Assembly (NCBI GenBank): GCA_029550865.1
Contig: JAKPGM010000079.1
Coordinates: 27,323 to 91,322 of the forward strand
Source: Bacteroidota bacterium
GTDB lineage: Bacteria > Bacteroidota > Bacteroidia > Bacteroidales > DTGW01
Length of the DNA: 64,000 nt
Direction: 5' to 3'
How positions within the stretch are numbered: position 1 is the stretch's first letter; every line of letters starts with the position of its first letter. The position numbers and the translations under genes were made by a program. Positions 1-64,000 of the stretch are shown in pieces. The notes below the pieces were generated by a model that did not search any database, had not been told where the DNA came from, and worked only from the letters and a program-made list of their open reading frames with translations.

Positions 1-697
1 CTGTTTGCATTTCGGTAGGGACAGATATTCCATAACCATCGTCCCATACAGCCATGACCAGAGGCACCTGCAGCACTGCGGCAGCATTCAGCACTTCCCA
101 GAAATGGCCCTCCGACGTACTGGCATCGCCTATGGTACCAAAGGCAACCTCATTTCCATGGTGCGAAAATTTCCATCTATCGATAAAATCGTCTAACTTA
201 CGATATATCTTCGACGCATAAGCCAACCCGAGCAAACGAGGAATTTGTCCAGCTGTTGGCGAAATATCTGATGCAGAATTTTTTGTCTGTGAAGTAGGAA
301 GCCAGTTTCCATCCGAATCAAGAAAACGGGTGCCAAAGTGATTGTTAAAGTTACGTCCTGCATTACTGGGATTGTTGGCAAGGTTGGTATCCCCGTACAA
401 CATCGCAAAAAATTCCTCGGGGGTACTCATTCCAGTAGCAAACATAAAGGTTTGGTCGCGATAGTATCCCGATCGCCAGTCGCCATCTTTGAATGTCTTG
501 GCCAATGCTATTTGCGCCACTTCCTTTCCCTCGCCAAAGATACCGAATGAAGCTTTTCCGCTCAATACCTCGCGACGTCCAATTACACAAATTTCACGGC
601 TGAGATGTGCCAGATAAAAATCCTTTTTTATTTCTTCAGAAGTAGGAATAGCAATAGAAGATTTACCAACAGCTACACCCGATTGAGATGTCATCAT
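1..697 (-). CDS. TPP-dependent 2-oxoacid dehydrogenase E1 component (fused alpha/beta type), N-terminal part; the gene continues past the left window edge
   Basis: Absent from the ORF track because it is open at the edge. Manual minus-strand translation from ATG at 697 is stop-free to position 2: MMTSQSGVAVGKSSIAIPTSEEIKKDFYLAHLSREICVIGRREVLSGKASFGIFGEGKEVAQIALAKTFKDGDWRSGYYRDQTFMFATG...SPTAGQIPRLLGLAYASK...FGTIGDASTSEGHFWEVLNAAAVLQVPLVMAVWDDGYGISVP. This shows the TPP-binding pattern of E1 alpha. Confidence 0.75.
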   Translation of the reverse strand, partial: MMTSQSGVAVGKSSIAIPTSEEIKKDFYLAHLSREICVIGRREVLSGKASFGIFGEGKEVAQIALAKTFKDGDWRSGYYRDQTFMFATGMSTPEEFFAMLYGDTNLANNPSNAGRNFNNHFGTRFLDSDGNWLPTSQTKNSASDISPTAGQIPRLLGLAYASKIYRKLDDFIDRWKFSHHGNEVAFGTIGDASTSEGHFWEVLNAAAVLQVPLVMAVWDDGYGISVPTEMQT

Positions 698-759
698 ACA
701 TATCTTTAAGATATAAAACCAATAAGGACATCTTTTGTTCATTTGTGCGCCGTAGTGGC

Positions 760-1848
760 CTAAAATGTCCAATTGAAACTGATACGTGCCGATATTGATT
801 CGGTAATACTTCTATTTCCAATTTTTTCGTAACTTTCCATCACCACATTAGGAGCAATAGTAAATTTTTCCGAGGGCTTCAGATTACAGGCAACAATAAA
901 CAATTGGCGTGTGTCGCCCGATACTTTGTTATTGGGCTCAAAATAATCGTAACGCAGTACAGCTGCTACTTTAGGCGAGAAATAATATGTGCCGTAGGTT
1001 GATATTCCTATTCCACTTCTGTTTTCCAGCGCTGTTCCTGAATTGTGAGCGTTTTGGGCATTAATCAGATATACATCCACGCCTGCCGAAAGCTTTTCTT
1101 TCTTCTTATAACCAACACTGAAAGCATAGGTAAGAATATCGCCCGACACCATCTTGCCTATAAAAGTATCCCTTACCGATGCCTGCATCTGATAATCGGT
1201 ATAAACCAGGAATGACAGGTTGGCAATAGGGCTGACAATAATTTGCCCATAAAAACGCTTATACTTGTTATCTTCTGGTTTTGACGGAGAATTATTTCCA
1301 ATGAGGAGATGATATTTTATAGTTCCGGTAGAATCAAATTGTCCTTTCAAACCTATGCCAAGTTCACGAGTGGCAACCACGCCTCTTAAGTCGATAATTG
1401 TTTTTTCGAGAAAACGATTTCCCCACATACCCTCCATCATTTCAAAGGGTGGAGTGGCCTGCAAGCCGAATATCACCGTATGGTTCATGTGAAAACGCCA
1501 CTGTACCCATGCATCCTTTAAAAACATAGAAAAACGGTAACTTTTGTTGTCGGCCGAGGCAGTAAAATTTTTTTCATCTGATTCAAGTGCTACCCTCGAG
1601 GAGAAACTACTGTTCCACTTATAGTCGTAATTGAGCAATGCCCGTTGCACAGACATTCCATTAACATTTTTATCGCCGGGATAAGCAACATTTTTGAGGT
1701 TTCGTATTCCAGTATCGCGAGCTACATTGTAAAAATAAGTACCAAAAATAGTTCCGCTAAATTTTCCCTTGGGTTCCTCAGTTGTTTGAGCAAGCACAAT
1801 TTGACCAATCGACAAGCCCAAAATCACATGCAATAAAAATTTTCTCAT
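760..1848 (-). CDS. outer-membrane beta-barrel protein, porin-like
   Basis: 362-aa ORF with signal peptide MRKFLLHVILGLSIGQIVLAQ. It has an alternating aromatic/polar strand pattern and a C-terminus ISFNWTF ending in Phe, as in OM barrels. Confidence 0.6.
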   Translation of the reverse strand: MRKFLLHVILGLSIGQIVLAQTTEEPKGKFSGTIFGTYFYNVARDTGIRNLKNVAYPGDKNVNGMSVQRALLNYDYKWNSSFSSRVALESDEKNFTASADNKSYRFSMFLKDAWVQWRFHMNHTVIFGLQATPPFEMMEGMWGNRFLEKTIIDLRGVVATRELGIGLKGQFDSTGTIKYHLLIGNNSPSKPEDNKYKRFYGQIIVSPIANLSFLVYTDYQMQASVRDTFIGKMVSGDILTYAFSVGYKKKEKLSAGVDVYLINAQNAHNSGTALENRSGIGISTYGTYYFSPKVAAVLRYDYFEPNNKVSGDTRQLFIVACNLKPSEKFTIAPNVVMESYEKIGNRSITESISARISFNWTF

Positions 1849-2111
1849 AAATTAATTTTATGTAAATTAAACTTAAAGTTATCATTGAAATTAAGACTAT
1901 TTCAAGTATAATCTAAATTTATAAATTATTAAGAATAGCGCATACAAAAGTATAAAAATTCATCAAACAAGCTACTCGCAGAATATAAATGCATCGCCGT
2001 ACCAGTTTATAAATGTATCCCAAAGGCTCACCTGCCATTTAAAAGCCATATTAAACTGTGTTTTTGCTTACCATTAAAAAAAAGAATTACAAAAATTAGG
2101 CAGGCTTTTGA

Positions 2112-2119
2112 TACTTTTG
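2112..2119 (+). promoter_or_regulatory. candidate Bacteroidota -7 promoter box (TACTTTTG) upstream of surE
   Basis: Exact match to the TAnnTTTG consensus 53 nt upstream of ATG 2172. No clear -33 TTG. Confidence 0.3.
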
Positions 2120-2171
2120 CAGTACAGTGGCAGCTATATCACAAAAACGCAATTTATTAATAATCAACTGG

Positions 2172-2954
2172 ATGGAAAATCATAATCGATTGATACTGAT
2201 AACCAACGATGATGGTATTGAAGCAAAAGGCATTAGGTCATTAGTAGAAGTAGGCAAAGAATTTGGCGAAGTAGCAGTAATAGCACCAACCGAAGCACAA
2301 AGTGGCATGTCGCATGCGATTACGGTAAAAACTCCCATCCGGGTGTATCGAGAGCATGATTTTGATCCGATAGTTGCCTATGCCTGCAATGGTACCCCCG
2401 TCGATTGTGTAAAGATGGCTATTAACCGCATTTTACCTCGTCGCCCCGATTTGATATTGTCGGGAATAAACCATGGTGGCAATTCCTCATCGAGCGTATT
2501 GTATTCGGGTACTATGGCTGCAGCACTTGAAGGTTGCTTGAATGGTATTCCTTCCGTTGGATTTTCGCTACTTGAATTTTCGAACAATGCCGATTTTAGC
2601 ACAGCGCAATATTTTGCCCGCAAAATTATTTCCAATGTAATACATCATGGGTTACCCAAAGGGGTATGCCTCAACGTAAATATTCCTTATTTACCTGTGG
2701 AAAAGATTGCAGGCATAAAAATTTGTCGTCAGAATCATGGGGTTTGGCGAGAAGAATTTGAACATCGTACCGACCCAAGTGGATTTGATTACTATTGGCT
2801 AACAGGAACTTTTGAGGACCTTGAGCCCCATGCCGAAGAAACGGATGAATGGGCGCTCCGAAATAACTACGTTGCTGTTGTTCCAGTACAATTTGATTTT
2901 ACGGCATATCAGGCCATACCTATCTTACAAAAATGGAATTTCAATGGACAATGA
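2172..2954 (+). CDS. surE: 5'/3'-nucleotidase SurE
   Basis: LILITNDDGIEAKGIRSL and SGINHGGN motifs. The track ORF starts at GTG 2127, but ATG 2172 (MENHNRLILITNDDG) fits the family N-terminus better. Confidence 0.9.
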   Translation: MENHNRLILITNDDGIEAKGIRSLVEVGKEFGEVAVIAPTEAQSGMSHAITVKTPIRVYREHDFDPIVAYACNGTPVDCVKMAINRILPRRPDLILSGINHGGNSSSSVLYSGTMAAALEGCLNGIPSVGFSLLEFSNNADFSTAQYFARKIISNVIHHGLPKGVCLNVNIPYLPVEKIAGIKICRQNHGVWREEFEHRTDPSGFDYYWLTGTFEDLEPHAEETDEWALRNNYVAVVPVQFDFTAYQAIPILQKWNFNGQ

Positions 2955-3282
2955 AAGCATTCAAAAATGGCTACATCATAAATTAGGCCGGCTCAATAAT
3001 TCCTGGTTGGGTTTTGGGCTGGGGATTGTAGCTCCTGTTATTACCCTATTTATCACTTATTTGCTAAATTTTGACCATTATTCTTTAAAAGAATTTTACG
3101 ATTTTCTGCTGCAGTTTCGCATTCTGACAAAACTTTTGAGTCTTTGTATGCTGCCCAATCTTGGGATATTTTTTCTGTTTCTTTACCCCGATTTTCGACG
3201 GGCAGCAATGGGGACGTTGATAGCGACTTTTGCTTCGGCTATTGTTATTATTGCTCTGCAAGCAATATTAGGATTGTTTTAG
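2944..3282 (+). CDS. small integral membrane protein (hypothetical)
   Basis: ATG 2944 overlaps the surE stop. Hydrophobic helices: GFGLGIVAPVITLFITYLL, LSLCMLPNLGIFFLFLY, LIATFASAIVIIALQAILGLF. The 2812 start in the track lies inside surE. Confidence 0.5.
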   Translation: MDNESIQKWLHHKLGRLNNSWLGFGLGIVAPVITLFITYLLNFDHYSLKEFYDFLLQFRILTKLLSLCMLPNLGIFFLFLYPDFRRAAMGTLIATFASAIVIIALQAILGLF

Positions 3283-3287
3283 GTTGG

Positions 3288-5918
3288 TTACTGCAACTCA
3301 TGTAAGCGAGCCTCAAGTGCTGCTATTTTCGCCTCAGCATCCTGACGTTTTTTGCGTTCAAGCTCAACCACCTGGGTAGGGGCATTGGCTACAAAGCGAT
3401 CGTTGTTGAGTTTTTTCATAACCGATTCCAGAAAACCCCGCGTATAAGCAAGCTCTTCCAATATTTTTTTACGTTCTTCCTCAACATCCACTTTTTGCTG
3501 TGTTTCGACAAAAAACTCAGCCGCACGTACCATAAAGGCAAAGGCATTGGGAACCTTTGTTTGGGTAAGCTCTATTTTCTCAGCCTGCGTCATCTTAGCC
3601 AGTACCACCCCTAAAGCAGGATTATAGGTGTTATTGACCGATTTTACGTATATACGCACAGGATCCTTGGTGCCAATATTTTTCTCCTTGCGGATAGCGC
3701 GCACCTGTGTAATTGCTTCCTTAATAATTTCGAAGTCGGCAATGACCTGAGTATTAGCAGCCCTTGGACGAGGTTGTAGCTGAGTCATTATACTTTCGCC
3801 CTCTTTACGCGGTGTCATCAGTTGCCACAACTCTTCGGTAATAAAGGGCATAAAAGGATGCAAAAGCTTTAAAAGTATATCAAAGAAAGACAAGGTTTTT
3901 TCGTAGGTTTGTCTGTCAATGGGCTGTTGGTACGATGGCTTGATGATTTCGAGATACCACGACGAAAATTCATCCCAGAAGAGCTTATAGAGCGTCATCA
4001 AGGCATCGCTAATACGGAAATTATCAAAATGTTCGTCAACTTCGGCCATCGTTTTATTAAGCAGTTCGTCGAACCACTCGACAGCCAATTTTGCATAGGC
4101 AGGCTGCTCTAAATTATCGTCAATACTCCAGCTATTGACCAGGCGGAAAGCATTCCAGATTTTATTGCCGAAATTTCGTCCTTGCTCGGTTAACGATTCA
4201 TCAAAAAGGATGTCGTTACCAGCAGGCGAGCATAGCAAGAGCCCTACCCTTACACCATCGGCCGAGTATTTAGCAATCAAATCGAGAGGTTCGGGCGAGT
4301 TACCCAACGACTTTGACATCTTTCGGCGCTGTTTATCGCGAATAAGTCCCGTAAGATATACGTTGCTGAATGGCTTATCACCAGCAAAGGCATAACCAGC
4401 AATAATCATGCGGGCTACCCAGAAAAACAGGATATCTGGTGCAGTAACTAAATCGTTGGTGGGGTAATAATACTTCATTTCGGGATTACCGGGCTGGCGA
4501 ATGCCATCAAATACCGAGATAGGCCACAGCCAGGAAGAAAACCAGGTATCAAGCACATCTTCGTCCTGACGAATATCGGCAAGCGTAAGTTGTTGGTTAC
4601 CTGTTTTCTGGCGTGCCAACTCGAGTGCCTGCTGTTCATTTTCGGCTACTACATAACTTCCATCGGGCAAATAATAGGCGGGAATACGATGTCCCCACCA
4701 CAGCTGGCGCGATATGCACCAGTCCTTTACATTCTCCATCCAGTGCCGATAGGTATTTACAAACTTCGAGGGATATAGCTTAATGTTTCCATTCAACACA
4801 TTGTCTAAGGCAGGCTGTGCCAATTCTTTCATGCGTAGAAACCATTGCATCGACAACCGCGGCTCAATGGGTACATGGGTACGCTCCGACAGCCCTACCT
4901 TATTCGTATAGTCCTCAACCTTGACCAGTAAGCCCAACTCTTCGAGCTTTTTATGACTGAGGTCACGCGCTACAAAGCGATCTTCGCCCACAAAAAAAAC
5001 AGCATTTTCGTTGAGTGTACCATCATCATTCAAAATATCGATGACAGGCAAATTGTGTTTAATACCGAGTTCATAGTCAGCCAGGTCGTGAGCAGGCGTA
5101 ATTTTAAGAGCGCCTGTACCAAAAGTCGGGTCTACATATTCGTCGAAAATAACAGGCACCAGCCGGTTTACCATAGGAACTACCACCCTTTTCCCTTTCA
5201 GATGCTGGTAGCGTTCATCGTCGGGATGGACGCATACTGCAGTATCGCCCAGAATGGTCTCGGGTCGGGTTGTTGCTACAACGATATAATCGTTGCTATT
5301 CTCTATAAAATATTTTACATGATAGAGCTTTGAGTTAACTTCGGTATAAATAACCTCTTCATCGGAAAGGGCTGTTTTAGCTTTGGGGTCCCAGTTAACC
5401 ATGCGCACCCCTCTGTAGATGTATCCTCGGTTATAAAGATCTACAAAAACTTTAATAACGCTTTCGTATCGAGGGGTGTCCATGGTAAAACAGGTACGTT
5501 CCCAGTCGCACGATGCTCCCAGTTTTTTAAGTTGCTCCAGAATGATACCGCCATGCTTGTGCGTCCATTCCCAGGCATGCTCAAGAAATTTTTCGCGTCC
5601 TATTTCGGATTTATTGAATCCTTCCGAAGCCAATTTTTGAACCACCTTTGCCTCGGTAGCAATGGAAGCATGATCGGTACCTGGTACCCAGCAGGCATTT
5701 TTACCCTTCATCCGTGCCCGTCGGATAAGCACATCCTGAATGGTATTGTTGAGCATATGCCCCATGTGCAATACTCCAGTAACATTGGGGGGTGGAATCA
5801 CAATACAATAGGGTTCTCTATCATCGGGTACCGAACGAAACAGATTGTGCTTCATCCAATATTGATACCATTTCTCTTCCACCCGGGAAGGATCGTACTT
5901 CGAAGGAATGTCAAGCAT
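3288..5918 (-). CDS. valS: valine--tRNA ligase
   Basis: 876 aa with class I HIGH-type motif [13 protein letters not shown], a KMSKS motif and a C-terminal coiled coil. Confidence 0.97.
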
Positions 5919-5962
5919 GGAATAATTTCTATTGATTAACCACTACTATCATTAACGGCGTG

Positions 5963-5970
5963 CAAATTTA
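5963..5970 (-). promoter_or_regulatory. candidate -7 promoter box (TAAATTTG on minus strand) upstream of valS
   Basis: Exact TAnnTTTG match 45 nt upstream of the valS ATG at 5918. Confidence 0.3.
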
Positions 5971-5984
5971 GAAATTTTTCCCGC

Positions 5985-7304
5985 TTAATAGAGAATGGGA
6001 ATAATTTTTGGTTCCTCAAGCAGTAGCCCCGGAGCTTTTTGTTTAATTTGGTCAATAGCCTGCTTAACTTGATTGAGCGTGCACGGCATAGTTACTACCG
6101 AGAAATAGGCTTTATCTTTATTGTGTCGATTGTGGCTTACCGTATCAATGTTGATATTTTGTGCACCAATGGCCGTAGTTACCAGTCCGGTAATACCTGG
6201 TCGGTCTTCTGTGGTAAAGGTAATATTATAGGGTAAAACAATCGACCCAGCCTCAACCAGTTCAAAATCCTTCAAATCGGGCATGCTGATGGCCATTCCC
6301 TGGTACTTAGCAGCAAATACAATATCCGAAACAACAGAACTGGCGGTTTCGAGGCTTCCAGCGCCTTTGCCCACAAAGTAATGTTTACCGCTATAAAGAT
6401 TTTTTACTTCTACACAGTTAGTTGCACCATTTACCTTAGAAAGAAAATTATCGTTTTTAACCATCATGGGCTTAACAGCAGCAAATATTTTACCATCCAT
6501 CTGCCTTGCATAGCAAATGAGTTTTATGCTACAGTCCATTTCATTGGCAAAGTCAATATCTTCGCGCGAAATTTGGTCGATACCTTCTTTGTAAAGCGAG
6601 AAGTAATCGATGTTAGCCCCAAAAGCCAGTCGTATAAGTATGGTAAGCTTATGGGCAGCATCTCCGCCATTGATATCGAGCGTCGGGTCGGCTTCGGCAT
6701 AACCAGCCTCCTGGGCATTTTTAAGCGCCGTAGGAAAATCCAACCCTTCGTGCTGCATCTTTGAAAGAATATAATTACTGGTACCGTTCAAAATACCCGA
6801 TATTTCCAGAATTTTATCGCCCGTAAAACTTTCACGAATAGTTTTTATGATGGGTATAGCGCCACATACGCTTGCCTCGTATCCCAATAAAACGTTTTTC
6901 TGTCGAGCAAGTCGAAACAGCTCGCCGCCTTTTTCTGCCAACATCGCCTTATTGGCTGTTACCAGATGTTTCCCTGCACTTAAAATGCGATGCATGATAC
7001 CGTAAAGATAATCACTGGTACCACCAATGGTTTCGACAACCAGATGAATATTGGGATCGGCTATAATTTCGTCGATACAGCGAGTTGCCTCATCTCGCAA
7101 AAGGTCTTTTCCACCTCCACAAAAAAGCTGCATCGGGATTTGATAATTAGCAGCCGCTTTTTTTGGATAAAGATCAACAATTTTTACCAGCTGGATTTTT
7201 TTACCAGCCCGTACGGCAAGCTCCTCTGGCATATCGATCAATATCTTGGCAACCCCACTACCTACCGTACCACACCCCAATATAGCTACATTGAAATAAT
7301 CCAT
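5985..7304 (-). CDS. hom: homoserine dehydrogenase with C-terminal ACT domain
   Basis: 439 aa with an N-terminal Rossmann motif ILGCGTVGSGVAK, the LGYEASVCGAIPIIK catalytic region and an ACT-like C-terminus. Confidence 0.85.
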   Translation of the reverse strand: MDYFNVAILGCGTVGSGVAKILIDMPEELAVRAGKKIQLVKIVDLYPKKAAANYQIPMQLFCGGGKDLLRDEATRCIDEIIADPNIHLVVETIGGTSDYLYGIMHRILSAGKHLVTANKAMLAEKGGELFRLARQKNVLLGYEASVCGAIPIIKTIRESFTGDKILEISGILNGTSNYILSKMQHEGLDFPTALKNAQEAGYAEADPTLDINGGDAAHKLTILIRLAFGANIDYFSLYKEGIDQISREDIDFANEMDCSIKLICYARQMDGKIFAAVKPMMVKNDNFLSKVNGATNCVEVKNLYSGKHYFVGKGAGSLETASSVVSDIVFAAKYQGMAISMPDLKDFELVEAGSIVLPYNITFTTEDRPGITGLVTTAIGAQNINIDTVSHNRHNKDKAYFSVVTMPCTLNQVKQAIDQIKQKAPGLLLEEPKIIPILY

Positions 7305-7453
7305 AATACTACAGTTCCTTTATTATTAAAAATTAGCTAAAATCTTGTTTTCGTAGTGTCAAATTTGTTCAATTTCGAGGATTCTAAAATAATGGAAAAA
7401 AACAATAGAATAAAATTTTTGTTTCAATAATTATACCGCCTGAGTTTAATCAA

Positions 7454-7461
7454 TAATTTTG
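7454..7461 (+). promoter_or_regulatory. candidate -7 promoter box (TAATTTTG)
   Basis: Exact TAnnTTTG match 20 nt upstream of ATG 7481. Confidence 0.3.
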
Positions 7462-7480
7462 GTGAGATAATTTTTCAAAT

Positions 7481-7960
7481 ATGGACGAACAAAACCGGGA
7501 ATATACGAATGGGGAGATAACCGTAATATGGCAACCCTCGAAATGCATACATGCCACCACCTGTTACAAGGAGTTGCGGGAGGTATTTGATCCGCTCAAG
7601 CGTCCGTGGGTAAACATGAAGGGGGCACCGACCGAACGGATTATCGAAGTGGTACGAAAGTGTCCTACAGCTGCCCTGTCGTTTCGCTGGAACGATCCGG
7701 AAAAAAACAAACAGCAGCAGGAACAGGAAGAAAAAATCCGGCAGGCAATGGAGTTTAGTAATCGTCCCCGCTATACCCCTGTAACCATTCAGGTCATGCG
7801 CGATGGTCCACTGGTTGTGCAGGGTACCTTTGAAATTTTCAATGAAAAGGGCGAAAAGCTAAAACACATGATAATTACCTCATTTTGTCGTTGCGGAGGC
7901 ACGATGAATCCCCCTTTCTGTGATGGCCACCATCGAAAAATTGGTTTTACCAGTGAATAA
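7481..7960 (+). CDS. iron-sulfur protein: N-terminal divergent Fe-S-like Cys domain fused to a CDGSH-type domain
   Basis: N-terminal Cys residues (KCIHATTC...KCPTAAL) and a C-terminal CRCGGTMNPPFCDGHH CDGSH signature. Confidence 0.7.
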   Translation: MDEQNREYTNGEITVIWQPSKCIHATTCYKELREVFDPLKRPWVNMKGAPTERIIEVVRKCPTAALSFRWNDPEKNKQQQEQEEKIRQAMEFSNRPRYTPVTIQVMRDGPLVVQGTFEIFNEKGEKLKHMIITSFCRCGGTMNPPFCDGHHRKIGFTSE

Positions 7961-7969
7961 GAAAAAGCT

Positions 7970-8161
7970 ATGGAAGAAGTAAAATATGATGAAGAGGGAC
8001 CGGTGGAATTCCACCTGCAAGCAAACGGTCCCATCTTTGCAAAAGGTAAATTTAAAATTATCGATAGCAAAGGGAACGTCCAGGAACTCCAGGAGGCATA
8101 TCTGTGTCGTTGTGGGCGTTCACAAAATAAGCCATTTTGTGACGGGTCGCACAATCGATAA
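7970..8161 (+). CDS. CDGSH iron-sulfur domain protein (single domain)
   Basis: 63 aa with the CRCGRSQNKPFCDGSH signature, 9 nt downstream of the previous CDGSH gene. Confidence 0.7.
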   Translation: MEEVKYDEEGPVEFHLQANGPIFAKGKFKIIDSKGNVQELQEAYLCRCGRSQNKPFCDGSHNR

Positions 8162-9343
8162 TTAATTAGCCAGCGCTTTCTGTACCAGGGCGGCAGCCTC
8201 TTCGATGGTTGTAGCCCCATACACCTGGAGCCCCGACTCATCAATGAGTCTTTTGCCTTCCTCTGCGTTGGTGCCTTGCAAACGAACAATGATAGGCACC
8301 GGTATATGTCCTATGTTTTTGTAGGCTTCCACCACACCCTGCGCTACACGATCGCAACGTACAATACCGCCGAAGATATTAATAAGGATAGCTCGTACCT
8401 GGGGATCTTTCAGGATAATTTTAAAGCCCGCCTCAACGGTCTGGGCATTGGCAGCACCACCCACATCAAGAAAATTGGCCGGTTCACCACCCGAAAGTTT
8501 AATCATATCCATGGTAGCCATTGCCAATCCCGCCCCATTCACCATACAACCTACATTACCACTCAGCTTGATGAAATTTAAATTGTATGCAGCCGCCTCG
8601 GTTTCAGCAGGGTCTTCCTCGTAAATATCCCGTAATTGCGCCAATTCGGGATGACGAAATAAGGCATTATCGTCTAATGTCAGCTTTACATCGGCAGCCC
8701 AGATGTGATCGTCGGAACTTTTTAGTACTGGGTTAATTTCGAGCAGCGAAGCATCAAGCCCAACGTAAGCTGCGTATAAACGTTGTACAAACACTGCCAT
8801 TTCCTGCATGGCCTGTCCCTCGAGACCCAGGTTAAAAGCAATTTTTCGCGCTTGAAAAGGCATCAAGCCTACCTTTGGATCGATAGGCTCTCGATAGATT
8901 AATTCGGGAGTCTTTTCGGCTACACTTTCAATGTCCATACCGCCCTCGGTCGAGTATATCACCTCGTATCGACCAGTATTTCGGTTGAGCAAAATACTCA
9001 GGTAATATTCCTTCACAGGGGAAGGTCCAGGATAATATATCCCCTCTTCGATTAACAGCTTTCGTACAAGCTTTCCTGCGGGTCCAGTTTGATGGGTTAC
9101 CAGCTTCATTCCAAGCATTTGCGAAGCCAAAACAGCTACCTCTTCGGGACTCTTTGCTATTTTAACCCCACCCGCTTTTCCTCTTCCTCCGGCATGTATC
9201 TGAGCTTTTACCGCCCAGGTATCGGTGTTAAGCTTGCGAGCTGCTTGCTCCGCTTCCTCAGCTTTTTCAATCATCATCCCCTGAGGGACTTTCACCCCAT
9301 ATTCGCGTAATAACGCTTTCGCTTGATACTCATGAAGATTCAT
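8162..9343 (-). CDS. sucC: succinate--CoA ligase (ADP-forming) beta subunit
   Basis: Canonical N-terminus MNLHEYQAKALLREYGVKVPQG at ATG 9343 (the track start 9388 adds 15 non-family residues). ATP-grasp and CoA-ligase regions are present throughout. Confidence 0.93.
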   Translation of the reverse strand: MNLHEYQAKALLREYGVKVPQGMMIEKAEEAEQAARKLNTDTWAVKAQIHAGGRGKAGGVKIAKSPEEVAVLASQMLGMKLVTHQTGPAGKLVRKLLIEEGIYYPGPSPVKEYYLSILLNRNTGRYEVIYSTEGGMDIESVAEKTPELIYREPIDPKVGLMPFQARKIAFNLGLEGQAMQEMAVFVQRLYAAYVGLDASLLEINPVLKSSDDHIWAADVKLTLDDNALFRHPELAQLRDIYEEDPAETEAAAYNLNFIKLSGNVGCMVNGAGLAMATMDMIKLSGGEPANFLDVGGAANAQTVEAGFKIILKDPQVRAILINIFGGIVRCDRVAQGVVEAYKNIGHIPVPIIVRLQGTNAEEGKRLIDESGLQVYGATTIEEAAALVQKALAN

Positions 9344-9446
9344 AAATCCATTCTTTTGAAAGATACTATGTAAACAAATAAAAAACATTTTTTCCTCTTG
9401 AAATATAACATTTTTTTAATTTCGAAGCCAGAAAAAATATTGTTTC

Positions 9447-9992
9447 ATGCGAAAACTGCTCAATAGTGAACTCAATCGTCTGTCGGTCGAAGACTTTAAA
9501 AAAGCAACCAAAATACCCTTGATAGTTGTTCTGGATAACATACGTAGCCAGCACAATGTAGGGTCGGTTTTTCGTACGGCCGATGCTTTCCGCGTTGAAG
9601 CTATATGCCTTTGTGGTATAACCGCCACACCACCTAATGCCGAAATTCACAAAGCCGCACTTGGAGCCGAATATTCGGTCGACTGGAAATATTATGACCA
9701 TCCTCTTCATGCGATTCGGGAATTAAAAGAGTACGGCTATACCATCGTTTCCATTGAACAAACCGACCAGTCCATTCCCATTGAACAATTTACGGTAGAT
9801 GCTAATGCCCGCTACGCTATAATATTTGGAAATGAAGTAAAAGGTGTATTGCAAGAAGTGATTGATGAAAGTGATATCTGCCTGGAGATATCACAATATG
9901 GCACCAAGCATTCCCTTAATATTTCTGTATCAGCAGGCATTGTCATCTGGGAACTTTTTAAGCAGCTAAAAAATAATATACAGGCGCCTTGA
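9447..9992 (+). CDS. SpoU/TrmH-family RNA 2'-O-methyltransferase
   Basis: 181 aa with SQHNVGSVFRTADAF and IIFGNEVKGV...SLNISVSAGIVIWE SPOUT motifs. Confidence 0.85.
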   Translation: MRKLLNSELNRLSVEDFKKATKIPLIVVLDNIRSQHNVGSVFRTADAFRVEAICLCGITATPPNAEIHKAALGAEYSVDWKYYDHPLHAIRELKEYGYTIVSIEQTDQSIPIEQFTVDANARYAIIFGNEVKGVLQEVIDESDICLEISQYGTKHSLNISVSAGIVIWELFKQLKNNIQAP

Positions 9993-10093
9993 TGCACTTT
10001 CATTTCATATTCGATACCTTTATTTCCGAAAAAATAAGATTTCGTTGCCACCCATGTGAGTAAAGATGAAGTACTTCTGACAAATATTCAGAA

Positions 10094-10696
10094 ATGAGCA
10101 CTGCCGATACTTACCGAACAATTGCCAGTCCATCCGAAGGACTTTATAAGGAAAAAGGGAGTAAATTTTTAGCCTTTGCCTTTCCCATTCAAGATGAAGC
10201 CCAAGCTCAGAGTTATATCGATACCCTAAGAAGTCGTTACCACGATGCCAGACATCATTGTTACGCTTATGCTTTAGGACCCAATCGTGAAAAATACCGG
10301 TACTACGACGATGGTGAACCATCGGGGACAGCAGGCAAACCTATTTATGGACAGATCTTATCGTACGATGTAACCGATGTACTCATTATTGTTGTTCGTT
10401 ATTTTGGTGGCACGCTTTTGGGCACTGGTGGACTTATACAGGCATATAAAACAGCTGCCGCCAACGCATTACAAAATGCACAGATTGTCGAACACACTAT
10501 CGGTCGTAAAATCGTGTTACGTTTCGAATATGCTTCACTCGATAGGGTAAAATACTTACTCAAAACCTTTCGGGCCGAAATCATTGCCCAATCTTACGAC
10601 ACCTATTGCCAGCTGGAATGCATGGTGGGGCTTCAAGCATACAGCGAACTCATTGCAAAACTTAAACAATGGGATAAAATAGAAATTATCGAATAA
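10094..10696 (+). CDS. YigZ/IMPACT-family protein
   Basis: GSKFLAFAFP...HDARHHCYAYALG...DDGEPSGTAGKPI signature of UPF0029/IMPACT. Confidence 0.8.
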   Translation: MSTADTYRTIASPSEGLYKEKGSKFLAFAFPIQDEAQAQSYIDTLRSRYHDARHHCYAYALGPNREKYRYYDDGEPSGTAGKPIYGQILSYDVTDVLIIVVRYFGGTLLGTGGLIQAYKTAAANALQNAQIVEHTIGRKIVLRFEYASLDRVKYLLKTFRAEIIAQSYDTYCQLECMVGLQAYSELIAKLKQWDKIEIIE

Positions 10697-10836
10697 CGCA
10701 TCTCCACGAATGTATCCTAATCCATCGGAAATGGGACTAACAAAAATCATCCAGTCACACCAAAAAAACAGTAAATTTGCGTTAAATGTTCAGAACAAAT
10801 AAAAGGCATTACTTCAGAAAATCGAAAATTTAAGTT

Positions 10837-10943
10837 GAATGAAACGAGCATGTAGAGCAGTATTCACAAACGAGTATGAAAATAATTTTTCATACCTGCT
10901 TGATTTTAGAGTACAAAACATATTACATGCGAGTTCCATCCGG
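10837..10943 (-). repeat. intergenic inverted-repeat element, copy a (core subfamily 1)
   Basis: GAATGAAACGAGCATGT...ACATGCGAGTTCCATCCGG. Its reverse complement is about 90% identical by eye to copy e. It is followed by an AT-rich segment and TTCGGATGAAAA containing the start codon at 10977. Confidence 0.8.
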
Positions 10944-10976
10944 CCTTTTAAGAAAAATTTTTAAAATTATTTTCGG

Positions 10977-11663
10977 ATGAAAAACGAAACAATCATTCAG
11001 AAGCTTGCAGAAATAAGAGCAATGTTGGAAGCACATGCTTCAGGTGTCATACCTGACATTGAGAAAGACCTAATTTTGAAGAATTTACAAGAAATATACA
11101 GTGCTATTAAATTTTCAGCATCAACACAGGAAAATTTTTCCATAGGTAATGATGCATCGGATTCGACAATAATAGCTGAGCACAATCAGGAAGAACTTCT
11201 GGAGATTGAATCTGACAAACTTGAAGAGCCCGTTCAGATTCAGCAACCTGAGAATTTAAAAACAACAAAAGAAATCCCGAAGAAAGAAGTGATAATAGAG
11301 GAAACAACTCAACCACAGGGACAAAAAACTTTAGCCGATCTGTATGGAACCAGGACACCACTCATGAATGAAGTGCTTGCCGAAAAAATGAAGCGAAAAG
11401 ATTTGTCGACGGTACTCCAGTCGAAACCAATCGATAGTCTGGAACATGCCATCGACATTAATGCAAAGTTTCTTTTTGTTCGTGAGCTGTTCTTCAACAA
11501 TGTGCAATTATTCGAAAAAACCGTACGTATTATTGATTCGGCGGCAACCTTCAACGATGCCTTCAATTACCTACAGCAGCAATTTTTATGGAATTACGAA
11601 TCGGAAGTGGTACAGCGTTTTTTAGAGCTGGTACGCCGACGTTTTATTAAGGATGAAGCATGA
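10977..11663 (+). CDS. hypothetical protein with acidic low-complexity linker
   Basis: 228-aa ORF whose stop overlaps the rsmI start (ATGA at 11660-11663). I recognised no motif. Confidence 0.55.
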   Translation: MKNETIIQKLAEIRAMLEAHASGVIPDIEKDLILKNLQEIYSAIKFSASTQENFSIGNDASDSTIIAEHNQEELLEIESDKLEEPVQIQQPENLKTTKEIPKKEVIIEETTQPQGQKTLADLYGTRTPLMNEVLAEKMKRKDLSTVLQSKPIDSLEHAIDINAKFLFVRELFFNNVQLFEKTVRIIDSAATFNDAFNYLQQQFLWNYESEVVQRFLELVRRRFIKDEA

Positions 11664-12331
11664 GTAAGCTATACATAGTACCCACCCCTATTGGCAATCT
11701 CGAAGATATAACCTTCAGGGCAATTAAAGTGTTGCAAGCAGTAGATTTTGTAATTGCTGAAGATACACGGGTATCGGGGATATTGTTAAAACATTTTCAA
11801 ATAAGCAAACCCATTTATGCCTATCATAAATTCAATGAGCATCAGGTGGTAATGCGTTTACTCGAACGTATACAGGGAGGTGAATCGGCGGCTCTGGTTT
11901 CCGACGCGGGTACGCCAGGTATTTCCGATCCGGGTTTTTTACTGGTAAGGGAGGCCATTAAATCGAATATTGAAGTTGAATGCCTACCAGGCCCCACCGC
12001 ATTTATTCCTGCCCTCATCGTGTCGGGACTTCCTTGCGAACGCTTTTGCTTTGAAGGATTTTTACCACAAAAGAAAGGACGTCAGAAACGTTTACAAGAG
12101 CTGAAAGAAGAAGTACGTACACTGATATTTTATGAATCGCCTCAGCGCGTACACAAAACGTTGGAACAATTGGCAGAATATTTGGGCAGTCATCGTAGAG
12201 CTTCACTTTCACGCGAAATATCAAAAATTCATGAACAAACCCTCCGTGGTACCCTCGAGGAATTAATAGCCACCATCCAGGATAAAAACCTGAAAGGCGA
12301 AATAGTGATTTGTGTTGAAGGGAAAAGATAA
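11660..12331 (+). CDS. rsmI: 16S rRNA (cytidine1402-2'-O)-methyltransferase
   Basis: LYIVPTPIGNLEDITFRAIKVL...AEDTR...SDAGTPGISDPG tetrapyrrole-methylase-fold signature of RsmI. Confidence 0.9.
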   Translation: MSKLYIVPTPIGNLEDITFRAIKVLQAVDFVIAEDTRVSGILLKHFQISKPIYAYHKFNEHQVVMRLLERIQGGESAALVSDAGTPGISDPGFLLVREAIKSNIEVECLPGPTAFIPALIVSGLPCERFCFEGFLPQKKGRQKRLQELKEEVRTLIFYESPQRVHKTLEQLAEYLGSHRRASLSREISKIHEQTLRGTLEELIATIQDKNLKGEIVICVEGKR

Positions 12332-12339
12332 TTGCTTCG

Positions 12340-13041
12340 CTATTTTTCGAGTATATTCAAAATTCCCTCTGCCTTCGTATTGAGTTGCCGGTCGTTTTTT
12401 ACCAGCCAGTTAAGATGCTTTCTACTTTCCTCTACATTGTTTAGCTTGAGCCAGGTAAGCGCAACATACCAATGGGCGCTCGCTGTATAGGTGTTGTACG
12501 GTGCATTAATTACTTTATGAAACGACTGGATTGCATTTTTATAATCCGACACCTCAATACACGATATTCCCTTGTAGAAGGCTGCCATAAGGGTACAATC
12601 GGGGATGGAAGTTTCGACATTGGAAAATAGCGTAATAGCCTTGTAAAATTCCTTATTCTCATATGCCTGTAAGGCCAAACTTAACAGATTACCCTCATTT
12701 CCCTGTTGAGCATCACGGCTCTGATATGTTACAGGATAGGGCTGATAATATGAATAGAAAATATCCTCATAATTTTTTCCCGAAGCAACAGCAGTAAAAC
12801 GAATTACCCCAACAATACCAATCAATATTACTACTGATGCCGCGATGGCAAGATATATGTTTCGCATTCCCCTGTTGTTGGAGAAGAGAGTACGATGTTT
12901 TCTCTCTTTTTCAACATACTCGGTGTGTACCTGTTTTAATACACGTATAAAATCCTGCTTCTGGGTATCCTGAAGTATCAGGTCGATTTCATTTTCGATC
13001 TCCTGATAGGAGACAAACGATAAATCCTGATTTGTTTTCAT
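12340..13041 (-). CDS. single-pass membrane protein with TPR-like domain; possible regulatory partner of the upstream sigma factor
   Basis: 233 aa with one TM helix (IYLAIAASVVILIGIVGVI) followed by TPR-like repeats (ALQAYENKEFYKAITLF, YKNAIQSFHKVI). It lies downstream of the sigma gene on the same strand. Confidence 0.6.
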   Translation of the reverse strand: MKTNQDLSFVSYQEIENEIDLILQDTQKQDFIRVLKQVHTEYVEKERKHRTLFSNNRGMRNIYLAIAASVVILIGIVGVIRFTAVASGKNYEDIFYSYYQPYPVTYQSRDAQQGNEGNLLSLALQAYENKEFYKAITLFSNVETSIPDCTLMAAFYKGISCIEVSDYKNAIQSFHKVINAPYNTYTASAHWYVALTWLKLNNVEESRKHLNWLVKNDRQLNTKAEGILNILEK

Positions 13042-13073
13042 CCGAGAATATTTTTAAATGTTTTTTAAATCGG

Positions 13074-13182
13074 TCGGATGGAACTCGCATGTGATGAGCT
13101 TTCTACACATAGGCAAGTACGAAACTGATAAATATTTTCATACTTGTTTGTGAATACTGCTCTACATGCTCGTTTCATCCGA
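13074..13182 (+). repeat. intergenic inverted-repeat element, copy b (core subfamily 2)
   Basis: TCGGATGGAACTCGCATGT...ACATGCTCGTTTCATCCGA. Its core resembles copy f. Confidence 0.8.
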
Positions 13183-13208
13183 AAATTATTTTAATGTTTT
13201 TAACAAAG

Positions 13209-13310
13209 TCGGATGGAACGTGCATGTAATCAGCCTTTAACCATATTGATTGGCATTTCGGTAAAATTCTCATACCTGTTTGGTTTGTTGCTATACATGC
13301 TCGTTTCATA
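13209..13310 (+). repeat. intergenic inverted-repeat element, copy c (divergent core)
   Basis: TCGGATGGAACGTGCATGT...ACATGCTCGTTTCAT, in tandem with copy b. Confidence 0.7.
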
Positions 13311-13349
13311 TATTTAAAATTTTCAGGCTCCAGTTCTGGTGTAGTCTTG

Positions 13350-13952
13350 TTAATTTTCCAACAGCTTTGACTTTAGCTCGTGGGTTAAGGTGGCAAGTTC
13401 TTTAAATCGTGGGTCTTTCATGATAATATTAATCAATCGTTCTTTGCATCTGAGGCGCCGATTCTTGGTATGCTGTTCGCTACTGTAGTGCATTATCTCA
13501 GTTATTTCGCGAATCGATTTACCCTCAAAAAATAGTCGGATGACTTTCTGACAATCGGCGGTGAGCTTACTAAAATAATGCCATACCAGCTGATGTTTTT
13601 CATTTTGAATCATATTCCACTGTACATCCTCATCGCTCATAATGCGTTCGCTCACTAACTCGGCTGGCACATAGCTATTTTTCTTTCGTAGTAAAGCCAT
13701 CCATACAAGCCTGCAAACACCATAGAGATAGGTATCGAAATAAGCGGTGAGGGTAAGCTGGTTTTCGCGAATTTTATTGTACACGATGATCATCGACTCT
13801 TGAAATACATCAGCCGCCTCATCCTTTGTACCCCCATTTGAAAGAACCAAATTTTCTATAATTTTATAATTCCTCTCGTAAATATGAGAAAGTACAGTAT
13901 GGTCATGCGCACGTATTCCTGCTATTATTTCTTCATTGGAAAACTTTCTCAT
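13350..13952 (-). CDS. RNA polymerase sigma-70 family (ECF-like) sigma factor
   Basis: Region 2-like DEAADVFQESMIIVYNKI and region 4 helix-turn-helix KSIREITEIMHYSSEQHTKNRRLRCKERL. Confidence 0.8.
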   Translation of the reverse strand: MRKFSNEEIIAGIRAHDHTVLSHIYERNYKIIENLVLSNGGTKDEAADVFQESMIIVYNKIRENQLTLTAYFDTYLYGVCRLVWMALLRKKNSYVPAELVSERIMSDEDVQWNMIQNEKHQLVWHYFSKLTADCQKVIRLFFEGKSIREITEIMHYSSEQHTKNRRLRCKERLINIIMKDPRFKELATLTHELKSKLLEN

Positions 13953-13979
13953 GTGCGACTGTACTTAATGTTTGTTCTT

Positions 13980-14018
13980 TAAAAAAAGTAACCCTCTGTA
14001 TTAAAAAAATGTTACTTT
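13980..14018 (-). terminator. candidate rho-independent terminator after gcvP
   Basis: On the minus strand AAAGTAAC (14018-14011) pairs with GTTACTTT (13992-13985), followed by a further T-run. The stem is AT-rich with an 18-nt loop, so the call is weak. Confidence 0.4.
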
Positions 14019-14087
14019 AATCAATAAAGCAATGCTCATTACAAAATTAGCATTATTCATAAAAAAAACAAACTGATAAACAATACT

Positions 14088-16946
14088 TTAAAAGGAGAAC
14101 CCACTGCACGAACACACCAGATTTCGGTCCCCATATGCATCGTTAATACGGGAAGAATAGGGCCAAAACTTGTTTTCCCTAACCCAGGGTAGCGGAAAAG
14201 CGGCTTTTATCCGGGAATAGGGAAATGACCAGTTATCGGCGGCTATCATCTCAGCGGTGTGAGGGGCATTCTTAAGCACATTGTTGTTTTTCTCATATTT
14301 TCCAGCGGCTATTTCTTCAATTTCGTCATAAATACAATACATCGCCTCAATGAATCTTTCGAGCTCAGCCAGGGATTCGCTTTCGGTAGGCTCAATCATC
14401 AGAGTGCCCGGTACCGGGAATGAAACGGTTGGCGCATGATATCCAAAGTCCATCAAACGTTTAGCAATGTCTATTTCTGTAACATCAGCTGTTTTTTTAA
14501 AGTCGCGGCAATCGACAATAAATTCATGGGCAACGGTATTATTTTTACCGGTGTATACAATTTTATACTTTTTACTTAACCGATTAGCCAGATAATTGGC
14601 TTTCAGGATAGCCATCTGGGTAGCATTGTGTAATCCGGATGCGCCCAGCAAACGGATATAGGCATAGGATATTTGAAGAATGTATGCGCTACCCCAGGGC
14701 GAAGCGGCAACAGCGTGAATACCATTTCGTCCTCCTACCGCAGCAAGTGGATGGGTAGGCAGAAATTCCACCAGATGGTCGGCTACGCAAATGGGGCCTG
14801 CACCAGGTCCCCCTCCTCCATGAGGTATTCCAAAGGTTTTATGCAAATTGAGGTGACATACATCGGCACCAATAAGCGCTGGTTGCGTAATACCTACCTG
14901 TGCATTCATGTTAGCACCGTCCATGTATACCTGTCCGCCATACTGATGTACTATGTCGCATATCTCGGTTACAGCTTCCTCAAATACACCATGCGTAGAA
15001 GGATAGGTAATCATTATACAACACAGGCTATCCTTATACTGTTCGGCTTTTTGCCGAAGGTCGTCCACATCGATATTCCCCTGCTGATCGCATTTCACCA
15101 CTACCACCTGCATACCTGCCATTGCGGCACTGGCAGGATTGGTACCATGCGCCGACGAAGGAATAAGAACAACCTTACGATTGCCCTGCCCAATATGCTG
15201 CTGATACTTACGAATAACCATCAAACCTGTATATTCACCTGCAGCACCTGAATTTGGCTGAAACGATATATGTGGAAAACCTGTTATCTCGCAAAGATAT
15301 TCTCCCAGGTCGTGCATCATCTGGTGATAGCCTTCCACCTGATCGAGGGGCACGAAGGGATGTATATTAGCCCATTCGGGCCAGCTAAGGGGAAGCATCG
15401 TAGTGGCAGCATTGAGCTTCATGGTACACGAGCCCAACGAAATCATGGAGTGGGTAAGCGAAATATCGCGTCGTTCAAGCTTTTTAATGTAGCGCATCAT
15501 CTCCGTCTCGGTATGATAACGCTGAAACACCTCCTGCTGCATAAATGCATCGGTACGCAATAGCTCGGCAGGAATACGCACCTCTTCCCTCAAACCTTGT
15601 AACGGAAGTATGCGTTTAAAATTGGCTACTGCAAAAAGTTCGATGAGCTGATTCAAATCATCGAGCGTGGTTGTTTCATCGAGGCTAACCGAAACGCGAT
15701 ATTCATCGATATACCGAATGTTTATCTGCCTTTCCTCGGCGATGGGCTTCAATTCACTGGAACGCAGCTCGTTGGGCAATTGAATGGTAAGAGTATCGAA
15801 ATAAGAAGCATTTAAAATGGTATAGCCCAACTGTGAGAGTGAATGAGCTAATGTAGAAGTAGAAAAGTGGATTTTACGAGCAATAGCCTTCAAACCTTCT
15901 GGGCCATGATACACGGCATACATTCCTGCCATAATAGCCAGCAATGCTTGAGCTGTACAAATGTTCGAGGTAGCACGTTCGCGTTTGATATGCTGTTCAC
16001 GGGTCTGTAGCGCCATACGCAAAGCTGGCCTACCCTGTGTATCGATGCTTACCCCAATAATACGACCCGGAAGGTTACGTTTATAGCGCTCGTTTGCAGC
16101 AAAATAGGCAGCATGGGGACCCCCATATCCAATAGGTACCCCAAAACGTTGGGTTGAACCCAGTACCACATCGGCACCCCATCGACCCGGAGGAACCAAT
16201 AGCGCCAGACTTAAAAGATCGGCTGCTACACTTACTTGAATATTATGCTCGTGAGCCTTATCTATTAAAGTTTGATACGAATGAATTTCACCATATACAT
16301 TAGGATATTGAAGCAAACAGCCAAAAACATCGTCGGAAAATGCAAAATCCTGATAATTTCCCTTAATAATCTTAATTCCAAAAGGTTCTGCACGAGTAAG
16401 TAGCACATCGTAGGTCTGAGGGAAAACCCCTTCATCAACAAAAAAGGTATTGGCATTGCTTTCAACCTGTTGAGCAGTACGGCAATTGTAAAACATCAGC
16501 ATAGTCTCGGCAGCAGCGGTAGCCTCGTCGAGCAAAGAAGCATTGGCAAGCGGCATGCTGGTAAGCTCCATCACCATCGTCTGAAAATTAAGCAGGGCTT
16601 CTAACCTACCCTGCGATATCTCTGCCTGGTAAGGGGTATAGGAAGTATACCACGAAGGGTTTTCAAATATGTTGCGCTGAATAACCGAAGGCATATAAGT
16701 GTTGTAATAGCCCAAACCTATGTAGGTTTTAAATAGCTTGTTTTTACTAGCTATCTCCCAGATATGTGCAAGGTATTCGGATTCGCTCAGCGCATCGGGC
16801 AACCGTAACGGACGCTGTATACGAATACCCGACGGTACAGTTTTATCTATTAGCTCTTCTATCGACTGAAGTCCCAGCGAATTTAACATGACATCTGCTT
16901 CCTGGCTGCTACCTGTCAAACGTTCAGAGAAATTATTAACGCTCAT
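14088..16946 (-). CDS. gcvP: glycine dehydrogenase (aminomethyl-transferring), glycine cleavage P protein
   Basis: 952-aa single-chain P protein with the PLP region CHLNLHKTFGIPHGGGGPG. Confidence 0.97.
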   Translation of the reverse strand: MSVNNFSERLTGSSQEADVMLNSLGLQSIEELIDKTVPSGIRIQRPLRLPDALSESEYLAHIWEIASKNKLFKTYIGLGYYNTYMPSVIQRNIFENPSWYTSYTPYQAEISQGRLEALLNFQTMVMELTSMPLANASLLDEATAAAETMLMFYNCRTAQQVESNANTFFVDEGVFPQTYDVLLTRAEPFGIKIIKGNYQDFAFSDDVFGCLLQYPNVYGEIHSYQTLIDKAHEHNIQVSVAADLLSLALLVPPGRWGADVVLGSTQRFGVPIGYGGPHAAYFAANERYKRNLPGRIIGVSIDTQGRPALRMALQTREQHIKRERATSNICTAQALLAIMAGMYAVYHGPEGLKAIARKIHFSTSTLAHSLSQLGYTILNASYFDTLTIQLPNELRSSELKPIAEERQINIRYIDEYRVSVSLDETTTLDDLNQLIELFAVANFKRILPLQGLREEVRIPAELLRTDAFMQQEVFQRYHTETEMMRYIKKLERRDISLTHSMISLGSCTMKLNAATTMLPLSWPEWANIHPFVPLDQVEGYHQMMHDLGEYLCEITGFPHISFQPNSGAAGEYTGLMVIRKYQQHIGQGNRKVVLIPSSAHGTNPASAAMAGMQVVVVKCDQQGNIDVDDLRQKAEQYKDSLCCIMITYPSTHGVFEEAVTEICDIVHQYGGQVYMDGANMNAQVGITQPALIGADVCHLNLHKTFGIPHGGGGPGAGPICVADHLVEFLPTHPLAAVGGRNGIHAVAASPWGSAYILQISYAYIRLLGASGLHNATQMAILKANYLANRLSKKYKIVYTGKNNTVAHEFIVDCRDFKKTADVTEIDIAKRLMDFGYHAPTVSFPVPGTLMIEPTESESLAELERFIEAMYCIYDEIEEIAAGKYEKNNNVLKNAPHTAEMIAADNWSFPYSRIKAAFPLPWVRENKFWPYSSRINDAYGDRNLVCSCSGFSF

Positions 16947-17126
16947 CTGGAAATAATTTTAATATTTTAAAAAATAGTTGAAAGAAACTCTCAGTACAGC
17001 ATAGCCTTTCCCAGGCATACCGGTTATGATTTTACTTGATTTTGATTACTGTAAAACTGCGTCGTTTCATTCATTGATGTTAATTTCAAGAATTCTTTCA
17101 AAACTAAGATATTTCAATTTACTGCA

Positions 17127-17765
17127 TCATGCGATAAAAGGGTTATATTTCAACTCGTAAGCAATAGTTGTATGTGGACCGTGGCCTGGGAATACAAGAG
17201 TATCTGGAGGTAGGGTGAGTAATTTTTCACGAATATGGGACATCAAGGTTTCATAGTCGCCCCCCATCAAATCGGTACGACCGATACTGCCTTTAAATAA
17301 AGCATCGCCAGTAAAAATACAATTATCGGTTGGACAATATACGGCCATGCCGGCTGGAGAATGACCCGATATGGTCAACACTATGGCCTCGGTTTTTCCC
17401 AGCATCACCGTATCATTTTCCCCTACCAGGTTCCATTGGCCAGTATACGGTTCGTAGGGTAAGCTAAAAAGCATGGCCTGTTGGGGCGCTGTCTGAATAA
17501 AATCGAGTTCATCTCGATGCACTACAGGCTGCAATCGATACCAACTACATATTCTTTCAAGTCCAAGGAGATGATCGACATGCCCGTGGGTTACGATAAT
17601 GCCGCTGGGCGTAAGTTGCTGCGATGCAATATAATTTTTCAGCGTCTCAAACTCCTCGAGTGTACTACAAGCTGGATCAATAATGGTACAATGCTTGCTT
17701 TCGTCCCACACTAAATAGGTATTGACCTGAAACGGGTTAAATACAAAAGTTTTTACTGTAATCAC
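17127..17765 (-). CDS. MBL-fold metallo-hydrolase (glyoxalase II-like)
   Basis: THGHVDH metal-binding motif, 212 aa. A 4-nt overlap with pcm suggests an operon. Confidence 0.85.
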   Translation of the reverse strand: MITVKTFVFNPFQVNTYLVWDESKHCTIIDPACSTLEEFETLKNYIASQQLTPSGIIVTHGHVDHLLGLERICSWYRLQPVVHRDELDFIQTAPQQAMLFSLPYEPYTGQWNLVGENDTVMLGKTEAIVLTISGHSPAGMAVYCPTDNCIFTGDALFKGSIGRTDLMGGDYETLMSHIREKLLTLPPDTLVFPGHGPHTTIAYELKYNPFIA

Positions 17766-18409
17766 TTGATTTCGATTCCTTTTAAAAGTGGCACAAAGAT
17801 AAAATTTCCATGAGAACTTTTTCGAAACTCGGTCTCACTAATTTTTTCGACCAACATCATTTGTTGAGCATTTTTTTTGCCCACGGGTACCACTAAACGT
17901 CCACCGACCTTAAGTTGTTGAAGGAGGGGTTGGGGAATTTCTTCAGCAGCTGCGGTAACGATAATTTTATCAAAAGGAGCATAAGCTGGCAATCCCAGGG
18001 TTCCATCGCTAAAAAAGAAGGTAGGCCGATATCCAAGCTGAGGAAGTAGATGCATAGCTTTTACATACAACTCTTTTTGGCGTTCGACGGTAAAAACACG
18101 AGCGCCCAACTCAATGAGAATAGCTGCCTGATATCCGCTACCCGTACCAATTTCAAGCACCTTATCGCCAGGTTTCACTTCCAGCAGCTGGGTTTGAAAT
18201 GCTACCGTAAAGGGTTGCGATATCGTCTGCCCCGCTCCAATGGGAAAAGCCTTGTCCTTATATGAATAGTTAATAAAACTGCTGTCCATAAACACATGGC
18301 GGGGTACCTTGCCAATAGCTGCCAAAACCCGCTCATCGCTTATCCCCTTCTGACGTAACTCTTCTACCAACTTCTGACGCAAACCTTTATGCCTGAAGCT
18401 ATCCTCCAT
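17762..18409 (-). CDS. pcm: protein-L-isoaspartate O-methyltransferase
   Basis: TISQPFTVAFQTQLL and VLEIGTGSGYQAAIL SAM-binding motifs. Confidence 0.9.
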   Translation of the reverse strand: MEDSFRHKGLRQKLVEELRQKGISDERVLAAIGKVPRHVFMDSSFINYSYKDKAFPIGAGQTISQPFTVAFQTQLLEVKPGDKVLEIGTGSGYQAAILIELGARVFTVERQKELYVKAMHLLPQLGYRPTFFFSDGTLGLPAYAPFDKIIVTAAAEEIPQPLLQQLKVGGRLVVPVGKKNAQQMMLVEKISETEFRKSSHGNFIFVPLLKGIEIK

Positions 18410-18578
18410 ACATCGTTTTTTGCAAAGTTAAAATTATTCGTGGCTTAGACGCCGAATTTTACTCCCGTATTTTTTTGACATGTCCACACAAAGTTACCAA
18501 CATGTTGATAAGTTTATGTTGGTGATGACTGATTTTATCCAATAAACAAATAAGTTTGTATGCAAACATGTCGTTGAT

Positions 18579-19442
18579 ATGCCGAAAATTGGGATATTAG
18601 GTATAACTGAAAACACTCCGACCATAATCCGTAAACTTTTACCAACGGAACACTACGAAATTATATGTTGGGACCATGATGATAATACGCTTGCGACAAC
18701 CTATCCCCTAAAAATTGCACAAAATCCATTCATCGTAATAGCCGAAGCTGACATTCTAATTATTGCCCGCAATGATGAAGGATGTTATGGATTGGTAAGT
18801 GAAAGTATTTTTGCGCTGAAACCAGTGATACTTGACAATCTACAACATTTTAATGTGCGGGAGTTAAACGATATATATAAACTTTCCATCGAAGCCGAAA
18901 TACCGGTAATACCCTATATCGACCCAAAGTTAAACGAATTGGTAAATTACATACACCAAATATTTCCCGATGGAATCCGCTTTGTAAATGGAACTATTAA
19001 AGGTCACCCCGACGGAATTAAAGGCGCTCAGCCCCTATTCAGGATAATGCTCCTCATCACCCTGTTGTTTAAAAGCAATATTCTGAGTAGCCATGCAGAG
19101 GCTTTCTACTGTAGCCAACCCAATAGCCCTATATACCTATATTTTACCCTATCCTCGGGTTCTGCTGCCTTTTTTTACGAACCATCCAATGAAAAGGAAG
19201 TTTTCTCAATAGACATTGTAGGAAAAAACTATACCCATTTCCTGGACCTGTTAAGCCTCGATAAACGAATTGATAACGATACTGAAACGAACAATTATTA
19301 TGCAGAATGCATATCGTCGATACTAACCAATAAGCACTACCCCGAACCTTTGCTCAACGTGTACGACCTGAAGCTATTAATCCAGGCATATCGCCAGATA
19401 ACAAACATTGTGCAGGAAAGACGCGAAAGAATTGAGCATTAG
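18579..19442 (+). CDS. hypothetical protein (N-terminus resembles a degenerate Rossmann/oxidoreductase fold)
   Basis: 287-aa ORF starting MPKIGILGIT without a canonical GxGxxG. I recognised no family motif. Confidence 0.5.
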   Translation: MPKIGILGITENTPTIIRKLLPTEHYEIICWDHDDNTLATTYPLKIAQNPFIVIAEADILIIARNDEGCYGLVSESIFALKPVILDNLQHFNVRELNDIYKLSIEAEIPVIPYIDPKLNELVNYIHQIFPDGIRFVNGTIKGHPDGIKGAQPLFRIMLLITLLFKSNILSSHAEAFYCSQPNSPIYLYFTLSSGSAAFFYEPSNEKEVFSIDIVGKNYTHFLDLLSLDKRIDNDTETNNYYAECISSILTNKHYPEPLLNVYDLKLLIQAYRQITNIVQERRERIEH

Positions 19443-19521
19443 GATTTTAATCCGAAAAATATTTGGTGGTTAAATGCTTTACGCATGGGGTGAGGCTGTA
19501 TTAAACCTGCCATCCAGCCTT

Positions 19522-20856
19522 TTAAAGCAGGGTGCTGGCCAAATCGGCAAGGTAGCTACGTTCGCCCTTAACCAGATTGACATGGGCAAAAATTTCCTGC
19601 CCTCTCATACGGTCGACAAGATAACTCAGGCCATTCGAGGTGCTGTCGAGGTAGGGTGAGTCGATTTGTTGAATGTCACCGGTGAAGACCATTTTGGTAC
19701 CCTCGCCAGCACGCGTGATAATTGTTTTTACCTCGTGGGGCGTAAGATTTTGAGCCTCATCCACAATGAAAAATGCATTAGACAGCGTACGTCCTCTTAT
19801 GTACGCCAGCGGCGTGATCAGCAGCTTTTCATTTTTCTGAAGTTCTTCGATATGTTGGTATTCTTTGCTGGATGTTTTAAATTTATGTTTAATAACTGCC
19901 AGATTATCGTAAAGGGGTTGCATGAAGGGGGCAATTTTTTCATTAACATCTCCGGGTAAAAAGCCCATATCGCGGTTGGCCAGTGGAATGATAGGACGTG
20001 CCAGGTAGATTTGTTCGTATTGGTTTTCCTGATGCAGGGCTGCCGCCAGCGCCAAAAGGGTTTTGCCGGTGCCTGCCTTACCGGTTAGGGCAACGAGTTG
20101 AATTTCGGGCCGTAAAAGTGCATCCAGCGAGAATGTTTGTTCGGCATTGCGGGGTTCAATCCCATAGCATTTACTTTTTTCGATGCGCTCGACTTTGTGC
20201 TCAAAAGGATTGTAACGCGCTAAAACACTCGAATGGCCATTTCGCAGCACAAAGTACTGATTAGGCAGTGGCTGCGTTTTGAGAGGTAACTCTGAAAATA
20301 GAATACCCTCTTTTTTTTCATATAATGCTGAGATAATTCGCTGGTCGATATTTTCGATACATTCGATATTCTTGGAAAAAAAAGCGATATCATGCACCTT
20401 GTCCGATTTATAATCCTGAGCCAATATGCCAATCGATTTGGCTTTCATACGAAGATTAATGTCTTTGGAAACCAGGATTACTTGCCGTTGCGAGGGCATT
20501 AATTTATCGCGCAAATAGTCGCATATTGCCAGAATACGATGGTCGGGGGTGGGTTCAGGGAAGGACTCCAGAATTGTTTTGGAAAAAGGTTTACCTGTTT
20601 CAATGTACAGCCTGCCTCTTTTTTTACCCAGTGGTATTCCGCCTTCAAAAAGTTTTTCGCCCGATAATGAATCGAGTTCTCGGGTAAATTCTCTTGCATG
20701 CAGGTTGATAAGGTCGCTTCCTCGTTTCAGCCGGTCGAGTTCTTCAAGTACTACAATGGGCAATACAATGTCGTTTTCTTCAAAATTGTAAATACATTTG
20801 TAGTCGTGCAGAATCACATTGGTGTCGAGAACAAAAGTTTTTTTACTACGAGCCAT
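19522..20856 (-). CDS. PhoH-like ATPase with N-terminal PIN domain (YlaK-type)
   Basis: PIN-like FVLDTNVILHD at the N-terminus from ATG 20856 (MARSKKTFVLDTN), and Walker A GKAGTGKT. The 40 extra residues in the track ORF overlap the folC start region. Confidence 0.88.
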   Translation of the reverse strand: MARSKKTFVLDTNVILHDYKCIYNFEENDIVLPIVVLEELDRLKRGSDLINLHAREFTRELDSLSGEKLFEGGIPLGKKRGRLYIETGKPFSKTILESFPEPTPDHRILAICDYLRDKLMPSQRQVILVSKDINLRMKAKSIGILAQDYKSDKVHDIAFFSKNIECIENIDQRIISALYEKKEGILFSELPLKTQPLPNQYFVLRNGHSSVLARYNPFEHKVERIEKSKCYGIEPRNAEQTFSLDALLRPEIQLVALTGKAGTGKTLLALAAALHQENQYEQIYLARPIIPLANRDMGFLPGDVNEKIAPFMQPLYDNLAVIKHKFKTSSKEYQHIEELQKNEKLLITPLAYIRGRTLSNAFFIVDEAQNLTPHEVKTIITRAGEGTKMVFTGDIQQIDSPYLDSTSNGLSYLVDRMRGQEIFAHVNLVKGERSYLADLASTLL

Positions 20857-20903
20857 TGATATCGTGTTTTTAAACTTTTTAAAAATACAAAAATTGTTTG
20901 AAA

Positions 20904-22223
20904 ATGAATTATGAATCGTGCCTGGATTTTTTGTATGGGAGGTTACCGATGTTTCAACATCAAGGGAAGAAGGCACTTCGATACGATTTGTCGAATATTA
21001 CCCGTATGTGTGCTCATTTTCACGATCCTCACAAAGAATTCAAGAGCATTCATATAGCCGGAACTAATGGGAAAGGTTCAGTGAGCCATCAGCTTGCTTC
21101 AATTCTGCAAAGTGCAGGTTACAGGGTAGGTTTGTATACCTCGCCGCATCTGGTCGATTTTCGTGAAAGGATTAGAATCGATGGGCAAATGATTAGCCGG
21201 GAGTATGTAACCGATTTTATTGGTAAACACATGCATTTGTGGGAGGAAGTTCAACCATCTTTTTTCGAGCTTACTACCCTTATGGCATTTGTTTACTTTG
21301 CCGAGAGTAGGGTCGATGTGGCAGTTATTGAAACGGGGTTGGGCGGTAGGCTCGATTCGACCAATGTGATTCGTCCGCTGTTGAGCGTGATCACTAACAT
21401 ATCTTTTGACCATACCGATATCCTTGGCGATACCCTTGCTCAGATAGCCTTTGAAAAAGCTGGCATTATTAAATCGCATGTTCCCGTTGTAATAGGGGAG
21501 ACTCATGAGCAAACTTTGCCAGTATTTAAAGAAAAAGCTGCTTCGGAGAATGCTCCGCTACTTTTTGCTGATGCAAAGTATGAGGCAAATTTGGTAGCCG
21601 AAGACTTCGACAGTTTTGCATTTGAGCTCAGGGAAAAAGTTTCCAACCATGTCATTTTTCGAGGAAAATCCGATCTGATTGGACGGTATCAACTAAAAAA
21701 TATTGTGACCAGCTATTGTGCAGTGGAAATGCTGCAACAGGCAGGATTAAAAATTCCCCATGATGCTGTGGTGGAGGGTTTTTCGAAAGTAAAGGAAAAG
21801 ACTGGCCTGATGGGGCGTTATCAGGTTGTACACCGGAATCCCCTGATTATTTGCGATACAGCTCACAATCCTTCGGGCATAGCAGAGGTTGCCCGACAGC
21901 TTTCTTTGTTAAAACCACTAAGGTTGCATATTGTCCTTGGTTTTTCGGCCGATAAGGATGTGAACCAGATGCTAAAAATATTTGCACAGGTAGTTGGTTC
22001 GTCAGGTGTAACCTATTATTTTACCAGTGCGTCGGTAAAACGTTCTATGGATGCTCATGAACTTGCCGATAAAGCCAGAATGGAGGGGATAGCTGGTATG
22101 GTATTCGGTCATGTCGCTGAAGCTTTTGAAGCTGCGATGCTACAGGCAGCAAAAGATGAAATTATTTTTGTAGGGGGGAGTAATTTTGTAGTGGGGGATT
22201 TTTTAAAATACTTTGTTCGGTAA
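20904..22223 (+). CDS. folC: bifunctional folylpolyglutamate synthase/dihydrofolate synthase
   Basis: HIAGTNGKGS P-loop and Mur-ligase middle and C-terminal regions. ATG 20904 is preferred over the TTG at 20898. Confidence 0.9.
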   Translation: MNYESCLDFLYGRLPMFQHQGKKALRYDLSNITRMCAHFHDPHKEFKSIHIAGTNGKGSVSHQLASILQSAGYRVGLYTSPHLVDFRERIRIDGQMISREYVTDFIGKHMHLWEEVQPSFFELTTLMAFVYFAESRVDVAVIETGLGGRLDSTNVIRPLLSVITNISFDHTDILGDTLAQIAFEKAGIIKSHVPVVIGETHEQTLPVFKEKAASENAPLLFADAKYEANLVAEDFDSFAFELREKVSNHVIFRGKSDLIGRYQLKNIVTSYCAVEMLQQAGLKIPHDAVVEGFSKVKEKTGLMGRYQVVHRNPLIICDTAHNPSGIAEVARQLSLLKPLRLHIVLGFSADKDVNQMLKIFAQVVGSSGVTYYFTSASVKRSMDAHELADKARMEGIAGMVFGHVAEAFEAAMLQAAKDEIIFVGGSNFVVGDFLKYFVR

Positions 22224-22325
22224 ATGAATGGAATTTTATATTTTTGATTGTCTTAATTTGTAACTATCGGATAATTGTCATACATACACGAATAAAATAA
22301 CACTTTTTCTCACTAAAAACAAAGC

Positions 22326-22428
22326 CTATGAAACGAGCATGTATAGCGCCAAACACAAATCTGTGTGAAAATCAGTTTACTTATCTGTTTGCTAATGATT
22401 CAGAACATGTTACATGCGAATTTCATGC
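22326..22428 (-). repeat. intergenic inverted-repeat element, copy d (divergent)
   Basis: CTATGAAACGAGCATGT...ACATGCGAATTTCATGC. It accounts for the spurious N-terminal extension MKRACIAP... of track ORF 22328. Confidence 0.7.
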
Positions 22429-22486
22429 TGCTAAAGGCGCAAAATATCGTCCAAACATTATTAAAACATTAAAAAAATATTTACAG

Positions 22487-23164
22487 ATGAAGAATAACGT
22501 ATTACTCATAGCATTATTATTGATAACCACCGCCACGGCAGGGTGGTCGCAAAAATATGCAAGAAATCAGTTTGTGGTATTTTCTTACACTGCCGATATC
22601 GACGATAGGGTAAAGAAGGAACTGAGTGCTTACCAGAACCTGATAAACTATCAGCCACAGAAAAAGCAAACGGCTGTGGAGGCAGTGCTAATACATTCTT
22701 TTTATCAGATTTTTACTAAGTTGCTTGAAGATTCACTTCTTGTTTATTTTCTTCCACCAGAGAGTATGGGGGACAAAGCAAGTTATACCGATTATGGTTA
22801 TCCTGATATAGTGATCCAAAAGGCAATCAGGCTCTCGGATGTGAAATATTTTATGAAAATAGAGCTTTCTATTGAAAATAGTAAGTACGATGAAAGGGGT
22901 AATCGTTTGACTGCCGATGTATTTTTGCCGGTTGTGAATGTTTCGGTAAGCATATACAATAAATTTGGTTTTAATCCAATACAAACGGCCGAGGGGCAAT
23001 CGGTTGCTTCGGCACCTATTCAGGTCAAAGAAAGCTTTCTGGCGGGATTAAATTTTGTATCACCTAACATCAAGGCTGGGGCAAATGAGGAGACGATGAA
23101 GGTATTGTTAGAACGATGTGCTTTTAACGCTTTGTACAGCATTAAATATAAAAAAATAAAGTAG
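22487..23164 (+). CDS. secreted hypothetical protein
   Basis: ATG 22487 gives signal peptide MKNNVLLIALLLITTATAGWSQ. The upstream 53 codons of the track ORF are repeat-element sequence. Confidence 0.55.
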   Translation: MKNNVLLIALLLITTATAGWSQKYARNQFVVFSYTADIDDRVKKELSAYQNLINYQPQKKQTAVEAVLIHSFYQIFTKLLEDSLLVYFLPPESMGDKASYTDYGYPDIVIQKAIRLSDVKYFMKIELSIENSKYDERGNRLTADVFLPVVNVSVSIYNKFGFNPIQTAEGQSVASAPIQVKESFLAGLNFVSPNIKAGANEETMKVLLERCAFNALYSIKYKKIK

Positions 23165-23170
23165 GATTTC

Positions 23171-24235
23171 ATGCCTGCCAGGAGATACAGGGTATTAGGA
23201 ATCATGTCGGGTACCTCAATGGATGGGGTAGACCTTGCTTTTTGTCATTTTACAAAGTCTGACGAAATGTGGCAGGGTGAAATTATTGCAGCCGAGACTA
23301 TTCCTTATTCTACTGCCTGGAAAGAAAAATTGTGGAAAAGTTATGAGATGGTAGGCTACCAACTGGTGAAAACCGATATGGAATATGGACATTATCTGGG
23401 AAAAATTGCCAAAGAATTTTTGCGCCGTCACCGTTTAAACGCCGATTTTATTGCTTCCCATGGGCATACCATATTTCATAATCCTGTCGATGGGGTTACC
23501 TTTCAGCTGGGGAATGGTGCTGCCATAGCAGCTTCGTCAAATATTACCACTATTTCTAACTTTCGCACGTTAGATGTAGCCTTGAAAGGCCAGGGAGCCC
23601 CCCTTGTTCCTGTGGGCGATGCTATACTTTTCTCCAACTACGATTATTGTCTTAATCTGGGTGGATTTGCCAATATTTCCTTTTTCTGGTATAAGCGTCG
23701 AATCGCCTTTGATATTTGTCCGGTGAATTTTGTTATCAACAAATTAGCCAATACCCTTGGACATGAATATGATCAGGATGGGCAGCTGGCTCGACAGGGA
23801 AAAGTAATTGTGCCCCTGCTCAAAAATTTGAATAAGCTTCCTTACTATCAGCAACCTTATCCTAAATCTTTAGGAAGGGAATGGGTCGAAGAAAATTTTT
23901 TGCCTCATCTGCAAGCCGACCATATCGACCCCTACGATGCGCTTCGAACAGTATACGAGCATATTGCGATACAGATTACAAAAGTTTTTACTGGTAAACC
24001 ATCCAAAAAAGTGCTCGTAACGGGCGGTGGTGCACACAATAAATTTCTCATGGAACTTATTACTTCACGCACCAACCTTAAAATAGAAATACCCGATCCA
24101 ACGATTGTCGATTTTAAAGAGGCAATGATTTTTGCGTTTTTGGGGGTACTTCGAATGCGTGAAGAGTATAATTGTTTGGCCTCGGTTACAGGGGCTAAAC
24201 ACGACAATGTGGGAGGGGTGATTTATAAAATTTAA
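23171..24235 (+). CDS. anmK: anhydro-N-acetylmuramic acid kinase
   Basis: GIMSGTSMDGVD N-terminal motif and an ASKHA-fold C-terminus (VTGGGAHN). Confidence 0.9.
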   Translation: MPARRYRVLGIMSGTSMDGVDLAFCHFTKSDEMWQGEIIAAETIPYSTAWKEKLWKSYEMVGYQLVKTDMEYGHYLGKIAKEFLRRHRLNADFIASHGHTIFHNPVDGVTFQLGNGAAIAASSNITTISNFRTLDVALKGQGAPLVPVGDAILFSNYDYCLNLGGFANISFFWYKRRIAFDICPVNFVINKLANTLGHEYDQDGQLARQGKVIVPLLKNLNKLPYYQQPYPKSLGREWVEENFLPHLQADHIDPYDALRTVYEHIAIQITKVFTGKPSKKVLVTGGGAHNKFLMELITSRTNLKIEIPDPTIVDFKEAMIFAFLGVLRMREEYNCLASVTGAKHDNVGGVIYKI

Positions 24236-25362
24236 GCGAGCTTGTTTGTAAGGGATCTTTTTATAAGTTCACTTATTTTATGTTTTTCTTTTTCCCAACA
24301 TAATTCAGCTGCCGCTTTTTCTAGGTTTTCTTTCCAGATTTTTCTTTTTTCCTTATTTTCAAGGGCATCTTTTATAATGGCTGCCAGCGCATGTGGATCT
24401 GTTTCGTTGGTTGCAATTCCAATTTGATAGGTATGCACAATTTTTTTCATTTCTGGAAAATCGGATACCATTACGGGTATTTCGGCTTGAATGTAATCGA
24501 ATAGCTTATTGGGAAGGGCGTAGTAGTAATTTAACCCCAAATGTGCTTCGAGTGATACGCCAAGGTGGGCACCACAGGTATAGGCATGAAGCTTTTCCGG
24601 AGGAATTCTGCCCAAAAAATGGATACGTTCGCGTGCAGGGGAATTATTAGCCCGTTGTTTAAGCTCATTTTCGATATCGCCACTGCCTGCAATGTAAAAG
24701 TGTACATGGGGTAAGTAAGGCAAAGCATCGATAACCTTCTCGATACCGCGTCCTATGTTTAGGGCTCCCTGATAGATAATGTTTTTTTCGTTTGAATTCA
24801 ATGCCGACGAAGTAATTTGATCTTTTCTGAAAGGTAGGTTGCGTATCACCTCGAATTGATTACCATATTGTTTGTGATAAATTTCGGCAATGGCGTCGCA
24901 TACGGTATAACAATATTTTATGCGGGGAACAAAAACTTTTTCTATGGTTAGCCATACTTGCTTTACCCATTTTCGGTTGACTAACTCGGGTACTTCGGGA
25001 AAATATTCGTGACTGTCGAATAAGATGGGGATACGTTTTAATTTCGCTACGAAAAAGTTGGGTACTATTGTATCAAGGTCGTTGGCTATAAGTAGGTGGT
25101 TTTTTCGTAACAGTAAAAAAAAGAATAATCGCAGATTAAAGCTGGCGTAAAATAGAAAGCCTTTTTTAAAAGGCAGTGTAAGCAAGTGTACCCGATAACT
25201 TCGGTTGGAAAAGTCGTAATGGTCATGCAGTTTTCGTCCTACCACATGCACCTGAAAGCCTTCTTCGGACAGGGTTGTAGCTATGCGATGAATTCTTTGG
25301 TCGGTCACTACATCGTTTGTAACAGAAAGATACAGCTGCAGATGTTTTTTATTGCGATTCAT
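24232..25362 (-). CDS. glycosyltransferase (GT-B fold, GT4-like)
   Basis: ATG 25362 (MNRNKKHLQLYL). It has a C-terminal GT1/GT4-type region (LPNKLFDYIQAEIPVMVSDFPEMKKIV) and overlaps the rhomboid stop by 14 nt. Confidence 0.8.
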   Translation of the reverse strand: MNRNKKHLQLYLSVTNDVVTDQRIHRIATTLSEEGFQVHVVGRKLHDHYDFSNRSYRVHLLTLPFKKGFLFYASFNLRLFFFLLLRKNHLLIANDLDTIVPNFFVAKLKRIPILFDSHEYFPEVPELVNRKWVKQVWLTIEKVFVPRIKYCYTVCDAIAEIYHKQYGNQFEVIRNLPFRKDQITSSALNSNEKNIIYQGALNIGRGIEKVIDALPYLPHVHFYIAGSGDIENELKQRANNSPARERIHFLGRIPPEKLHAYTCGAHLGVSLEAHLGLNYYYALPNKLFDYIQAEIPVMVSDFPEMKKIVHTYQIGIATNETDPHALAAIIKDALENKEKRKIWKENLEKAAAELCWEKEKHKISELIKRSLTNKLA

Positions 25363-26071
25363 CTTTACGAGTAAGGTTGAAAGTTTTTCTTTTTTCGAGA
25401 TATTCGTCAAGCATTTCATTGATATCTTCTTCATCCATTTCTTCTTCCCATTCATAACGAGGGGGCGGCGGACCTTCTTTGCGGTATAGAAAAGCCAGAA
25501 TAAGCCCTGCCAGTCCTCCCGAAAGATGCGATTCCCAGGAAACATCAGGAATAAATGGGAAAATGCCCCAAATCATGCTTCCGTATAGGAACACAACAAT
25601 TAGGGCAACAGCAGCAAGGGCAGGTGTTTTTCGGATAGCTCCACTGAAAAATAGAAAAAAAGCCATCCCATATACCACCCCACTGGCTCCAATATGATAG
25701 GCGGGTCGGGCACCAACCCATACCCATATGCCAGTCATTATCCATATCCAGAGCAATACCTTTAAAGCAATGGATCGATAAAAATAAAATAGCCCTCCGG
25801 CAAAAAGTAGAAAAGGTATAGTGTTGTTGAGTAGATGTTTGAAATCTTCATGGATAAAAGGAGCTGTGATGATACCCAGTATGCCATTTAACGTTCGAGG
25901 GTAAATGCCCAGATAATAAAATGAAGTATTCAAGCTCAACTCGAGCAATTTAATACTCCAGCAGAGTATAACAAACGTAAGTGGCACTAATATGCTATAG
26001 CCCCATAAACCCTTGATCCTTTTATCATTTTGTTCAAAAGCATCCAAGTCGCCAAAATTTAAACGGTACAA
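25349..26071 (-). CDS. rhomboid-family intramembrane serine protease
   Basis: Multi-pass membrane protein with the catalytic GASGVVYG motif and a downstream HLSG His. Confidence 0.85.
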   Translation of the reverse strand: MYRLNFGDLDAFEQNDKRIKGLWGYSILVPLTFVILCWSIKLLELSLNTSFYYLGIYPRTLNGILGIITAPFIHEDFKHLLNNTIPFLLFAGGLFYFYRSIALKVLLWIWIMTGIWVWVGARPAYHIGASGVVYGMAFFLFFSGAIRKTPALAAVALIVVFLYGSMIWGIFPFIPDVSWESHLSGGLAGLILAFLYRKEGPPPPRYEWEEEMDEEDINEMLDEYLEKRKTFNLTRKDESQ

Positions 26072-26454
26072 TGCTTCACCATGCTGCTAAGTTACAAGTT
26101 TATTGATAATAATGTTAACCTTGAATGCGAAAGTAGCAAAGTTGAAGTTGCATCTATGCTTGCACTTGTAGCTTAAAGCTCCCAGAAAAATTCCTATTAT
26201 CAAATCCTTTTTTACTTTTCGATACGAAATCAGCTGATAAATCATCCATTAAATAACCTCGCTAAGCGAGGGCGTTTTGTGATTTGCGCTTTAAGGGAAG
26301 CCTGCTATCGGTATCCTTCAGATTCTGCCTTTTACATTTCTATCCACAATTATTTTCAAAATTCAACAAGGCTTTATAAAACCGCATAGTGGTATATACA
26401 TTTTTCGGCCGTTGACCAGGTTGAAGTAAAGTAATTTTAGCGTAATAAAAACTA

Positions 26455-28104
26455 ATGACTATGAGAACGAATATGCGCTATCTTGCTTTTCTAACGCTGG
26501 TTATTTCCTTTATTTTTATGTATGTATCGGCCTGTAAAAAGGAAACGCTTACAGATAAGGAAAACGAAAAAGATAGTACGGTGCAACTTTCGGGCGATAA
26601 AGCCATCCTTTCATTCAAGTTGCCCTACCAGCTGGGTAATGAGGTTATTACCGACAGTACAGTTGAAGTAACAGTTACCTACAATGCACCCAAAAAGCTT
26701 GTACCGACCATCACCATTTCCGAGGGTGCTACAATAGAACCGGCATCGGGCACTGAAGTTGATTTTTCGAAAGGGGAATATACTTTTAAAGTAACAGCTG
26801 CCGATAGCAGCGTAAAGTTGTGGCGAGTAATCATTAAGCGTCAGCCTAAAATTAAAGGAACTATACTTACTGCCGATTTACCAGGATATACCACCACAAC
26901 AGTCATTGGAAAGTCATATGTTATTATATCTGTTTCGGGGAATGTGGACTATAAAAATCTTGCCCCTGTATTCACCACAAACGAATTTGTGACGAGTGAG
27001 CCAGCATCGGGTACTTCTCGGGATTTTTCCTTAGGTTATGCCGATTATACCCTGTTGAGTGCCGACAGTTCTCGGACGGTTTGGCGCATTTATGTGGTGG
27101 GACAGAAATTTGAAGCCGATGATAATCGCATACTTTATACCGGTCGATTGGATAACACCGATGCTAAGGCACCGAAATTTTCTGCCCCAGGTGTGTATAT
27201 AACAGCAAAATTTAAAGGTACTACGCTGGATATTGAACTGGTAGACGAATACAAATGGGGTAGCTATCGCAATTATTTTCAGGTTATTATCGACAATGGG
27301 CAACCGCAGCGCTTCAGAACAGAAGCCAATCGTACCATTTATCGGATAGCTAACAATCTTTCCAATACTACCCATACGGTACGAATTATCAAGGATACCG
27401 AAGCAGGAATTGGATACCTTATTTTCAAAGGCTTTTATGCCGACGAATTGTTACCTGCCGACCCGCTGCCAGAGAGAAAAATTGAACTTTTTGGCAATTC
27501 TATTACCTGCGGTTTTGGCATATATACCGATATGTGCGATAAAGCTGTTGATAATGAATGGTATATTGCTAATGCTGCTGCCCTATCGTACGGGGCTATC
27601 ACTGCACATAATCTTAATGCCCAGTATCACCTTACCTCGGTGTCGGGAATTGGCCTTATACATAGTTGCTGCGATATGACCTATACCATGCCCGATGTCT
27701 ATGACAAAATTTTTATTGATAACCCTGCTTCAAAAGCATGGGACTTCAATAAATATATTCCCGATGTAGTAACTATTTGTCTGGGACAGAATGATGGGAT
27801 TCAGGATTCTACCCAATTTACACAGGCCTATATCCATTTTATCGACAATCTGAAGTCGCATTATCCGCAAGCACACTTTTTCTGTTTGACCAGTCCTATG
27901 GCCGACAATAATTTATTCGAATTTCAGAAAAAAATACTTACGGCAATAGAAAACTACTACAAGAATTTGGGGGACGATCGGGTTCATAAAGTATTTCTAT
28001 CCCATAATTTACTATCGGGTTGTGCCTCACATCCCGATAAAAACCAGCACCAGATGATTGCTGAAGAGCTCACACAGGCTATTCGGGATGTTATGAACTG
28101 GTAG
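26455..28104 (+). CDS. lipoprotein: two N-terminal beta-sandwich repeats plus CE2-like / SGNH (GDSL) esterase domain
   Basis: Lipobox FMYVSAC. Tandem repeats of about 85 aa (..ATIEPASGTEVDFSKGEYTFKVTAADSS.. / ..VTSEPASGTSRDFSLGYADYTLLSADSS..). SGNH blocks are LFGNSITCG, GQNDG and HPDKNQH. Confidence 0.75.
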   Translation: MTMRTNMRYLAFLTLVISFIFMYVSACKKETLTDKENEKDSTVQLSGDKAILSFKLPYQLGNEVITDSTVEVTVTYNAPKKLVPTITISEGATIEPASGTEVDFSKGEYTFKVTAADSSVKLWRVIIKRQPKIKGTILTADLPGYTTTTVIGKSYVIISVSGNVDYKNLAPVFTTNEFVTSEPASGTSRDFSLGYADYTLLSADSSRTVWRIYVVGQKFEADDNRILYTGRLDNTDAKAPKFSAPGVYITAKFKGTTLDIELVDEYKWGSYRNYFQVIIDNGQPQRFRTEANRTIYRIANNLSNTTHTVRIIKDTEAGIGYLIFKGFYADELLPADPLPERKIELFGNSITCGFGIYTDMCDKAVDNEWYIANAAALSYGAITAHNLNAQYHLTSVSGIGLIHSCCDMTYTMPDVYDKIFIDNPASKAWDFNKYIPDVVTICLGQNDGIQDSTQFTQAYIHFIDNLKSHYPQAHFFCLTSPMADNNLFEFQKKILTAIENYYKNLGDDRVHKVFLSHNLLSGCASHPDKNQHQMIAEELTQAIRDVMNW

Positions 28105-28164
28105 AGCGGAAACCCTTCAGACAGGTACAATATTGTTGAAAAACGATTAACGGTTTTACTGAAG

Positions 28165-28195
28165 TTGTAGCGATGAATTATTTCATGTATTTTTG
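28165..28195 (+). promoter_or_regulatory. candidate promoter of ettA (-33 TTG, -7 TATTTTTG)
   Basis: TTG at 28165-28167 and an exact TAnnTTTG at 28188-28195, 20 nt apart and 32 nt upstream of ATG 28227. Confidence 0.4.
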
Positions 28196-28226
28196 CAAGC
28201 TACAAAAAGTAAGTGAATAGACCGTT

Positions 28227-29906
28227 ATGAGTGACGATAAAAAAATTATTTTTTCATTGGTGGGGGTAGGAAAGACCTATCCTCCCCATAAGAGGGTTTT
28301 GAACAATATATACCTGTCGTTTTTTTATGGTGCCAAGATAGGGATTATTGGGTTAAACGGGAGTGGCAAATCAACCCTGATGCGTATTATTGCTGGGGTT
28401 GAAAAGAACTTCGATGGACAGGTGGTAATGTCTCCGGGTTATACCATAGGATATCTGGAGCAAGACCCTCAGCTCGATCCTGCAAAGACGGTAAGGCAGA
28501 TAGTCGAGGAAGGCGTGCAGAATGTTGTAGCTTTGTTAAAAGAATATGAAGAGATCAACCTGCGCTTTGCCGATCCTAACCTATCGGCCGATGAGATGGA
28601 TAAACTCATTGCACGTCAGGGTGAGCTTACCGATTTGATTGAGCAACACGATGCCTGGAATCTTGATAATAAGCTGGAAGTAGCCATGGATGCGCTTCGC
28701 TGCCCCGATGGCGATACCCCGGTAAATGTTCTTTCGGGCGGTGAAAAACGTAGGGTGGCACTTTGCCGCTTGTTGTTACAAGAACCTGATATTTTGTTGC
28801 TTGACGAGCCTACCAACCATCTCGATGCCGAAAGTGTGGAATGGCTCGAACAACATCTGCAGCAATATAAAGGTACTGTTATCTGTATTACACACGATAG
28901 GTATTTTCTCGATCATGTGGCTGGTTGGATACTCGAACTCGACCGGGGTGAGGGTATTCCTTATCAGGGCAACTATTCGTCGTGGCTGGAACAGAAAGCG
29001 CAGCGACTGGCTCAGGAAGAGAAACAGGAAAGCAAACGACGCAAAACCCTTGAACGAGAATTGGAATGGATACGAATGGCGCCTAAAGCCCGTCAGGCAA
29101 AAGGTAAGGCACGACTTAATGCATACGAAAAACTTTTGAACGAGGACGTTAAGCAAAAGGAAGAGCGTCTGGAGATATTTATTCCCAATGGTCCACGCCT
29201 GGGAAGCAAGGTAATTGAGGCACGCAATGTGACAAAAATATATGGCGATCGAATTTTATTTGAAAACCTCAATTTCGATTTACCTCCTGGAGGTATTGTT
29301 GGCGTTATCGGTCCAAATGGTGCCGGTAAAACCACCCTTTTCCGTTTGATTATGGGTTACGAAAAGCCCGATGCGGGTGAATTTATTGTGGGCGAGACGG
29401 TTAAAATTGGGTATGTCGACCAGGAACACACGGTTATTGACCCCGAAAAAACAGTTTTTGAGGTTATTTCTGGTGGTCTGGATTATATTACTATTGGCAA
29501 TCGACAGGTTAATGCAAGGGCTTATGTGGCTCGGTTTAACTTTACGGGTGCCGATCAAGAAAAAAAATGCGGTGCCCTGTCGGGTGGGGAACGAAATCGC
29601 TTACATCTGGCTCTAACGTTGAAGGAAGAAGCAAACGTTCTTCTGCTCGACGAACCTACCAACGATATCGATGTTAACACGCTACGAGCTCTGGAAGAAG
29701 GTCTCGAAAATTTTGCAGGCTGCGCAGTTATTATTTCCCACGATCGCTGGTTCCTCGACCGTGTTGCAACTCATATCCTGGCTTTTGAGGATGATGCTCA
29801 GGTAGTATTTTTTGAGGGCACCTTCAGTGAATATGAGGAACACAAACGCAAGCGTCTTGGAGATTTTACCCCACACCGTGTGCGATATAAGAAGTTGACA
29901 CGTTAA
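28227..29906 (+). CDS. ettA: energy-dependent translational throttle protein EttA (ABC-F)
   Basis: 559 aa with two ABC cassettes ([18 protein letters not shown]; [16 protein letters not shown]) and the EttA-type linker. Confidence 0.95.
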
Positions 29907-29938
29907 ACAAAGTTTATCCTGAGCCTAAAAAAAATATT

Positions 29939-31330
29939 ATGACTATACCTTCAATTCCAAAAGGAACACGCGACTTTGGTCCTACCGAAGTGGCTCGACG
30001 TAATTATATATTCAATACCATACGACAGGTTTTTGAATGTCATGGTTTTCAGCCAATTGAAACCCCAGCAATGGAAAACCTTTCAACCTTGCTGGGAAAA
30101 TATGGCGATGAGGGCGATAAACTACTTTTTAAAATTCTCAATTCAGGCGATTTTATTGGTGATTTACCTGCCTCGTCCTTCATTTCCGCCAATGCCTCTT
30201 TGCTTTCGACCAAGATATGTGAAAAAGGATTACGCTACGATCTTACGGTTCCTTTTGCCCGATATGTGGTACAACATCGTAACGAAATTGTTTTCCCCTT
30301 TCGCCGTTATCAGATTCAGCCGGTATGGCGTGCCGATAGGCCGCAGAAAGGGCGTTACCGCGAGTTTTATCAGTGCGATGCCGATGTCATTGGCAGTACC
30401 TCGTTGTTGAATGAGTACGAACTTATTCAGATTTTCGACGAAGTCTTTCAAAAATTGCAAATCAATGTGCGAATAAAAATTAATAACCGCAAGATACTGG
30501 CGGGTATGGCCGAAATTCTCGGTTATCCCGATAAACTCGTTGCCATAACTACGGCAATAGATAAAATTGAAAAGATAGGTTTCGACAGAGTAAAGGAAGA
30601 ATTGATAGCAGCCGGATTATCGGAAGAAGCCCTTTCGAAGCTGCAGCAGCTTTTGCAAATGACGCGACAGTCGAATGCGGAAAAAGTAGAGTTCATGCGC
30701 GAATGGCTTGCAGGTTCTGCAATTGGAAATACTGGTATCGACGAACTCGAAACCCTGTTGCAATTCTTTCAGCCTGGGGAATTACAAAATGTGCTTGAAT
30801 TTGACCTTTCGCTGGCTCGTGGGCTCAACTATTATACCGGTACCATATTTGAGGTTAAAGCTTTAAATGTGGAAGTTGGAAGCATAGCAGGCGGTGGACG
30901 CTACGATAATCTTACAGGAATTTTTGGACTCGAGGGTGTGTCGGGTGTGGGAATCTCGTTTGGTGCCGATCGTATTTACGATGTGCTCTTGCAATTGAAC
31001 AAGTTTCCTCAAAAACTTCTTGAAACCACCTGCGTGATGTTTGTGAATTTTGGGCTCGCCACAGTGCAGTATCTGTTGCCCATTATCAAACAATTGCGAC
31101 AGCAGGGTGTTTCAGCAGAGCTATACCCCGAAGAGGCTAAAATTAAAAAACAATTTAGCTATGCCAATGCTCGAAATATTCCTTATGTGGCAATAGCCGG
31201 TGATGAGGAAATGGCAAAAAATCAGATCATGATCAAACACATGGCGTCTGGGAATCAGCAAGCCGTCGACAAGAAGGAATTCGTGGGGCATTTCATTAGC
31301 TTGTTACAATCATCCCGTTCGGTCGAATAG
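29939..31330 (+). CDS. hisS: histidine--tRNA ligase
   Basis: [33 protein letters not shown] and GGGRYDNL class II motifs. Confidence 0.95.
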
Positions 31331-31407
31331 TAGCTTCGGTAGGCACTACGCTGATAGGCTTTTGGTAGAACAACAAGTTAATTCAGGCACTCACAAAACA
31401 AATATTC

Positions 31408-32475
31408 ATGATCGAACGTGCCGATTTTCAAAATCGCCTTATCCAATGGTATTTGGAGAATGGGCGCGATTTGCCCTGGAGAAAAACCAACAATCCTTAC
31501 CACATCTGGATTTGTGAAATTATCCTGCAGCAAACCAGGGTTAATCAGGGTATGCCTTATTATTTTCGTTTTATCGATCGTTTTCCCGACGTTGCTTCCC
31601 TTGCCCGCGCTTCGGAGGATGAAGTGCTGGCTTACTGGCAAGGATTGGGTTATTATAGCAGGGCGCGAAATCTGTTGCTGGCTGCTCGCCAGATACAAAA
31701 AGATTACGGCGGAACTATTCCTGCCGATTATAATCAACTGCTTAAAATAAAAGGCGTTGGCAAATATACCGCAGGCGCTATTGCATCCATGGCCTTTAAT
31801 CTTCCATACCCTGCTATCGATGGTAACGTGTTTCGGGTGTTATCCCGGCTGTTCAATGATTCAACGCCTATCGATGGAAGTAATGCGTATAAATATTTCG
31901 AAAAACTGCTTCAACCAATATTCGACCCTGATCGTCCTTCGCTATTCAATCAGGCAATCATTGAATTGGGGGCTCTGGTATGTTTACCGCTCAATCCCAA
32001 TTGTGATTCTTGCCCGGTAAGCAACTATTGCCAGGCTCATAAACATGCTACTCAATCGTTATTGCCGGTAAAACAGAAAGCACTGCAGCCTAAAAAACGA
32101 TATTTTTATTATTTCGTCCTGCACGACAACGAATACATCATTCTGCGTAAACGAACAGATAATGATATCTGGAAGATGTTATACGATTTTCCATTGTTGG
32201 AGTATCCAGAAAAATTGGATGAACCCCTTGAACAACTAAAGCAAGCTGAATGGCCTGCACCATTGCTTCTTAGCTATGCTGCCGAGTTGAGCCACCCGGT
32301 ACGACATTTATTAACGCATCAACAGCTGTATATCTGGTTTGTACGTGTACATGTAGACCAGATACCTTCAATGCTGCCTCCCAACCATGTAAAAGTTCCA
32401 ATAAAAAAACTCAGCGAATGGCCTATTCCTAAAGTAATTGACAATTATTTAAAAAAAGAATTTGACTTGAGTTGA
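31408..32475 (+). CDS. mutY: A/G-specific adenine DNA glycosylase
   Basis: HhH-GPD region (LLKIKGVGKYTAGAI), the Fe-S cluster loop CLPLNPNCDSCPVSNYC and a NUDIX-like C-terminal domain. Confidence 0.92.
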   Translation: MIERADFQNRLIQWYLENGRDLPWRKTNNPYHIWICEIILQQTRVNQGMPYYFRFIDRFPDVASLARASEDEVLAYWQGLGYYSRARNLLLAARQIQKDYGGTIPADYNQLLKIKGVGKYTAGAIASMAFNLPYPAIDGNVFRVLSRLFNDSTPIDGSNAYKYFEKLLQPIFDPDRPSLFNQAIIELGALVCLPLNPNCDSCPVSNYCQAHKHATQSLLPVKQKALQPKKRYFYYFVLHDNEYIILRKRTDNDIWKMLYDFPLLEYPEKLDEPLEQLKQAEWPAPLLLSYAAELSHPVRHLLTHQQLYIWFVRVHVDQIPSMLPPNHVKVPIKKLSEWPIPKVIDNYLKKEFDLS

Positions 32476-32526
32476 TAATTTTTTTACCTTTCATCCGAAA
32501 TTTTTTTTTTTAATTTTTTACAGTGG

Positions 32527-32634
32527 TCGGATGGAACTCGCATGTAATATGTTTTGTACTCTAAAATCAAGCAGGAATGGAAAATTATTTTCATAGTCGT
32601 TTGTGAATTCTGCCATACATGCTCGTTTCATCCG
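32527..32634 (+). repeat. intergenic inverted-repeat element, copy e (core subfamily 1)
   Basis: TCGGATGGAACTCGCATGTAATATGTTTTGTACTCTAAAATCAAGCAGG...ACATGCTCGTTTCATCCGG, about 90% identical by eye to the reverse complement of copy a. Confidence 0.8.
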
Positions 32635-32656
32635 GAAAAAATATTTAAAAGATGTC

Positions 32657-32736
32657 ACGCTAAGAACGCAAAGCAACCGCAAAATTCGCAGAGATTTTCT
32701 TCGCGTTCTTAGCGTAAAACTTAGCGTTCTTTGCGT
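32657..32736. repeat. GC-richer imperfect palindrome built on GCGTTCTT(A/T)GCG-type motifs
   Basis: ACGCTAAGAACGCAAAG (32657-32673) faces CTTCGCGTTCTTAGCGT (32699-32715; 16/17 complementary), followed by a further direct partial copy TTAGCGTTCTTTGCGT (32721-32736). Confidence 0.6.
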
Positions 32737-32786
32737 TTTTAAATATGGTCAATTACAAACTCTTTTGTCCGAAAGTAATCTAATGG

Positions 32787-32890
32787 TCGGATGGAACTCG
32801 CATGTGATGAGTTTCCTACACATGGCAAGTACGAAAGTGATAAATATTTTCATAGTCGTTTGTGAATAATGTAATACATGCTTGTTTCTC
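32787..32890 (+). repeat. intergenic inverted-repeat element, copy f (core subfamily 2, decayed 3' end)
   Basis: TCGGATGGAACTCGCATGTGATGAGTTTCCTACACATGGCAAGTACGAAAGTG...ACATGCTTGTTTCTC, matching copy b. Confidence 0.75.
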
Positions 32891-32940
32891 AAAAAATTAT
32901 AGGCTTATATTTTTATAAAAATTCTTAAATACAAACTATT

Positions 32941-33393
32941 ATGTCGGTAAACAAAGTAATACTTATTGGAAATGTTGGGAAAGATCCCGAAGTACGTTAT
33001 ATCGAAAACGGGACTCCCGTATGTACATTGCCTGTCGCTACAAGCGAGAGCTATGTGAATAAAGCAGGCGAACGAGTAACCACCACCGAGTGGCACAATG
33101 TAGTTTTGTGGCGTTCATTGGCCGAAGTAGCCCAAAAATATGTTAAAAAGGGCACTCAGGTGTATGTCGAAGGTCGCATACGTAGCCGTTCGTACGATGA
33201 CAAGGATGGTAACAAGCGCTATACGACCGAAATTATTGCCTATACCTTTCAGCTGTTGGGTCGTCGTCAGGATGATGCAACGGGAGTAGCAACAGGGGCA
33301 GCCTCGCCTGAAGTTGCCTCCGAAGTTAAAGAACCACTTACTTCCGAGGATTTCGCTCTTCCTCCTAGCGAATCCGACGATTTGCCTTTTTAG
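32941..33393 (+). CDS. ssb: single-stranded DNA-binding protein
   Basis: OB-fold N-terminus MSVNKVILIGNVGKDPEVRY...TEWHNVV, a flexible tail and the acidic tip DDLPF. Confidence 0.95.
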   Translation: MSVNKVILIGNVGKDPEVRYIENGTPVCTLPVATSESYVNKAGERVTTTEWHNVVLWRSLAEVAQKYVKKGTQVYVEGRIRSRSYDDKDGNKRYTTEIIAYTFQLLGRRQDDATGVATGAASPEVASEVKEPLTSEDFALPPSESDDLPF

Positions 33394-33470
33394 ATGACCT
33401 CTTAATGTTTAGCTCATAATAATGGCTATTCTTTAGCATTTGCTGGTATAGTGCGCTTAAAATTTTAAGA

Positions 33471-33520
33471 CCCCCGAACGCAGTGTATGCATTTATTCCT
33501 GCACGAAGGGGTTTTATTTT
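33471..33520 (+). terminator. candidate rho-independent terminator after ssb
   Basis: CCCC..GCAG (33471-33482) pairs with CTGC..GGGG (33499-33511) around an internal loop, followed by TTTTATTTTGTTTT. Confidence 0.45.
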
Positions 33521-33589
33521 GTTTTAAAGAATCAACTCATGGAAGTTTTTCTTGAGATTTTTATTATGGAAATTGTAAGTTACATTGCC

Positions 33590-33597
33590 TAAATTTG
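33590..33597 (+). promoter_or_regulatory. candidate -7 promoter box (TAAATTTG) upstream of gldE
   Basis: Exact TAnnTTTG match 24 nt upstream of ATG 33621. Confidence 0.3.
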
Positions 33598-33620
33598 TAA
33601 ATGTTTTTACCGACTAATCC

Positions 33621-34943
33621 ATGGAAGAGGGAAGTTTTTTTTATGTCTACATCATTGAGGTATTAGCCATTCTTATTTTATTATTTTTATCGGCGTTATT
33701 TTCGGCCAGTGAAGTTGCATTTTTTTCCATACGCCCGGCAGATCGTAAACAATTAGAATCCCAAAAATCTCAGGCGTCAGTTAATATTCTTAAGTGCCTT
33801 GAAAATCCCGAAAAACTTCTGGCTACAATACTGATACTGAACAATACGGTAAACATTGGTATTGTTATCCTTTCAACTTATATAACTGCAGGATTACTTG
33901 ATCATCAGGCGTACCCTCTTTTAAGTTTTATAGTCGAAGTAGTGGTCATTACTTTCGTTATCGTGCTGGTAGGCGAGATTATTCCCAAAATATTTGCTAC
34001 ACGCAATAATATGCGGATAGTGTATTTTATGGCTGTTCCATTGCATTTTTTTATGTTAATACTAAGCCCAATAGTATATCCGCTTACGCGTTCGTCGGTA
34101 TTTGTTCGCAGGCGAATGCAGCGAATAGGTTCTGGCATTTCGGTCGATGACTTGTCGAATGCCCTTGAAATTACTTCAGATTCGCTTAAGGACGAGCGTA
34201 AAATGCTCGAGGGTATTGTGAAATTTGGCAATATCGAGGTATGCCAGATTATGAAACCCCGCTTGGATATTGTGGCTGTCAATTGGCGCGACGATTTCGT
34301 CAAAGTGCTTTCTTTGGTCGTTGAGTCGGGCTATTCCAGGCTACCAGTGTACGAAGATACGCTCGATAACATCAAAGGGATTTTGTTGGCCAAAGACCTT
34401 TTTCCCTATGTTAACGAAAAGTCCGATTTTCACTGGCAGGGTCTGGTAAAGCCTGCCTATTTTGTCCCCGAAACCAAAAAGATCGATGACCTGCTTACCG
34501 AGTTTCAACGAAACAAAATACACCTGGCCATTGTAGTGGATGAGCATGGTGGCACCAGCGGCCTGGTTACCATGGAAGATATACTCGAAGAAATTGTTGG
34601 AGAAATTGAGGACGAGTCGGATATTGAAGAGGAAAAACTTTACAAAAAATTGTCGGCCAACAGCTGGTTGTTCGAAGCTAAAATCTCTATGAATGACTTC
34701 TGTAAAGTCCTCCAGATATCCTATGATAATTTTCAAAATATTTCGGGAAACTACGAAACCTTGGCGGGGTTTATTCTTGAACTAACTGGAGAAATTCCAC
34801 CGAAGGGTACAAAAGTTAGCTTCAATAACCTTACCTTTGAGGTCGAAAATGTCGATAAAAAACGTATCCGACAGGTGAAGGTTTATATCAATAGCTCTGA
34901 TCATGGGAAAGGCAGTTTAAAAAATTCTAAGGTACACCATTGA
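33621..34943 (+). CDS. gldE: CNNM/CBS-pair/CorC-HlyC membrane protein, gliding-motility-associated GldE type
   Basis: N-terminal DUF21-type TM region, CBS pair and CorC_HlyC C-terminus. The ssb-gldE-gldD order matches what I recall as described for Flavobacterium johnsoniae. Confidence 0.8.
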   Translation: MEEGSFFYVYIIEVLAILILLFLSALFSASEVAFFSIRPADRKQLESQKSQASVNILKCLENPEKLLATILILNNTVNIGIVILSTYITAGLLDHQAYPLLSFIVEVVVITFVIVLVGEIIPKIFATRNNMRIVYFMAVPLHFFMLILSPIVYPLTRSSVFVRRRMQRIGSGISVDDLSNALEITSDSLKDERKMLEGIVKFGNIEVCQIMKPRLDIVAVNWRDDFVKVLSLVVESGYSRLPVYEDTLDNIKGILLAKDLFPYVNEKSDFHWQGLVKPAYFVPETKKIDDLLTEFQRNKIHLAIVVDEHGGTSGLVTMEDILEEIVGEIEDESDIEEEKLYKKLSANSWLFEAKISMNDFCKVLQISYDNFQNISGNYETLAGFILELTGEIPPKGTKVSFNNLTFEVENVDKKRIRQVKVYINSSDHGKGSLKNSKVHH

Positions 34944-35033
34944 TAAGGGTATTTGCTAAATTTCATAATTAGCATAGTAGATGTCGAGGAGAGGGAGTAA
35001 CAATGTCGAAAATTATATCATGATCAATAACAT

Positions 35034-35134
35034 AAATGAGGACGTATTACTCCATTTACAAACGGTAGGAAAATATTTTCATTTATATGCTTAACAATGT
35101 TTTAGTAAGTTCAAGACATGCGAGTTTCATTAGA
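35034..35134 (-). repeat. intergenic inverted-repeat element, copy g (degenerate)
   Basis: ...TTTACAAACGGTAGGAAAATATTTTCAT...ACATGCGAGTTTCATTAGACC aligns with copy a. The outer motif is mutated to TCGGATTAAA at 35159-35168. Confidence 0.5.
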
Positions 35135-35204
35135 CCCTGGAAATATTTATCATTGTTTTCGGATTAAATAAAAGTATTGTTGCAAATAATATTGTGAAAT
35201 TTCC

Positions 35205-35777
35205 ATGCGAAAAAAAATATTTGGGTTGTTGCTTTTATGGGCAGTTTTAAATGCGTGTAGACAAGCTGAAGTGCCACGTCCAGTTGGATATTTCAGGATC
35301 GACTTTCCTGAGAAATCATATCGAAGTTGCGACAGTACGTTACCCTATCGATTTGAGTATCCGGTATATGGCATCATTCGTCGTGACACCGCAAAAGATG
35401 CAGAGCCCTATTGGATAAACATTGAATTTCCGGCCTATAAAGGTAAGCTTCATATAAGTTACAAGCAAATTCATCGAAATCTTGCGTCATACATTGAAGA
35501 TACACGAAAGCTGGCCTATAAGCATACCATTAAAGCGGATGCTATCGACGAAATACTTATTCGGAATGATTCTGCTCGCGTTTACGGTTTAATTTACGAT
35601 ATCAAAGGTAATGCAGCCTCTTCGATGCAGTTTTTCCTGACCGATAGCGTGCGACACTTTTTACGGGGTGCTTTGTATTTTTCCTCTCAGCCCAATAAAG
35701 ATTCGCTCATGCCAGTGCTGGACTTTTTCAAAGCCGACGTAAATCATTTTATACAAACCTTGCGATGGAAAAATTAG
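35205..35777 (+). CDS. gldD: gliding motility lipoprotein GldD
   Basis: 190 aa with lipobox LNAC and N-terminal PRPVGYFRIDFPEKSY, which resembles the GldD N-terminus as I recall it. It lies directly downstream of gldE. Confidence 0.7.
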   Translation: MRKKIFGLLLLWAVLNACRQAEVPRPVGYFRIDFPEKSYRSCDSTLPYRFEYPVYGIIRRDTAKDAEPYWINIEFPAYKGKLHISYKQIHRNLASYIEDTRKLAYKHTIKADAIDEILIRNDSARVYGLIYDIKGNAASSMQFFLTDSVRHFLRGALYFSSQPNKDSLMPVLDFFKADVNHFIQTLRWKN

Positions 35778-35786
35778 GATAGGACT

Positions 35787-36419
35787 ATGGGATTGATTTT
35801 TAATCAAATGGTCGAAGAGGATTGCTTATTGGGTATTTGGGAAATTGAAGAAAACTACGATAGTCTTTTATCCCAACTCCAGTTAACCTCCGATGAGATG
35901 GCTACTGTTGAGAGTTTTAAAAATTATCAACGAAAGCTCGAATGGCTTAGCGTGCGATTATTGATCAATAAAATACTCAATAAACCTTGTTGTATTGTTT
36001 ACAACGAAAGTCGTAAGCCATTTTTGGAATGTAACACCTATCAAATCAGTATTTCGCATTCTCATCAGCTTACCTCTGTGCTGCTGAGCACAAAATATAA
36101 GGTGGGGATCGACCTTGAATATATGTCACACCAAATTCATCGCGTTGCGCATAAGTTTATCAACGAGAAAGAATACATCACTTCGGATATTAGTCTGCAA
36201 CGTTTGCATTTGTACATTCATTGGTGTGCCAAGGAAGCCCTTTATAAAATCTGCGATAAGCAGGACATTAATTTTAAACAGAATCTAACCATATTACCGT
36301 TCGAGGTTGGCTCACAGGGTACTATTATTGGTTATGTGGATAATCGTTTTGGTCATGAGGAGTTTCAATTACATTATACGACCTACGATGGGTATGTAAT
36401 TGTTTGGTGCAAAAAGTAA
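35787..36419 (+). CDS. 4'-phosphopantetheinyl transferase superfamily protein
   Basis: ISISHSHQL, GIDLE and WCAKEALYK motifs typical of Sfp/EntD-type PPTases. Confidence 0.75.
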   Translation: MGLIFNQMVEEDCLLGIWEIEENYDSLLSQLQLTSDEMATVESFKNYQRKLEWLSVRLLINKILNKPCCIVYNESRKPFLECNTYQISISHSHQLTSVLLSTKYKVGIDLEYMSHQIHRVAHKFINEKEYITSDISLQRLHLYIHWCAKEALYKICDKQDINFKQNLTILPFEVGSQGTIIGYVDNRFGHEEFQLHYTTYDGYVIVWCKK

Positions 36420-36422
36420 GCT

Positions 36423-37145
36423 ATGTCGATTTACCATCAAATTTTATCCTTTGATCATCCGCGGGTGGTGGTGTTGCTCGACCCTGGAAAGCAAGATATG
36501 CACTCGACTGAAAAAATCGTTGGACTTTGTAATGCATCGTCGGTGCCTTTTTTACTGGTTGGAGGAAGCCTGGTTCAGGACTTTCTTGATGATTATCTTT
36601 TAATGCTACGGAAATATACCACCTTGCCGCTTGTACTTTTTCCTGGCAACCTGATGCAGCTGAGCCGTCATGCCGATGCTATGCTGTTACTTTCGCTGGT
36701 ATCGGGTCGAAACCCCGAATTTCTGATTGGACAACATGTTGCGGCTGCGATGTATATTCGAAATACAGGTATTGAGGCTATTCCAACAGGCTACATGCTT
36801 ATCGATGGTGGAGGTTTTACGTCGGTACAATACATGACGCAAACATTGCCCATCCCTTCCGATAAAACTGATATAGCGGTAGCTACCGCAGTTGCCGCAG
36901 AGTTGCTCGGACATAAGCTTATTTATCTTGAGGCTGGTAGTGGTGCTAAACACCCTGTTCCTCCTGCAATGGTCGAAGAAGTCGCTAAAAATGTTAATAT
37001 TCCCATTGTAGTGGGGGGTGGGATTCGACAACCCCAGGAAATTGAAAATTATGCGCGAGCAGGTGCACGTGTAATTGTTCTTGGCAATTCTGTTGAAAAT
37101 AATCCCAATAATCTTCAAAAAATATTAGCCGACCTTCGCTGGTAG
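36423..37145 (+). CDS. geranylgeranylglyceryl/heptaprenylglyceryl phosphate synthase family protein (PcrB/GGGPS)
   Basis: 240-aa TIM-barrel protein with LLVGGS, YLEAGSGA and VVGGGIRQPQEIENYARAGARVIVLGN phosphate-binding motifs. Confidence 0.8.
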   Translation: MSIYHQILSFDHPRVVVLLDPGKQDMHSTEKIVGLCNASSVPFLLVGGSLVQDFLDDYLLMLRKYTTLPLVLFPGNLMQLSRHADAMLLLSLVSGRNPEFLIGQHVAAAMYIRNTGIEAIPTGYMLIDGGGFTSVQYMTQTLPIPSDKTDIAVATAVAAELLGHKLIYLEAGSGAKHPVPPAMVEEVAKNVNIPIVVGGGIRQPQEIENYARAGARVIVLGNSVENNPNNLQKILADLRW

Positions 37146-37309
37146 GATATCTTCCCTTTAACAGACTTTAACGTATCGATGCTCCAAAAAAATGTACTTT
37201 TGGGTGATATTATAGTATAAATTGCACTATTATTTACGTGCTGTATATGTTATTTCAATTGTCTTATCAATAGATGTCTGCATAATATAAAACATAAATA
37301 TATCGGTCG

Positions 37310-38827
37310 GTGAAAAAATTATATTTCTGGATATTATTCATTATTGTGGCAATAAGCCTGCTGGGTCTCATTGTACTACAGTCCCTGTGGATAAAAAATA
37401 CCATTGCTCAAAATCGACTCCTTTTTGAAAACCAGGTCAATATGGCGCTGGTGGATGTGGTGTCTTCGCTGGAAAAGGAAGAAACTGTTTTGTTTATCTC
37501 GAATGAAATGCAAAGTTTAAGCAAGGAAGAAAGTCAGGAATCCCAGCAAACATCACCACATTTAAATGTCAATAAAGAAATAGTGTTGCATCCCAAGAAG
37601 AGTGAAAAACAGAAAGTTACTGCTAAAATATCGGTATTGCCCAATGAAAAAAAGCAGGACGATTCCTTGCGGTTGAAGAATGGCACCACCTCGTCCTATG
37701 TTATTTCTATTTACCATAAAGCCAAGCTGGTCGAGCGCATTGTCAACCGAATGATAAACAGCAATTATGCAATTGAAGCCAGGGTTCCCCGACGATTACT
37801 CGAAAATACATTAACCACTGAGCTACAACTGAAAGGTATTAAGTTACCCTACGAATATGCCATTAAAGATGAGAACGGCGAAATACACATGGCTTCGGAA
37901 AATTATGTCGATACTGGCAAACAGCATAAATTTGTGGTCCGACTTTTTCCAAATGACATCTTTAATAAACCGTACTTCTTGTATATCTATTTTCCCCTTG
38001 CCCATCAGCACATCTATAAATCAATTTCAATAATGGTATTCTCCTCAATTGCGCTTACGCTAATAATAGTGTTTGTTATTGCTTATGCCATTTATATCAT
38101 TCTTAAGCAGAAAAAACTTTCAGAGGTAAAAACCGACTTTATCAATAATATGACCCATGAGCTAAAAACCCCTATATCCACTATTTCGTTAGCATCGCAG
38201 CTACTAGCCGACCCTAATGTTCCCCTGGAAAATAAAAATATCGAACACCTTGCCCGATTGTTGCTCGATGAAAGCAAGCGTTTAAGTACGCATGTGGAAA
38301 AGGTGCTGCACATTGCTGTTCTCGAAAAAAATAGCTTGCGGCTTCGTCTGAAAAACATTAATGTGCATGAACTGATAGAACAGATTGCCAACAATTTTTC
38401 TATTCAGCTAAAAAATAAAAATGGGAAACTTTTTACCGACTTTCAGGCTCAAAATCCAATTATAGAGGCCGACGAAACACATCTTACCAATATCATCATA
38501 AATCTTCTCGACAATGCTATAAAATATACCGATAAAGATCCTATCATTTTCATCAATACCACTAACACGGATGATGGAATTGTGATTTCGGTCAAAGACA
38601 ATGGTATTGGAATTAGTAAAGAGAACCTAAACAAAATTTTTGAGCAATTTTACCGCGTTCCTACGGGTAATATTCATAATGTAAAAGGTTTTGGGCTGGG
38701 TCTCAGCTATGTAAAAAAAATAGTCGAGGCACATCACGGTAAAATAAAGGTAGATAGCACTCTGCGAGAAGGCAGTACTTTTTCCATATATTTACCTTTT
38801 AATCCTAAAGTGGTACAAAATTTATAA
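37310..38827 (+). CDS. sensor histidine kinase
   Basis: Two TM helices flank an extracytoplasmic region. HisKA H-box FINNMTHELKTPIS, and HATPase N and G boxes (NLLDNAIKY, DNGIGI, GFGLGLS). GTG start. Confidence 0.85.
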   Translation: MKKLYFWILFIIVAISLLGLIVLQSLWIKNTIAQNRLLFENQVNMALVDVVSSLEKEETVLFISNEMQSLSKEESQESQQTSPHLNVNKEIVLHPKKSEKQKVTAKISVLPNEKKQDDSLRLKNGTTSSYVISIYHKAKLVERIVNRMINSNYAIEARVPRRLLENTLTTELQLKGIKLPYEYAIKDENGEIHMASENYVDTGKQHKFVVRLFPNDIFNKPYFLYIYFPLAHQHIYKSISIMVFSSIALTLIIVFVIAYAIYIILKQKKLSEVKTDFINNMTHELKTPISTISLASQLLADPNVPLENKNIEHLARLLLDESKRLSTHVEKVLHIAVLEKNSLRLRLKNINVHELIEQIANNFSIQLKNKNGKLFTDFQAQNPIIEADETHLTNIIINLLDNAIKYTDKDPIIFINTTNTDDGIVISVKDNGIGISKENLNKIFEQFYRVPTGNIHNVKGFGLGLSYVKKIVEAHHGKIKVDSTLREGSTFSIYLPFNPKVVQNL

Positions 38828-38851
38828 ATTAGAATATTAAAATATACAGCT

Positions 38852-39550
38852 ATGAATACAGTAAAAACAAGAGTACTATTAGCAGAGGATGATGAGAACC
38901 TGGGTAATTTATTAAAAGAATACCTTAAGGCTCGTAATTTCGAGGCCGAACTTTGTACCGATGGCGAAAAGGCTATGAAGAACCTTCAGCGGAATAAGTA
39001 CGACATTTGCATACTCGATGTCATGATGCCGAATATGGATGGATTTACCGTAGCTAAGGAAATCAGAAGGCTTAACAACGACATTCCCATTATTTTTCTT
39101 ACAGCCAAATCGATGAAAGATGATGTACTGGAAGGTTTTGCCAGTGGAGCCGATGATTACCTGACCAAGCCGTTTAGCATGGAAGAACTCATTTTTCGTA
39201 TTGAAGCCATTTTACGGCGTACTCAAAACAAAAATATCCAGGAGCAGAAGATTTTTCAATTGGCAGGTTATATTTTCGATAGTGAAAAACAAACACTTAC
39301 CTATAACGATAGGGTACAAAAGTTAACCACCAAAGAATCAGACCTGTTAAAGCTACTTTGTTTACATAAAAACAGCATACTCGAACGCAATTATGCTCTC
39401 AAAGCTATTTGGTCGGACGATAATTATTACAATGCTCGCAGCATGGATGTGTATATTACCAAGCTAAGAAAATACCTGAAAGAAGAACCTGCCATCCAGA
39501 TACTGAATATACATGGCAAGGGTTTTAAACTTATTGTGCCCGAAATATAG
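38852..39550 (+). CDS. OmpR-family response regulator
   Basis: Receiver domain (LLAEDD...ILDVMMP...LTAK) plus a winged-helix trans_reg_C domain. Confidence 0.9.
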   Translation: MNTVKTRVLLAEDDENLGNLLKEYLKARNFEAELCTDGEKAMKNLQRNKYDICILDVMMPNMDGFTVAKEIRRLNNDIPIIFLTAKSMKDDVLEGFASGADDYLTKPFSMEELIFRIEAILRRTQNKNIQEQKIFQLAGYIFDSEKQTLTYNDRVQKLTTKESDLLKLLCLHKNSILERNYALKAIWSDDNYYNARSMDVYITKLRKYLKEEPAIQILNIHGKGFKLIVPEI

Positions 39551-39662
39551 CATTATCTCTTTTGTGCAGCATACTGCTGAATGTATGGTCTGCTAAAATG
39601 CAATGAAGTTATAGGGAAAATACTTTTTACCCGATTGAGGTTTTTTTTCCGCAAGAAATGAT

Positions 39663-39670
39663 TAACTTTG
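39663..39670 (+). promoter_or_regulatory. candidate -7 promoter box (TAACTTTG)
   Basis: Exact TAnnTTTG match 22 nt upstream of ATG 39692. Confidence 0.3.
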
Positions 39671-39691
39671 TTTTTATAAGTAGGGGACAGT

Positions 39692-40303
39692 ATGGGTAAG
39701 ATAAAGTTAAATGTGTTAGGAATTTCGTATAGTCAGACGCAATCGGGCGCTTATGCGTTGGTCCTTACTGAGGAAAATGGCGATCGACGCATACCCATTA
39801 TTGTGGGAGGATTTGAGGCACAGGCAATAGCTATCCAGCTGGAAGGGCTCACCCCTCCACGTCCGTTAACGCATGACCTCTTTTATAATTTTGCCGTGGC
39901 CTTCAAAATCGATATACTCGAAGTGAATATCTATAAACTCGAAGAAGGTATATTTTATTCAAAACTCACCTGTTACGACGGTAAAAATACCATTAACATC
40001 GATTCGCGAACTTCCGATGCCATTGCTTTGGCCTTACGCTTTAAATGTCCTATATATACCAACGAAGACATTCTGGAGCGTGCAGGTATTGTTTTGGAAG
40101 TTGAGAAGGAAACGCATTCGGCACGCGTGCATTCGGTTCGGCATCCCGAGCCTGAAGAATCGGAATTTGAAGAATTACGTAGCATGTCGATGGAGGAATT
40201 GAAAGAAAGTCTCGAAGAAGCCATCAGGACAGAAAATTACGAACGTGCCTCCCACATCCGGGACGAGATAAACCGTAGGAACAAGAAAAAATACAACCCA
40301 TGA
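39692..40303 (+). CDS. bifunctional nuclease (DNase/RNase, DUF151-type) with C-terminal UVR motif
   Basis: IPIIVGGFEAQAIAIQLEG...PRPLTHDL core and a C-terminal UVR-like ELKESLEEAIRTENYERASHIRDEI. Confidence 0.8.
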   Translation: MGKIKLNVLGISYSQTQSGAYALVLTEENGDRRIPIIVGGFEAQAIAIQLEGLTPPRPLTHDLFYNFAVAFKIDILEVNIYKLEEGIFYSKLTCYDGKNTINIDSRTSDAIALALRFKCPIYTNEDILERAGIVLEVEKETHSARVHSVRHPEPEESEFEELRSMSMEELKESLEEAIRTENYERASHIRDEINRRNKKKYNP

Positions 40304-40731
40304 TAAATGTTAATGACATCCTAAAGGAAAAAGGGAATCAGTATTATGCTGTATCCCCTTCTGCCAATGTAATCGACGCATTACGTTTGATGGCAGAAAA
40401 AAACATCGGGGCTGTTCTGGTTATGGAAAACGACCAGTTAGTGGGTATTTTTTCTGAGCGCGACTACGCTCGTAAAGTAGTACTGGCTGGAAAGTCGTCG
40501 CTTAATACGCCTGTGTCCGAAATTATGTCGACCGGTGTAATTACCGTTACCAAGGAAACCAGCTTAAATGACTGTATGCAAATTATGACCGACAAACATT
40601 TTAGACATCTTCCTGTAATTGAGGATAATAAAGTCATTGGGGTGGTTTCTATTGGAGATATTGTCAGCCGTATTATCCGTGAACAACGAAATACTATTCA
40701 GCAACTCGAAAATTATATTATTCGCGGATAG
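40300..40731 (+). CDS. CBS-pair domain protein
   Basis: 143 aa with two CBS repeats (GAVLVMENDQLVGIFSERD; HLPVIEDNKVIGVVSIGD). A 4-nt overlap with the upstream gene. Confidence 0.85.
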   Translation: MINVNDILKEKGNQYYAVSPSANVIDALRLMAEKNIGAVLVMENDQLVGIFSERDYARKVVLAGKSSLNTPVSEIMSTGVITVTKETSLNDCMQIMTDKHFRHLPVIEDNKVIGVVSIGDIVSRIIREQRNTIQQLENYIIRG

Positions 40732-40787
40732 AGCTGTTTGATGATAAATAGCAGCTGGTTCTTTACTCACTTCGATTATTTTGATGC

Positions 40788-41603
40788 ATGTTAAAAAAAG
40801 GATTTATCGTAAGGTTCATGCTATTAGCAGAATTTATCCTTACGGGCAATTCTTTTTTTATATGGTCGCAAACCGATACCTCAATCATGATCACCGGTAC
40901 CAGGGTCGATATTCTTTTTCCTGCCAATTATAGCCAAAAGAACATTTTAGTGTTGCCGGGGTGGAATTTTCCCTGTGATGATATTTGCAAGAAGTCCGAT
41001 TTTTGTGCACTTGCCAAAAGTAATGGATTTGTTGTGGTGATGCCCGATATGCAAAAAAGCGTTTATGCATCAACCATATATCCCGAAACACGTTCCGACT
41101 GGAAAAAATATCATACCCGTGCCTGGATTACCGATACGCTTATTCCTTATTTACAGCACAACTTTAAATTGTTTCTACCCAATCAAAGAAATTATCTTTT
41201 TGGAATCTCAACGGGGGGTAGGGGAGTAGCCTTACTTGCCTGTTACGACACGGCGGGTATTTTTAGGGCAGGAGCTGCCCTTGCTGGTGATTTTGACCAA
41301 ACACTTATGCCCAGCGACAACCTGATGAAGGGCTATTATGGTAGTTATGAACAGTTCCCTCAGCGTTGGGAGGGAACAGATAATCCGCTGAAAAATGCGT
41401 CTCGTATTCAAATTCCCCTTTATTTGTCCCACGGAACCCACGATAGCGTAGTACCCTATTCGCAGACCGAAGTTTTTTATCAAGCATTGACTAAAATTTC
41501 TTCATTGCCCCATCAATTACACCCTGTCGCAGGGGGGAAGCATGACTATGAATGCTGGGCTTCACAGTATCAGAATATTGTATTTTTTTTCAATCAGTTT
41601 TAA
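40788..41603 (+). CDS. alpha/beta hydrolase (esterase-like)
   Basis: Nucleophile elbow GISTGGRG with downstream Asp and His candidates (HGTHDSVV, GKHDY), and an N-terminal hydrophobic leader. Confidence 0.7.
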   Translation: MLKKGFIVRFMLLAEFILTGNSFFIWSQTDTSIMITGTRVDILFPANYSQKNILVLPGWNFPCDDICKKSDFCALAKSNGFVVVMPDMQKSVYASTIYPETRSDWKKYHTRAWITDTLIPYLQHNFKLFLPNQRNYLFGISTGGRGVALLACYDTAGIFRAGAALAGDFDQTLMPSDNLMKGYYGSYEQFPQRWEGTDNPLKNASRIQIPLYLSHGTHDSVVPYSQTEVFYQALTKISSLPHQLHPVAGGKHDYECWASQYQNIVFFFNQF

Positions 41604-41741
41604 AATTTTCTTGCGCCTTTTGTCGACATTTTTTCATTGTCGTTAACCATTGTTTGTGGTCATCTTAAAACATACTGTAAAAAGCTGAACAATTGTAAAA
41701 TAATGCTGTTAAATAATTTAAGGATTCAAGTGAATGGTAAA

Positions 41742-41749
41742 TAAATTTG
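41742..41749 (+). promoter_or_regulatory. candidate -7 promoter box (TAAATTTG)
   Basis: Exact TAnnTTTG match 14 nt upstream of ATG 41763. Confidence 0.3.
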
Positions 41750-41762
41750 AAAGGGTGCAGCC

Positions 41763-42476
41763 ATGAAAAAAACAATTATCATCACAGGAGCAGGTAAGGG
41801 ATTGGGGAGGGCAATAACCCTCAGGCTTGCTCAGATGGAGCACAGGCTTTTACTGGTAGGCAGAAACGAAGCCGATCTGGCTCAATTGGCAGAACAGGCA
41901 AAGGAAGCGGGAAGTGAGGCAACCTATGTGGTAGCCGACCTGGTTCGTCCCGAATCGGCAGGGCTGATTGTCGAGACCTGTATTCAAGCTTATGCCGGTA
42001 TCGATGTGCTCATCAATAATGCAGGTGTAGCCAATCCTTTCAGCATCGAAAGTACTCCGGTTGAACAGTGGGATTTGATGATGGCTGTCAATGCCCGCGC
42101 CCCGTTTTTGCTTTGCAAAAAAGCTATTCCGTATTTGCGCCAATCGACCCAGGCTACTATAATCAATATTTCATCGGTTGTAGGCCGGAAAGGATATGTC
42201 AATCAGGCAGCTTATACTGCATCTAAACATGCGCTCACAGGCTTTACGAAAGCGCTTGCCAAAGAGGTACAACCCATGGGAATTCGGGTTCATCTCATTT
42301 CGCCGGGTGGGGTTGCTACCGAAACATTAGCCCGTACCCGCCCCGACCTTACGCAAAATGGCTTAATGCAACCCGAAGAAATCGCTGAAGTTATTGCTTT
42401 TCTGCTTTCTATGCGCGGAAACGCTATGATCGATGAAATCAATCTTCGTAGACTCAATGCTACCCCCTTCGATTAG
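41763..42476 (+). CDS. SDR-family oxidoreductase
   Basis: TGAGKGLG cofactor motif, NNAG and the catalytic YTASKHAL. Confidence 0.9.
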   Translation: MKKTIIITGAGKGLGRAITLRLAQMEHRLLLVGRNEADLAQLAEQAKEAGSEATYVVADLVRPESAGLIVETCIQAYAGIDVLINNAGVANPFSIESTPVEQWDLMMAVNARAPFLLCKKAIPYLRQSTQATIINISSVVGRKGYVNQAAYTASKHALTGFTKALAKEVQPMGIRVHLISPGGVATETLARTRPDLTQNGLMQPEEIAEVIAFLLSMRGNAMIDEINLRRLNATPFD

Positions 42477-42520
42477 TTTCTGTACATTTAGCTGAAATCT
42501 TTTAGATATTTTAGAAAATT

Positions 42521-42547
42521 AAAAACGGGCAAAAAAGCCCGTTTTTG
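42521..42547. terminator. bidirectional rho-independent terminator between convergent genes
   Basis: AAAAACGGGC AAAAAA GCCCGTTTTTG: a perfect GC stem flanked by A-run and T-run, sitting between the stops at 42476 (+) and 42549 (-). Confidence 0.7.
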
Positions 42548-42548
42548 T

Positions 42549-43550
42549 TTACTTTAATTCTTTGTGTAACTTAAGTTTTTTAGTGGTATAAATTTTTACC
42601 ATGGACTCTCCTGTAGAAACTGGAGGTTTTATTGAAGCAATAGCAAGATATTCACCATTGGGGCTGATGGCGATTTTCTGATTGCTATGTGAGCCTGGCG
42701 CATTACGTTCATAATTTGGTTTCTTAGTTTTAAGATTATAATATGCAATATTGTTACGTCCAATAAAATAAATATCGTCAAAATTTAAGGGATTAGCACA
42801 CAAATCGTTAACATCCCCATCTTTCATTTCAGGAAAATTATAAGCTCTGAGTTTATCTGGTAATGAGAATGTAGAACCTACCATGTGAATTTGACCATCA
42901 GCATCACCATAATCTTTTACTATCAAGTAAGAACCACCAGCAACGTATCGTCCATCATGGGCAACTACATTTGCAGGAAAGTCGCCCATGGTATATTTAC
43001 CTGTAACAGAAAAGGTATTTAAGCTAAATTGTTCACTCTCCATACCTAATTTTAATTCTTTGTATACAATATAAAATAAATCAGCACCTTCATCTACAGC
43101 AACGATACATTCTTTTTCATTATTATATGTTTTAGTTTGTTTTTCTATTTTACGATCCTCTAAATTGTATAGTATAATATCACTTCTATTTTTTACCAGA
43201 AGGTATTTACCTTTAAATAATGCAAAGGCTTGATAGTTCCATTTAGGAAGTGCTGAAAGCTCAAGGGTGTCGACGATGGTGCCAGTATTTCCATCCACTA
43301 TTTTGAAAGTGTAGTTGGTCGATAGAATTAACCATAAATTGTCTTTATAGAATTTTATATTGTATCCTCCTATGGAAGAACTATTTAACATTTTTCCACT
43401 GGCAACATCCCAAAACTTTATATCACTGGGGGTAATGGTGGCAAGTTTTGTGTTATCGCCCGAGAAAGCCATACCCTTTACTGCACCTGTATGGGTTTGT
43501 GATAACCCAACTATTGGTATCATTAATAAAAATAAAATGAATGTTTTCAT
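42549..43550 (-). CDS. secreted beta-propeller-like protein (WD40-like), function unknown
   Basis: Signal peptide MKTFILFLLMIPIVGLSQ. Recurrent motifs of blade-like spacing (GAVKGMAFSGDNTKLATIT..IKFWDV; IAISPNGEYLAIAS). AT-rich relative to neighbours. Confidence 0.55.
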   Translation of the reverse strand: MKTFILFLLMIPIVGLSQTHTGAVKGMAFSGDNTKLATITPSDIKFWDVASGKMLNSSSIGGYNIKFYKDNLWLILSTNYTFKIVDGNTGTIVDTLELSALPKWNYQAFALFKGKYLLVKNRSDIILYNLEDRKIEKQTKTYNNEKECIVAVDEGADLFYIVYKELKLGMESEQFSLNTFSVTGKYTMGDFPANVVAHDGRYVAGGSYLIVKDYGDADGQIHMVGSTFSLPDKLRAYNFPEMKDGDVNDLCANPLNFDDIYFIGRNNIAYYNLKTKKPNYERNAPGSHSNQKIAISPNGEYLAIASIKPPVSTGESMVKIYTTKKLKLHKELK

Positions 43551-43577
43551 GGTAATAAGTTTTAAGTTTAATTAATT

Positions 43578-44093
43578 TTAGTCATCTTTTCCTACTTTTT
43601 CTTTAATGTTACGTTTTCCCGAAAGAATCAACTTTTTATTAGCAATATCAAATGTAACCGTTCCCCAGGAAGATGATTTTTGTATCAGCTCGGTATACGG
43701 AGTGTTTTCTACGGGTTCGTAAACATTGCCAAGCGTATCGATGGGGAAAGAGGCAAAATCAAAATATCCATTTGGCCCCAGCAAATAAATCCTTAACGAT
43801 CCATCCATCATACTATCAAGTCGAACTGTTTTGTATTTTTCCACCACAGTTCCTGTATCGATGGAATAGCAGGTTGAAGAATTAACCGTTTCTTTTGCTA
43901 AAACATCGCTGTATTCGAAGGTGGAACTAAAACCCTTGAAACTCCCTGACACGAGGGTGGCATCATTGAAATCAAATTCATAGGTAAAAGTTAGTTCACA
44001 GTCGTGTTCAGTTGAGGTAAGCAAGGGATAAATACAGCTTTGTAAAAAAACTGTAACCCCTATTATTATAATAAATAAAGGTATCTTTTTCAT
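43578..44093 (-). CDS. lipoprotein, function unknown
   Basis: Lipobox VFLQSC after MKKIPLFIIIIGVT. 171 aa with no recognised motif. Confidence 0.55.
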   Translation of the reverse strand: MKKIPLFIIIIGVTVFLQSCIYPLLTSTEHDCELTFTYEFDFNDATLVSGSFKGFSSTFEYSDVLAKETVNSSTCYSIDTGTVVEKYKTVRLDSMMDGSLRIYLLGPNGYFDFASFPIDTLGNVYEPVENTPYTELIQKSSSWGTVTFDIANKKLILSGKRNIKEKVGKDD

Positions 44094-44156
44094 ATTGTAG
44101 ATTTTTGATTATTAATTTGGGCTTTTGATTAATTTTCTAATTGAAGAAATTACACG

Positions 44157-45224
44157 TTAGCTTCCGAACTTTATTCTTAGCTCAAGAAATATAGCAGATT
44201 GAGAATGCATTTCAAACACCAGCGGTGTATAGTTAGAAAAAGCTACCACTCTAAACCTCCATCCCTCATCAAAGAGTGAATTATTCTCACTTAGAAGATT
44301 CCATATTATCATGCCACCAAGTCTGCTATTTGTGTAGCTCTTTTTTGATATATCTAATCCATACTCGAATCGTTTTCCTCGATATGTGGGGGCCAATGCA
44401 TAATTGGTGGTCTTATTGAGTCGATCAAATTCAATCTGAAAATAGGTGTCGAAACGTGCCCAAAAATCTCCCCCATACGAAAAATCTTTGTCAAGTACCT
44501 TTTCTGCTATTTTTCGAGCACGAGTGTCCAAAAGCAATGTCTTCTCAAAACGATAGTATTCAACATTGAACATGTCGTAAAGATTAGCACCAAACACGCT
44601 TAATCCTCGCTGACGAATGGTAACATTGGTTAACGGGTCTCTTACCCGATCCCTGAATATCGTTTTGAGCTTGGCAATATTAGTTACCTTGTAATACAAA
44701 TAATAGTCTAAGGTACCCGATAGTTTTGTAGACTCAACTAACGGCACCGGTCCCATGGCCAATAGTTGGTTACTTAATAATTTTTCGGGCAAAATGGCTA
44801 ATCCTGTATAAACTCCTGCATGAATTCCCCAAAATTTTGCATTATATCCATATCCAAATGCAAAATACATCCTGAAATCTTGAGGCATACCATATTGTGC
44901 ATTTTTATAAATATCGGCCATAATGGACATGTTAGTGTTATTTCTAAACTTATATCCTTGTAATGACCGAAAACCTGCCCAATAGACGCCATCTTCAAGA
45001 GGTTTGCCTTCACCATAATACTGGACATGGACAAACATGTCGAATTCCTTGCTCGAATAAAGGGTGGGTAGGACATGCTGGTTAAACATATAATTTAACC
45101 GTTTGGAAGGAAAACTCTTCAGCTGCTTCACATCAGTGGTTGAGGTTTGCGAAACAGCTGTACTACTGCCTAATATACAAATGTATAACAGCAGCTTTTT
45201 GTAAGTGTGTAATTTTACTTTCAT
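44157..45224 (-). CDS. signal-peptide protein with outer-membrane beta-barrel-like sequence pattern, function unknown
   Basis: Signal peptide MKVKLHTYKKLLLYICILGSSTAVSQ, with Tyr/Phe/Gly-rich alternating segments (YFAFGYGYNAKFWGIHAGVY, RFEYGLDI, RFRVVAF). First gene of a three-gene same-strand cluster. Confidence 0.55.
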   Translation of the reverse strand: MKVKLHTYKKLLLYICILGSSTAVSQTSTTDVKQLKSFPSKRLNYMFNQHVLPTLYSSKEFDMFVHVQYYGEGKPLEDGVYWAGFRSLQGYKFRNNTNMSIMADIYKNAQYGMPQDFRMYFAFGYGYNAKFWGIHAGVYTGLAILPEKLLSNQLLAMGPVPLVESTKLSGTLDYYLYYKVTNIAKLKTIFRDRVRDPLTNVTIRQRGLSVFGANLYDMFNVEYYRFEKTLLLDTRARKIAEKVLDKDFSYGGDFWARFDTYFQIEFDRLNKTTNYALAPTYRGKRFEYGLDISKKSYTNSRLGGMIIWNLLSENNSLFDEGWRFRVVAFSNYTPLVFEMHSQSAIFLELRIKFGS

Positions 45225-45527
45225 ATGTTAATTGTTATATGTTTATGCTTATCTAACAATCTGATGGAAAATATGTTTTTAAAATCTTAAAATATGTTAA
45301 TCTTATATAGTAAAATTTCCAGTATTCTATTGAAAAAATAAGCCTGTATACGCAACCCTGTAGTTTAGCATTCAATCAGATTCTTAGACTTTGCTATCAT
45401 TCGATGATTTTAATGAACTTTGTTACTTTGAAAGATTTTTAACTAAAAGAAAAAATTGTGTTCAGTGAAACATTAAATCATGAAATAAAGAAGTTTTTTG
45501 AGTTATTTTGCCAGCAAAAGTTTAGCG

Positions 45528-46430
45528 ATGGTGTGGATTTTATTATCGGTGCTTTCGGCGACATTGCTTGGAGTGTACGATATTTTTAAGAAAATATCCT
45601 TAAGTCGGAATGCGGTTTTGCCCGTTTTATTTTTGTCGACGCTTATTAATGCTTTGCTGTTTACTCCTGTACTTTATGTTGCATATTTTACCGAAGTTCC
45701 TCGGTATCAGCCTATGTTTCAATTTGCTAATTTGACGCTCTCCGACCATTTATTGTTTGCCCTGAAATCGGTTATTGTGGGCAGTTCGTGGACACTGGCA
45801 TATTATGCCATGAAATATTTGCCCATTACCATTGTTTCACCCATCCGGTCGTCGGGACCATTGTGGACGCTGTTGGGTGCTGTGGTTATATTTGGCGAAA
45901 AACTTACTTTCTGGCAGTGGATAGGCCTTGCCATCACTTTGTTGTTTTATTATTTATTTAGTTTATCGGGTCAAAAAGAGGGTATCTCGTTTCGAAAAAA
46001 TCGATGGATTTTTTTTATGACCCTTTCAACCCTGATAGGTTCCGTAAGTTCATTATACGACAAATATCTGGTGAGTCATTACAATCGACTGGCCATGCAG
46101 GCATGGTATCATGTGTACATGGTACCCTTAATGTTATTGTTGCTCCTTTTAATTTGGTATCCGACCCGGCATCGATATGAAAAGTTTCAATGGCGTTGGT
46201 CTATCCCACTCATTAGCCTATGTTTAACCCTGGGCGATTTTATTTATTTTTGGGCACTTTCGTACTCCGATTCTCTTATTGCCATTGTAAGTACCATTCG
46301 TCGTGGTAGTGTGGTTGTTTCGTTTTCAATTGGGGCAATGCTTTTTAAAGAAAAAAATGTAGTTCAGAAAGGACTTATTTTACTGGGAATACTGGCTGGG
46401 ATTGTACTTATTATTCTATCGTCGAAATAA
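45528..46430 (+). CDS. EamA/DMT-family transporter
   Basis: About 10 TM helices arranged in two halves. ATG 45528 (MVWILLSVLSA) is preferred over the TTG at 45498. Confidence 0.8.
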   Translation: MVWILLSVLSATLLGVYDIFKKISLSRNAVLPVLFLSTLINALLFTPVLYVAYFTEVPRYQPMFQFANLTLSDHLLFALKSVIVGSSWTLAYYAMKYLPITIVSPIRSSGPLWTLLGAVVIFGEKLTFWQWIGLAITLLFYYLFSLSGQKEGISFRKNRWIFFMTLSTLIGSVSSLYDKYLVSHYNRLAMQAWYHVYMVPLMLLLLLLIWYPTRHRYEKFQWRWSIPLISLCLTLGDFIYFWALSYSDSLIAIVSTIRRGSVVVSFSIGAMLFKEKNVVQKGLILLGILAGIVLIILSSK

Positions 46431-46447
46431 TGCATTTTGCGAGAAAG

Positions 46448-46463
46448 TATTTTTGTATTTTTG
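46448..46463 (+). promoter_or_regulatory. tandem candidate -7 boxes (TATTTTTG TATTTTTG) upstream of purK
   Basis: Two adjacent exact TAnnTTTG matches, the second 21 nt upstream of ATG 46484. A TTG lies at 46437-46439. Confidence 0.35.
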
Positions 46464-46483
46464 TCTCGTAAAGTAAAATATAC

Positions 46484-47650
46484 ATGGGAGATATTTATTC
46501 GGGAAATTTAAAGCTGGGTATTATTGCTGGAGGACAGCTGGCTAAGATGCTTATTCAGGAGGCCAGCAAGTGGGATATTTCGACTTTTGTTCTGGATCAG
46601 GAAGATGACTGTCCTGCTGGTCAAATTGCTACTCGGTTTGTACGGGGTAGCCGTTTTGATTTTGAAGCTGTGTACAATTTCGGTAAGCTAGTCGATGTGC
46701 TAACCTATGAGATAGAAAGCATTAATGTTGAGGCGCTTTATAAGCTGAAGTCGGAAGGGATACAGTTGCTACCCGATCCGTCTATCCTGGAATTAATTCA
46801 GGATAAAGGTAAACAGAAGGATTTCTACTGGCAACATGGTTATCCCACAGCCCCCTATCAACATTATGCCTCAAAGAATGAAATTCTTGAAGCCATTAAG
46901 CAAGGTAGGTTAAAATTTCCTTTTGTGCAGAAACAGTGTAAGGAAGGATATGATGGACGTGGGGTAGCCGTAATTAATAATGAACATGACGTATCAAAAT
47001 TGCTCGATGCGCCGTCAATTGTGGAAGAAAAGGTAACTATTGACCGGGAAATTTCAGTGATTGTTGCCCGTAATGCAAGCGGGCAGATAAAAAGTTTTCC
47101 AGTAGTAGAAATGGAATTTGAACCTAATGCCAACCTGGTTGACAAATTGTTGTGTCCGGCTCAAATTCCGGAAAATATTGCGAGGGATGCCCAACAACTT
47201 GCTGAAAGCCTCATCGAGTCGATGAATATGATTGGTCTTCTGGCAGTTGAATTTTTTCTTGATGTGCATCAAAAGCTATATATCAACGAAAGCGCACCCC
47301 GTCCTCACAATAGCGGGCATCATACCATCGAAAGTAACCTGACCTCACAGTATGAGCAGCATCTGCGTGCAATTTTAAATTTGCCCCTGGGTGATACGCA
47401 AATACTCAAGCCTGCGGTAATGGTTAATCTTCTGGGTGAACCAGGTAAGCAGGGCCCCGTAAGGTACGAGGGTTTGAAAGAGGCTTTGGCTATTGAAGGG
47501 GTTAAAATACACCTGTATGGTAAAAAACAAACTCGCGGTTATCGTAAAATGGGGCATATCACTATTGTAGCCAATACCTTACAGGAGGCCAGTGAAAAGG
47601 CGGAAAAAGTAAAGCAAATCCTAAAAGTAACCACATGGAGCAAAAATTAG
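46484..47650 (+). CDS. purK: 5-(carboxyamino)imidazole ribonucleotide synthase
   Basis: ATP-grasp protein (LGIIAGGQLAKML; ESAPRPHNSGHHT), overlapping purE by 16 nt. Confidence 0.92.
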   Translation: MGDIYSGNLKLGIIAGGQLAKMLIQEASKWDISTFVLDQEDDCPAGQIATRFVRGSRFDFEAVYNFGKLVDVLTYEIESINVEALYKLKSEGIQLLPDPSILELIQDKGKQKDFYWQHGYPTAPYQHYASKNEILEAIKQGRLKFPFVQKQCKEGYDGRGVAVINNEHDVSKLLDAPSIVEEKVTIDREISVIVARNASGQIKSFPVVEMEFEPNANLVDKLLCPAQIPENIARDAQQLAESLIESMNMIGLLAVEFFLDVHQKLYINESAPRPHNSGHHTIESNLTSQYEQHLRAILNLPLGDTQILKPAVMVNLLGEPGKQGPVRYEGLKEALAIEGVKIHLYGKKQTRGYRKMGHITIVANTLQEASEKAEKVKQILKVTTWSKN

Positions 47651-48126
47651 TCAGTATTGTCATGGGGTCCGACTCCGACCTTGAAGTGATGAAACAAGCA
47701 GCCGAAATGCTTGAACAATTCGGTATACCTTACGAGCTCGATATTGTTTCTGCACACCGTACCCCCGATAAGATGTTTCAATTTGCATCCGAAGCACACA
47801 AACGCGGCATTAAGGTTATTATTGCAGGTGCTGGAGGTGCTGCACATCTGCCTGGTATGATTGCGGCTATTTCCCCACTTCCTGTTATTGGTGTGCCTAT
47901 CAAATCAAGCAATTCTATCGATGGATGGGATTCTATTCTTTCAATCCTACAAATGCCTAACGGGGTGCCTGTGGCTACCGTCGCGCTGAATGCTGCCAAG
48001 AATGCCGGCATCCTCGCTGCTCAAATCATTGCCGCTACTGACCCTAAAATACTCGAAAAAATTATCGAATACAAAAATTTGCTACGCCAACAAGTGGTTG
48101 AAAAGTCAAAGAAAATTAAAAAATAG
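47635..48126 (+). CDS. purE: 5-(carboxyamino)imidazole ribonucleotide mutase
   Basis: IVMGSDSD, VSAHRTP and AGGAAHLPGM motifs. Confidence 0.95.
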   Translation: MEQKLVSIVMGSDSDLEVMKQAAEMLEQFGIPYELDIVSAHRTPDKMFQFASEAHKRGIKVIIAGAGGAAHLPGMIAAISPLPVIGVPIKSSNSIDGWDSILSILQMPNGVPVATVALNAAKNAGILAAQIIAATDPKILEKIIEYKNLLRQQVVEKSKKIKK

Positions 48127-48226
48127 CTTTGTACATTTTGCTTTCTTTTATTGTTATTTATTGCTCTTCAATATTAATAAGAAGGTAAGGCTGTTGATTT
48201 TTATAGCTAAAGCTTATTTACTGTTT

Positions 48227-48988
48227 ATGATAAATAAATTATTGAATGAGGGCGTTTTTGTTATTCATGCTTTGCATGGTTACGAGCCACACGAAAGAAG
48301 AATCATTGAATTATTTGGAAATAAAGGAATCAATTTCGAATTTGTAGTTGAAGGCGACCCATCTAATTTCCATAAAATATCTTTAGAAAAATACTTTTCA
48401 AAGGATATACATAAAGTTTTATCTCGGGGGACGCTATCCTGTACCTTCAATCATATTCTCGCCTATGAAAAAATAATGGCAAGAAATATTGAATATGCAA
48501 TAGTTTTTGAAAATGATCCGTTTTTCTTGGGAAATTTTGTTGAAAAGTTGAAGAGACTTTTTGATGAAGTTCAACATTTACCTCCAGGATTTATCATTTC
48601 TCTCGAGAACAGTACTTTGCGTTTTCCTTCATATTGGCAAATACGTATGGGAAAGCAATTGTATCGAGCCAGAATAGGAAGAATGGCCGGCGCTTATTTG
48701 ATCGACCGTCAAGCAGTAATTAACATTTTGAATGATATCCAGTATAATAAGTGTGATAGGGTCATTGACTGGTGGCATAATGATTTAATTCAAAGAGGAG
48801 TTATTGATATGTACTGGGCACATCCTCCTTTGGTGGAGCAGGGGTCTCATAATGGAATGTTAAGTTCAACCATTTCAACGCAGTCTGCTACACTAATGCG
48901 GCGTTTGTCGTGGATAGCGCAGAAATTTTATAAGTATTATATCCGTCGGCTTTTTCACGAAAAAAATATCATTGGTACCGCTTTTTAA
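48227..48988 (+). CDS. glycosyltransferase family 25-like (LOS/LPS type)
   Basis: ATG 48227 (MINKLLNEGVFVIHAL). GT25-like TLSCTFNHILAYEKI...AIVFENDPFF. The track start at 47990 lies inside purE. Confidence 0.7.
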   Translation: MINKLLNEGVFVIHALHGYEPHERRIIELFGNKGINFEFVVEGDPSNFHKISLEKYFSKDIHKVLSRGTLSCTFNHILAYEKIMARNIEYAIVFENDPFFLGNFVEKLKRLFDEVQHLPPGFIISLENSTLRFPSYWQIRMGKQLYRARIGRMAGAYLIDRQAVINILNDIQYNKCDRVIDWWHNDLIQRGVIDMYWAHPPLVEQGSHNGMLSSTISTQSATLMRRLSWIAQKFYKYYIRRLFHEKNIIGTAF

Positions 48989-49255
48989 ATTATTGAAATT
49001 AGGGTTTAATGGACATTTTCAGGCTGCAGTAAAGTAAAACCTATTGGTTTAAGCCACTAACGCAAGGAAAATTTTATAAGTAAATAGTTTTAAAGGCCTC
49101 CTATTCATGGAATGTCAATAAGTAAAGACTGACAAAAACCAGCCTTTATAACTAATTGTCTAAGAATAGCCTAAATTTTCTCCATTACGCCGAAACTAGG
49201 GTTATTATATGTTATTTACTTATCCGCTCGCCCATTCGTTTGAAGTATAAACATC

Positions 49256-49285
49256 GAAGCCACCGACCAAAAGGACGATGGCTTC
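49256..49285 (-). terminator. candidate terminator hairpin downstream of the GH3 gene
   Basis: GAAGCCACCG / CGATGGCTTC pair at 9 of 10 positions with a 10-nt loop. On the minus strand the hairpin is followed by GATGTTTAT, so the U-tract is weak. Confidence 0.3.
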
Positions 49286-49328
49286 AATGACAACACAACA
49301 ACTACTACCACTATGAAACCTACTATGC

Positions 49329-51575
49329 TTATTCGGTTACTCTAAAACTTCCTTTGAGCCCATCTTTGCTGTTGGGACCAATCCATACATCGAAATCGCC
49401 AGGTTCAACGACTTTTTTTAGCTCAGCATTCCAAAAGGCCAGATCGTCAGTCTTGAGGGTGAAGCTTACTGTCTTACTTTCCTGTGGTTTCAGATGAATA
49501 CGCTGAAATCCTTTCAGCTCTTTAACGGGCCGGGTAAGCGAGCCTACACGGTCGCGAATGTACAACTGTACAATTTCATCGGCTTCGTATTTACCCGTAT
49601 TTTTAAGCTGACAGCTTATGGTTATTTCATCTTTCTTTTTTAGATCTGTTTTCGAAAGTTGCAGATTGCTGTATTCAAACGTAGTGTAACTAAGTCCATA
49701 TCCAAAGGGGAATAGAGGTTCAGCTCCCGCATCCAGGTAATAGCTAACATAGCCCATGGTTAGCTGTTTGGCACCAGGAGGTATGCTCCCTATGAGCTGT
49801 AGATTTTCGTGAGGAGGACGCCCCGTATTTTTGTGGTTGTAGTAAATAGGAATCTGTCCAACCGTTTTGGGGAAGGTTACCGGCAATTTGCCCGAAGGTA
49901 CAGCTTTGCCAAAAAGCAGGTCGGCAATAGCAGGCCCCCCCATCGTACCAGGATGCCAGGCATAAAGTACTGCATCCGAAAGATTTACCTCTTTTTCAAT
50001 GGTCAACGGACGACCAGCCATGATAATCAGCACAATAGGCTTTCCGGCTTTTTTTACTTCTTCAACCAGTTGGCTTTGTACCCCTGGTAAGTTTATATCG
50101 GCACGGCAACGTGCTTCACCCGAAAGTATCGATTCTTCGCCCAGAAACATCAACACTACATCGGCTCTTCGTGCTGCTGCAACTGCTTTTCCAAAGTTTG
50201 TCGTATTGATGTCCCGGCTATAGCCAAGGGTTTGCTCGTAAATGATGTTGAGTTTTTTCCCATATTCGGCCTGAATAGCCTTTAATGGGGTTTGCGTATA
50301 ATTTTTGTCGCCATCGAGTACCCAGGTACCCAGCTGATCCGAAGGAGCATCGGCAAGAGGACCAATGATTGCTATGGTTTTAACTTTTTCTGTAAGTGGC
50401 AATACATGGTTTTCGTTTTTCAGTAATACGGCGCTTTGTATGGCTGCTTCCTTTGCAGCTGCCAGATGCGAATCGGCATAAATTTTACTGGTCTGCGGAA
50501 TTTTAACATAAGGATTGTCGAACAAGCCCAACTTAAACTTTACTCGTAAAATATTGCGAACAGCTTCGTCTATTGTTTTAATGGATACTTTGCCTTCTTT
50601 TACCAGGGAGTCGAGATGTTTGGAGAATAGGGGCGATACCATTTCCATATCGAGGCCCGCATTGACTGCTTTCATGGCTGCTTCTTTTTCATCTGCACAG
50701 TATCCGTGCACAATCATTTCGGCCACCGATGCCCAGTCGCTTACTACAAATCCCTTGAAATTCCATTCGTCGCGCAAAACTTTTTTCAGTAAAAAGCTGT
50801 TGCCTGTAGAAGGAACCCCATTTATTTCGTTGAATGAACTCATAGCGGTAGCTACACCTGCATCCACTGCAGCCTTAAACGGAGGCAGTACCACTTCACG
50901 TAATACCACTTCTGGTATAATGGTAGTATTATAGTCGCGACCACCTTCAACAAAACCATATCCTGCATAGTGTTTCATACAGGCGGCCATGCTTGTCGGT
51001 TCCGATAAATCATCCCCTTGAAATCCCTTTACCATGGCGGCTCCCAATACCGACGCAAGATACGGATCTTCACCCAGCGATTCGGCTATACGTCCCCAAC
51101 GTGGATCTCTTGTAACATCAAGCATCGGCGCAAAGGTCCAGCGAATGCCCACTTCTGTAGCCTCTACTGCTGCTACTCTGCCCCCTTCCTCAACAATCAG
51201 CGGATTCCATGTAGCCGCCTGACCCAGAGGTATTGGAAAAATGGTTTTAAAACCATGTATTACATCCCGCGCAAACAAAATAGGAATTTTTAACCGACTC
51301 TCTTCCATCGCTATTCTTTGCAACTCATTGATGGTAGTCGGATTAATTTCATTCAAAAATGAACCAATCTTCCCTGCCTTGATCAACTCTTTGTAGTCTG
51401 CAACATTCCCGTTTGAGTGCAGCTGGTACATCTGGCCAATCTTTTCCTCCAGCGTCATCTGTTTTAGCAGGGCATCTATCCTTTCCTCTACTTTAGCATC
51501 TTGATCCATTTGATGCGCACATCCAAACATCAGAAAAGAAAATGTTCCAATGGCAATTAATGATTTTGTTTTCAT
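49329..51575 (-). CDS. bglX: glycoside hydrolase family 3 beta-glucosidase
   Basis: 748 aa with a signal/lipoprotein leader (FGCAH), the GH3 catalytic region GFVVSDW and a C-terminal Fn3-like domain. Confidence 0.92.
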   Translation of the reverse strand: MKTKSLIAIGTFSFLMFGCAHQMDQDAKVEERIDALLKQMTLEEKIGQMYQLHSNGNVADYKELIKAGKIGSFLNEINPTTINELQRIAMEESRLKIPILFARDVIHGFKTIFPIPLGQAATWNPLIVEEGGRVAAVEATEVGIRWTFAPMLDVTRDPRWGRIAESLGEDPYLASVLGAAMVKGFQGDDLSEPTSMAACMKHYAGYGFVEGGRDYNTTIIPEVVLREVVLPPFKAAVDAGVATAMSSFNEINGVPSTGNSFLLKKVLRDEWNFKGFVVSDWASVAEMIVHGYCADEKEAAMKAVNAGLDMEMVSPLFSKHLDSLVKEGKVSIKTIDEAVRNILRVKFKLGLFDNPYVKIPQTSKIYADSHLAAAKEAAIQSAVLLKNENHVLPLTEKVKTIAIIGPLADAPSDQLGTWVLDGDKNYTQTPLKAIQAEYGKKLNIIYEQTLGYSRDINTTNFGKAVAAARRADVVLMFLGEESILSGEARCRADINLPGVQSQLVEEVKKAGKPIVLIIMAGRPLTIEKEVNLSDAVLYAWHPGTMGGPAIADLLFGKAVPSGKLPVTFPKTVGQIPIYYNHKNTGRPPHENLQLIGSIPPGAKQLTMGYVSYYLDAGAEPLFPFGYGLSYTTFEYSNLQLSKTDLKKKDEITISCQLKNTGKYEADEIVQLYIRDRVGSLTRPVKELKGFQRIHLKPQESKTVSFTLKTDDLAFWNAELKKVVEPGDFDVWIGPNSKDGLKGSFRVTE

Positions 51576-51902
51576 TGTACAAAATTTTAAATTTTATTAA
51601 GGTCGGTTGGTAATATTCTTCCTTACTACATTTACACCTACATGCATACGTTAAGAGCGTTGACTTTTTTGCATCATGTTTCAGTATATGTCAAAGTTAA
51701 TTCAATCTTCGGGTTATTATTTTTTCTAATATACGATTTTTATATAGCATAGCTACTACAAACATACCACATAGGTCTTCCTGGGATAATATTAGGGGAT
51801 AATTTTTGATGCATTTGGGGTATAAAATGTAAAACAACAGATAAAACAGCCAGACATTTTGGCCATCTTACCTGCTGTCCAATGCATATAAAAATGCGCT
51901 GT

Positions 51903-53030
51903 TTATTTTTTTAGCGTGAAATTCAACCAGAAGTAACCCAGAATACCTGAAATTAACGAACCTATAAGGACGGCTATCTTTGAATAATCGAGCTGAATAG
52001 ATTTTTCAAATGACAAAATGGCGATGAAAATGGACATAGTAAAGCCAATACCAGCAAGCATACCTACCCCTAACAGTTGTTTATGCTTTACACCATGGGG
52101 TAAACTGCATACTTTTAATTTCGCTGCCAAAAAAGATAATCCCAATATTCCAACTGGTTTGCCAATAACCAGCCCAAGCGCAATTCCTATGGTGTTCGGA
52201 TTTACTATTCCCTCAAACATTGCTTTGTTTATCTCGATACTGGTATTACCTAAGGCAAAGAGGGGTAAAATGATAAAATTAACCGGCTTAATCAGCGTAT
52301 GTTCCCATTTATTGGATATCGACGTGGGGACCAGAAAAGCAAGCAAAACACCTGCTAATGTGGCATGAATTCCAGAATTATACATGAAAATCCATAGTAT
52401 TATTCCTCCTATAAGATATATCAGGGTATGGTGTATGTTTTTCTTGTTGAGGTAAACTAATAGCAAACTTAGAGCTATCACGCCTAACAGGTAGTATAGC
52501 TTAAGGGATGCAGTGTAAAAAATGGCAATAACCAGTATTGCCCCCAAATCATCTGCTACCGCAAGGGCGGTCAAAAAAACTTTAAGGGGAAGAGGTACCT
52601 GTTTGCCCAGCAGCGATAAAATACCCAAAGAAAAAGCTATATCGGTAGCAACAGGAATCCCGGCACCCCGAATAGAGCCGGTGTGGATGTTTATTCCTAT
52701 ATATATTAATGCTGGGGCTATCATTCCACCCAGAGCACCCACTACGGGCAACATAGCTTTTTTTACACTGGATAGCTCACCTTCACGTAGTTCTCGCTTA
52801 AGTTCAAGCCCTATAAGCAAGAAAAAAACTGCCATTAATGCATCATTAATAAAATGTAAGGTGCTAAAACCACTTACTTCAATGTGCCATAAATGCGAAT
52901 AAGAGTGAGGAAAAAACAAATTGGTGGCCAGTAGCGAAAAAATAGTGCATCCTAATAAAAGTAATCCTCCAGCTTTTTCGTTTTCAGTAAACTCTTGAAA
53001 TAATTTAAATGGTCGTTTTTTAATAGCCAT
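51903..53030 (-). CDS. nhaA: Na+/H+ antiporter NhaA
   Basis: 375-aa polytopic protein with FFLLIGLELKREL and ALAVADDLGAI (the conserved DD pair). Confidence 0.92.
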   Translation of the reverse strand: MAIKKRPFKLFQEFTENEKAGGLLLLGCTIFSLLATNLFFPHSYSHLWHIEVSGFSTLHFINDALMAVFFLLIGLELKRELREGELSSVKKAMLPVVGALGGMIAPALIYIGINIHTGSIRGAGIPVATDIAFSLGILSLLGKQVPLPLKVFLTALAVADDLGAILVIAIFYTASLKLYYLLGVIALSLLLVYLNKKNIHHTLIYLIGGIILWIFMYNSGIHATLAGVLLAFLVPTSISNKWEHTLIKPVNFIILPLFALGNTSIEINKAMFEGIVNPNTIGIALGLVIGKPVGILGLSFLAAKLKVCSLPHGVKHKQLLGVGMLAGIGFTMSIFIAILSFEKSIQLDYSKIAVLIGSLISGILGYFWLNFTLKK

Positions 53031-54081
53031 ACAATAATTTATTTAGCGTATCGACAAAACCTATAACATCTTCTTTTTGAGTATTGAACGAACACATCCA
53101 TCGTACTAAGGGGAATCTCTCATCTGGCGTTTCCCTGTTTTCTTCCCATCTGTAAAAATAACTATATGCTTGAAGAGGTTCGATTATTTTTTCGGGGATC
53201 CTTGCAAAAACGCTGTTGGCCTGTACTTTTTGTACGATATTAACTTGGGGCATTTCCCACAGTTTTTTTTCAAGCAAGCGAGCCATTTGATTAGCGTGAC
53301 TGGCATTTCTGAGCCAGAGATCATCTTTTAAATAAGCCATGTATTGGGCTCCTATATATCGCATTTTCGATAGCAGTTGCATGCCCTGCTTTTGTAAGTA
53401 TTTTATTTTCCCCAATAAGCTTTTATTAATAATAATAACTGCTTCCCCAAAAAGCATACCATTCTTAGTTCCACCAAACGTAACGATGTCCACTCCAGCA
53501 TGGGTGGTAAAATTGGCAATCGATATGGCAAGCGATACGGTAGCATTAGCAATGCGTGCACCATCAATATGCAGGAAAAGATCGTGTTGATGGGCCCATT
53601 GGGATAGTTCTTGAATTTCTTCTGCCGAATACACAGTACCTAACTCAGTAGGCTGGGATATAGAAATTAACCGTGGTTGGTTATGATGCACATTGCCTTT
53701 CAACTTGATAAACGGTTCAAGTTGTTGGGGTGTAATCTTACCATCTTTCGTTTGAATCGTATAAATTTTACTGCCTGCAAATTTCTCCAGCGCTCCACAC
53801 TCGTCGGTGTTTATGTGAGCCGTTTCAGCGCATATTACAGCCTCATACGATTTGCAGCACGTAGCTATTGAAAGCACATTTGCTGCCGTACCGTTGTAGG
53901 TGAATATAACTTCGGCTTCCGGATGTTCAAATACCTCGCGAATAAGTTGTATGGCTTGCCTGGTGTACACATCATCGCCATAAGCGGGAAAATGCCCATC
54001 GTTACATTGCGCTATAGCTTCTACTATTGCTGGATGTGCTCCTGCCCAATTGTCACTCGCAAAGTTATGTGTAGGGTGCAT
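53020..54081 (-). CDS. ltaE: low-specificity L-threonine aldolase (beta-eliminating lyase fold)
   Basis: FASDNWAGAHP N-terminus, HIDGARIANA, and FGGTKNG with the PLP lysine. Confidence 0.85.
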   Translation of the reverse strand: MHPTHNFASDNWAGAHPAIVEAIAQCNDGHFPAYGDDVYTRQAIQLIREVFEHPEAEVIFTYNGTAANVLSIATCCKSYEAVICAETAHINTDECGALEKFAGSKIYTIQTKDGKITPQQLEPFIKLKGNVHHNQPRLISISQPTELGTVYSAEEIQELSQWAHQHDLFLHIDGARIANATVSLAISIANFTTHAGVDIVTFGGTKNGMLFGEAVIIINKSLLGKIKYLQKQGMQLLSKMRYIGAQYMAYLKDDLWLRNASHANQMARLLEKKLWEMPQVNIVQKVQANSVFARIPEKIIEPLQAYSYFYRWEENRETPDERFPLVRWMCSFNTQKEDVIGFVDTLNKLLYGY

Positions 54082-54643
54082 ATACCATTTTTATATCTAT
54101 GGCTAAAATAAGTATTTTTAGAATAAAACACCATTTCCTATATTTTACACTCTACAATTAAAGGTTTGATTCTCCATTACGAAAATGATGAATCTTATGT
54201 ATCCAATACTTAATAGGGTGTATGTGACATTAAGTAATCATGTCCTTTTAGTTTATAGCCCACACCTCCCGTTGCGTGATTTTTTATGTATAACATTCTT
54301 GGGTTAAAATACGTATAATGAGTAACTTATTGAAATGTTAATCTACTTTATCCTGCAATTGACTTTGAATTAATCAAAAAAAATAAGCTATTCATCAAAA
54401 AAAAAAGGTTGTTCGTCAAAGAAAAAGTAGCATTAATGGAATTTTTCCTTTTTTGATATGTAAAAAGTTATTTTCATACGTAAAACATGAAAAAAAATTA
54501 TAATATTTGTCATTGAATTTGGTGATGAAAATTATCAATAATATTCTAAGTGAGATACAACGGTGATTGTGGGGCGTAACATAATAACTCGTATGTGTAA
54601 AACTATAGTGGGGAAATCATCAAAGAACTGTAATCATTTAGCC

Positions 54644-57600
54644 ATGTCCCGGTGGGGGATGATTATCTCGTTGCTGTTCGGGATTCATATGCTTGCTCAG
54701 GGACAGAAGACCTGGGATGGGGGGGCAGGAACCAATAACTGGGGGGACGCCAACAACTGGAATCCGGATGGGGTGCCCACTGCTGCTCAATCAGTTAACA
54801 TTAATCAGGCAGCTACCATTAATGTCAATGTTCCTGCCGTTTGTGCCTCACTTACTATCAATGCAGGTCTTAATAGTGTATCAATAAATATTCTGGGGAA
54901 TAATAGTCTTACCGTTGGTGGTAGTATCACCTATAACAATCCCAATGTCAATCAGACCTATGCTATAAACGTTAATGATGGTACGCTTACAGCAAGTAGC
55001 ATCTCCCTGGCCAATACTACCGCTACCAGTCGAGTAAATCGACTCTCGGTTAACAATGGAACCATTAACGTTAGTGGGAATATTAATGCGCAGGGCAATA
55101 ATGTTGGGGAAAATGTAGTTGAAATAACGGGTAACGGAACGCTTAATGTAGAGGGTACCCTGCAGGGGAATGGGTATAGCTATTCTTTAGCAAATGGTAC
55201 GGTTAATTATTCAAGTGCCAGTGCAGTGGCATTGCTTGGTGGAGTTACCTATAATAATCTTACCATATCAGGCGGTGGTACTAAAACCATTACCGGTGGC
55301 AATGTTACTGTAAATGGAGTACTCAATCTGATCAGTGGCAACATTAGTCTGGGTTCGGGTACTAACAATCTTATTTTGAACGACGGAGCTACTATAGCGG
55401 GTACATTCGATAATACGCGAATGATTGTATGCGACGGTACGGGATCGTTGATAAAGTACAGTAGCACTCCTGCAGGATTTGTTATGACCTATCCGGTAGG
55501 TACTACCAACCGGTATACTCCCATGACCATATCATCGTTGTCAGCTACCCTATCGGGTACCGAAAGTATAGCAGTGCGTACTGTGGCCTCGACAGCGCCC
55601 GGTGCCAATGCTACCGATCTAAATCGTTATTGGAATGTAGTGTTGAGCAGTGGCTTGTCGGTTTCCTCGGCCGATGTAAGCTTTACCTATATCAATCCTG
55701 CTGATGTAGGTACAGGCGGGGATCAGTCCACATATCAGCCATATATTTACAATGGTACCAGTTGGAGCATTGCCCCAGGTGCCAGTGCTCAGGGAATAGT
55801 CCCTATGTCTGCCACCAGCACGCCATTACTGAGTGGGATATGGACTGCCCGTGAAGCCCATACTACTTTCTATTCATATCAATCGGGTAACTGGCAGTCG
55901 GCTGCTACCTGGACGCTCGATCCTTCGGGTACATTATACATCAACCCCGGTAATCAAATTCCATCTACCACTAACGACCGTGTCGTTATCCTCAATGGAC
56001 GCTATGTATATACTACTACCGCCCGAAATGTTGCTTCCTTGCAGATCAATGAAGGAGGAATTCTCGACCTGTTTAGCAGCACTGGCCACAATTTTGGCGA
56101 TGTGAGCGGAAAAGGTACCATGCGTCTTAGCACGCTTACCTTCCCTAATGGAAATTTCGCAGCTTTTGTATCGACCGACGGTGGTACCGTTGAATATTAT
56201 AATGTTAGCGGTACCTTGCAGCAAAATCAGTACAATAATCTAGTCCTGAAAAAAGCAGACAACAATGCTAATAATTATACCATCACCCTGGCTTCCGATC
56301 TTACGGTAAACGGTAAATTGAATGTTGTACGTGTTGCAGGAAGTGGTAATATGACCTTTACAATTGGTAATAATGCTACTCCACGCAACATAGTAGTAGG
56401 CGGCGATCTATATGTTTCTTCGGGAGGACAGATTAATACTTTTGTTGCCAACGTAGTACATACCATGTCAATTGGCGGGAACCTTACCAACTACGGTACA
56501 ATACGTTTTACCAATAGAACTCCTCCGGTTATCAACGCTTACTATATTACTGATCCTACTAACGGTGTGGTTAATGTTACCTTTGTAGGGGCATCCAATA
56601 ATACGGTAAGCTGTTATGGTACTACGGATTTTAACCGCTTTATAGTTAACAAAGGGGTTGACCAAACTTATATATTGACAGTATATTCCAGCCATGTCGA
56701 TAATTTCCGAATCTTTGGTCGCAATGACCAAACAGCAACCGATTATGACCCCAATATTGAGAACCTAAATGGGGTGCTTAAAAATATATGGATTCGAAAT
56801 GGTACACTGAAACTTGAGGGCAATATTCTCATACCTTCATTGACTGAGGGTGGAGGTGATAACTTTTCTATTCCTCTCAACGGTGCACTCTGGCTCAATG
56901 GTCCCAATGTAGAAGTGCATGTTACCAACAATCAGAATGGTTGGGGTAACAAAGCTATAACCTTGTTTGGTAAACTAAGAGTTGACCAAGGATATATCGA
57001 CTTTGGAATTGGAGCCGGGCTCGTATATCGTGGTACTGGAGAAATTGAAATAAATGGTGGATTGTTACGTATGTCCCAATTCCGTCCTTCCAGCTATTCA
57101 ACCAATCCCAAGACTTCTTACAAGCAAACGGGAGGGCACTTTATGGTCATTGGTAACCCCGATGGAACTTACGAACTAAATGATCCCAAAGCTATCTTTT
57201 GCTTTCCTTTTCCAACCAATTCTTTCATCATGACGGGTGGTACCATTACGGTATCCTATGCAACATCCCGTGGTGCTTTCGTAATTGGTTCCGATCCAAG
57301 TAATAATGTTGTTACGGGAGGTACGGTCAATATTGTTATAACCAACAATAATCCTTACTATTTTACTTCGTCGGCACCTATATATAACTTGAATATTTCA
57401 AAAACCGGAGGAACCACTACAACAGTTCAGATTAATAATGTCAATACCGATGGCCTTACAGGAACCCCTACTTCTATTACTACCCCGGCAATGCCGCTAA
57501 CGGTACTCAACGAGATGAAAATATTAACGGGGAATAATCCTATTTTCAATGCCAATAACCAGAATCTTTTTATTGGTGGTACGCTGGAAATTCAAAATGG

Positions 57601-60600
57601 TACTACTTTAAATACGGGTACTAATACTGTATATTTCAATGGTTCAGGGAACCAACAGTTAATTATCAATGGTACTGTAAGTGGTAATTTCAATCATGTA
57701 ACCCTTTCCAATACTTCTACTCTTACCCTGATCAATAGCAATCCTTCAGTACCCATAATTATTAATGGCAATTTGACAATAGGTGCTGGTTGCACGCTCA
57801 TCGATAATGGCAGAATCCTACAGGTTGCCGGTAATATATACAACAGTGGTACACACTTTAAGCCCGTTTCGGGTGCAGGAAGCATACAGCTGATTGGTAC
57901 AGGTAATCAGATTATTGGAGGTAATGGCAATGGTATATTCAACAATCTTACGCTCAACAAAACAGGCGGTAGCGTTACAGCACAGGCTAACTTCACGGTT
58001 ACGGGCGATTTGCGTCTGGGAGGTACAGCGGGGGCACCTGCGCGTTTGAACATGGGAAGCTATCGTTTAACCTTTACTGCTGATGCTAATGTGTATGATG
58101 CCGTTACGGGTACTTCCCAAACAGGCTTCTCTAATAATCGTATGATTGTTACCTCGGGATTGCTCTCGGATAAAGGGGTGACAAGGACATTTACTACATC
58201 GTCTCTATCGTTTAAATATCCATTTGGTGTACAGGTAGGTGCCAATTACTATTATTTGCCAGCTACCATCCAGTTTACAACGGCACCAACCACCCTGGGT
58301 GCTATCACCATTACGCCTGTCAAGTCGCGTCATTATCTTACCCAATCGACGGCTGCGCTTAATTGTTTCTGGAAAACACAAAGTTCGGGCTTTAGCGGTA
58401 TAACTTCTGGAACGCTCATTCAGCAATATCAGTACGCCGATGCAGGACCAAATTTATTTGTAGCTGCAGGAAGCAATGAATTAAATTATATCCCTGCCCG
58501 TTATCGTTATACAGGAGTGTGGTTTACCGATAACGATGTAAATAAGGTCGATGATGGTAACAACATCATCCTGTTTGATACCGATACCTTGCCGCAGGGT
58601 GAATATACTGCTGGTGAATCCTCTGCATTTGGTGCTATTGCAACACTCTATAGCGTAAATGATGGCCCATGGAATAATCCGAATACCTGGTCAACTACGC
58701 GCGGGGGAACGCCTGGTAACGGTGGCATTCCAAATGCTTCTACTATCGTGAAAATTGTCGATAATCATACCGTGACAACCCCTGTTGCAGCTTTTGCAGG
58801 AAGTTTGTTCATTGAAGATGGGTCGGTACTTGACCTGGGAACCGTTACAGGACACAACTTTACTTCCTTGCCCGATAGCGGGGTGGTGGGAACTGGTAAA
58901 TTGCGTATTGCAAGTTCCAATTATTTCCCACAAGGCGATTTTGGGGTTTTCATCGGTCCTAATGGTGGTACCGTTGAATATTATACGGCAGGAGCCAACA
59001 TCACTATTCCGGTTACTTCGGATGTTACCAATTTACCGCTTACAAATTATCGTCACTTAATCCTGACTCCCGCTACAGGAAATAACATTACACTTCCTGC
59101 CACCGATTTGACGGTATATGGAAATCTTACGATAAATGGTACAGGAACAGGACCTAATGACGGTGTACGCACGCCAACAACGGCTTCGTATGTGTATACG
59201 ATTAATGGTAACTTAAATGTTAATTCGGGGCTGTTGGAATATCGAAACAATGTATTACAAACCATAAAAGTATTTGGTAATCTGAATATTGCAAGCGGTG
59301 CAGTATTTAGAGTAAGTGCTGCGGGAACGGTGGTTAACAACGTATTGGAACTTTATGGTAAATTGCTGAACGACGGAACCTTTGATATGAATAACACGGG
59401 AAGAGTATATGTATATTTTAAGGGTTCCCAGAATGCTACAATCAGTGGTGGAGGTGCGGTTTATGATTTCTATAATCTTTATGTCGACAAGGGAAGCGAT
59501 TATACTCCGGTATTATCGCTGCAAAGCAATATAACTACTGGTTTTACCAATCCATTCCTTAATTTGCTCAATGGTACTTTTAGGGTAGATGGGGCTTCTG
59601 TGAATGTGGTATTATCGACCACATCTCCCTTTACTATTCCTGCTACAGCATGCTTGGCTGTGAACAATGGTACAGCAACGGTAGGTACTACCAACAATGC
59701 GGGCGACCTTATTTTGATTGGACGCCTTGAAGTTTCGGGCGGTATGCTGAATATCGGCTCGGGAGGAAATTATAATAATGACATTGAATATGCTTCTGCA
59801 GGTACACCAACTATTGTAGTGAGTGGCGGTACATTAAATGTAAATGGTCAGATACGTCGAAATCTGAACAACACCAGTGGAGCACTCATTTATTCACAGT
59901 CGGGAGGTACTGTAATTGTTAATGGGCAGAATCAAAATGTGACCCGTGCCAAGCTCGAAATTTTAAATGCCTCCAGTAGTTTTACCATGACGGGTGGTAA
60001 TATCATTATACGTCAGGATGGTGGGACTACCTATGGTGACCTATATCTTCGTCCATCCAATTATACGGTTACAGGTGGTACCATTAATTTTGGCGATGGT
60101 TCAACCGCTGCAAACAAGAACTTCCGCCTGATTGCAGGCATTCCTTTATGGAATGTTGAGGTGGGAACCGCTACGGTAACACAAACGGTACAACTATATA
60201 TTTTGCCGCTCACCATTTTGAACGACCTTGCCATCCGGGGTAATTCGGTTTTCAATGCTGCTGGATATAATGTAACAATAAAACATGCACTCATCAATGA
60301 AAATATCAATGCGAGCGGTGGAATCAATGTGGGCGGGTATCGTACAGGCAGTGCTTCTCAGGTGACTACCTTCAACGGTACGGCTCCCATGTTGGTAGTT
60401 GGTAATGGCGCTAATCTTACGAATTTTGCAAATTTAGTCCTTAATTCTCCAAGCACGCTTACCATCCAGAACAATATTCAGGTCAATGCTGACCTTACCC
60501 TCTCTGCTGGTACGCTTGCTGATAATGGAAATCAAATAGTGTTGAAGGGTAATGTTTACAATGCTACTACGCATACCAGCGTAAATGGAAGTGGAGGTAT

Positions 60601-63600
60601 CATATTCAGTGGTGCATCCCAGCAAACCATTACGGGAAGTGGTTCGGGTGTATTTGGTAATGTTGTGTTGAACAATACTTTTGGTATTTTGATGAAGGAC
60701 GATAGCCGAATCAATGGTAAGCTTACCTTCCTGGCAGGTACACTTTATATAGATGATTACCTGCTCACTTTTGGACCCGATGCTACCATTGGTGGCCTGC
60801 CCGATGCTACCCGTTGTATCATACTTAATGGAGCTTTGAGCGACAAAGGGGTACGCAAATATTTTAACAGTGGCGATAGTAATCCTTTTACTTATCCCAT
60901 TGGCATATCCGATAAATACACACCGGTAACCTTTGATTTCTCTGCCAATGATGCTAATGGGTATATTACCGTAAAACCTGTTAATCAATTGCATCCCAGT
61001 GTGTTGAATGTAAATACCAGCAAGCTTTCCTATTATTGGAATGTAACTTCTGGTGGGTTAAATAACTACACAGTGTCTCATACATATCAGTATGTACAGT
61101 CCGATGTTAATGGTGTAGAGGCTGATTATGAAGGTGAACGTTTTGACAATGTTACAAATGCCTGGAGTACGGTTGGAAGTGTGAATACTACTAACAATAC
61201 GATTAATATTACTAATGTCAATTATATCGATGGTGAATACACGGCTGGCGATCAGCCCAACTATTCGGCACTGCCCGTTCTGTATTCACGTGTAACATCT
61301 GGTAATTGGAATGATGGTTCGTCCTGGTCGTATACGGCGGGGGGGGGTGGACCTGCATGCGGGTGTACGCCAAATGGCAATCCCGTTGTTATTGAAACGG
61401 GTCAAACAATTACCATCAATGCCAATGGTGCTTTTGCTTATTCGGTTGACATAAAAGGTACGCTCGATGTTAATAATACTGTCTTCCATAATTTAGGACA
61501 CATCAGTGGTGGTGGTAGGCTTTCGGTTGATGCTACCAACGATGGTGTATTTGTGCTGCCTGGTGGCGATTATGATGCCTTTTTGAATAATACAACTTCC
61601 ATCATCGAATTGGGTGGTAGTGTCGACGCCACAATGCCTTTGAAACCTGGTAATTATTACAAGCCATACAATCATCTTGAGCTTACCGGTAGCGGGCGAA
61701 AATATATCAGTGCAGAGAATTTGCGAATCAAGGGTTATCTTAGCATTGCTAACGGAACTGTGCTCGATAATAGCTTGTACGATAAGAATGTTTCCATTTA
61801 CGGTTCGTGGAATGATGCCAATGCGTCTATCAATGGATTTGTTCCAGGACAGGGTACAGTTGTTTTTGAAGGTACCAGCCAGCAATATATTAATTCGCAG
61901 TTGGATGAAAATTTCTACAACTTGCAGTTGAACAATGGTGCTGGTCTTGTCATTAGTGGTAACGGCAATGTTGTTGTGTCCAATATACTTACGCTATCCA
62001 ATGGTATTATCTCTTCGTCTACTTCGCCACAACGCATGGTAAGAATTTCTAATACTTCACCTTCGGCAATTGTAGGTGGTGGTAGTAATGCTTTTGTGGC
62101 ATGTCCGCTCAGTAAAAATATTATCAGTGGTCAATCGTTTACTTTCCCTGTTGGCGATGGCACGCGTTATGGGTACATGAGCTTGTTGAACACCAATGTA
62201 GCTTCGTCGCCACAATATTGGACGGTAAAATATTACAATGCCAATCCCTCGCCAACCTATCCTACTGATGCAGCGCATTTGCAGTCGCCTATCACTGGCG
62301 TGAGTGATAATGAATACTGGGTAGTAACACGGCCCACAGGAGGAATCGCCAACATTCGGTTGCGGTGGGATGCCACATCCTATCCTTCCTATACAGCTAG
62401 TGCTGCTTTGCGTTCAATGCTTAGAGTTGTTGAATACGGTAGTAATGTATGGGCCGAACGAAGCAATGCTGCTGGTGTGTCGGGTAATGCCGTGTCGGGA
62501 ACCATCACTACGAATGCCCCCGTTACTGCCGATGATTATGTTTTCACGATTGGGGTGAGTGGGGTTACTGCTACCATCGCAGATGTTTCGCCAGTGGAAA
62601 TATGTAACAATGGTGAGGCTGCTTCAATACCTGTGGTACTTACAGGTACTGCTCCCTGGACGCTAACCTATCGTACAACGGGAACGCCAACGCGTACATT
62701 TACACAGTCGGGTATTTCTACAAGCAATTATACCATTCAGCTTACGGGGATCGACATCGGTGGAACGGGTACCTTTGCCTTTTCCTTGATTTCGGTGACC
62801 GATGGAAATGGCATAAATGGTGTATGCAGCAATACTACCAAGCAGATTACGGTAAAGACAACCTATATCCCCTCCATTACAGGCCCAACCACCGTTGGTA
62901 GTGGGGAAACCCGCAACTATTCTACGCCTAATAATGCAGGTGCTACCTATTCCTGGACCTGGCAGGGCGCTTCGGGGGGTACCATTCAGTCGCCTACTGC
63001 AAATGCAACCAATATTGTTTTTGGTGCACCGGGTACCTATACTTTGCGGGTTACTGAGACATACAATGGATGTTCGGCTTATGACGAAGAAGTAATTGTA
63101 GTTCAAAATGTTCCAGCACCTGATATTACCCCCGCAACAGCCAATGTATGTCAAAACGACGTGGTAAATTATTCTACTGCCGCAGTGGCAGGTCATGAGT
63201 ATTATTGGACGGTTACGGGAGGTTCGTGCAGCAATTGCGATGTTTGGACAACCTCTAATACTATTACGGTAACCTGGACTACCCCTGGAACCGGTTCAGT
63301 ATCGGTTATTGAATCGACCGATGGTACGCACAGCGTAACCGGCACAGATACGAAAAATTATAACATAAGTGCGACAATCAATGCTTATACTGTATCTGCT
63401 GCAGCACCCACGATATGTGAAAATACATCGACCAATATTCTGCTCAGTGGGTCGCAGGTGGGTGTAACTTACCAGCTTCGCAACAACATAGATAATTCGC
63501 CCATTGGACCCAGTGTACCGGGTACGGGTGGTGCGTTATCTTTCCCAACGGGAACTCTGACTTCGACCACTACGTTCAATGTTTTAGCTTATAACTCGGG

Positions 63601-64000
63601 TTGCCAGTTACCGATGACGGGTACTCCTACGGTTACTGTACAGCCACAACCAACTATTACCCTTGTAACTGGAAATGCAGAGGTATGTGCAGGGAATACA
63701 AGTGCCTTGCTGGCTTATTCGGCTACCACGCAATCGCCTACGCAATATAGTATCGATTCTGATGCATCGGCCAATGCGGCAGGCATTAATGACGTGGTAA
63801 ATCAGACTTTGACGGCAAGTCCTATCGATATCATTGTTCCAAACAGTATTACCCCCAATACATATAACGGTGTGCTTACTGTGTCGAACGCATTGTGTAC
63901 AAGTGTAAATTATGCAATTCAGGTAATTGTGCATGCAAATCCTTCGGGAACGCTTACAAGCAGTGATCCTGATAATGAAATATGTGCTGGTGATAATGTG
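54644..64000 (+). CDS. giant secreted cell-surface repeat protein (at least 3119 aa in window; 3' end beyond the right edge), probable adhesin-like T9SS cargo
   Basis: Not in the ORF track because it is open-ended. The frame from ATG 54644 (alternative ATG 54593) is stop-free to base 64000; I checked it by hand at 54644, 57002, 61262 and 63962. Signal-peptide-like MSRWGMIISLLFGIHMLAQG, G/N/T/S-rich beta-helix-like repeats and a C-terminal Cys-bracketed Ig-like array. Confidence 0.85.
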   Translation, partial: MSRWGMIISLLFGIHMLAQGQKTWDGGAGTNNWGDANNWNPDGVPTAAQSVNINQAATINVNVPAVCASLTINAGLNSVSINILGNNSLTVGGSITYNNPNVNQTYAINVNDGTLTASSISLANTTATSRVNRLSVNNGTINVSGNINAQGNNVGENVVEITGNGTLNVEGTLQGNGYSYSLANGTVNYSSASAVALLGGVTYNNLTISGGGTKTITGGNVTVNGVLNLISGNISLGSGTNNLILNDGATIAGTFDNTRMIVCDGTGSLIKYSSTPAGFVMTYPVGTTNRYTPMTISSLSATLSGTESIAVRTVASTAPGANATDLNRYWNVVLSSGLSVSSADVSFTYINPADVGTGGDQSTYQPYIYNGTSWSIAPGASAQGIVPMSATSTPLLSGIWTAREAHTTFYSYQSGNWQSAATWTLDPSGTLYINPGNQIPSTTNDRVVILNGRYVYTTTARNVASLQINEGGILDLFSSTGHNFGDVSGKGTMRLSTLTFPNGNFAAFVSTDGGTVEYYNVSGTLQQNQYNNLVLKKADNNANNYTITLASDLTVNGKLNVVRVAGSGNMTFTIGNNATPRNIVVGGDLYVSSGGQINTFVANVVHTMSIGGNLTNYGTIRFTNRTPPVINAYYITDPTNGVVNVTFVGASNNTVSCYGTTDFNRFIVNKGVDQTYILTVYSSHVDNFRIFGRNDQTATDYDPNIENLNGVLKNIWIRNGTLKLEGNILIPSLTEGGGDNFSIPLNGALWLNGPNVEVHVTNNQNGWGNKAITLFGKLRVDQGYIDFGIGAGLVYRGTGEIEINGGLLRMSQFRPSSYSTNPKTSYKQTGGHFMVIGNPDGTYELNDPKAIFCFPFPTNSFIMTGGTITVSYATSRGAFVIGSDPSNNVVTGGTVNIVITNNNPYYFTSSAPIYNLNISKTGGTTTTVQINNVNTDGLTGTPTSITTPAMPLTVLNEMKILTGNNPIFNANNQNLFIGGTLEIQNGTTLNTGTNTVYFNGSGNQQLIINGTVSGNFNHVTLSNTSTLTLINSNPSVPIIINGNLTIGAGCTLIDNGRILQVAGNIYNSGTHFKPVSGAGSIQLIGTGNQIIGGNGNGIFNNLTLNKTGGSVTAQANFTVTGDLRLGGTAGAPARLNMGSYRLTFTADANVYDAVTGTSQTGFSNNRMIVTSGLLSDKGVTRTFTTSSLSFKYPFGVQVGANYYYLPATIQFTTAPTTLGAITITPVKSRHYLTQSTAALNCFWKTQSSGFSGITSGTLIQQYQYADAGPNLFVAAGSNELNYIPARYRYTGVWFTDNDVNKVDDGNNIILFDTDTLPQGEYTAGESSAFGAIATLYSVNDGPWNNPNTWSTTRGGTPGNGGIPNASTIVKIVDNHTVTTPVAAFAGSLFIEDGSVLDLGTVTGHNFTSLPDSGVVGTGKLRIASSNYFPQGDFGVFIGPNGGTVEYYTAGANITIPVTSDVTNLPLTNYRHLILTPATGNNITLPATDLTVYGNLTINGTGTGPNDGVRTPTTASYVYTINGNLNVNSGLLEYRNNVLQTIKVFGNLNIASGAVFRVSAAGTVVNNVLELYGKLLNDGTFDMNNTGRVYVYFKGSQNATISGGGAVYDFYNLYVDKGSDYTPVLSLQSNITTGFTNPFLNLLNGTFRVDGASVNVVLSTTSPFTIPATACLAVNNGTATVGTTNNAGDLILIGRLEVSGGMLNIGSGGNYNNDIEYASAGTPTIVVSGGTLNVNGQIRRNLNNTSGALIYSQSGGTVIVNGQNQNVTRAKLEILNASSSFTMTGGNIIIRQDGGTTYGDLYLRPSNYTVTGGTINFGDGSTAANKNFRLIAGIPLWNVEVGTATVTQTVQLYILPLTILNDLAIRGNSVFNAAGYNVTIKHALINENINASGGINVGGYRTGSASQVTTFNGTAPMLVVGNGANLTNFANLVLNSPSTLTIQNNIQVNADLTLSAGTLADNGNQIVLKGNVYNATTHTSVNGSGGIIFSGASQQTITGSGSGVFGNVVLNNTFGILMKDDSRINGKLTFLAGTLYIDDYLLTFGPDATIGGLPDATRCIILNGALSDKGVRKYFNSGDSNPFTYPIGISDKYTPVTFDFSANDANGYITVKPVNQLHPSVLNVNTSKLSYYWNVTSGGLNNYTVSHTYQYVQSDVNGVEADYEGERFDNVTNAWSTVGSVNTTNNTINITNVNYIDGEYTAGDQPNYSALPVLYSRVTSGNWNDGSSWSYTAGGGGPACGCTPNGNPVVIETGQTITINANGAFAYSVDIKGTLDVNNTVFHNLGHISGGGRLSVDATNDGVFVLPGGDYDAFLNNTTSIIELGGSVDATMPLKPGNYYKPYNHLELTGSGRKYISAENLRIKGYLSIANGTVLDNSLYDKNVSIYGSWNDANASINGFVPGQGTVVFEGTSQQYINSQLDENFYNLQLNNGAGLVISGNGNVVVSNILTLSNGIISSSTSPQRMVRISNTSPSAIVGGGSNAFVACPLSKNIISGQSFTFPVGDGTRYGYMSLLNTNVASSPQYWTVKYYNANPSPTYPTDAAHLQSPITGVSDNEYWVVTRPTGGIANIRLRWDATSYPSYTASAALRSMLRVVEYGSNVWAERSNAAGVSGNAVSGTITTNAPVTADDYVFTIGVSGVTATIADVSPVEICNNGEAASIPVVLTGTAPWTLTYRTTGTPTRTFTQSGISTSNYTIQLTGIDIGGTGTFAFSLISVTDGNGINGVCSNTTKQITVKTTYIPSITGPTTVGSGETRNYSTPNNAGATYSWTWQGASGGTIQSPTANATNIVFGAPGTYTLRVTETYNGCSAYDEEVIVVQNVPAPDITPATANVCQNDVVNYSTAAVAGHEYYWTVTGGSCSNCDVWTTSNTITVTWTTPGTGSVSVIESTDGTHSVTGTDTKNYNISATINAYTVSAAAPTICENTSTNILLSGSQVGVTYQLRNNIDNSPIGPSVPGTGGALSFPTGTLTSTTTFNVLAYNSGCQLPMTGTPTVTVQPQPTITLVTGNAEVCAGNTSALLAYSATTQSPTQYSIDSDASANAAGINDVVNQTLTASPIDIIVPNSITPNTYNGVLTVSNALCTSVNYAIQVIVHANPSGTLTSSDPDNEICAGDNV

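Follow-up and report, generated by a model that had tools for sequence, protein, structure and literature searches.

Our analyses have identified a family of short hairpin repeats in a 64-kb stretch of DNA (the whole stretch analysed, hereafter the window), and these repeats are probably copies of a short non-autonomous insertion element that occupies the hexamer ATGAAA in a fixed orientation, most often at the start of a gene whose product begins with Met-Lys. Seven repeats are found in the window (viz. 10837-10943, 13074-13182, 13209-13310, 22326-22428, 32527-32634, 32787-32890, and 35034-35134), all of them intergenic, as an earlier sequence-only reading had reported. The repeat ends are 17 nt long; the end GGATGGAACTCGCATGT has 9 matches in the window at 3 or fewer mismatches, against 0.06 expected by chance, and the end ACATGCTCGTTTCATCC has 10 against 0.15, with the matches for both ends falling at the seven reported places. 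A HMM built from foreign copies recovers the same seven places in the window and no others (E 2e-14 to 7e-3), its weakest matches being copies d and g, in agreement with the earlier description of copy g as decayed. The individual copies, with their full units, are as follows.

Copy a, 10839..10982 (+), best preserved (HMM E 2e-14): 5' box ATGAAA at 10839-10844, hairpin at 10839-10939, CCG and A-rich spacer at 10940-10976, second ATGAAA at 10977-10982, the ATG at 10977 opening a 228-aa ORF.
Copy b, 13036..13178 (-): 5' box at 13178-13173, hairpin down to 13078 and, below the spacer, a second ATGAAA at 13041-13036 that is the start of a 233-aa TPR gene.
Copy c, 13179..13309 (-): in tandem with and upstream of copy b, whose 5' box is its downstream ATGAAA; CACG replaces CGAG in the 3' arm.
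Copy d, 22328..22492 (+), diverged (HMM E 3e-3): 3' arm ACATGCGAATTTCATGC, spacer lengthened to about 60 nt, ATGAAG at 22487 as the start of a 225-aa gene.
Copy e, 32489..32631 (-), orphan: the downstream ATGAAA at 32494-32489 opens a 21-codon ORF only and lies 14 nt past the stop of mutY, which is on the opposite strand.
Copy f, 32763..32890 (-), orphan: 5' box decayed to GAGAAAC and downstream box to CGGACAAAA.
Copy g, 35036..35168 (+), decayed (HMM E 7e-3): 5' box ATGAGGAC, 3' arm ACATGCGAGTTTCATTA, downstream box decayed to CGGATTAAA; the gldD start is at 35205, 37 nt further on.

The unit has the layout 5'-ATGAAAC-GA-GCATGT / variable core / ACATGC-GA-GTTCCAT-CCG / A-rich spacer / CGG-ATGAAA. 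Its two arms, ATGAAAC-GA-GCATGT and ACATGC-GA-GTTCCAT, form an imperfect 15-16-bp hairpin, interrupted by a fixed A.C and a tandem G.A/A.G mismatch, and they enclose a core that varies from 30 to 75 nt; past the 3' arm come CCG and then some 21 nt of A-rich tail, closed by CGG, with A at -13 to -11 and -6 relative to the downstream start. Among 89 copies fetched with the arms unconstrained, Watson-Crick pairing per position is 92-99%, except at the second-innermost pair (16/54), where it is 80% with a further 10% G.U. Several arm variants (viz. CATGT/ACATG, CATGAT/ATCATG, and CATAT/ATATG, as well as the form CACATGATTG/CAATCATGTG at locus L158) preserve the pairing. Since the unit extends about 30 nt past the 3' arm and its two ends are not inverted repeats of each other, it is not a textbook MITE.

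Much of the sequence-only description of these repeats is borne out, including the pairing of the ends (15 of 17 positions, one of the remainder being G:T in the orientation then chosen), the bracketing of the full unit (130-145 nt) by direct repeats, and the mosaic cores. Over 134 nt, copies a and e show 86% complementarity although the genes beside them are unrelated, which points to recent spread within the genome, and copies b and f have a separate core module in common (88%). The AT-rich segment and second TTTCATCCGA that had been ascribed to every copy can be seen at copies a, b, c, and e, whereas those of d, f, and g have decayed. A point missed was that this bracketing repeat is the reverse complement of TCGG-ATG-AAA, which contains the start codon and the second codon of the downstream gene.

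The association with gene starts holds across the family. Of 171 unique copies, 135 have a long ORF that begins at the last ATG of the unit, and in 130 of these 135 the protein starts with MK. The window has approximately 20 ATGAAA hexamers away from coding sequence and elements, and only about 6 of them are gene starts. The downstream genes are functionally unrelated and without a common theme, 118 of their proteins containing 154 Pfam families, each in 3 proteins at most. In the 5' flanks of the elements the frequency of A is 0.52-0.66 at -13 to -10 and 0.49 at -3, and 568 ordinary starts in the same loci have the same A peak (0.50-0.60), in agreement with the A-rich initiation pattern of Bacteroidia (Baez et al., 2019, PMC6847099). 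This resemblance indicates that the flank is a native start region. One example is the 5' flank of copy a, AAAATTTAAGTTGA, which is similar to the start region AAAAATTTAAGG, followed by ATG, of a homologue in locus L220; we take the two to be orthologous.

Syntenic sites with and without the element exist, and hence the insertion polymorphism that had been proposed as a check is present. In the empty relatives the native start region runs directly into ATGAAA and the gene (at locus L218, CCTGAAAAACTCTAAAAT followed by ATGAAAACTAATCAGGA; L221 is alike), and the spacer corresponding to copies b and c is only 44-50 nt. In the window, one or two units are bracketed by duplicated ATGAAA, with the native start region retained upstream, the filled site reading CCTGAAAATTTTAAATAT, ATGAAA, copy c, ATGAAA, copy b, and ATGAAAACAAATCAGGA in succession. 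No element occurs anywhere in loci L218-L221. Further empty and filled pairs are L064 and L095, with proteins 91% identical, and L097 and L191. The polarity of these sites (insertion here or loss there) is assigned by parsimony from two or three outgroups, and the finding that codon 2 is not AAA in several empty relatives counts against a firm assignment of the exact target and of the exchange point. For homologue pairs at 80-95% identity the element is in both members in 34 of 35, a count to which ascertainment bias applies, and it is also in both members of some pairs at 56-79% identity; this persistence at orthologous genes, together with near-invariant arms across families, would also fit a selected host function.

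The repeat family is widespread in one order of Bacteroidota; genomes and metagenomes of Marinilabiliales and other Bacteroidales yielded more than 200 copies. The exact 18-mer of the 3' arm is found at more than 91 genome loci among the matches listed (viz. Prolixibacteraceae, a member of the Marinilabiliales, Marinilabilia, Anaerophaga, Mariniphaga, Tangfeifania, Sunxiuqinia, and Bacteroidales MAGs), and a pattern with both arms free is found at 120 metagenome loci.

For an insertion element of this kind, the mobile unit would run from ATGAAAC to the terminal CGG and after insertion would have an ATGAAA hexamer on each side. The native translation-initiation region of the gene would stay with the upstream hexamer, and the downstream hexamer, behind the A-rich tail of the element, would become the new gene start, so that the element would replace the initiation region of the interrupted gene and may affect its translation. 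Since no promoter motif was seen in it, the element is presumably transcribed within a 5' leader or operon spacer, where the hairpin would form in the mRNA and, by prediction, CAUCCG of its 3' arm would pair with the CGGAUG that contains the new start. The near-invariant hairpin may be recognised by a recombinase or transposase acting in trans, the substrate perhaps being folded single-stranded DNA and the exchange taking place inside the 6-bp ATGAAA identity. As the sequence-only reading had also observed, no transposase is present in the window: its 39 ORFs (38 of at least 180 aa and the 150-aa SSB gene) contain no transposase or integrase Pfam domain, and in the region from 54.1 to 64 kb a single closed ORF reaches 180 aa, without a Pfam match. 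No autonomous parent with a distant 5' arm was found among the genome loci anchored on the 3' arm.

Our results do not support the suggestion of the sequence-only reading that the repeats are a structured RNA and not simply a mobile element at the DNA level. The repeat has no Rfam match. Formal covariation is weak because the hairpin arms are nearly invariant, with 95.9% of cells paired and only 3 pairs changed on both sides. The suggestion had drawn on wobbles and on two changes in copy d. The G-to-A and C-to-T changes in copy d are indeed present and both keep pairing in the orientation then chosen, whereas the opposite strand gains one pair and loses one. Apart from one fixed position, wobbles do not favour the chosen strand, the counts on the gene-sense strand opposite to it being 20 G.U and 11 A.C; the chosen orientation is antisense to the following gene in 5 of the 7 copies of the window and in approximately 79% of the family.

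A more specific proposal, to which we give perhaps one chance in several, is that the element is primarily a cis-acting regulatory RNA of the 5' leader, i.e. a portable translational switch; this role and a mobile origin can coexist. CAU of the 3' arm would pair either with the upstream AUG, in the full hairpin, or with the AUG of the gene (CAUCCG:CGGAUG), and gene initiation would require the latter helix to be melted, the trigger possibly being ribosomes from the native upstream AUG, temperature, or a hairpin-binding factor. In predicted ensembles the element AUG is paired with probability 0.88, compared with 0.55 for 250 ordinary starts (p 3e-31), and the region from -20 to +10 around it is more open (0.40 vs 0.47). 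The CAUCCG:CGGAUG helix is present in RNAalifold and minimum-energy folds of the consensus and of copies a, b, c, and e, and CGG is conserved at -3 to -1 even though Bacteroidia favour A at -3. In the L054/L075 subfamily, where CCG pairs locally (CCGCCAaCTGGCGG), the CGG before ATG is absent. The upstream frame stops at the UGA of AUGA, overlapping the gene start, in 73 of 171 copies, and the tandem G.A in the CGAG/CGAG context is a stable RNA motif. This structural evidence is, however, wholly predicted, and the lack of a theme among the downstream genes and of an Rfam match counts against a regulatory RNA. Moreover, eight copies have CCA instead of CCG, which breaks the sense-strand pair, an inner helix that had been proposed, TTCGT/ACGGA, does not hold (unpaired in 30 and 24 of 83 cells), and with RNA parameters the antisense-strand hairpin folds better than the sense-strand one (-14.8 vs -11.5 kcal/mol).

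It is improbable that the repeats are integron-type attC sites or miniature cassettes, folded as single-stranded DNA and moved by an integron-like tyrosine recombinase at secondary sites. By inspection, the element shares with attC sites (Cury et al., 2016, PMC4889954) an imperfect hairpin of two boxed inverted repeats with an unpaired 2x2 spacer flanked by the triplets AAC and GTT (ATGAAAC-GA-GCATGT ... ACATGC-GA-GTTCCAT), a variable terminal part (30-75 nt, compared with 20-100 nt in attC sites), and a unit boundary within the outer box, and the 6-bp identity at both junctions fits conservative exchange. However, the hairpin has symmetric mismatches and no extrahelical bulged bases, its boxes and spacer together cover only 15-16 bp, its core is much shorter than that of attC sites, and the outer boxes match RYYYAAC/GTTRRRY at only 5 of 7 positions. 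The element is dispersed at gene starts, without cassette ORFs, in arrays of two units at most, and no integrase is present in the window.

Somewhat less probable again is a DNA-level promoter or operator cassette like the Neisseria REP2/CREN repeat, with the arms serving as regulator or sigma-factor sites. The position directly upstream of ORFs and an arm sequence near-invariant beyond the needs of pairing are in its favour, and TGAAAC and GGAAC resemble what we take to be ECF sigma -35 motifs. Nevertheless, the consensus sense strand contains neither the -7 (TAnnTTTG) nor the -33 (TTTG) motif of Bacteroidia, and none occurs at a fixed upstream distance; an arm spacing of 30 to 75 nt is unsuited to paired operator half-sites, and copies b and c sit where the spacer of relatives is only 44-50 nt, which suggests an operon. 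Least probable of all, and not supported, is that the element functions through translation of a conserved leader peptide (MKRAC...): in copies a, b, and e the frame from the 5' ATG stays open for 37-41 codons, the common form of the element has a 30-codon frame ending at the overlapping AUGA, and the upstream AUG is in a native initiation context, but copies a and e differ by 6 non-synonymous changes and 1 synonymous change, all three frames are used for the 3' arm among the copies (54/25/13), a stop lies inside the hairpin in 32 of 171 copies and the 5' ATG is missing in 15 of 171, and the overlapping-stop layout is not enriched when length classes rather than copies are counted.

The start-codon insertion element that we favour shares features with several known systems, of which the Neisseria REP2 repeat, likened to it by description only, appears to be the closest analogue. 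REP2 (CREN) and similar inverted-repeat sequences of Borrelia plasmids (summarised in Delihas, 2011, PMC3184786) are likewise dispersed repeats of about 100-150 nt directly upstream of unrelated ORFs, which bear the initiation signal and ATG of the gene that follows, contain inverted repeats internally, and lack a transposase gene. REP2, however, has a promoter and a Shine-Dalgarno sequence, no terminal inverted repeat, and a co-regulated gene set, whereas the element has no recognisable promoter, an A-rich Bacteroidia-type initiation region in place of the Shine-Dalgarno sequence, a long hairpin from its 5' end to a subterminal arm, duplicated ATGAAA at its junctions, documented empty sites, and hosts in the Marinilabiliales and related Bacteroidales.

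MITEs (viz. Correia, ERIC, and Nezha) resemble the element in being short, non-coding, and multi-copy, with inverted repeats forming a long stem-loop, junctions marked by direct repeats, cores that are mosaic or vary in length, filled/empty polymorphism, and, usually, co-transcription with neighbours. Classical MITEs differ in having inverted repeats at both extreme ends and a DDE-transposase target duplication of variable sequence; the element continues for about 30 nt past its 3' arm, its flanking repeat is always ATGAAA, its orientation is constant with respect to the target, and no parent IS was seen. REP/REPIN sequences with RAYT and palindromes derived from IS200/IS605 are also extragenic hairpin repeats, whose movement as single-stranded DNA is attributed to an enzyme encoded at another site, with sequence-specific insertion beside a short target and long-term persistence, but the element has neither the short G+C-rich palindromes and conserved tetranucleotide of REPs nor the two separate subterminal hairpins of IS200/IS605 ends, and no Y1 transposase was seen in the window. 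The palindromic elements of Rickettsia are comparable selfish repeats in mutual tolerance with expressed gene regions; they lie in frame within coding sequence and are translated, whereas the element lies at the start codon and would replace the initiation region. By supplying an A-rich Bacteroidia-type initiation region and a start codon of its own, the element would allow the gene that it interrupts still to be made.

Our analyses show that the repeats in the window belong to a real and widespread family of hairpin insertion elements, which are specific for gene starts of the form ATGAAA and carry a replacement initiation region. The window has a G+C content of about 41%, carries a gldD gene and derives from a Bacteroidota genome in an assembly from anaerobic-digester-type metagenomes. 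The 17-nt ends described in the sequence-only reading have 9 and 10 matches in it at up to 3 mismatches, against 0.06 and 0.15 in shuffled sequence, and these matches fall at all seven of the places reported for the repeat. An HMM built from foreign copies identified the same seven places and no others, with copies d and g being the weakest. Oriented to read 5'-ATGAAACGAGCATGT ... ACATGCGAGTTCCATCCG-3', the copies are as follows.

10839-10982, plus strand, copy a, facing the next gene
13036-13178, minus strand, copy b, facing the next gene
13179-13309, minus strand, copy c, facing the next gene
22328-22492, plus strand, copy d, facing the next gene
32489-32631, minus strand, copy e, in the mutY-ssb spacer, antisense to both genes
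32763-32890, minus strand, copy f, in the mutY-ssb spacer, antisense to both genes
35036-35168, plus strand, copy g (decayed), facing the next gene

Every copy is located between ORFs, and the mosaic nature of the cores noted earlier is also seen by repeat detection: copies a and e show 86% complementarity across 134 nt, and copies b and f have in common a different core module (88%). The short direct repeat thought to bracket each unit, TTTCATCCGA, proved to be the reverse complement of TCGG-ATG-AAA; at copies a and b, the gene that follows begins with this ATG. No polymorphism was observed for the mutY-ssb spacer among assemblies with an identical SSB, where every contig reaching mutY has the same arrangement and represents the same species. 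Between copies e and f, an unrelated palindromic unit (32655-32740; CGCTAAGAACGC, 33 nt, GCGTTCTTAGCG, then a partial third arm TTAGCGTTCTTTGCG) occurs once in the window and may represent another small repeat family. A public gene call of 37 aa, with no Pfam hit, overlies copy g (positions 5041-5154 of the fetched locus L212, about 34981-35094 of the window by offset) and may be an artefact of the ATG-rich sequence of the element. The only closed ORF of 180 aa or more in the region 54082-64000 lies at 60434-60994 on the minus strand and has no Pfam match; a very long ORF there probably extends beyond the window end.

Each unit consists, in order, of an ATGAAAC box, a hairpin, CCG, an A-rich spacer and CGG, followed by a second ATGAAA. 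The inverted repeat is formed by the 5' end and a subterminal arm, and about 30 conserved nt (CCG, A-rich spacer, CGG) beyond the 3' arm are part of the unit, whose ends as read from the sequence (CGAGC... and ...TTCGG) form no inverted repeat. The common form is shorter than the window copies and comprises a 60-nt hairpin (ATGAAACGAGCATGT-TCGTTAAACACAAACACGGATGAATATCTC-ACATGCGAGTTCCAT), after which come CCGGC, some 21 A/T-rich nt and (T/A)CGG-ATGAAA. Among subfamilies the arms are kept while the core and spacer vary, and the core, 30-75 nt long, accepts hairpin insertions. In the long variants of the window, a 35-45-nt insert pairs with an internal GTATGAAAA box (viz. GTATGAAAA-TAAT-TTTTCATAC in copy a and AAGTATGAAA/TTTCGTACTT in copy b). 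The extra module (10868-10893 in copy a, 13122-13151 in copy b) is complementary to the internal (G)TATGAAA box, so that a third AUG-containing box is locked in its own helix of 9-10 bp, which fits the avoidance of free AUGs near Bacteroidia starts described by Baez et al. (2019; PMC6847099). In many foreign copies, a short G+C-rich mini-hairpin is present at one shared point of the core, just after GGATGAAT (fetched loci L171, L173, L174, L050/L067/L073, L054, L047/L057/L064, and L177; e.g., CCCGATGTACATCGGG, GTCCCGATTTGTCGGGA, GCGGAAATCCGC, CCGCCAGATGGCGG); it resembles either a tiny palindromic insertion of a second kind, nested in the first, or a site where expansion is favoured. Loci L054 and L075, from the Bacteroidota MAG Y22_30dBSe2.bin.34, constitute a divergent subfamily that keeps the arms and has a local CCGCCAaCTGGCGG hairpin directly after the 3' arm; its CCG pairs locally and its downstream ATG is without a preceding CGG.

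Further copies, for which a search had been suggested, occur in other genomes. When one genome per species was searched with an exact 18-mer from the 3' arm, the matches listed comprised more than 91 loci, the named sources of which were Prolixibacteraceae (a family within Marinilabiliales), Marinilabiliaceae, Anaerophaga thermohalophila, Marinilabilia salmonicolor, Mariniphaga, Tangfeifania, Sunxiuqinia, and Prolixibacter. Bacteroidales or Bacteroidota MAGs contributed many of the loci, and one match, in a Pseudomonadales genome, was due to chance. A metagenome scan in which both arms were left free added at least 120 more loci. The 8-kb foreign loci usually have one copy each; copies are single or paired and occur at ordinary chromosomal genes, and cassette arrays were not seen.

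That these elements have been inserted is shown by the comparison of empty and filled sites, and the insertion polymorphism suggested as a check was found at several places. Syntenic loci were obtained through homologues (61-66% identical) of the protein encoded downstream of copy a; they share the gene order 228-aa gene, TP_methylase gene, TPR gene, sigma-70-like gene, gcvP, and in those relatives only 44-50 nt separate the sigma gene from the TPR gene. The empty sites read ...CCTGAAAAACTCTAAAAT|ATGAAAACTAATCAGGA in L218 and ...CCTGAAAAATTCAAAAAT|ATGAAAACTAATCAGGA in L221, whereas the filled site in the window reads ...CCTGAAAATTTTAAATAT|ATGAAA-[copy c]-CGG|ATGAAA-[copy b]-CGG|ATGAAAACAAATCAGGA. 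Hence, two units are located exactly at the start codon, with the native upstream region preceding the first. The site of copy a is likewise filled in the window and empty in L218-L221, its flank AAAATTTAAGTTGA|ATGAAAC corresponding to AAAAATTTAAGG|ATGAGAAAAG in L220, and the element was detected nowhere in these four loci. Two further pairs are L064 (filled) and L095 (empty), with proteins 91% identical and the native start ATGAAACGAATAC, and L097 (filled) and L191 (empty), whose flanks are recognisably orthologous. ATGAAA is present on both sides of the element and once in the empty sites, and it is the same hexamer at every copy, which is unusual for a target duplication. Of 35 homologue pairs at 80-95% identity, in a sample biased to carriers, 34 have the element in both members; this persistence at orthologous genes leaves room for a role beneficial to the host.

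Of 171 unique copies (among the matches listed), 135 have a downstream ATG with which a long ORF begins, and 130 of these 135 products start with MK; the other copies are followed by mini-ORFs such as ATGAAATAA or by another tandem unit. In the window, 6 of 42 genes start with ATGAAA and about 14 further ATGAAA hexamers are present in non-coding DNA outside the elements, so that the 79% of copies at gene starts exceeds a random use of non-coding hexamers. This excess is explained either by additional target requirements or by better persistence of the copies at gene starts. The downstream proteins are unrelated to one another (154 Pfam families in 118 proteins, each family in 3 or fewer), which excludes a pathway-specific riboswitch and speaks against a regulon. 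Judging by their N-termini, enolase, FabD, Dxr, MTHFR, cysteine synthase, superoxide dismutase, response regulators and many signal-peptide proteins seem to be among them. The 228-aa protein after copy a (10977-11663) has no Pfam domain; a search yielded only 12 homologues (P0001-P0012), which are Bacteroidales MAG proteins where the source is named, and its gene precedes the TP_methylase gene in the four relatives examined.

The flank upstream of the element is the native initiation region of the gene. In the 80 nt ahead of the 5' ATGAAAC, G and C are depleted, and A reaches 0.52-0.66 at -13 to -10 and 0.49 at -3; ordinary gene starts from the same loci (n=568) have the same A peak (0.50-0.60). 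This is the initiation signature of Bacteroidia, for which A at -14 to -11, -6 and -3 has been described (Baez et al., 2019; PMC6847099). The element's own spacer has A at -13 to -11 and -6, with CGG at -3 to -1. Motif inspection found neither TAnnTTTG nor TTTG on the sense strand of the element consensus, and TAnnTTTG (the -7 motif) has no positional peak at a fixed distance before the element. Since inspection revealed no promoter motif in the element and the site of copies b and c is an operon spacer of 44-50 nt in relatives, transcription of the sense strand is presumably shared with the gene.

When folded through the start, the sense RNA is predicted to form the inner hairpin and a helix, CAUCCG(G):(U)CGGAUG, that holds the AUG of the gene and closes the A-rich loop. 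The predicted pairing probability of the AUG is 0.88 in 134 element copies against 0.55 in 250 ordinary starts (p 3e-31), while the wider start region is predicted to be less structured in the element copies (0.40 vs. 0.47). Any regulatory effect of the element on translation is a prediction; the replacement of CCG by CCA in eight copies counts against a strict need for the start-codon helix. The frame opened by the upstream ATG ends at an overlapping AUGA in 73 of 171 copies (among the matches listed), and coupling from the native start is possible in the main subfamily. Selection for this overlapping stop was rejected, as it is frequent per copy and not enriched by independent length class. 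A conserved leader peptide was also rejected: stops interrupt the frame in 32 of the 171 copies, the ATG is missing from 15, each of the three frames is used to read the 3' arm, and the differences between copies a and e are mostly non-synonymous.

Pairing was counted in 89 copies fetched with the arms unconstrained. The 15 hairpin positions are Watson-Crick paired in 92-99%, except for position 3, where an A.C is fixed (89%), positions 7 and 8, which form a fixed tandem G.A/A.G (92-98%), and the second-innermost pair 16/54 (80% Watson-Crick and 10% G.U; G-C 68, G.U 9, A-U 3). Variation that preserves pairing is mostly at the inner end (viz. CATGT/ACATG, CATGAT/ATCATG, CATAT/ATATG, and, in locus L158, CACATGATTG/CAATCATGTG). 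The covariation test suggested in the sequence-only reading found 95.9% of cells paired, but changes on both sides in three pairs only, because the arms are too conserved for strong covariation. An inner helix TTCGT/ACGGA with loop AAACACAAAC appeared compensatory by eye in a few copies and is not supported by the counts. A search of the 64-kb window against Rfam gave no hit at gathering thresholds and, in E-value mode, chance-level hits only (best E 0.17, to a microRNA model). Neither wobbles (besides the fixed A.C, 20 G.U vs. 11 A.C on the sense strand) nor folding energies single out one acting strand; the antisense strand is favoured with RNA parameters (-14.8 vs. -11.5 kcal/mol) and neither strand with DNA parameters. 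That the arms are nearly invariant across families suggests recognition by a conserved protein.

Among described repeats, the closest kinds are the REP2 (CREN) repeats of Neisseria and similar sequences of Borrelia, as summarised by Delihas (2011; PMC3184786). Like these, the element lies directly upstream of ORFs and supplies an initiation signal and the ATG; it differs in having no recognisable promoter by motif inspection, in its architecture, in its precise insertion at ATGAAA, and in that its downstream genes are not functionally linked (154 Pfam families, 118 proteins). With classical MITEs the element shares direct repeats at the junctions and filled and empty sites, but the inverted repeats that MITEs have at both extreme ends are absent. 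Among the genome loci listed for the 3' arm, none has the 5' arm at a distance or looks like an autonomous parent IS, and the reported absence of a transposase holds for the window, where no transposase or integrase domain is found in 39 ORFs (38 of at least 180 aa and the 150-aa SSB gene). The layout of the hairpin is reminiscent of integron attC sites, which combine boxes, an unpaired spacer with AAC/GTT on its two sides, and a terminal part that varies (PMC4889954). By inspection, the element has AAC-GA-...-GA-GTT, with a spacer of only 2x2 nt and boxes that fit the consensus at 5 of 7 positions; its departures from pairing are symmetric mismatches (positions 3, 7 and 8) with no bulge in 89 copies, and it has no cassettes or arrays and no integrase domain in the window ORFs. 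In view of the lack of extrahelical bases, cassettes and an integrase, we do not file it under attC. The REP/REPIN-RAYT systems have short G+C-rich palindromes, a conserved 5' tetranucleotide and a RAYT gene. The arms of the present element are individually neither palindromic nor G+C-rich, and no Y1 transposase domain was found in the window ORFs. A limited literature search revealed no specific description of such an element in Bacteroidota or Marinilabiliales, although an earlier description is possible.

A further, speculative proposal, which we regard as rather unlikely, is that the element is a self-neutralising mobile unit with a translational relay, and/or that the hairpin with its invariant A.C and tandem G.A is a new folded single-strand recombination site, analogous to attC but distinct from it, that targets the start codons of Bacteroidota. 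In such a relay, one hairpin CAU may pair with either of the two AUGs created by insertion. Ribosomes loaded at the native initiation region of the gene would translate into the element, melt CAUCCG:CGGAUG and then pass to the start supplied by the element, and the expression of the interrupted gene would remain under its original control.

If confirmed, this family would represent a mobile element whose target is the very start codon and whose survival depends on the replacement initiation region that it brings along, a strategy unlike those of intergenic MITEs and of in-frame palindromic elements. For a gene behind the element, two ATGAAA hexamers some 90-140 nt apart are candidate starts, and start-site prediction could be misled by them. 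The near-invariant hairpin points to a conserved partner protein. To our knowledge, Shine-Dalgarno sites are absent in Bacteroidia. The element, with an A-rich loop closed by a helix predicted to hold the AUG, is a compact and naturally portable initiation cassette, which provides a test case for how Bacteroidia ribosomes choose their starts and possibly a genetic part.

Follow-up and report, generated by a model that had tools for sequence, protein, structure and literature searches.

A giant predicted β-helix protein of a Bacteroidota bacterium and its putative in-trans link to type IX secretion

Described systems closest to the locus

Few products of Bacteroidota genomes are as poorly understood as the giant repeat proteins. 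The closest described systems for the protein discussed here are SprB and RemA with SprF in Flavobacterium johnsoniae. Like them, it is a giant, low-charge protein built from repeats and encoded by a Bacteroidota bacterium that bears gldD and gldE; its C-terminal repeats are Ig-like and include the “CHU_C-associated” Ig_7 domain; and it has a genetic tie to a type B sorting domain, with PorP/SprF genes only in related loci. Unlike SprB, however, its body appears to consist of a different, unnamed β-helix module, the type B sorting domain lies on a separate polypeptide of 348 residues and not on the giant, and the giant has a short tail motif, none being known on SprB. The SprB repeat (PF13573) gave no match at E ≤ 0.1 on the 3119 residues encoded in the window (the whole stretch of 64,000 nucleotides that was analysed) nor on the tail.

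PorP-like barrels serve as anchors for proteins with a type B sorting domain (PMC9143113), and the two are often genetically linked (PMC12618676). In the PG1035-PorP-PorE system of Porphyromonas gingivalis, PG1035 is a small surface protein with a type B sorting domain that is bound to a PorP-type barrel (PMC9143113). The 348-aa product is similar to PG1035 in general make-up, a likeness of description only, whereas no link of PG1035 to giants or tail-tagged partners has been reported.

Autotransporter and TPS passengers (Ag43, Hbp, SepA, EspC and the PATR proteins) also form a long right-handed β-helix which serves as a rigid stalk or adhesin, and the start motif of the modules described below, W-x-GG..-NW....NW, resembles PATR-type starts. 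However, the C-terminus of the giant is Ig-like, the TM-scores are 0.24 or less, and another phylum and export route are concerned; neither a β-barrel translocator, a TPS domain nor PF12951 was matched on the giant in Pfam and NCBIfam. Some relatives are named “fibronectin-binding autotransporter adhesin” by JGI.

Pectate lyases and phage depolymerases, too, adopt the parallel β-helix fold. Phage tailspikes, proteins of the pectate-lyase superfamily and the S-layer protein RsaA share this predicted fold class with the giant and are its best, though weak, structural neighbours; unlike them, the giant bears no signature of catalysis or trimerisation; it has no sequence similarity to them, and no structural match is significant (PDB, E ≥ 0.04).

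The giant gene and its extent

The initial annotation described a single giant gene on the forward strand, running open from ATG 54644 to base 64000, and the reading frame bears this out: it is stop-free over 3119 codons, and the other ORFs across the same stretch are short, none exceeding 186 aa. The gene is absent from the ORF track solely because it is cut by the window. The start, by contrast with this first description, is likely to be the in-frame ATG at 54593, since it is kept in every orthologue (L001, L011 and L013) and is used in P0066, a database copy of the window protein with 99.8% identity, while ATG 54644 is replaced by a Leu codon in L011 and L013. The nearest upstream in-frame stop is at 54551, and a start at 54593 places 3136 codons of the giant inside the window.

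Extension of the contig, which had been proposed to find the stop, was obtained through protein look-ups leading to near-identical contigs; an exact-match search of metagenome contigs with the terminal 60 nt as query gave no match. Contig L017 is identical to window positions 44593-64000 at 99.918% of the DNA without gaps, and contig L030 shows 99.755% DNA identity to the window. In both, the gene ends with a TAA 216 nt past the window end, that is, 71 codons after it, so that the complete giant has 3207 aa. A version of 3207-3218 aa was found in five independent assemblies.

An assembly artefact, a collapsed repeat or a pseudogene might be suspected of a gene so long and repetitive, all the more as some relatives are broken up in other assemblies (L010; L026 versus L025), and both an in-frame stop on reassembly and a collapsed or chimeric assembly had been named as grounds for giving up the gene. 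However, near-identical contigs keep the frame open, independent assemblies agree at 99.8-99.9% identity without gaps, and the internal repeats are only 24-34% identical, too diverged for collapse. Moreover, strong purifying selection acts over the whole gene length: the L001 orthologue shares 75.6% of the DNA and 84.9% of the protein sequence with the window giant, pN is 0.09 and pS 0.72 (dN/dS about 0.04), and only three indels, each of 1-2 residues, occur over 3116 aligned codons. The existing data thus refute the artefact or pseudogene, the chance of which is negligible, and the ORF is confirmed as a real conserved gene under strong purifying selection. The gene of P0009, the closest fragmentary homologue, is fragmented by frameshifts and its locus is uninformative.

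Upstream of the gene, a three-way alignment revealed a block at 54486..54526 (forward strand) that is identical in L001 and L011 despite different flanking genes. It contains TAATATTTG at 54501-54509, which matches the Bacteroidota -7 box TAnnTTTG, and the block is a putative promoter. No Rfam family was found in this upstream region or anywhere in the window.

The first 37 residues, MCKTIVGKSSKNCNHLAMSRWGMIISLLFGIHMLAQG (54593..54703, forward strand, by ATG conservation and reading of the sequence), have on inspection a basic n-region, a hydrophobic core and a small-residue site followed by Gln, the same in all orthologues, with predicted cleavage before the Q of QKTWDGG.... The signal-peptide-like N-terminus noticed earlier is therefore retained with its start moved to 54593, and the giant probably carries the N-terminal Sec signal peptide of T9SS cargo. 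The described richness in G, N, T, S and V and paucity of charged residues also agree with the composition (T 12.5%, G 11.6%, N 11.3%, S 8.5% and V 8.1%; D+E+K+R 9.5%). Cys had been said to be almost lacking before about 62.6 kb; as a general description this stands, with 22 Cys in total, 11 of which lie within the final 466 residues (nt 62603 onward) and the other 11 before.

Modules, fold and distribution of the family

The giant is laid out as a signal peptide, two modules of about 900 aa and two of about 400 aa, six Ig-like domains and a tail of 12 residues. The internal repeats were detected by a masked sliding-window comparison, plain self-BLAST having given the identity match alone. All modules and domains lie on the forward strand. 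Short module 1 (54704..55870) comprises the start motif KTWDGGAGTNNWGDANNWNPDG, β-helix turns and a terminal β-sandwich with YPVG..RYTP; residues 140-520 of the protein resemble 1942-2322 at 27-30% identity, and the sandwich of the module aligns with the other copies. Long module 2 (55871..58645, about 925 aa) has a W-x-W start motif, a long β-helix and a terminal β-sandwich, and is followed by long module 3 (58646..61303, 886 aa), the copy that was modelled. In the sliding-window self-comparison these two long copies match each other 907-926 residues apart (27-34% identity, E down to 4e-31), and their alignment gives 33% identity. Short module 4 (61304..62503) has the start motif GNWNDGSSWS, a few β-helix turns and a sandwich with FTFPVGDGTRYGY, as assigned from the similarity of residues 1944-2159 to 2359-2554, the motif positions and the sandwich alignment.

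The remainder of the window (62504..64000) encodes Cys-containing Ig-like domains, five whole ones and the beginning of a sixth, with boundaries set by reading of the sequence. The 216 nt beyond the window, read in L017, complete the sixth (PF19081, Ig_7) and add the tail ...TTVHPVPSVNPVLHN-stop. Ig_7 scored 30.4 bits on the tail of an orthologue (cut-off 27.3) and 26.9 bits on P0066, and residues 2649-2701 gave a sub-threshold match to Ig-like_POM152.

No family in Pfam, NCBIfam or the PDB matches the body of the giant, in line with the earlier statement that no characterised family is recognisable there. The fold, which had been called open, is now narrowed by AlphaFold to a parallel β-helix with a β-sandwich. 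AlphaFold2 modelled module 3 from an 18-sequence alignment (pLDDT 89.5, pTM 0.80) as a parallel β-helix of three strands per turn at module residues ~30-720 and a β-sandwich at ~725-870 (nt ~60779-61285); the sandwich modelled by itself gave a pLDDT of 90.4. Each module is accordingly predicted to be a parallel β-helix with a β-sandwich cap. Foldseek comparison of the module with the PDB gave weak β-helix matches (best E 0.04, TM ≤ 0.24), as did that with viral structures (best E 2.8e-4, TM ≤ 0.29), and these weak neighbours, which include RsaA, tailspikes and the passengers of Hbp, Ag43, SepA and EspC, support the fold class. The isolated sandwich had no significant Foldseek match in the PDB. 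Self-cleavage at the module junctions was considered from a likeness of the sandwich to autoproteolytic sandwiches in the PDB (Foldseek: NLRP1 FIIND, E 0.14, TM 0.41; GAIN, probability 0.77) and rejected, as these matches are non-significant and come without a conserved nucleophile motif.

With one module as query, a sequence search returned 65 homologues; 13,990 clusters were matched in a profile search at E ≤ 1e-3, and 2,859 at E ≤ 1e-30. The best profile matches are mostly multi-module giants of 1.9-5.5 kaa, and P0066 scores 2004 bits. The family is marked by a W-x-W start, a long β-helix and a sandwich with YP.G..(K)YTP ... YYW ... DG.YTAG, of which the window giant has two full and two shortened copies. 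A family of ~14,000 clusters (50% identity), for which there is no Pfam or NCBIfam model, is thereby placed in a confidently predicted fold class and gains a defined module grammar.

The giant might be secreted and have nothing to do with T9SS, being a periplasmic or outer-membrane-associated β-helix protein, or an enzyme such as a polysaccharide lyase or depolymerase that leaves the cell by a different route, with a coincidental or regulatory linkage to the type B gene described below. Pectate lyases and phage depolymerases among the weak Foldseek neighbours speak for this, as does the lack of an adjacent PorP/SprF gene in the window organism. Nevertheless we regard it as improbable: no catalytic family is matched, the family consists predominantly of giants that combine several modules with an Ig-like tail and a T9SS sorting domain, and the linkage repeats in at least five divergent loci, the reciprocal search included.

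C-terminal tail, operon and a possible in-trans link

A T9SS-exported adhesin was the original interpretation of the giant. The gldD and gldE genes on which it drew are indeed in the window (TIGR03512, 232 bits for gldD; TIGR03520, 512 bits for gldE), and relatives are mostly T9SS cargo: 80 of the 149 family representatives have a T9SS sorting domain at the C-terminus (PF18962 in 73, PF13585 in 7). Both facts would suit an ordinary T9SS cargo like SprB or the gingipains, with its own type A or type B sorting domain past the window. However, the full gene ends 71 codons past the window with Ig_7 and the 12-residue tail, and the sorting-domain models are unmatched on the protein and on four orthologues, even at E ≤ 1. 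Neither type A (PF18962/TIGR04183) nor type B (PF13585 CHU_C/TIGR04131) was found on the giant or its orthologues in scans that covered the last 571 aa of L001, the last 149 aa of L011 (E ≤ 1) and the last 130 aa of P0066; the method works, since the same scan detected PF18962 in 73 other family members. The giant is thus without a T9SS sorting domain of its own. As the initial annotation had itself named such an absence as evidence against its proposal, the simple cargo reading fails: it is already refuted for recognisable sorting domains, and what is left of it is highly improbable. The wider adhesin interpretation is only partly supported, because the giant ends in Ig_7 and a tail without a sorting domain; what would connect it with T9SS, indirectly, is a type B protein encoded five genes downstream. 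The presence of gldD and gldE is by itself no proof of T9SS.

After Ig_7, the giant ends in PVPSVNPVLHN-COOH, a divergent and shorter variant of the commonest tail motif of the family, PxTGPxYH[IV]xN, which is strictly C-terminal in about one quarter of the family giants and in small neighbouring proteins. Among 505,641 residues there are 24 instances of the strict pattern G[PQ].Y[HR][IVL].N, all of them at most 6 residues from the C-terminus and none internal, and looser patterns are terminal in 32-33 proteins versus 0.4-1.4 expected. The window tail conforms to PxPxxxP[IV]xH(x0-2)N a few residues from the end and shares the spacing P-x-P-x-x-x-P-[VI]-x-H with P0111 (PVPATSPVEHLKNN) and with small proteins (PTPTTQPIQHIKNL, ATPQLNPITHN). 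The tail sequences were not found in the literature searched.

The giant gene is the first of a six-gene operon, followed by those of four small secreted proteins and of the 348-aa type B sorting-domain protein, and this order is kept in L001, L011, L013, L014 and the window organism itself (L029/L030). The sixth product, present also in the window organism (L030), consists of Ig-like domains plus CHU_C (PF13585, 70 bits; TIGR04131, 56.7 bits). The first small protein ends in ..ATPQLNPITHN, a tail of the same kind as that of the giant, which its homologues retain down to about 50% identity; small proteins 2-4 end otherwise (..APELSW, ..APVISDIF and ..IPSIGDIEF).

At five related loci, proteins with the tail PxPxxxP[IV]xH..N are encoded together with an orthologous small type B protein, and four of the five have an adjacent PorP/SprF gene. 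L021, L022 and L023 each have a tail-tagged giant, one or more tail-tagged small proteins, a CHU_C orthologue of ~340 aa and PorP_SprF, and these orthologues align with the 348-aa protein over the full length at 34-36% identity (E 1e-53 to 1e-60). A reciprocal search from a 34%-identical adaptor led to L025, where CHU_C and PorP_SprF are accompanied by two tail-tagged small proteins and by a giant of 4271 aa from the same module family. The PorP/SprF gene (PF11751) is present in L021, L022, L023 and L025; none lies beside the operon in L030, L001 or L011, nor in the 64-kb window. By analogy with “orphan” type B substrates, whose partner barrel gene is elsewhere (PMC12618676), the window organism may encode its PorP/SprF elsewhere.

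The recurrent linkage suggests that the tail depends on the adaptor and PorP/SprF, and the T9SS link of the giant appears to act in trans. In the scheme that we propose for this uncultured Bacteroidales bacterium, the giant of 3207 residues would be exported via Sec, and the 348-aa type B protein would be exported by T9SS and held on a PorP/SprF-type barrel, by analogy with PG1035-PorP and SprB-SprF. The giant and the small tail-bearing protein would dock onto this adaptor by their C-terminal tails, either before export (co-export) or after it (anchoring), and the giant would be presented as a fibre some 70-80 nm long for adhesion or gliding-type surface contact; in effect, a SprB-like adhesin would be split into a cargo and a sorting-domain polypeptide. 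We give about even odds to a Sec-exported giant that forms a long rigid cell-surface fibre linked in trans to T9SS by tail and adaptor. The steps past a Sec-exported β-helix giant are inferred from gene neighbourhood and motif conservation, and the adhesion role is a guess from the architecture. Against the scheme stand the divergent form of the window tail, the differing ends of small proteins 2-4, the absence of PorP/SprF beside the operon and from the window, and three other tail-motif giants (P0085, P0140 and P0067) with neither a CHU_C nor a PorP gene in the DNA available.

More tentatively, the short C-terminal motif could be an undescribed sorting or docking tag, by which giant β-helix fibres and small Ig-like proteins without a sorting domain would travel with, or be fixed to, the ~340-aa adaptor and its PorP/SprF barrel, with cargo and signal on separate polypeptides in an in-trans branch of T9SS; this is possible, though we would not call it probable. 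To our knowledge, no T9SS substrate is exported without a sorting domain of its own. The window protein draws attention to a subset of family giants that are without the sorting domain considered essential for type IX export and have instead a common C-terminal tag and conserved partners, namely PorP/SprF and the small type B protein. If the proposal is true, censuses of T9SS substrates based on sorting domains overlook an entire class of very large surface proteins, and small type B proteins such as PG1035 gain a possible function; should the tag not act in this way, what is left is a clean annotation of a giant surface protein of the ordinary kind.

The tail itself might instead be a minimal export or sorting signal read by the T9SS translocon, the shuttle or a sortase-like enzyme, with the type B neighbour a surface partner and not a carrier. 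The strictly C-terminal position of the motif in many divergent giants and small proteins fits such a signal, and so do the three motif-bearing giants (P0085, P0140 and P0067) for which neither a CHU_C nor a PorP gene occurs in the available flanking DNA. Furthermore, short type A sorting domains of 43-55 aa occur in Prevotella (PMC11969387). However, the tail is far below the length of any known T9SS signal, shows neither the B/D/E motifs nor the basic residue at the end that characterise short sorting domains, and is repeatedly linked to adaptor and PorP/SprF genes; we regard this explanation as unlikely. As the features do not fit, identity of the tail with a short Prevotella-type sorting domain was rejected.

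A heteromeric filament would account differently for the operon, which encodes five Ig-like proteins in fixed order: each tail, which looks like the linker between Ig domains plus a first strand and then a stop, would be donated as a strand into the Ig-like domain of the next subunit, and the type B protein would be the membrane-proximal base. Against this, the PxxxP[IV]xH tail occurs in only two of the five products upstream of the type B protein, and pilin-like features, lipoprotein precursors and processing sites are absent; we consider a filament quite improbable.

Two further candidates at the operon were dismissed. A protein of 1513 aa, unmatched in Pfam, NCBIfam and the PDB, is encoded downstream in L011 and L014; it was set aside as a component of the system, being absent from L001 and the window organism. 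The first small protein had been considered as a lipoprotein anchor in view of ..LSIGC.. in L001; its orthologues, that of the window organism included, have ordinary signal peptides.

The giant gene and its upstream region

The frame at the 3' end of the window is open from ATG 54644 to the last base (54644-64000; 3119 stop-free codons in the translation of the window), and the longest ORF listed mechanically for the other frames over this interval is 186 aa. The giant gene itself is missing from the list because open-ended ORFs are left out of it. Its nearest in-frame stop on the 5' side is at 54551. The product consists of T, G, N, S and V to 52% and of D, E, K and R to 9.5%, and 11 of its 22 Cys residues lie within the last 466 residues, so the initial annotation described the open frame and its composition, including the Cys skew toward the C-terminal part, correctly.

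An orthologue was found in L001, a locus of a Bacteroidales MAG, by scanning a genome collection with the last 400 residues. It is colinear with residues 3-3119 (84.9% protein and 75.6% DNA identity), with only three indels, each of 1-2 residues. A Nei-Gojobori count for this pair gave pN 0.09, pS 0.72 (saturated) and a dN/dS of about 0.04, which is <0.09 in every segment. The gene is also present, at 83-84% identity, on three metagenome contigs (L011, L013 and L014). Furthermore, the profile search yielded P0066, a protein of 3207 aa with 99.8% identity to the window ORF across all 3119 residues. Its contig, L017, matches window 44593-64000 gap-free at 99.918% identity with the same upstream genes, and L030 (GCA_035392485.1, "MAG TPA Bacteroidales") matches window 57066-64000 at 99.755%; in both, the stop is a TAA 216 nt past the last window base. 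The internal repeats are only 24-34% identical to one another, and therefore repeat collapse is no concern. An assembly artefact or a pseudogene is refuted by the divergence of the repeats, the low dN/dS and the gap-free, near-identical contigs.

At the start chosen initially, ATG 54644, L011 and L013 encode Leu, and the in-frame ATG at 54593 is kept in all orthologues and is the equivalent of the start of P0066. The leader from ATG 54593 has 37 residues with a basic n-region, a hydrophobic core and a predicted AQG|Q cleavage site. In the Bacteroidota, the mature N-terminus left by signal peptidase I is habitually a Gln, and the Gln which follows the predicted site in all orthologues fits this habit. 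In addition, a non-coding block of 41 nt (54486-54526; more loosely 54400-54545), about 90-110 nt upstream of the gene, is the same in L001 and L011 despite differing flanking genes. It includes TAATATTTG, which, judged by sequence, would fit the Bacteroidota -7 promoter box; an Rfam search of 54486-54526 matched no family.

Modules, predicted fold and the module family

Masked self-comparison gave module offsets of about 907-926 residues. The module start motif W-x(3-9)-W occurs at residues 24, 417, 1343 and 2222, and the module-end domain bears the signature YP.G..(K)YTP, YYW and DG.YTAG. A short module 1 (54704-55870), long modules 2 (55871-58645) and 3 (58646-61303) and a short module 4 (61304-62503) are followed on the 3' side by six Ig-like domains with Cys residues; the sixth extends past the window end. 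Searches of Pfam, NCBIfam and PDB sequences with the giant body gave nothing above threshold.

The AlphaFold2 model of module 3, built with 18 aligned relatives, is all-beta (pLDDT 89.5, pTM 0.80). In residues ~30-720, short strands recur at about three in every ~24 residues, from which a parallel beta-helix is predicted, and residues ~725-870 form a sandwich of longer strands (pLDDT 90.4 when modelled by itself). Foldseek against the PDB gave no significant neighbour for module 3, the best being RsaA, phage tailspikes and autotransporter passengers (E>=0.04, TM<=0.24), and among viral predicted structures the parallel beta-helix matches were only weak. Since the model is confident and the matches are weak, the predicted fold class, a parallel beta-helix plus beta-sandwich, is clear and a close structural relative is absent. 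Assuming a rise of ~4.8 A for each turn and ~4 nm for each Ig-like or sandwich domain, the protein would reach roughly 70-80 nm when extended. The top non-significant Foldseek neighbours of the module 3 end sandwich (60779-61285) are autoproteolytic beta-sandwiches, namely the NLRP1 FIIND (E 0.14, TM 0.41) and GAIN (prob 0.77) domains; no conserved cleavage motif was seen in it.

One module as query recovered 65 proteins, nearly all of Bacteroidota MAGs, which have no Pfam domains except occasional PF18962 tails. In a set of 1.84 billion representatives, the module profile matched 13,990 clusters at E<=1e-3, of which 2,859 pass E<=1e-30, and its best 150 matches are, all but one fragment, multi-module proteins of 1.9-5.5 kaa. 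The giant secreted repeat protein recognized initially is confirmed, and it is ordinary for Bacteroidota. When the last 130 residues of the 149 best-matching proteins were scanned against Pfam, 73 had PF18962 (type A), 7 had PF13585 (type B) and 69 had neither; therefore the family is mostly T9SS cargo, which supports the initial assignment to this route in general terms. A 4271-aa giant is a single gene in locus L025 (12534-21227) and two genes in the near-identical L026 (12534-20030 and 20116-21227; products of 2498 aa and 1744 aa, the latter running off the locus), and L010, the locus of P0009, appears frameshift-fragmented. Many 500-1500-aa database "homologues" are probably pieces of giants.

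The C-terminal tail and the proposed adaptor operon

For the giant itself, the expectation of a T9SS cargo fails. The complete protein (327 kDa) ends in ...NGDIVTVVVTDANGCSSSYPGITTTVHPVPSVNPVLHN, and the final domain before its short tail is PF19081, "Ig-like domain CHU_C associated" (30.4 bits in the L011 orthologue, 26.9 bits in P0066). Type A and type B sorting-domain models matched neither its C-terminus nor those of the orthologues even at E<=1, and the short Prevotella sorting-domain motifs are absent from it.

Among the family giants that lack a sorting domain, about one in four terminates in P-x-T-G-P-x-Y-H-[IV]-x-N plus 0-4 residues. In 505,641 residues there are 24 matches to the strict form G[PQ].Y[HR][IVL].N, all of them <=6 residues from the C-terminus and none internal. 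For looser patterns, 32-33 proteins have a terminal match where the internal frequency predicts 0.4-1.4. The window tail, P-V-P-S-V-N-P-V-L-H-N, can be read as a shortened variant, and its spacing P-x-P-x-x-x-P-[VI]-x-H is that of P0111 (PVPATSPVEHLKNN) and of small neighbouring proteins. The tail sequences were found in none of the papers searched.

The giant gene is followed by five genes at spacings of 12-40 nt in L001, L011, L013, L014 and the window organism (L029/L030). Genes 2-5 encode small secreted Ig-like proteins of about 225, 231, 224 and 225 aa (L017 19636-21394; L030 7163-9988; just past the window end), without a match in Pfam or NCBIfam. The first ends in ..YATPQLNPITHN, a tail kept in homologues down to about 50% identity. 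Small proteins 2-4 have conserved hydrophobic/aromatic ends (..APELSW, ..APVISDIF, ..IPSIGDIEF), unlike the PxxxP[IV]xH tail. The last product, here called the adaptor for its proposed role, has 348 aa and a type B sorting domain (PF13585, 70 bits; TIGR04131, 56.7 bits). No PorP/SprF gene lies beside the operon in the window organism. A gene for a 1513-aa secreted protein, without Pfam, NCBIfam or PDB match, lies 3' of the operon in L011 (15496-20037) and L014 (6107-10648) and is absent from L030 and from L001, which has instead about 1.9 kb without ORFs (15500-17400).

Similar sets occur in other lineages, at loci of further giants with the tail motif. The gene order is giant, 316-aa protein ending PTPTTQPIQHIKNL, 339-aa CHU_C protein and PorP_SprF in L021; PorP_SprF, giant, two tail-tagged small proteins and CHU_C in L022; and tail-tagged small protein, CHU_C, PorP_SprF and giant in L023. 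In L024 the giant precedes an Ig_7 protein of 528 aa whose C-terminus is ..TGPNYHIPNYFGL, and a CHU_C protein is encoded farther along. Orthology of the CHU_C proteins spans their full length (34-36% identity, E 1e-53 to 1e-60). In the reciprocal test, a search with the adaptor minus its sorting domain, a 34%-identical homologue in L025 lies between two tail-tagged small proteins (..PTTGPIYHIPNL, ..PVTGPINHIKNL) and PorP_SprF, after which comes the 4271-aa giant, also a member of the module family. In L027 (4751-9359), a 26%-identical homologue adjoins two proteins with the common C-terminus ..SITDN, an SprB/Ig_7/fn3 protein of 1305 aa and a protein of 214 aa, which suggests that the tail-plus-adaptor arrangement extends beyond the beta-helix giants. 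No adaptor or PorP-type neighbours of the motif giants P0085, P0140 and P0067 were found in the DNA at hand for each. These comparisons show a subclass lacking sorting domains and marked by a new motif at the C-terminus and by a set of adaptor genes that recurs across loci.

The T9SS exports type B sorting-domain proteins such as SprB and PG1035, which PorP/SprF-type barrels then retain at the surface (PMC9143113), and genes of type B substrates often adjoin that of their shuttle (PMC12618676). Therefore, by analogy, the interpretation with the best support is one in which the 348-aa protein would serve as a T9SS-exported, PorP-anchored base to which the tail-tagged giant and small protein would attach. 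The giant would thus be docked and displayed at the surface, possibly as an adhesin. Whereas SprB is itself a type B adhesin, cargo and sorting domain are here proposed to reside on separate polypeptides, so that the whole system would resemble a split SprB-type adhesin. Three rivals stand against this reading: the tail might itself act as a minimal signal that is read directly, the proteins might form a donor-strand filament, or the giant might be independent of the T9SS and possibly an enzyme.

Other features of the window

The genes elsewhere in the window are ordinary chromosomal ones (valS, hom, sucC, gcvP, folC, ettA, mutY, ssb, gldE, gldD, purK/E, bglX and nhaA), and Rfam gave no family at gathering score over the entire window. 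Just 3' of gldD and a 4'-phosphopantetheinyl transferase-like gene lies a gene of the geranylgeranylglyceryl/heptaprenylglyceryl phosphate synthase family (36423-37145; NF003198, 258 bits). A dispersed intergenic repeat of about 110-160 bp (GGTCGGATGGAACTCGCATGT...TTTTCATAGTCGTTTGTGAAT...ATACATGCT) is present in several copies of 72-88% identity (window 32489-32631, 32784-32900, 13036-13230, 10839-10982 and 22328-22426; L030 20547-20953), two of them between mutY and ssb on either side of a GC-rich stretch.
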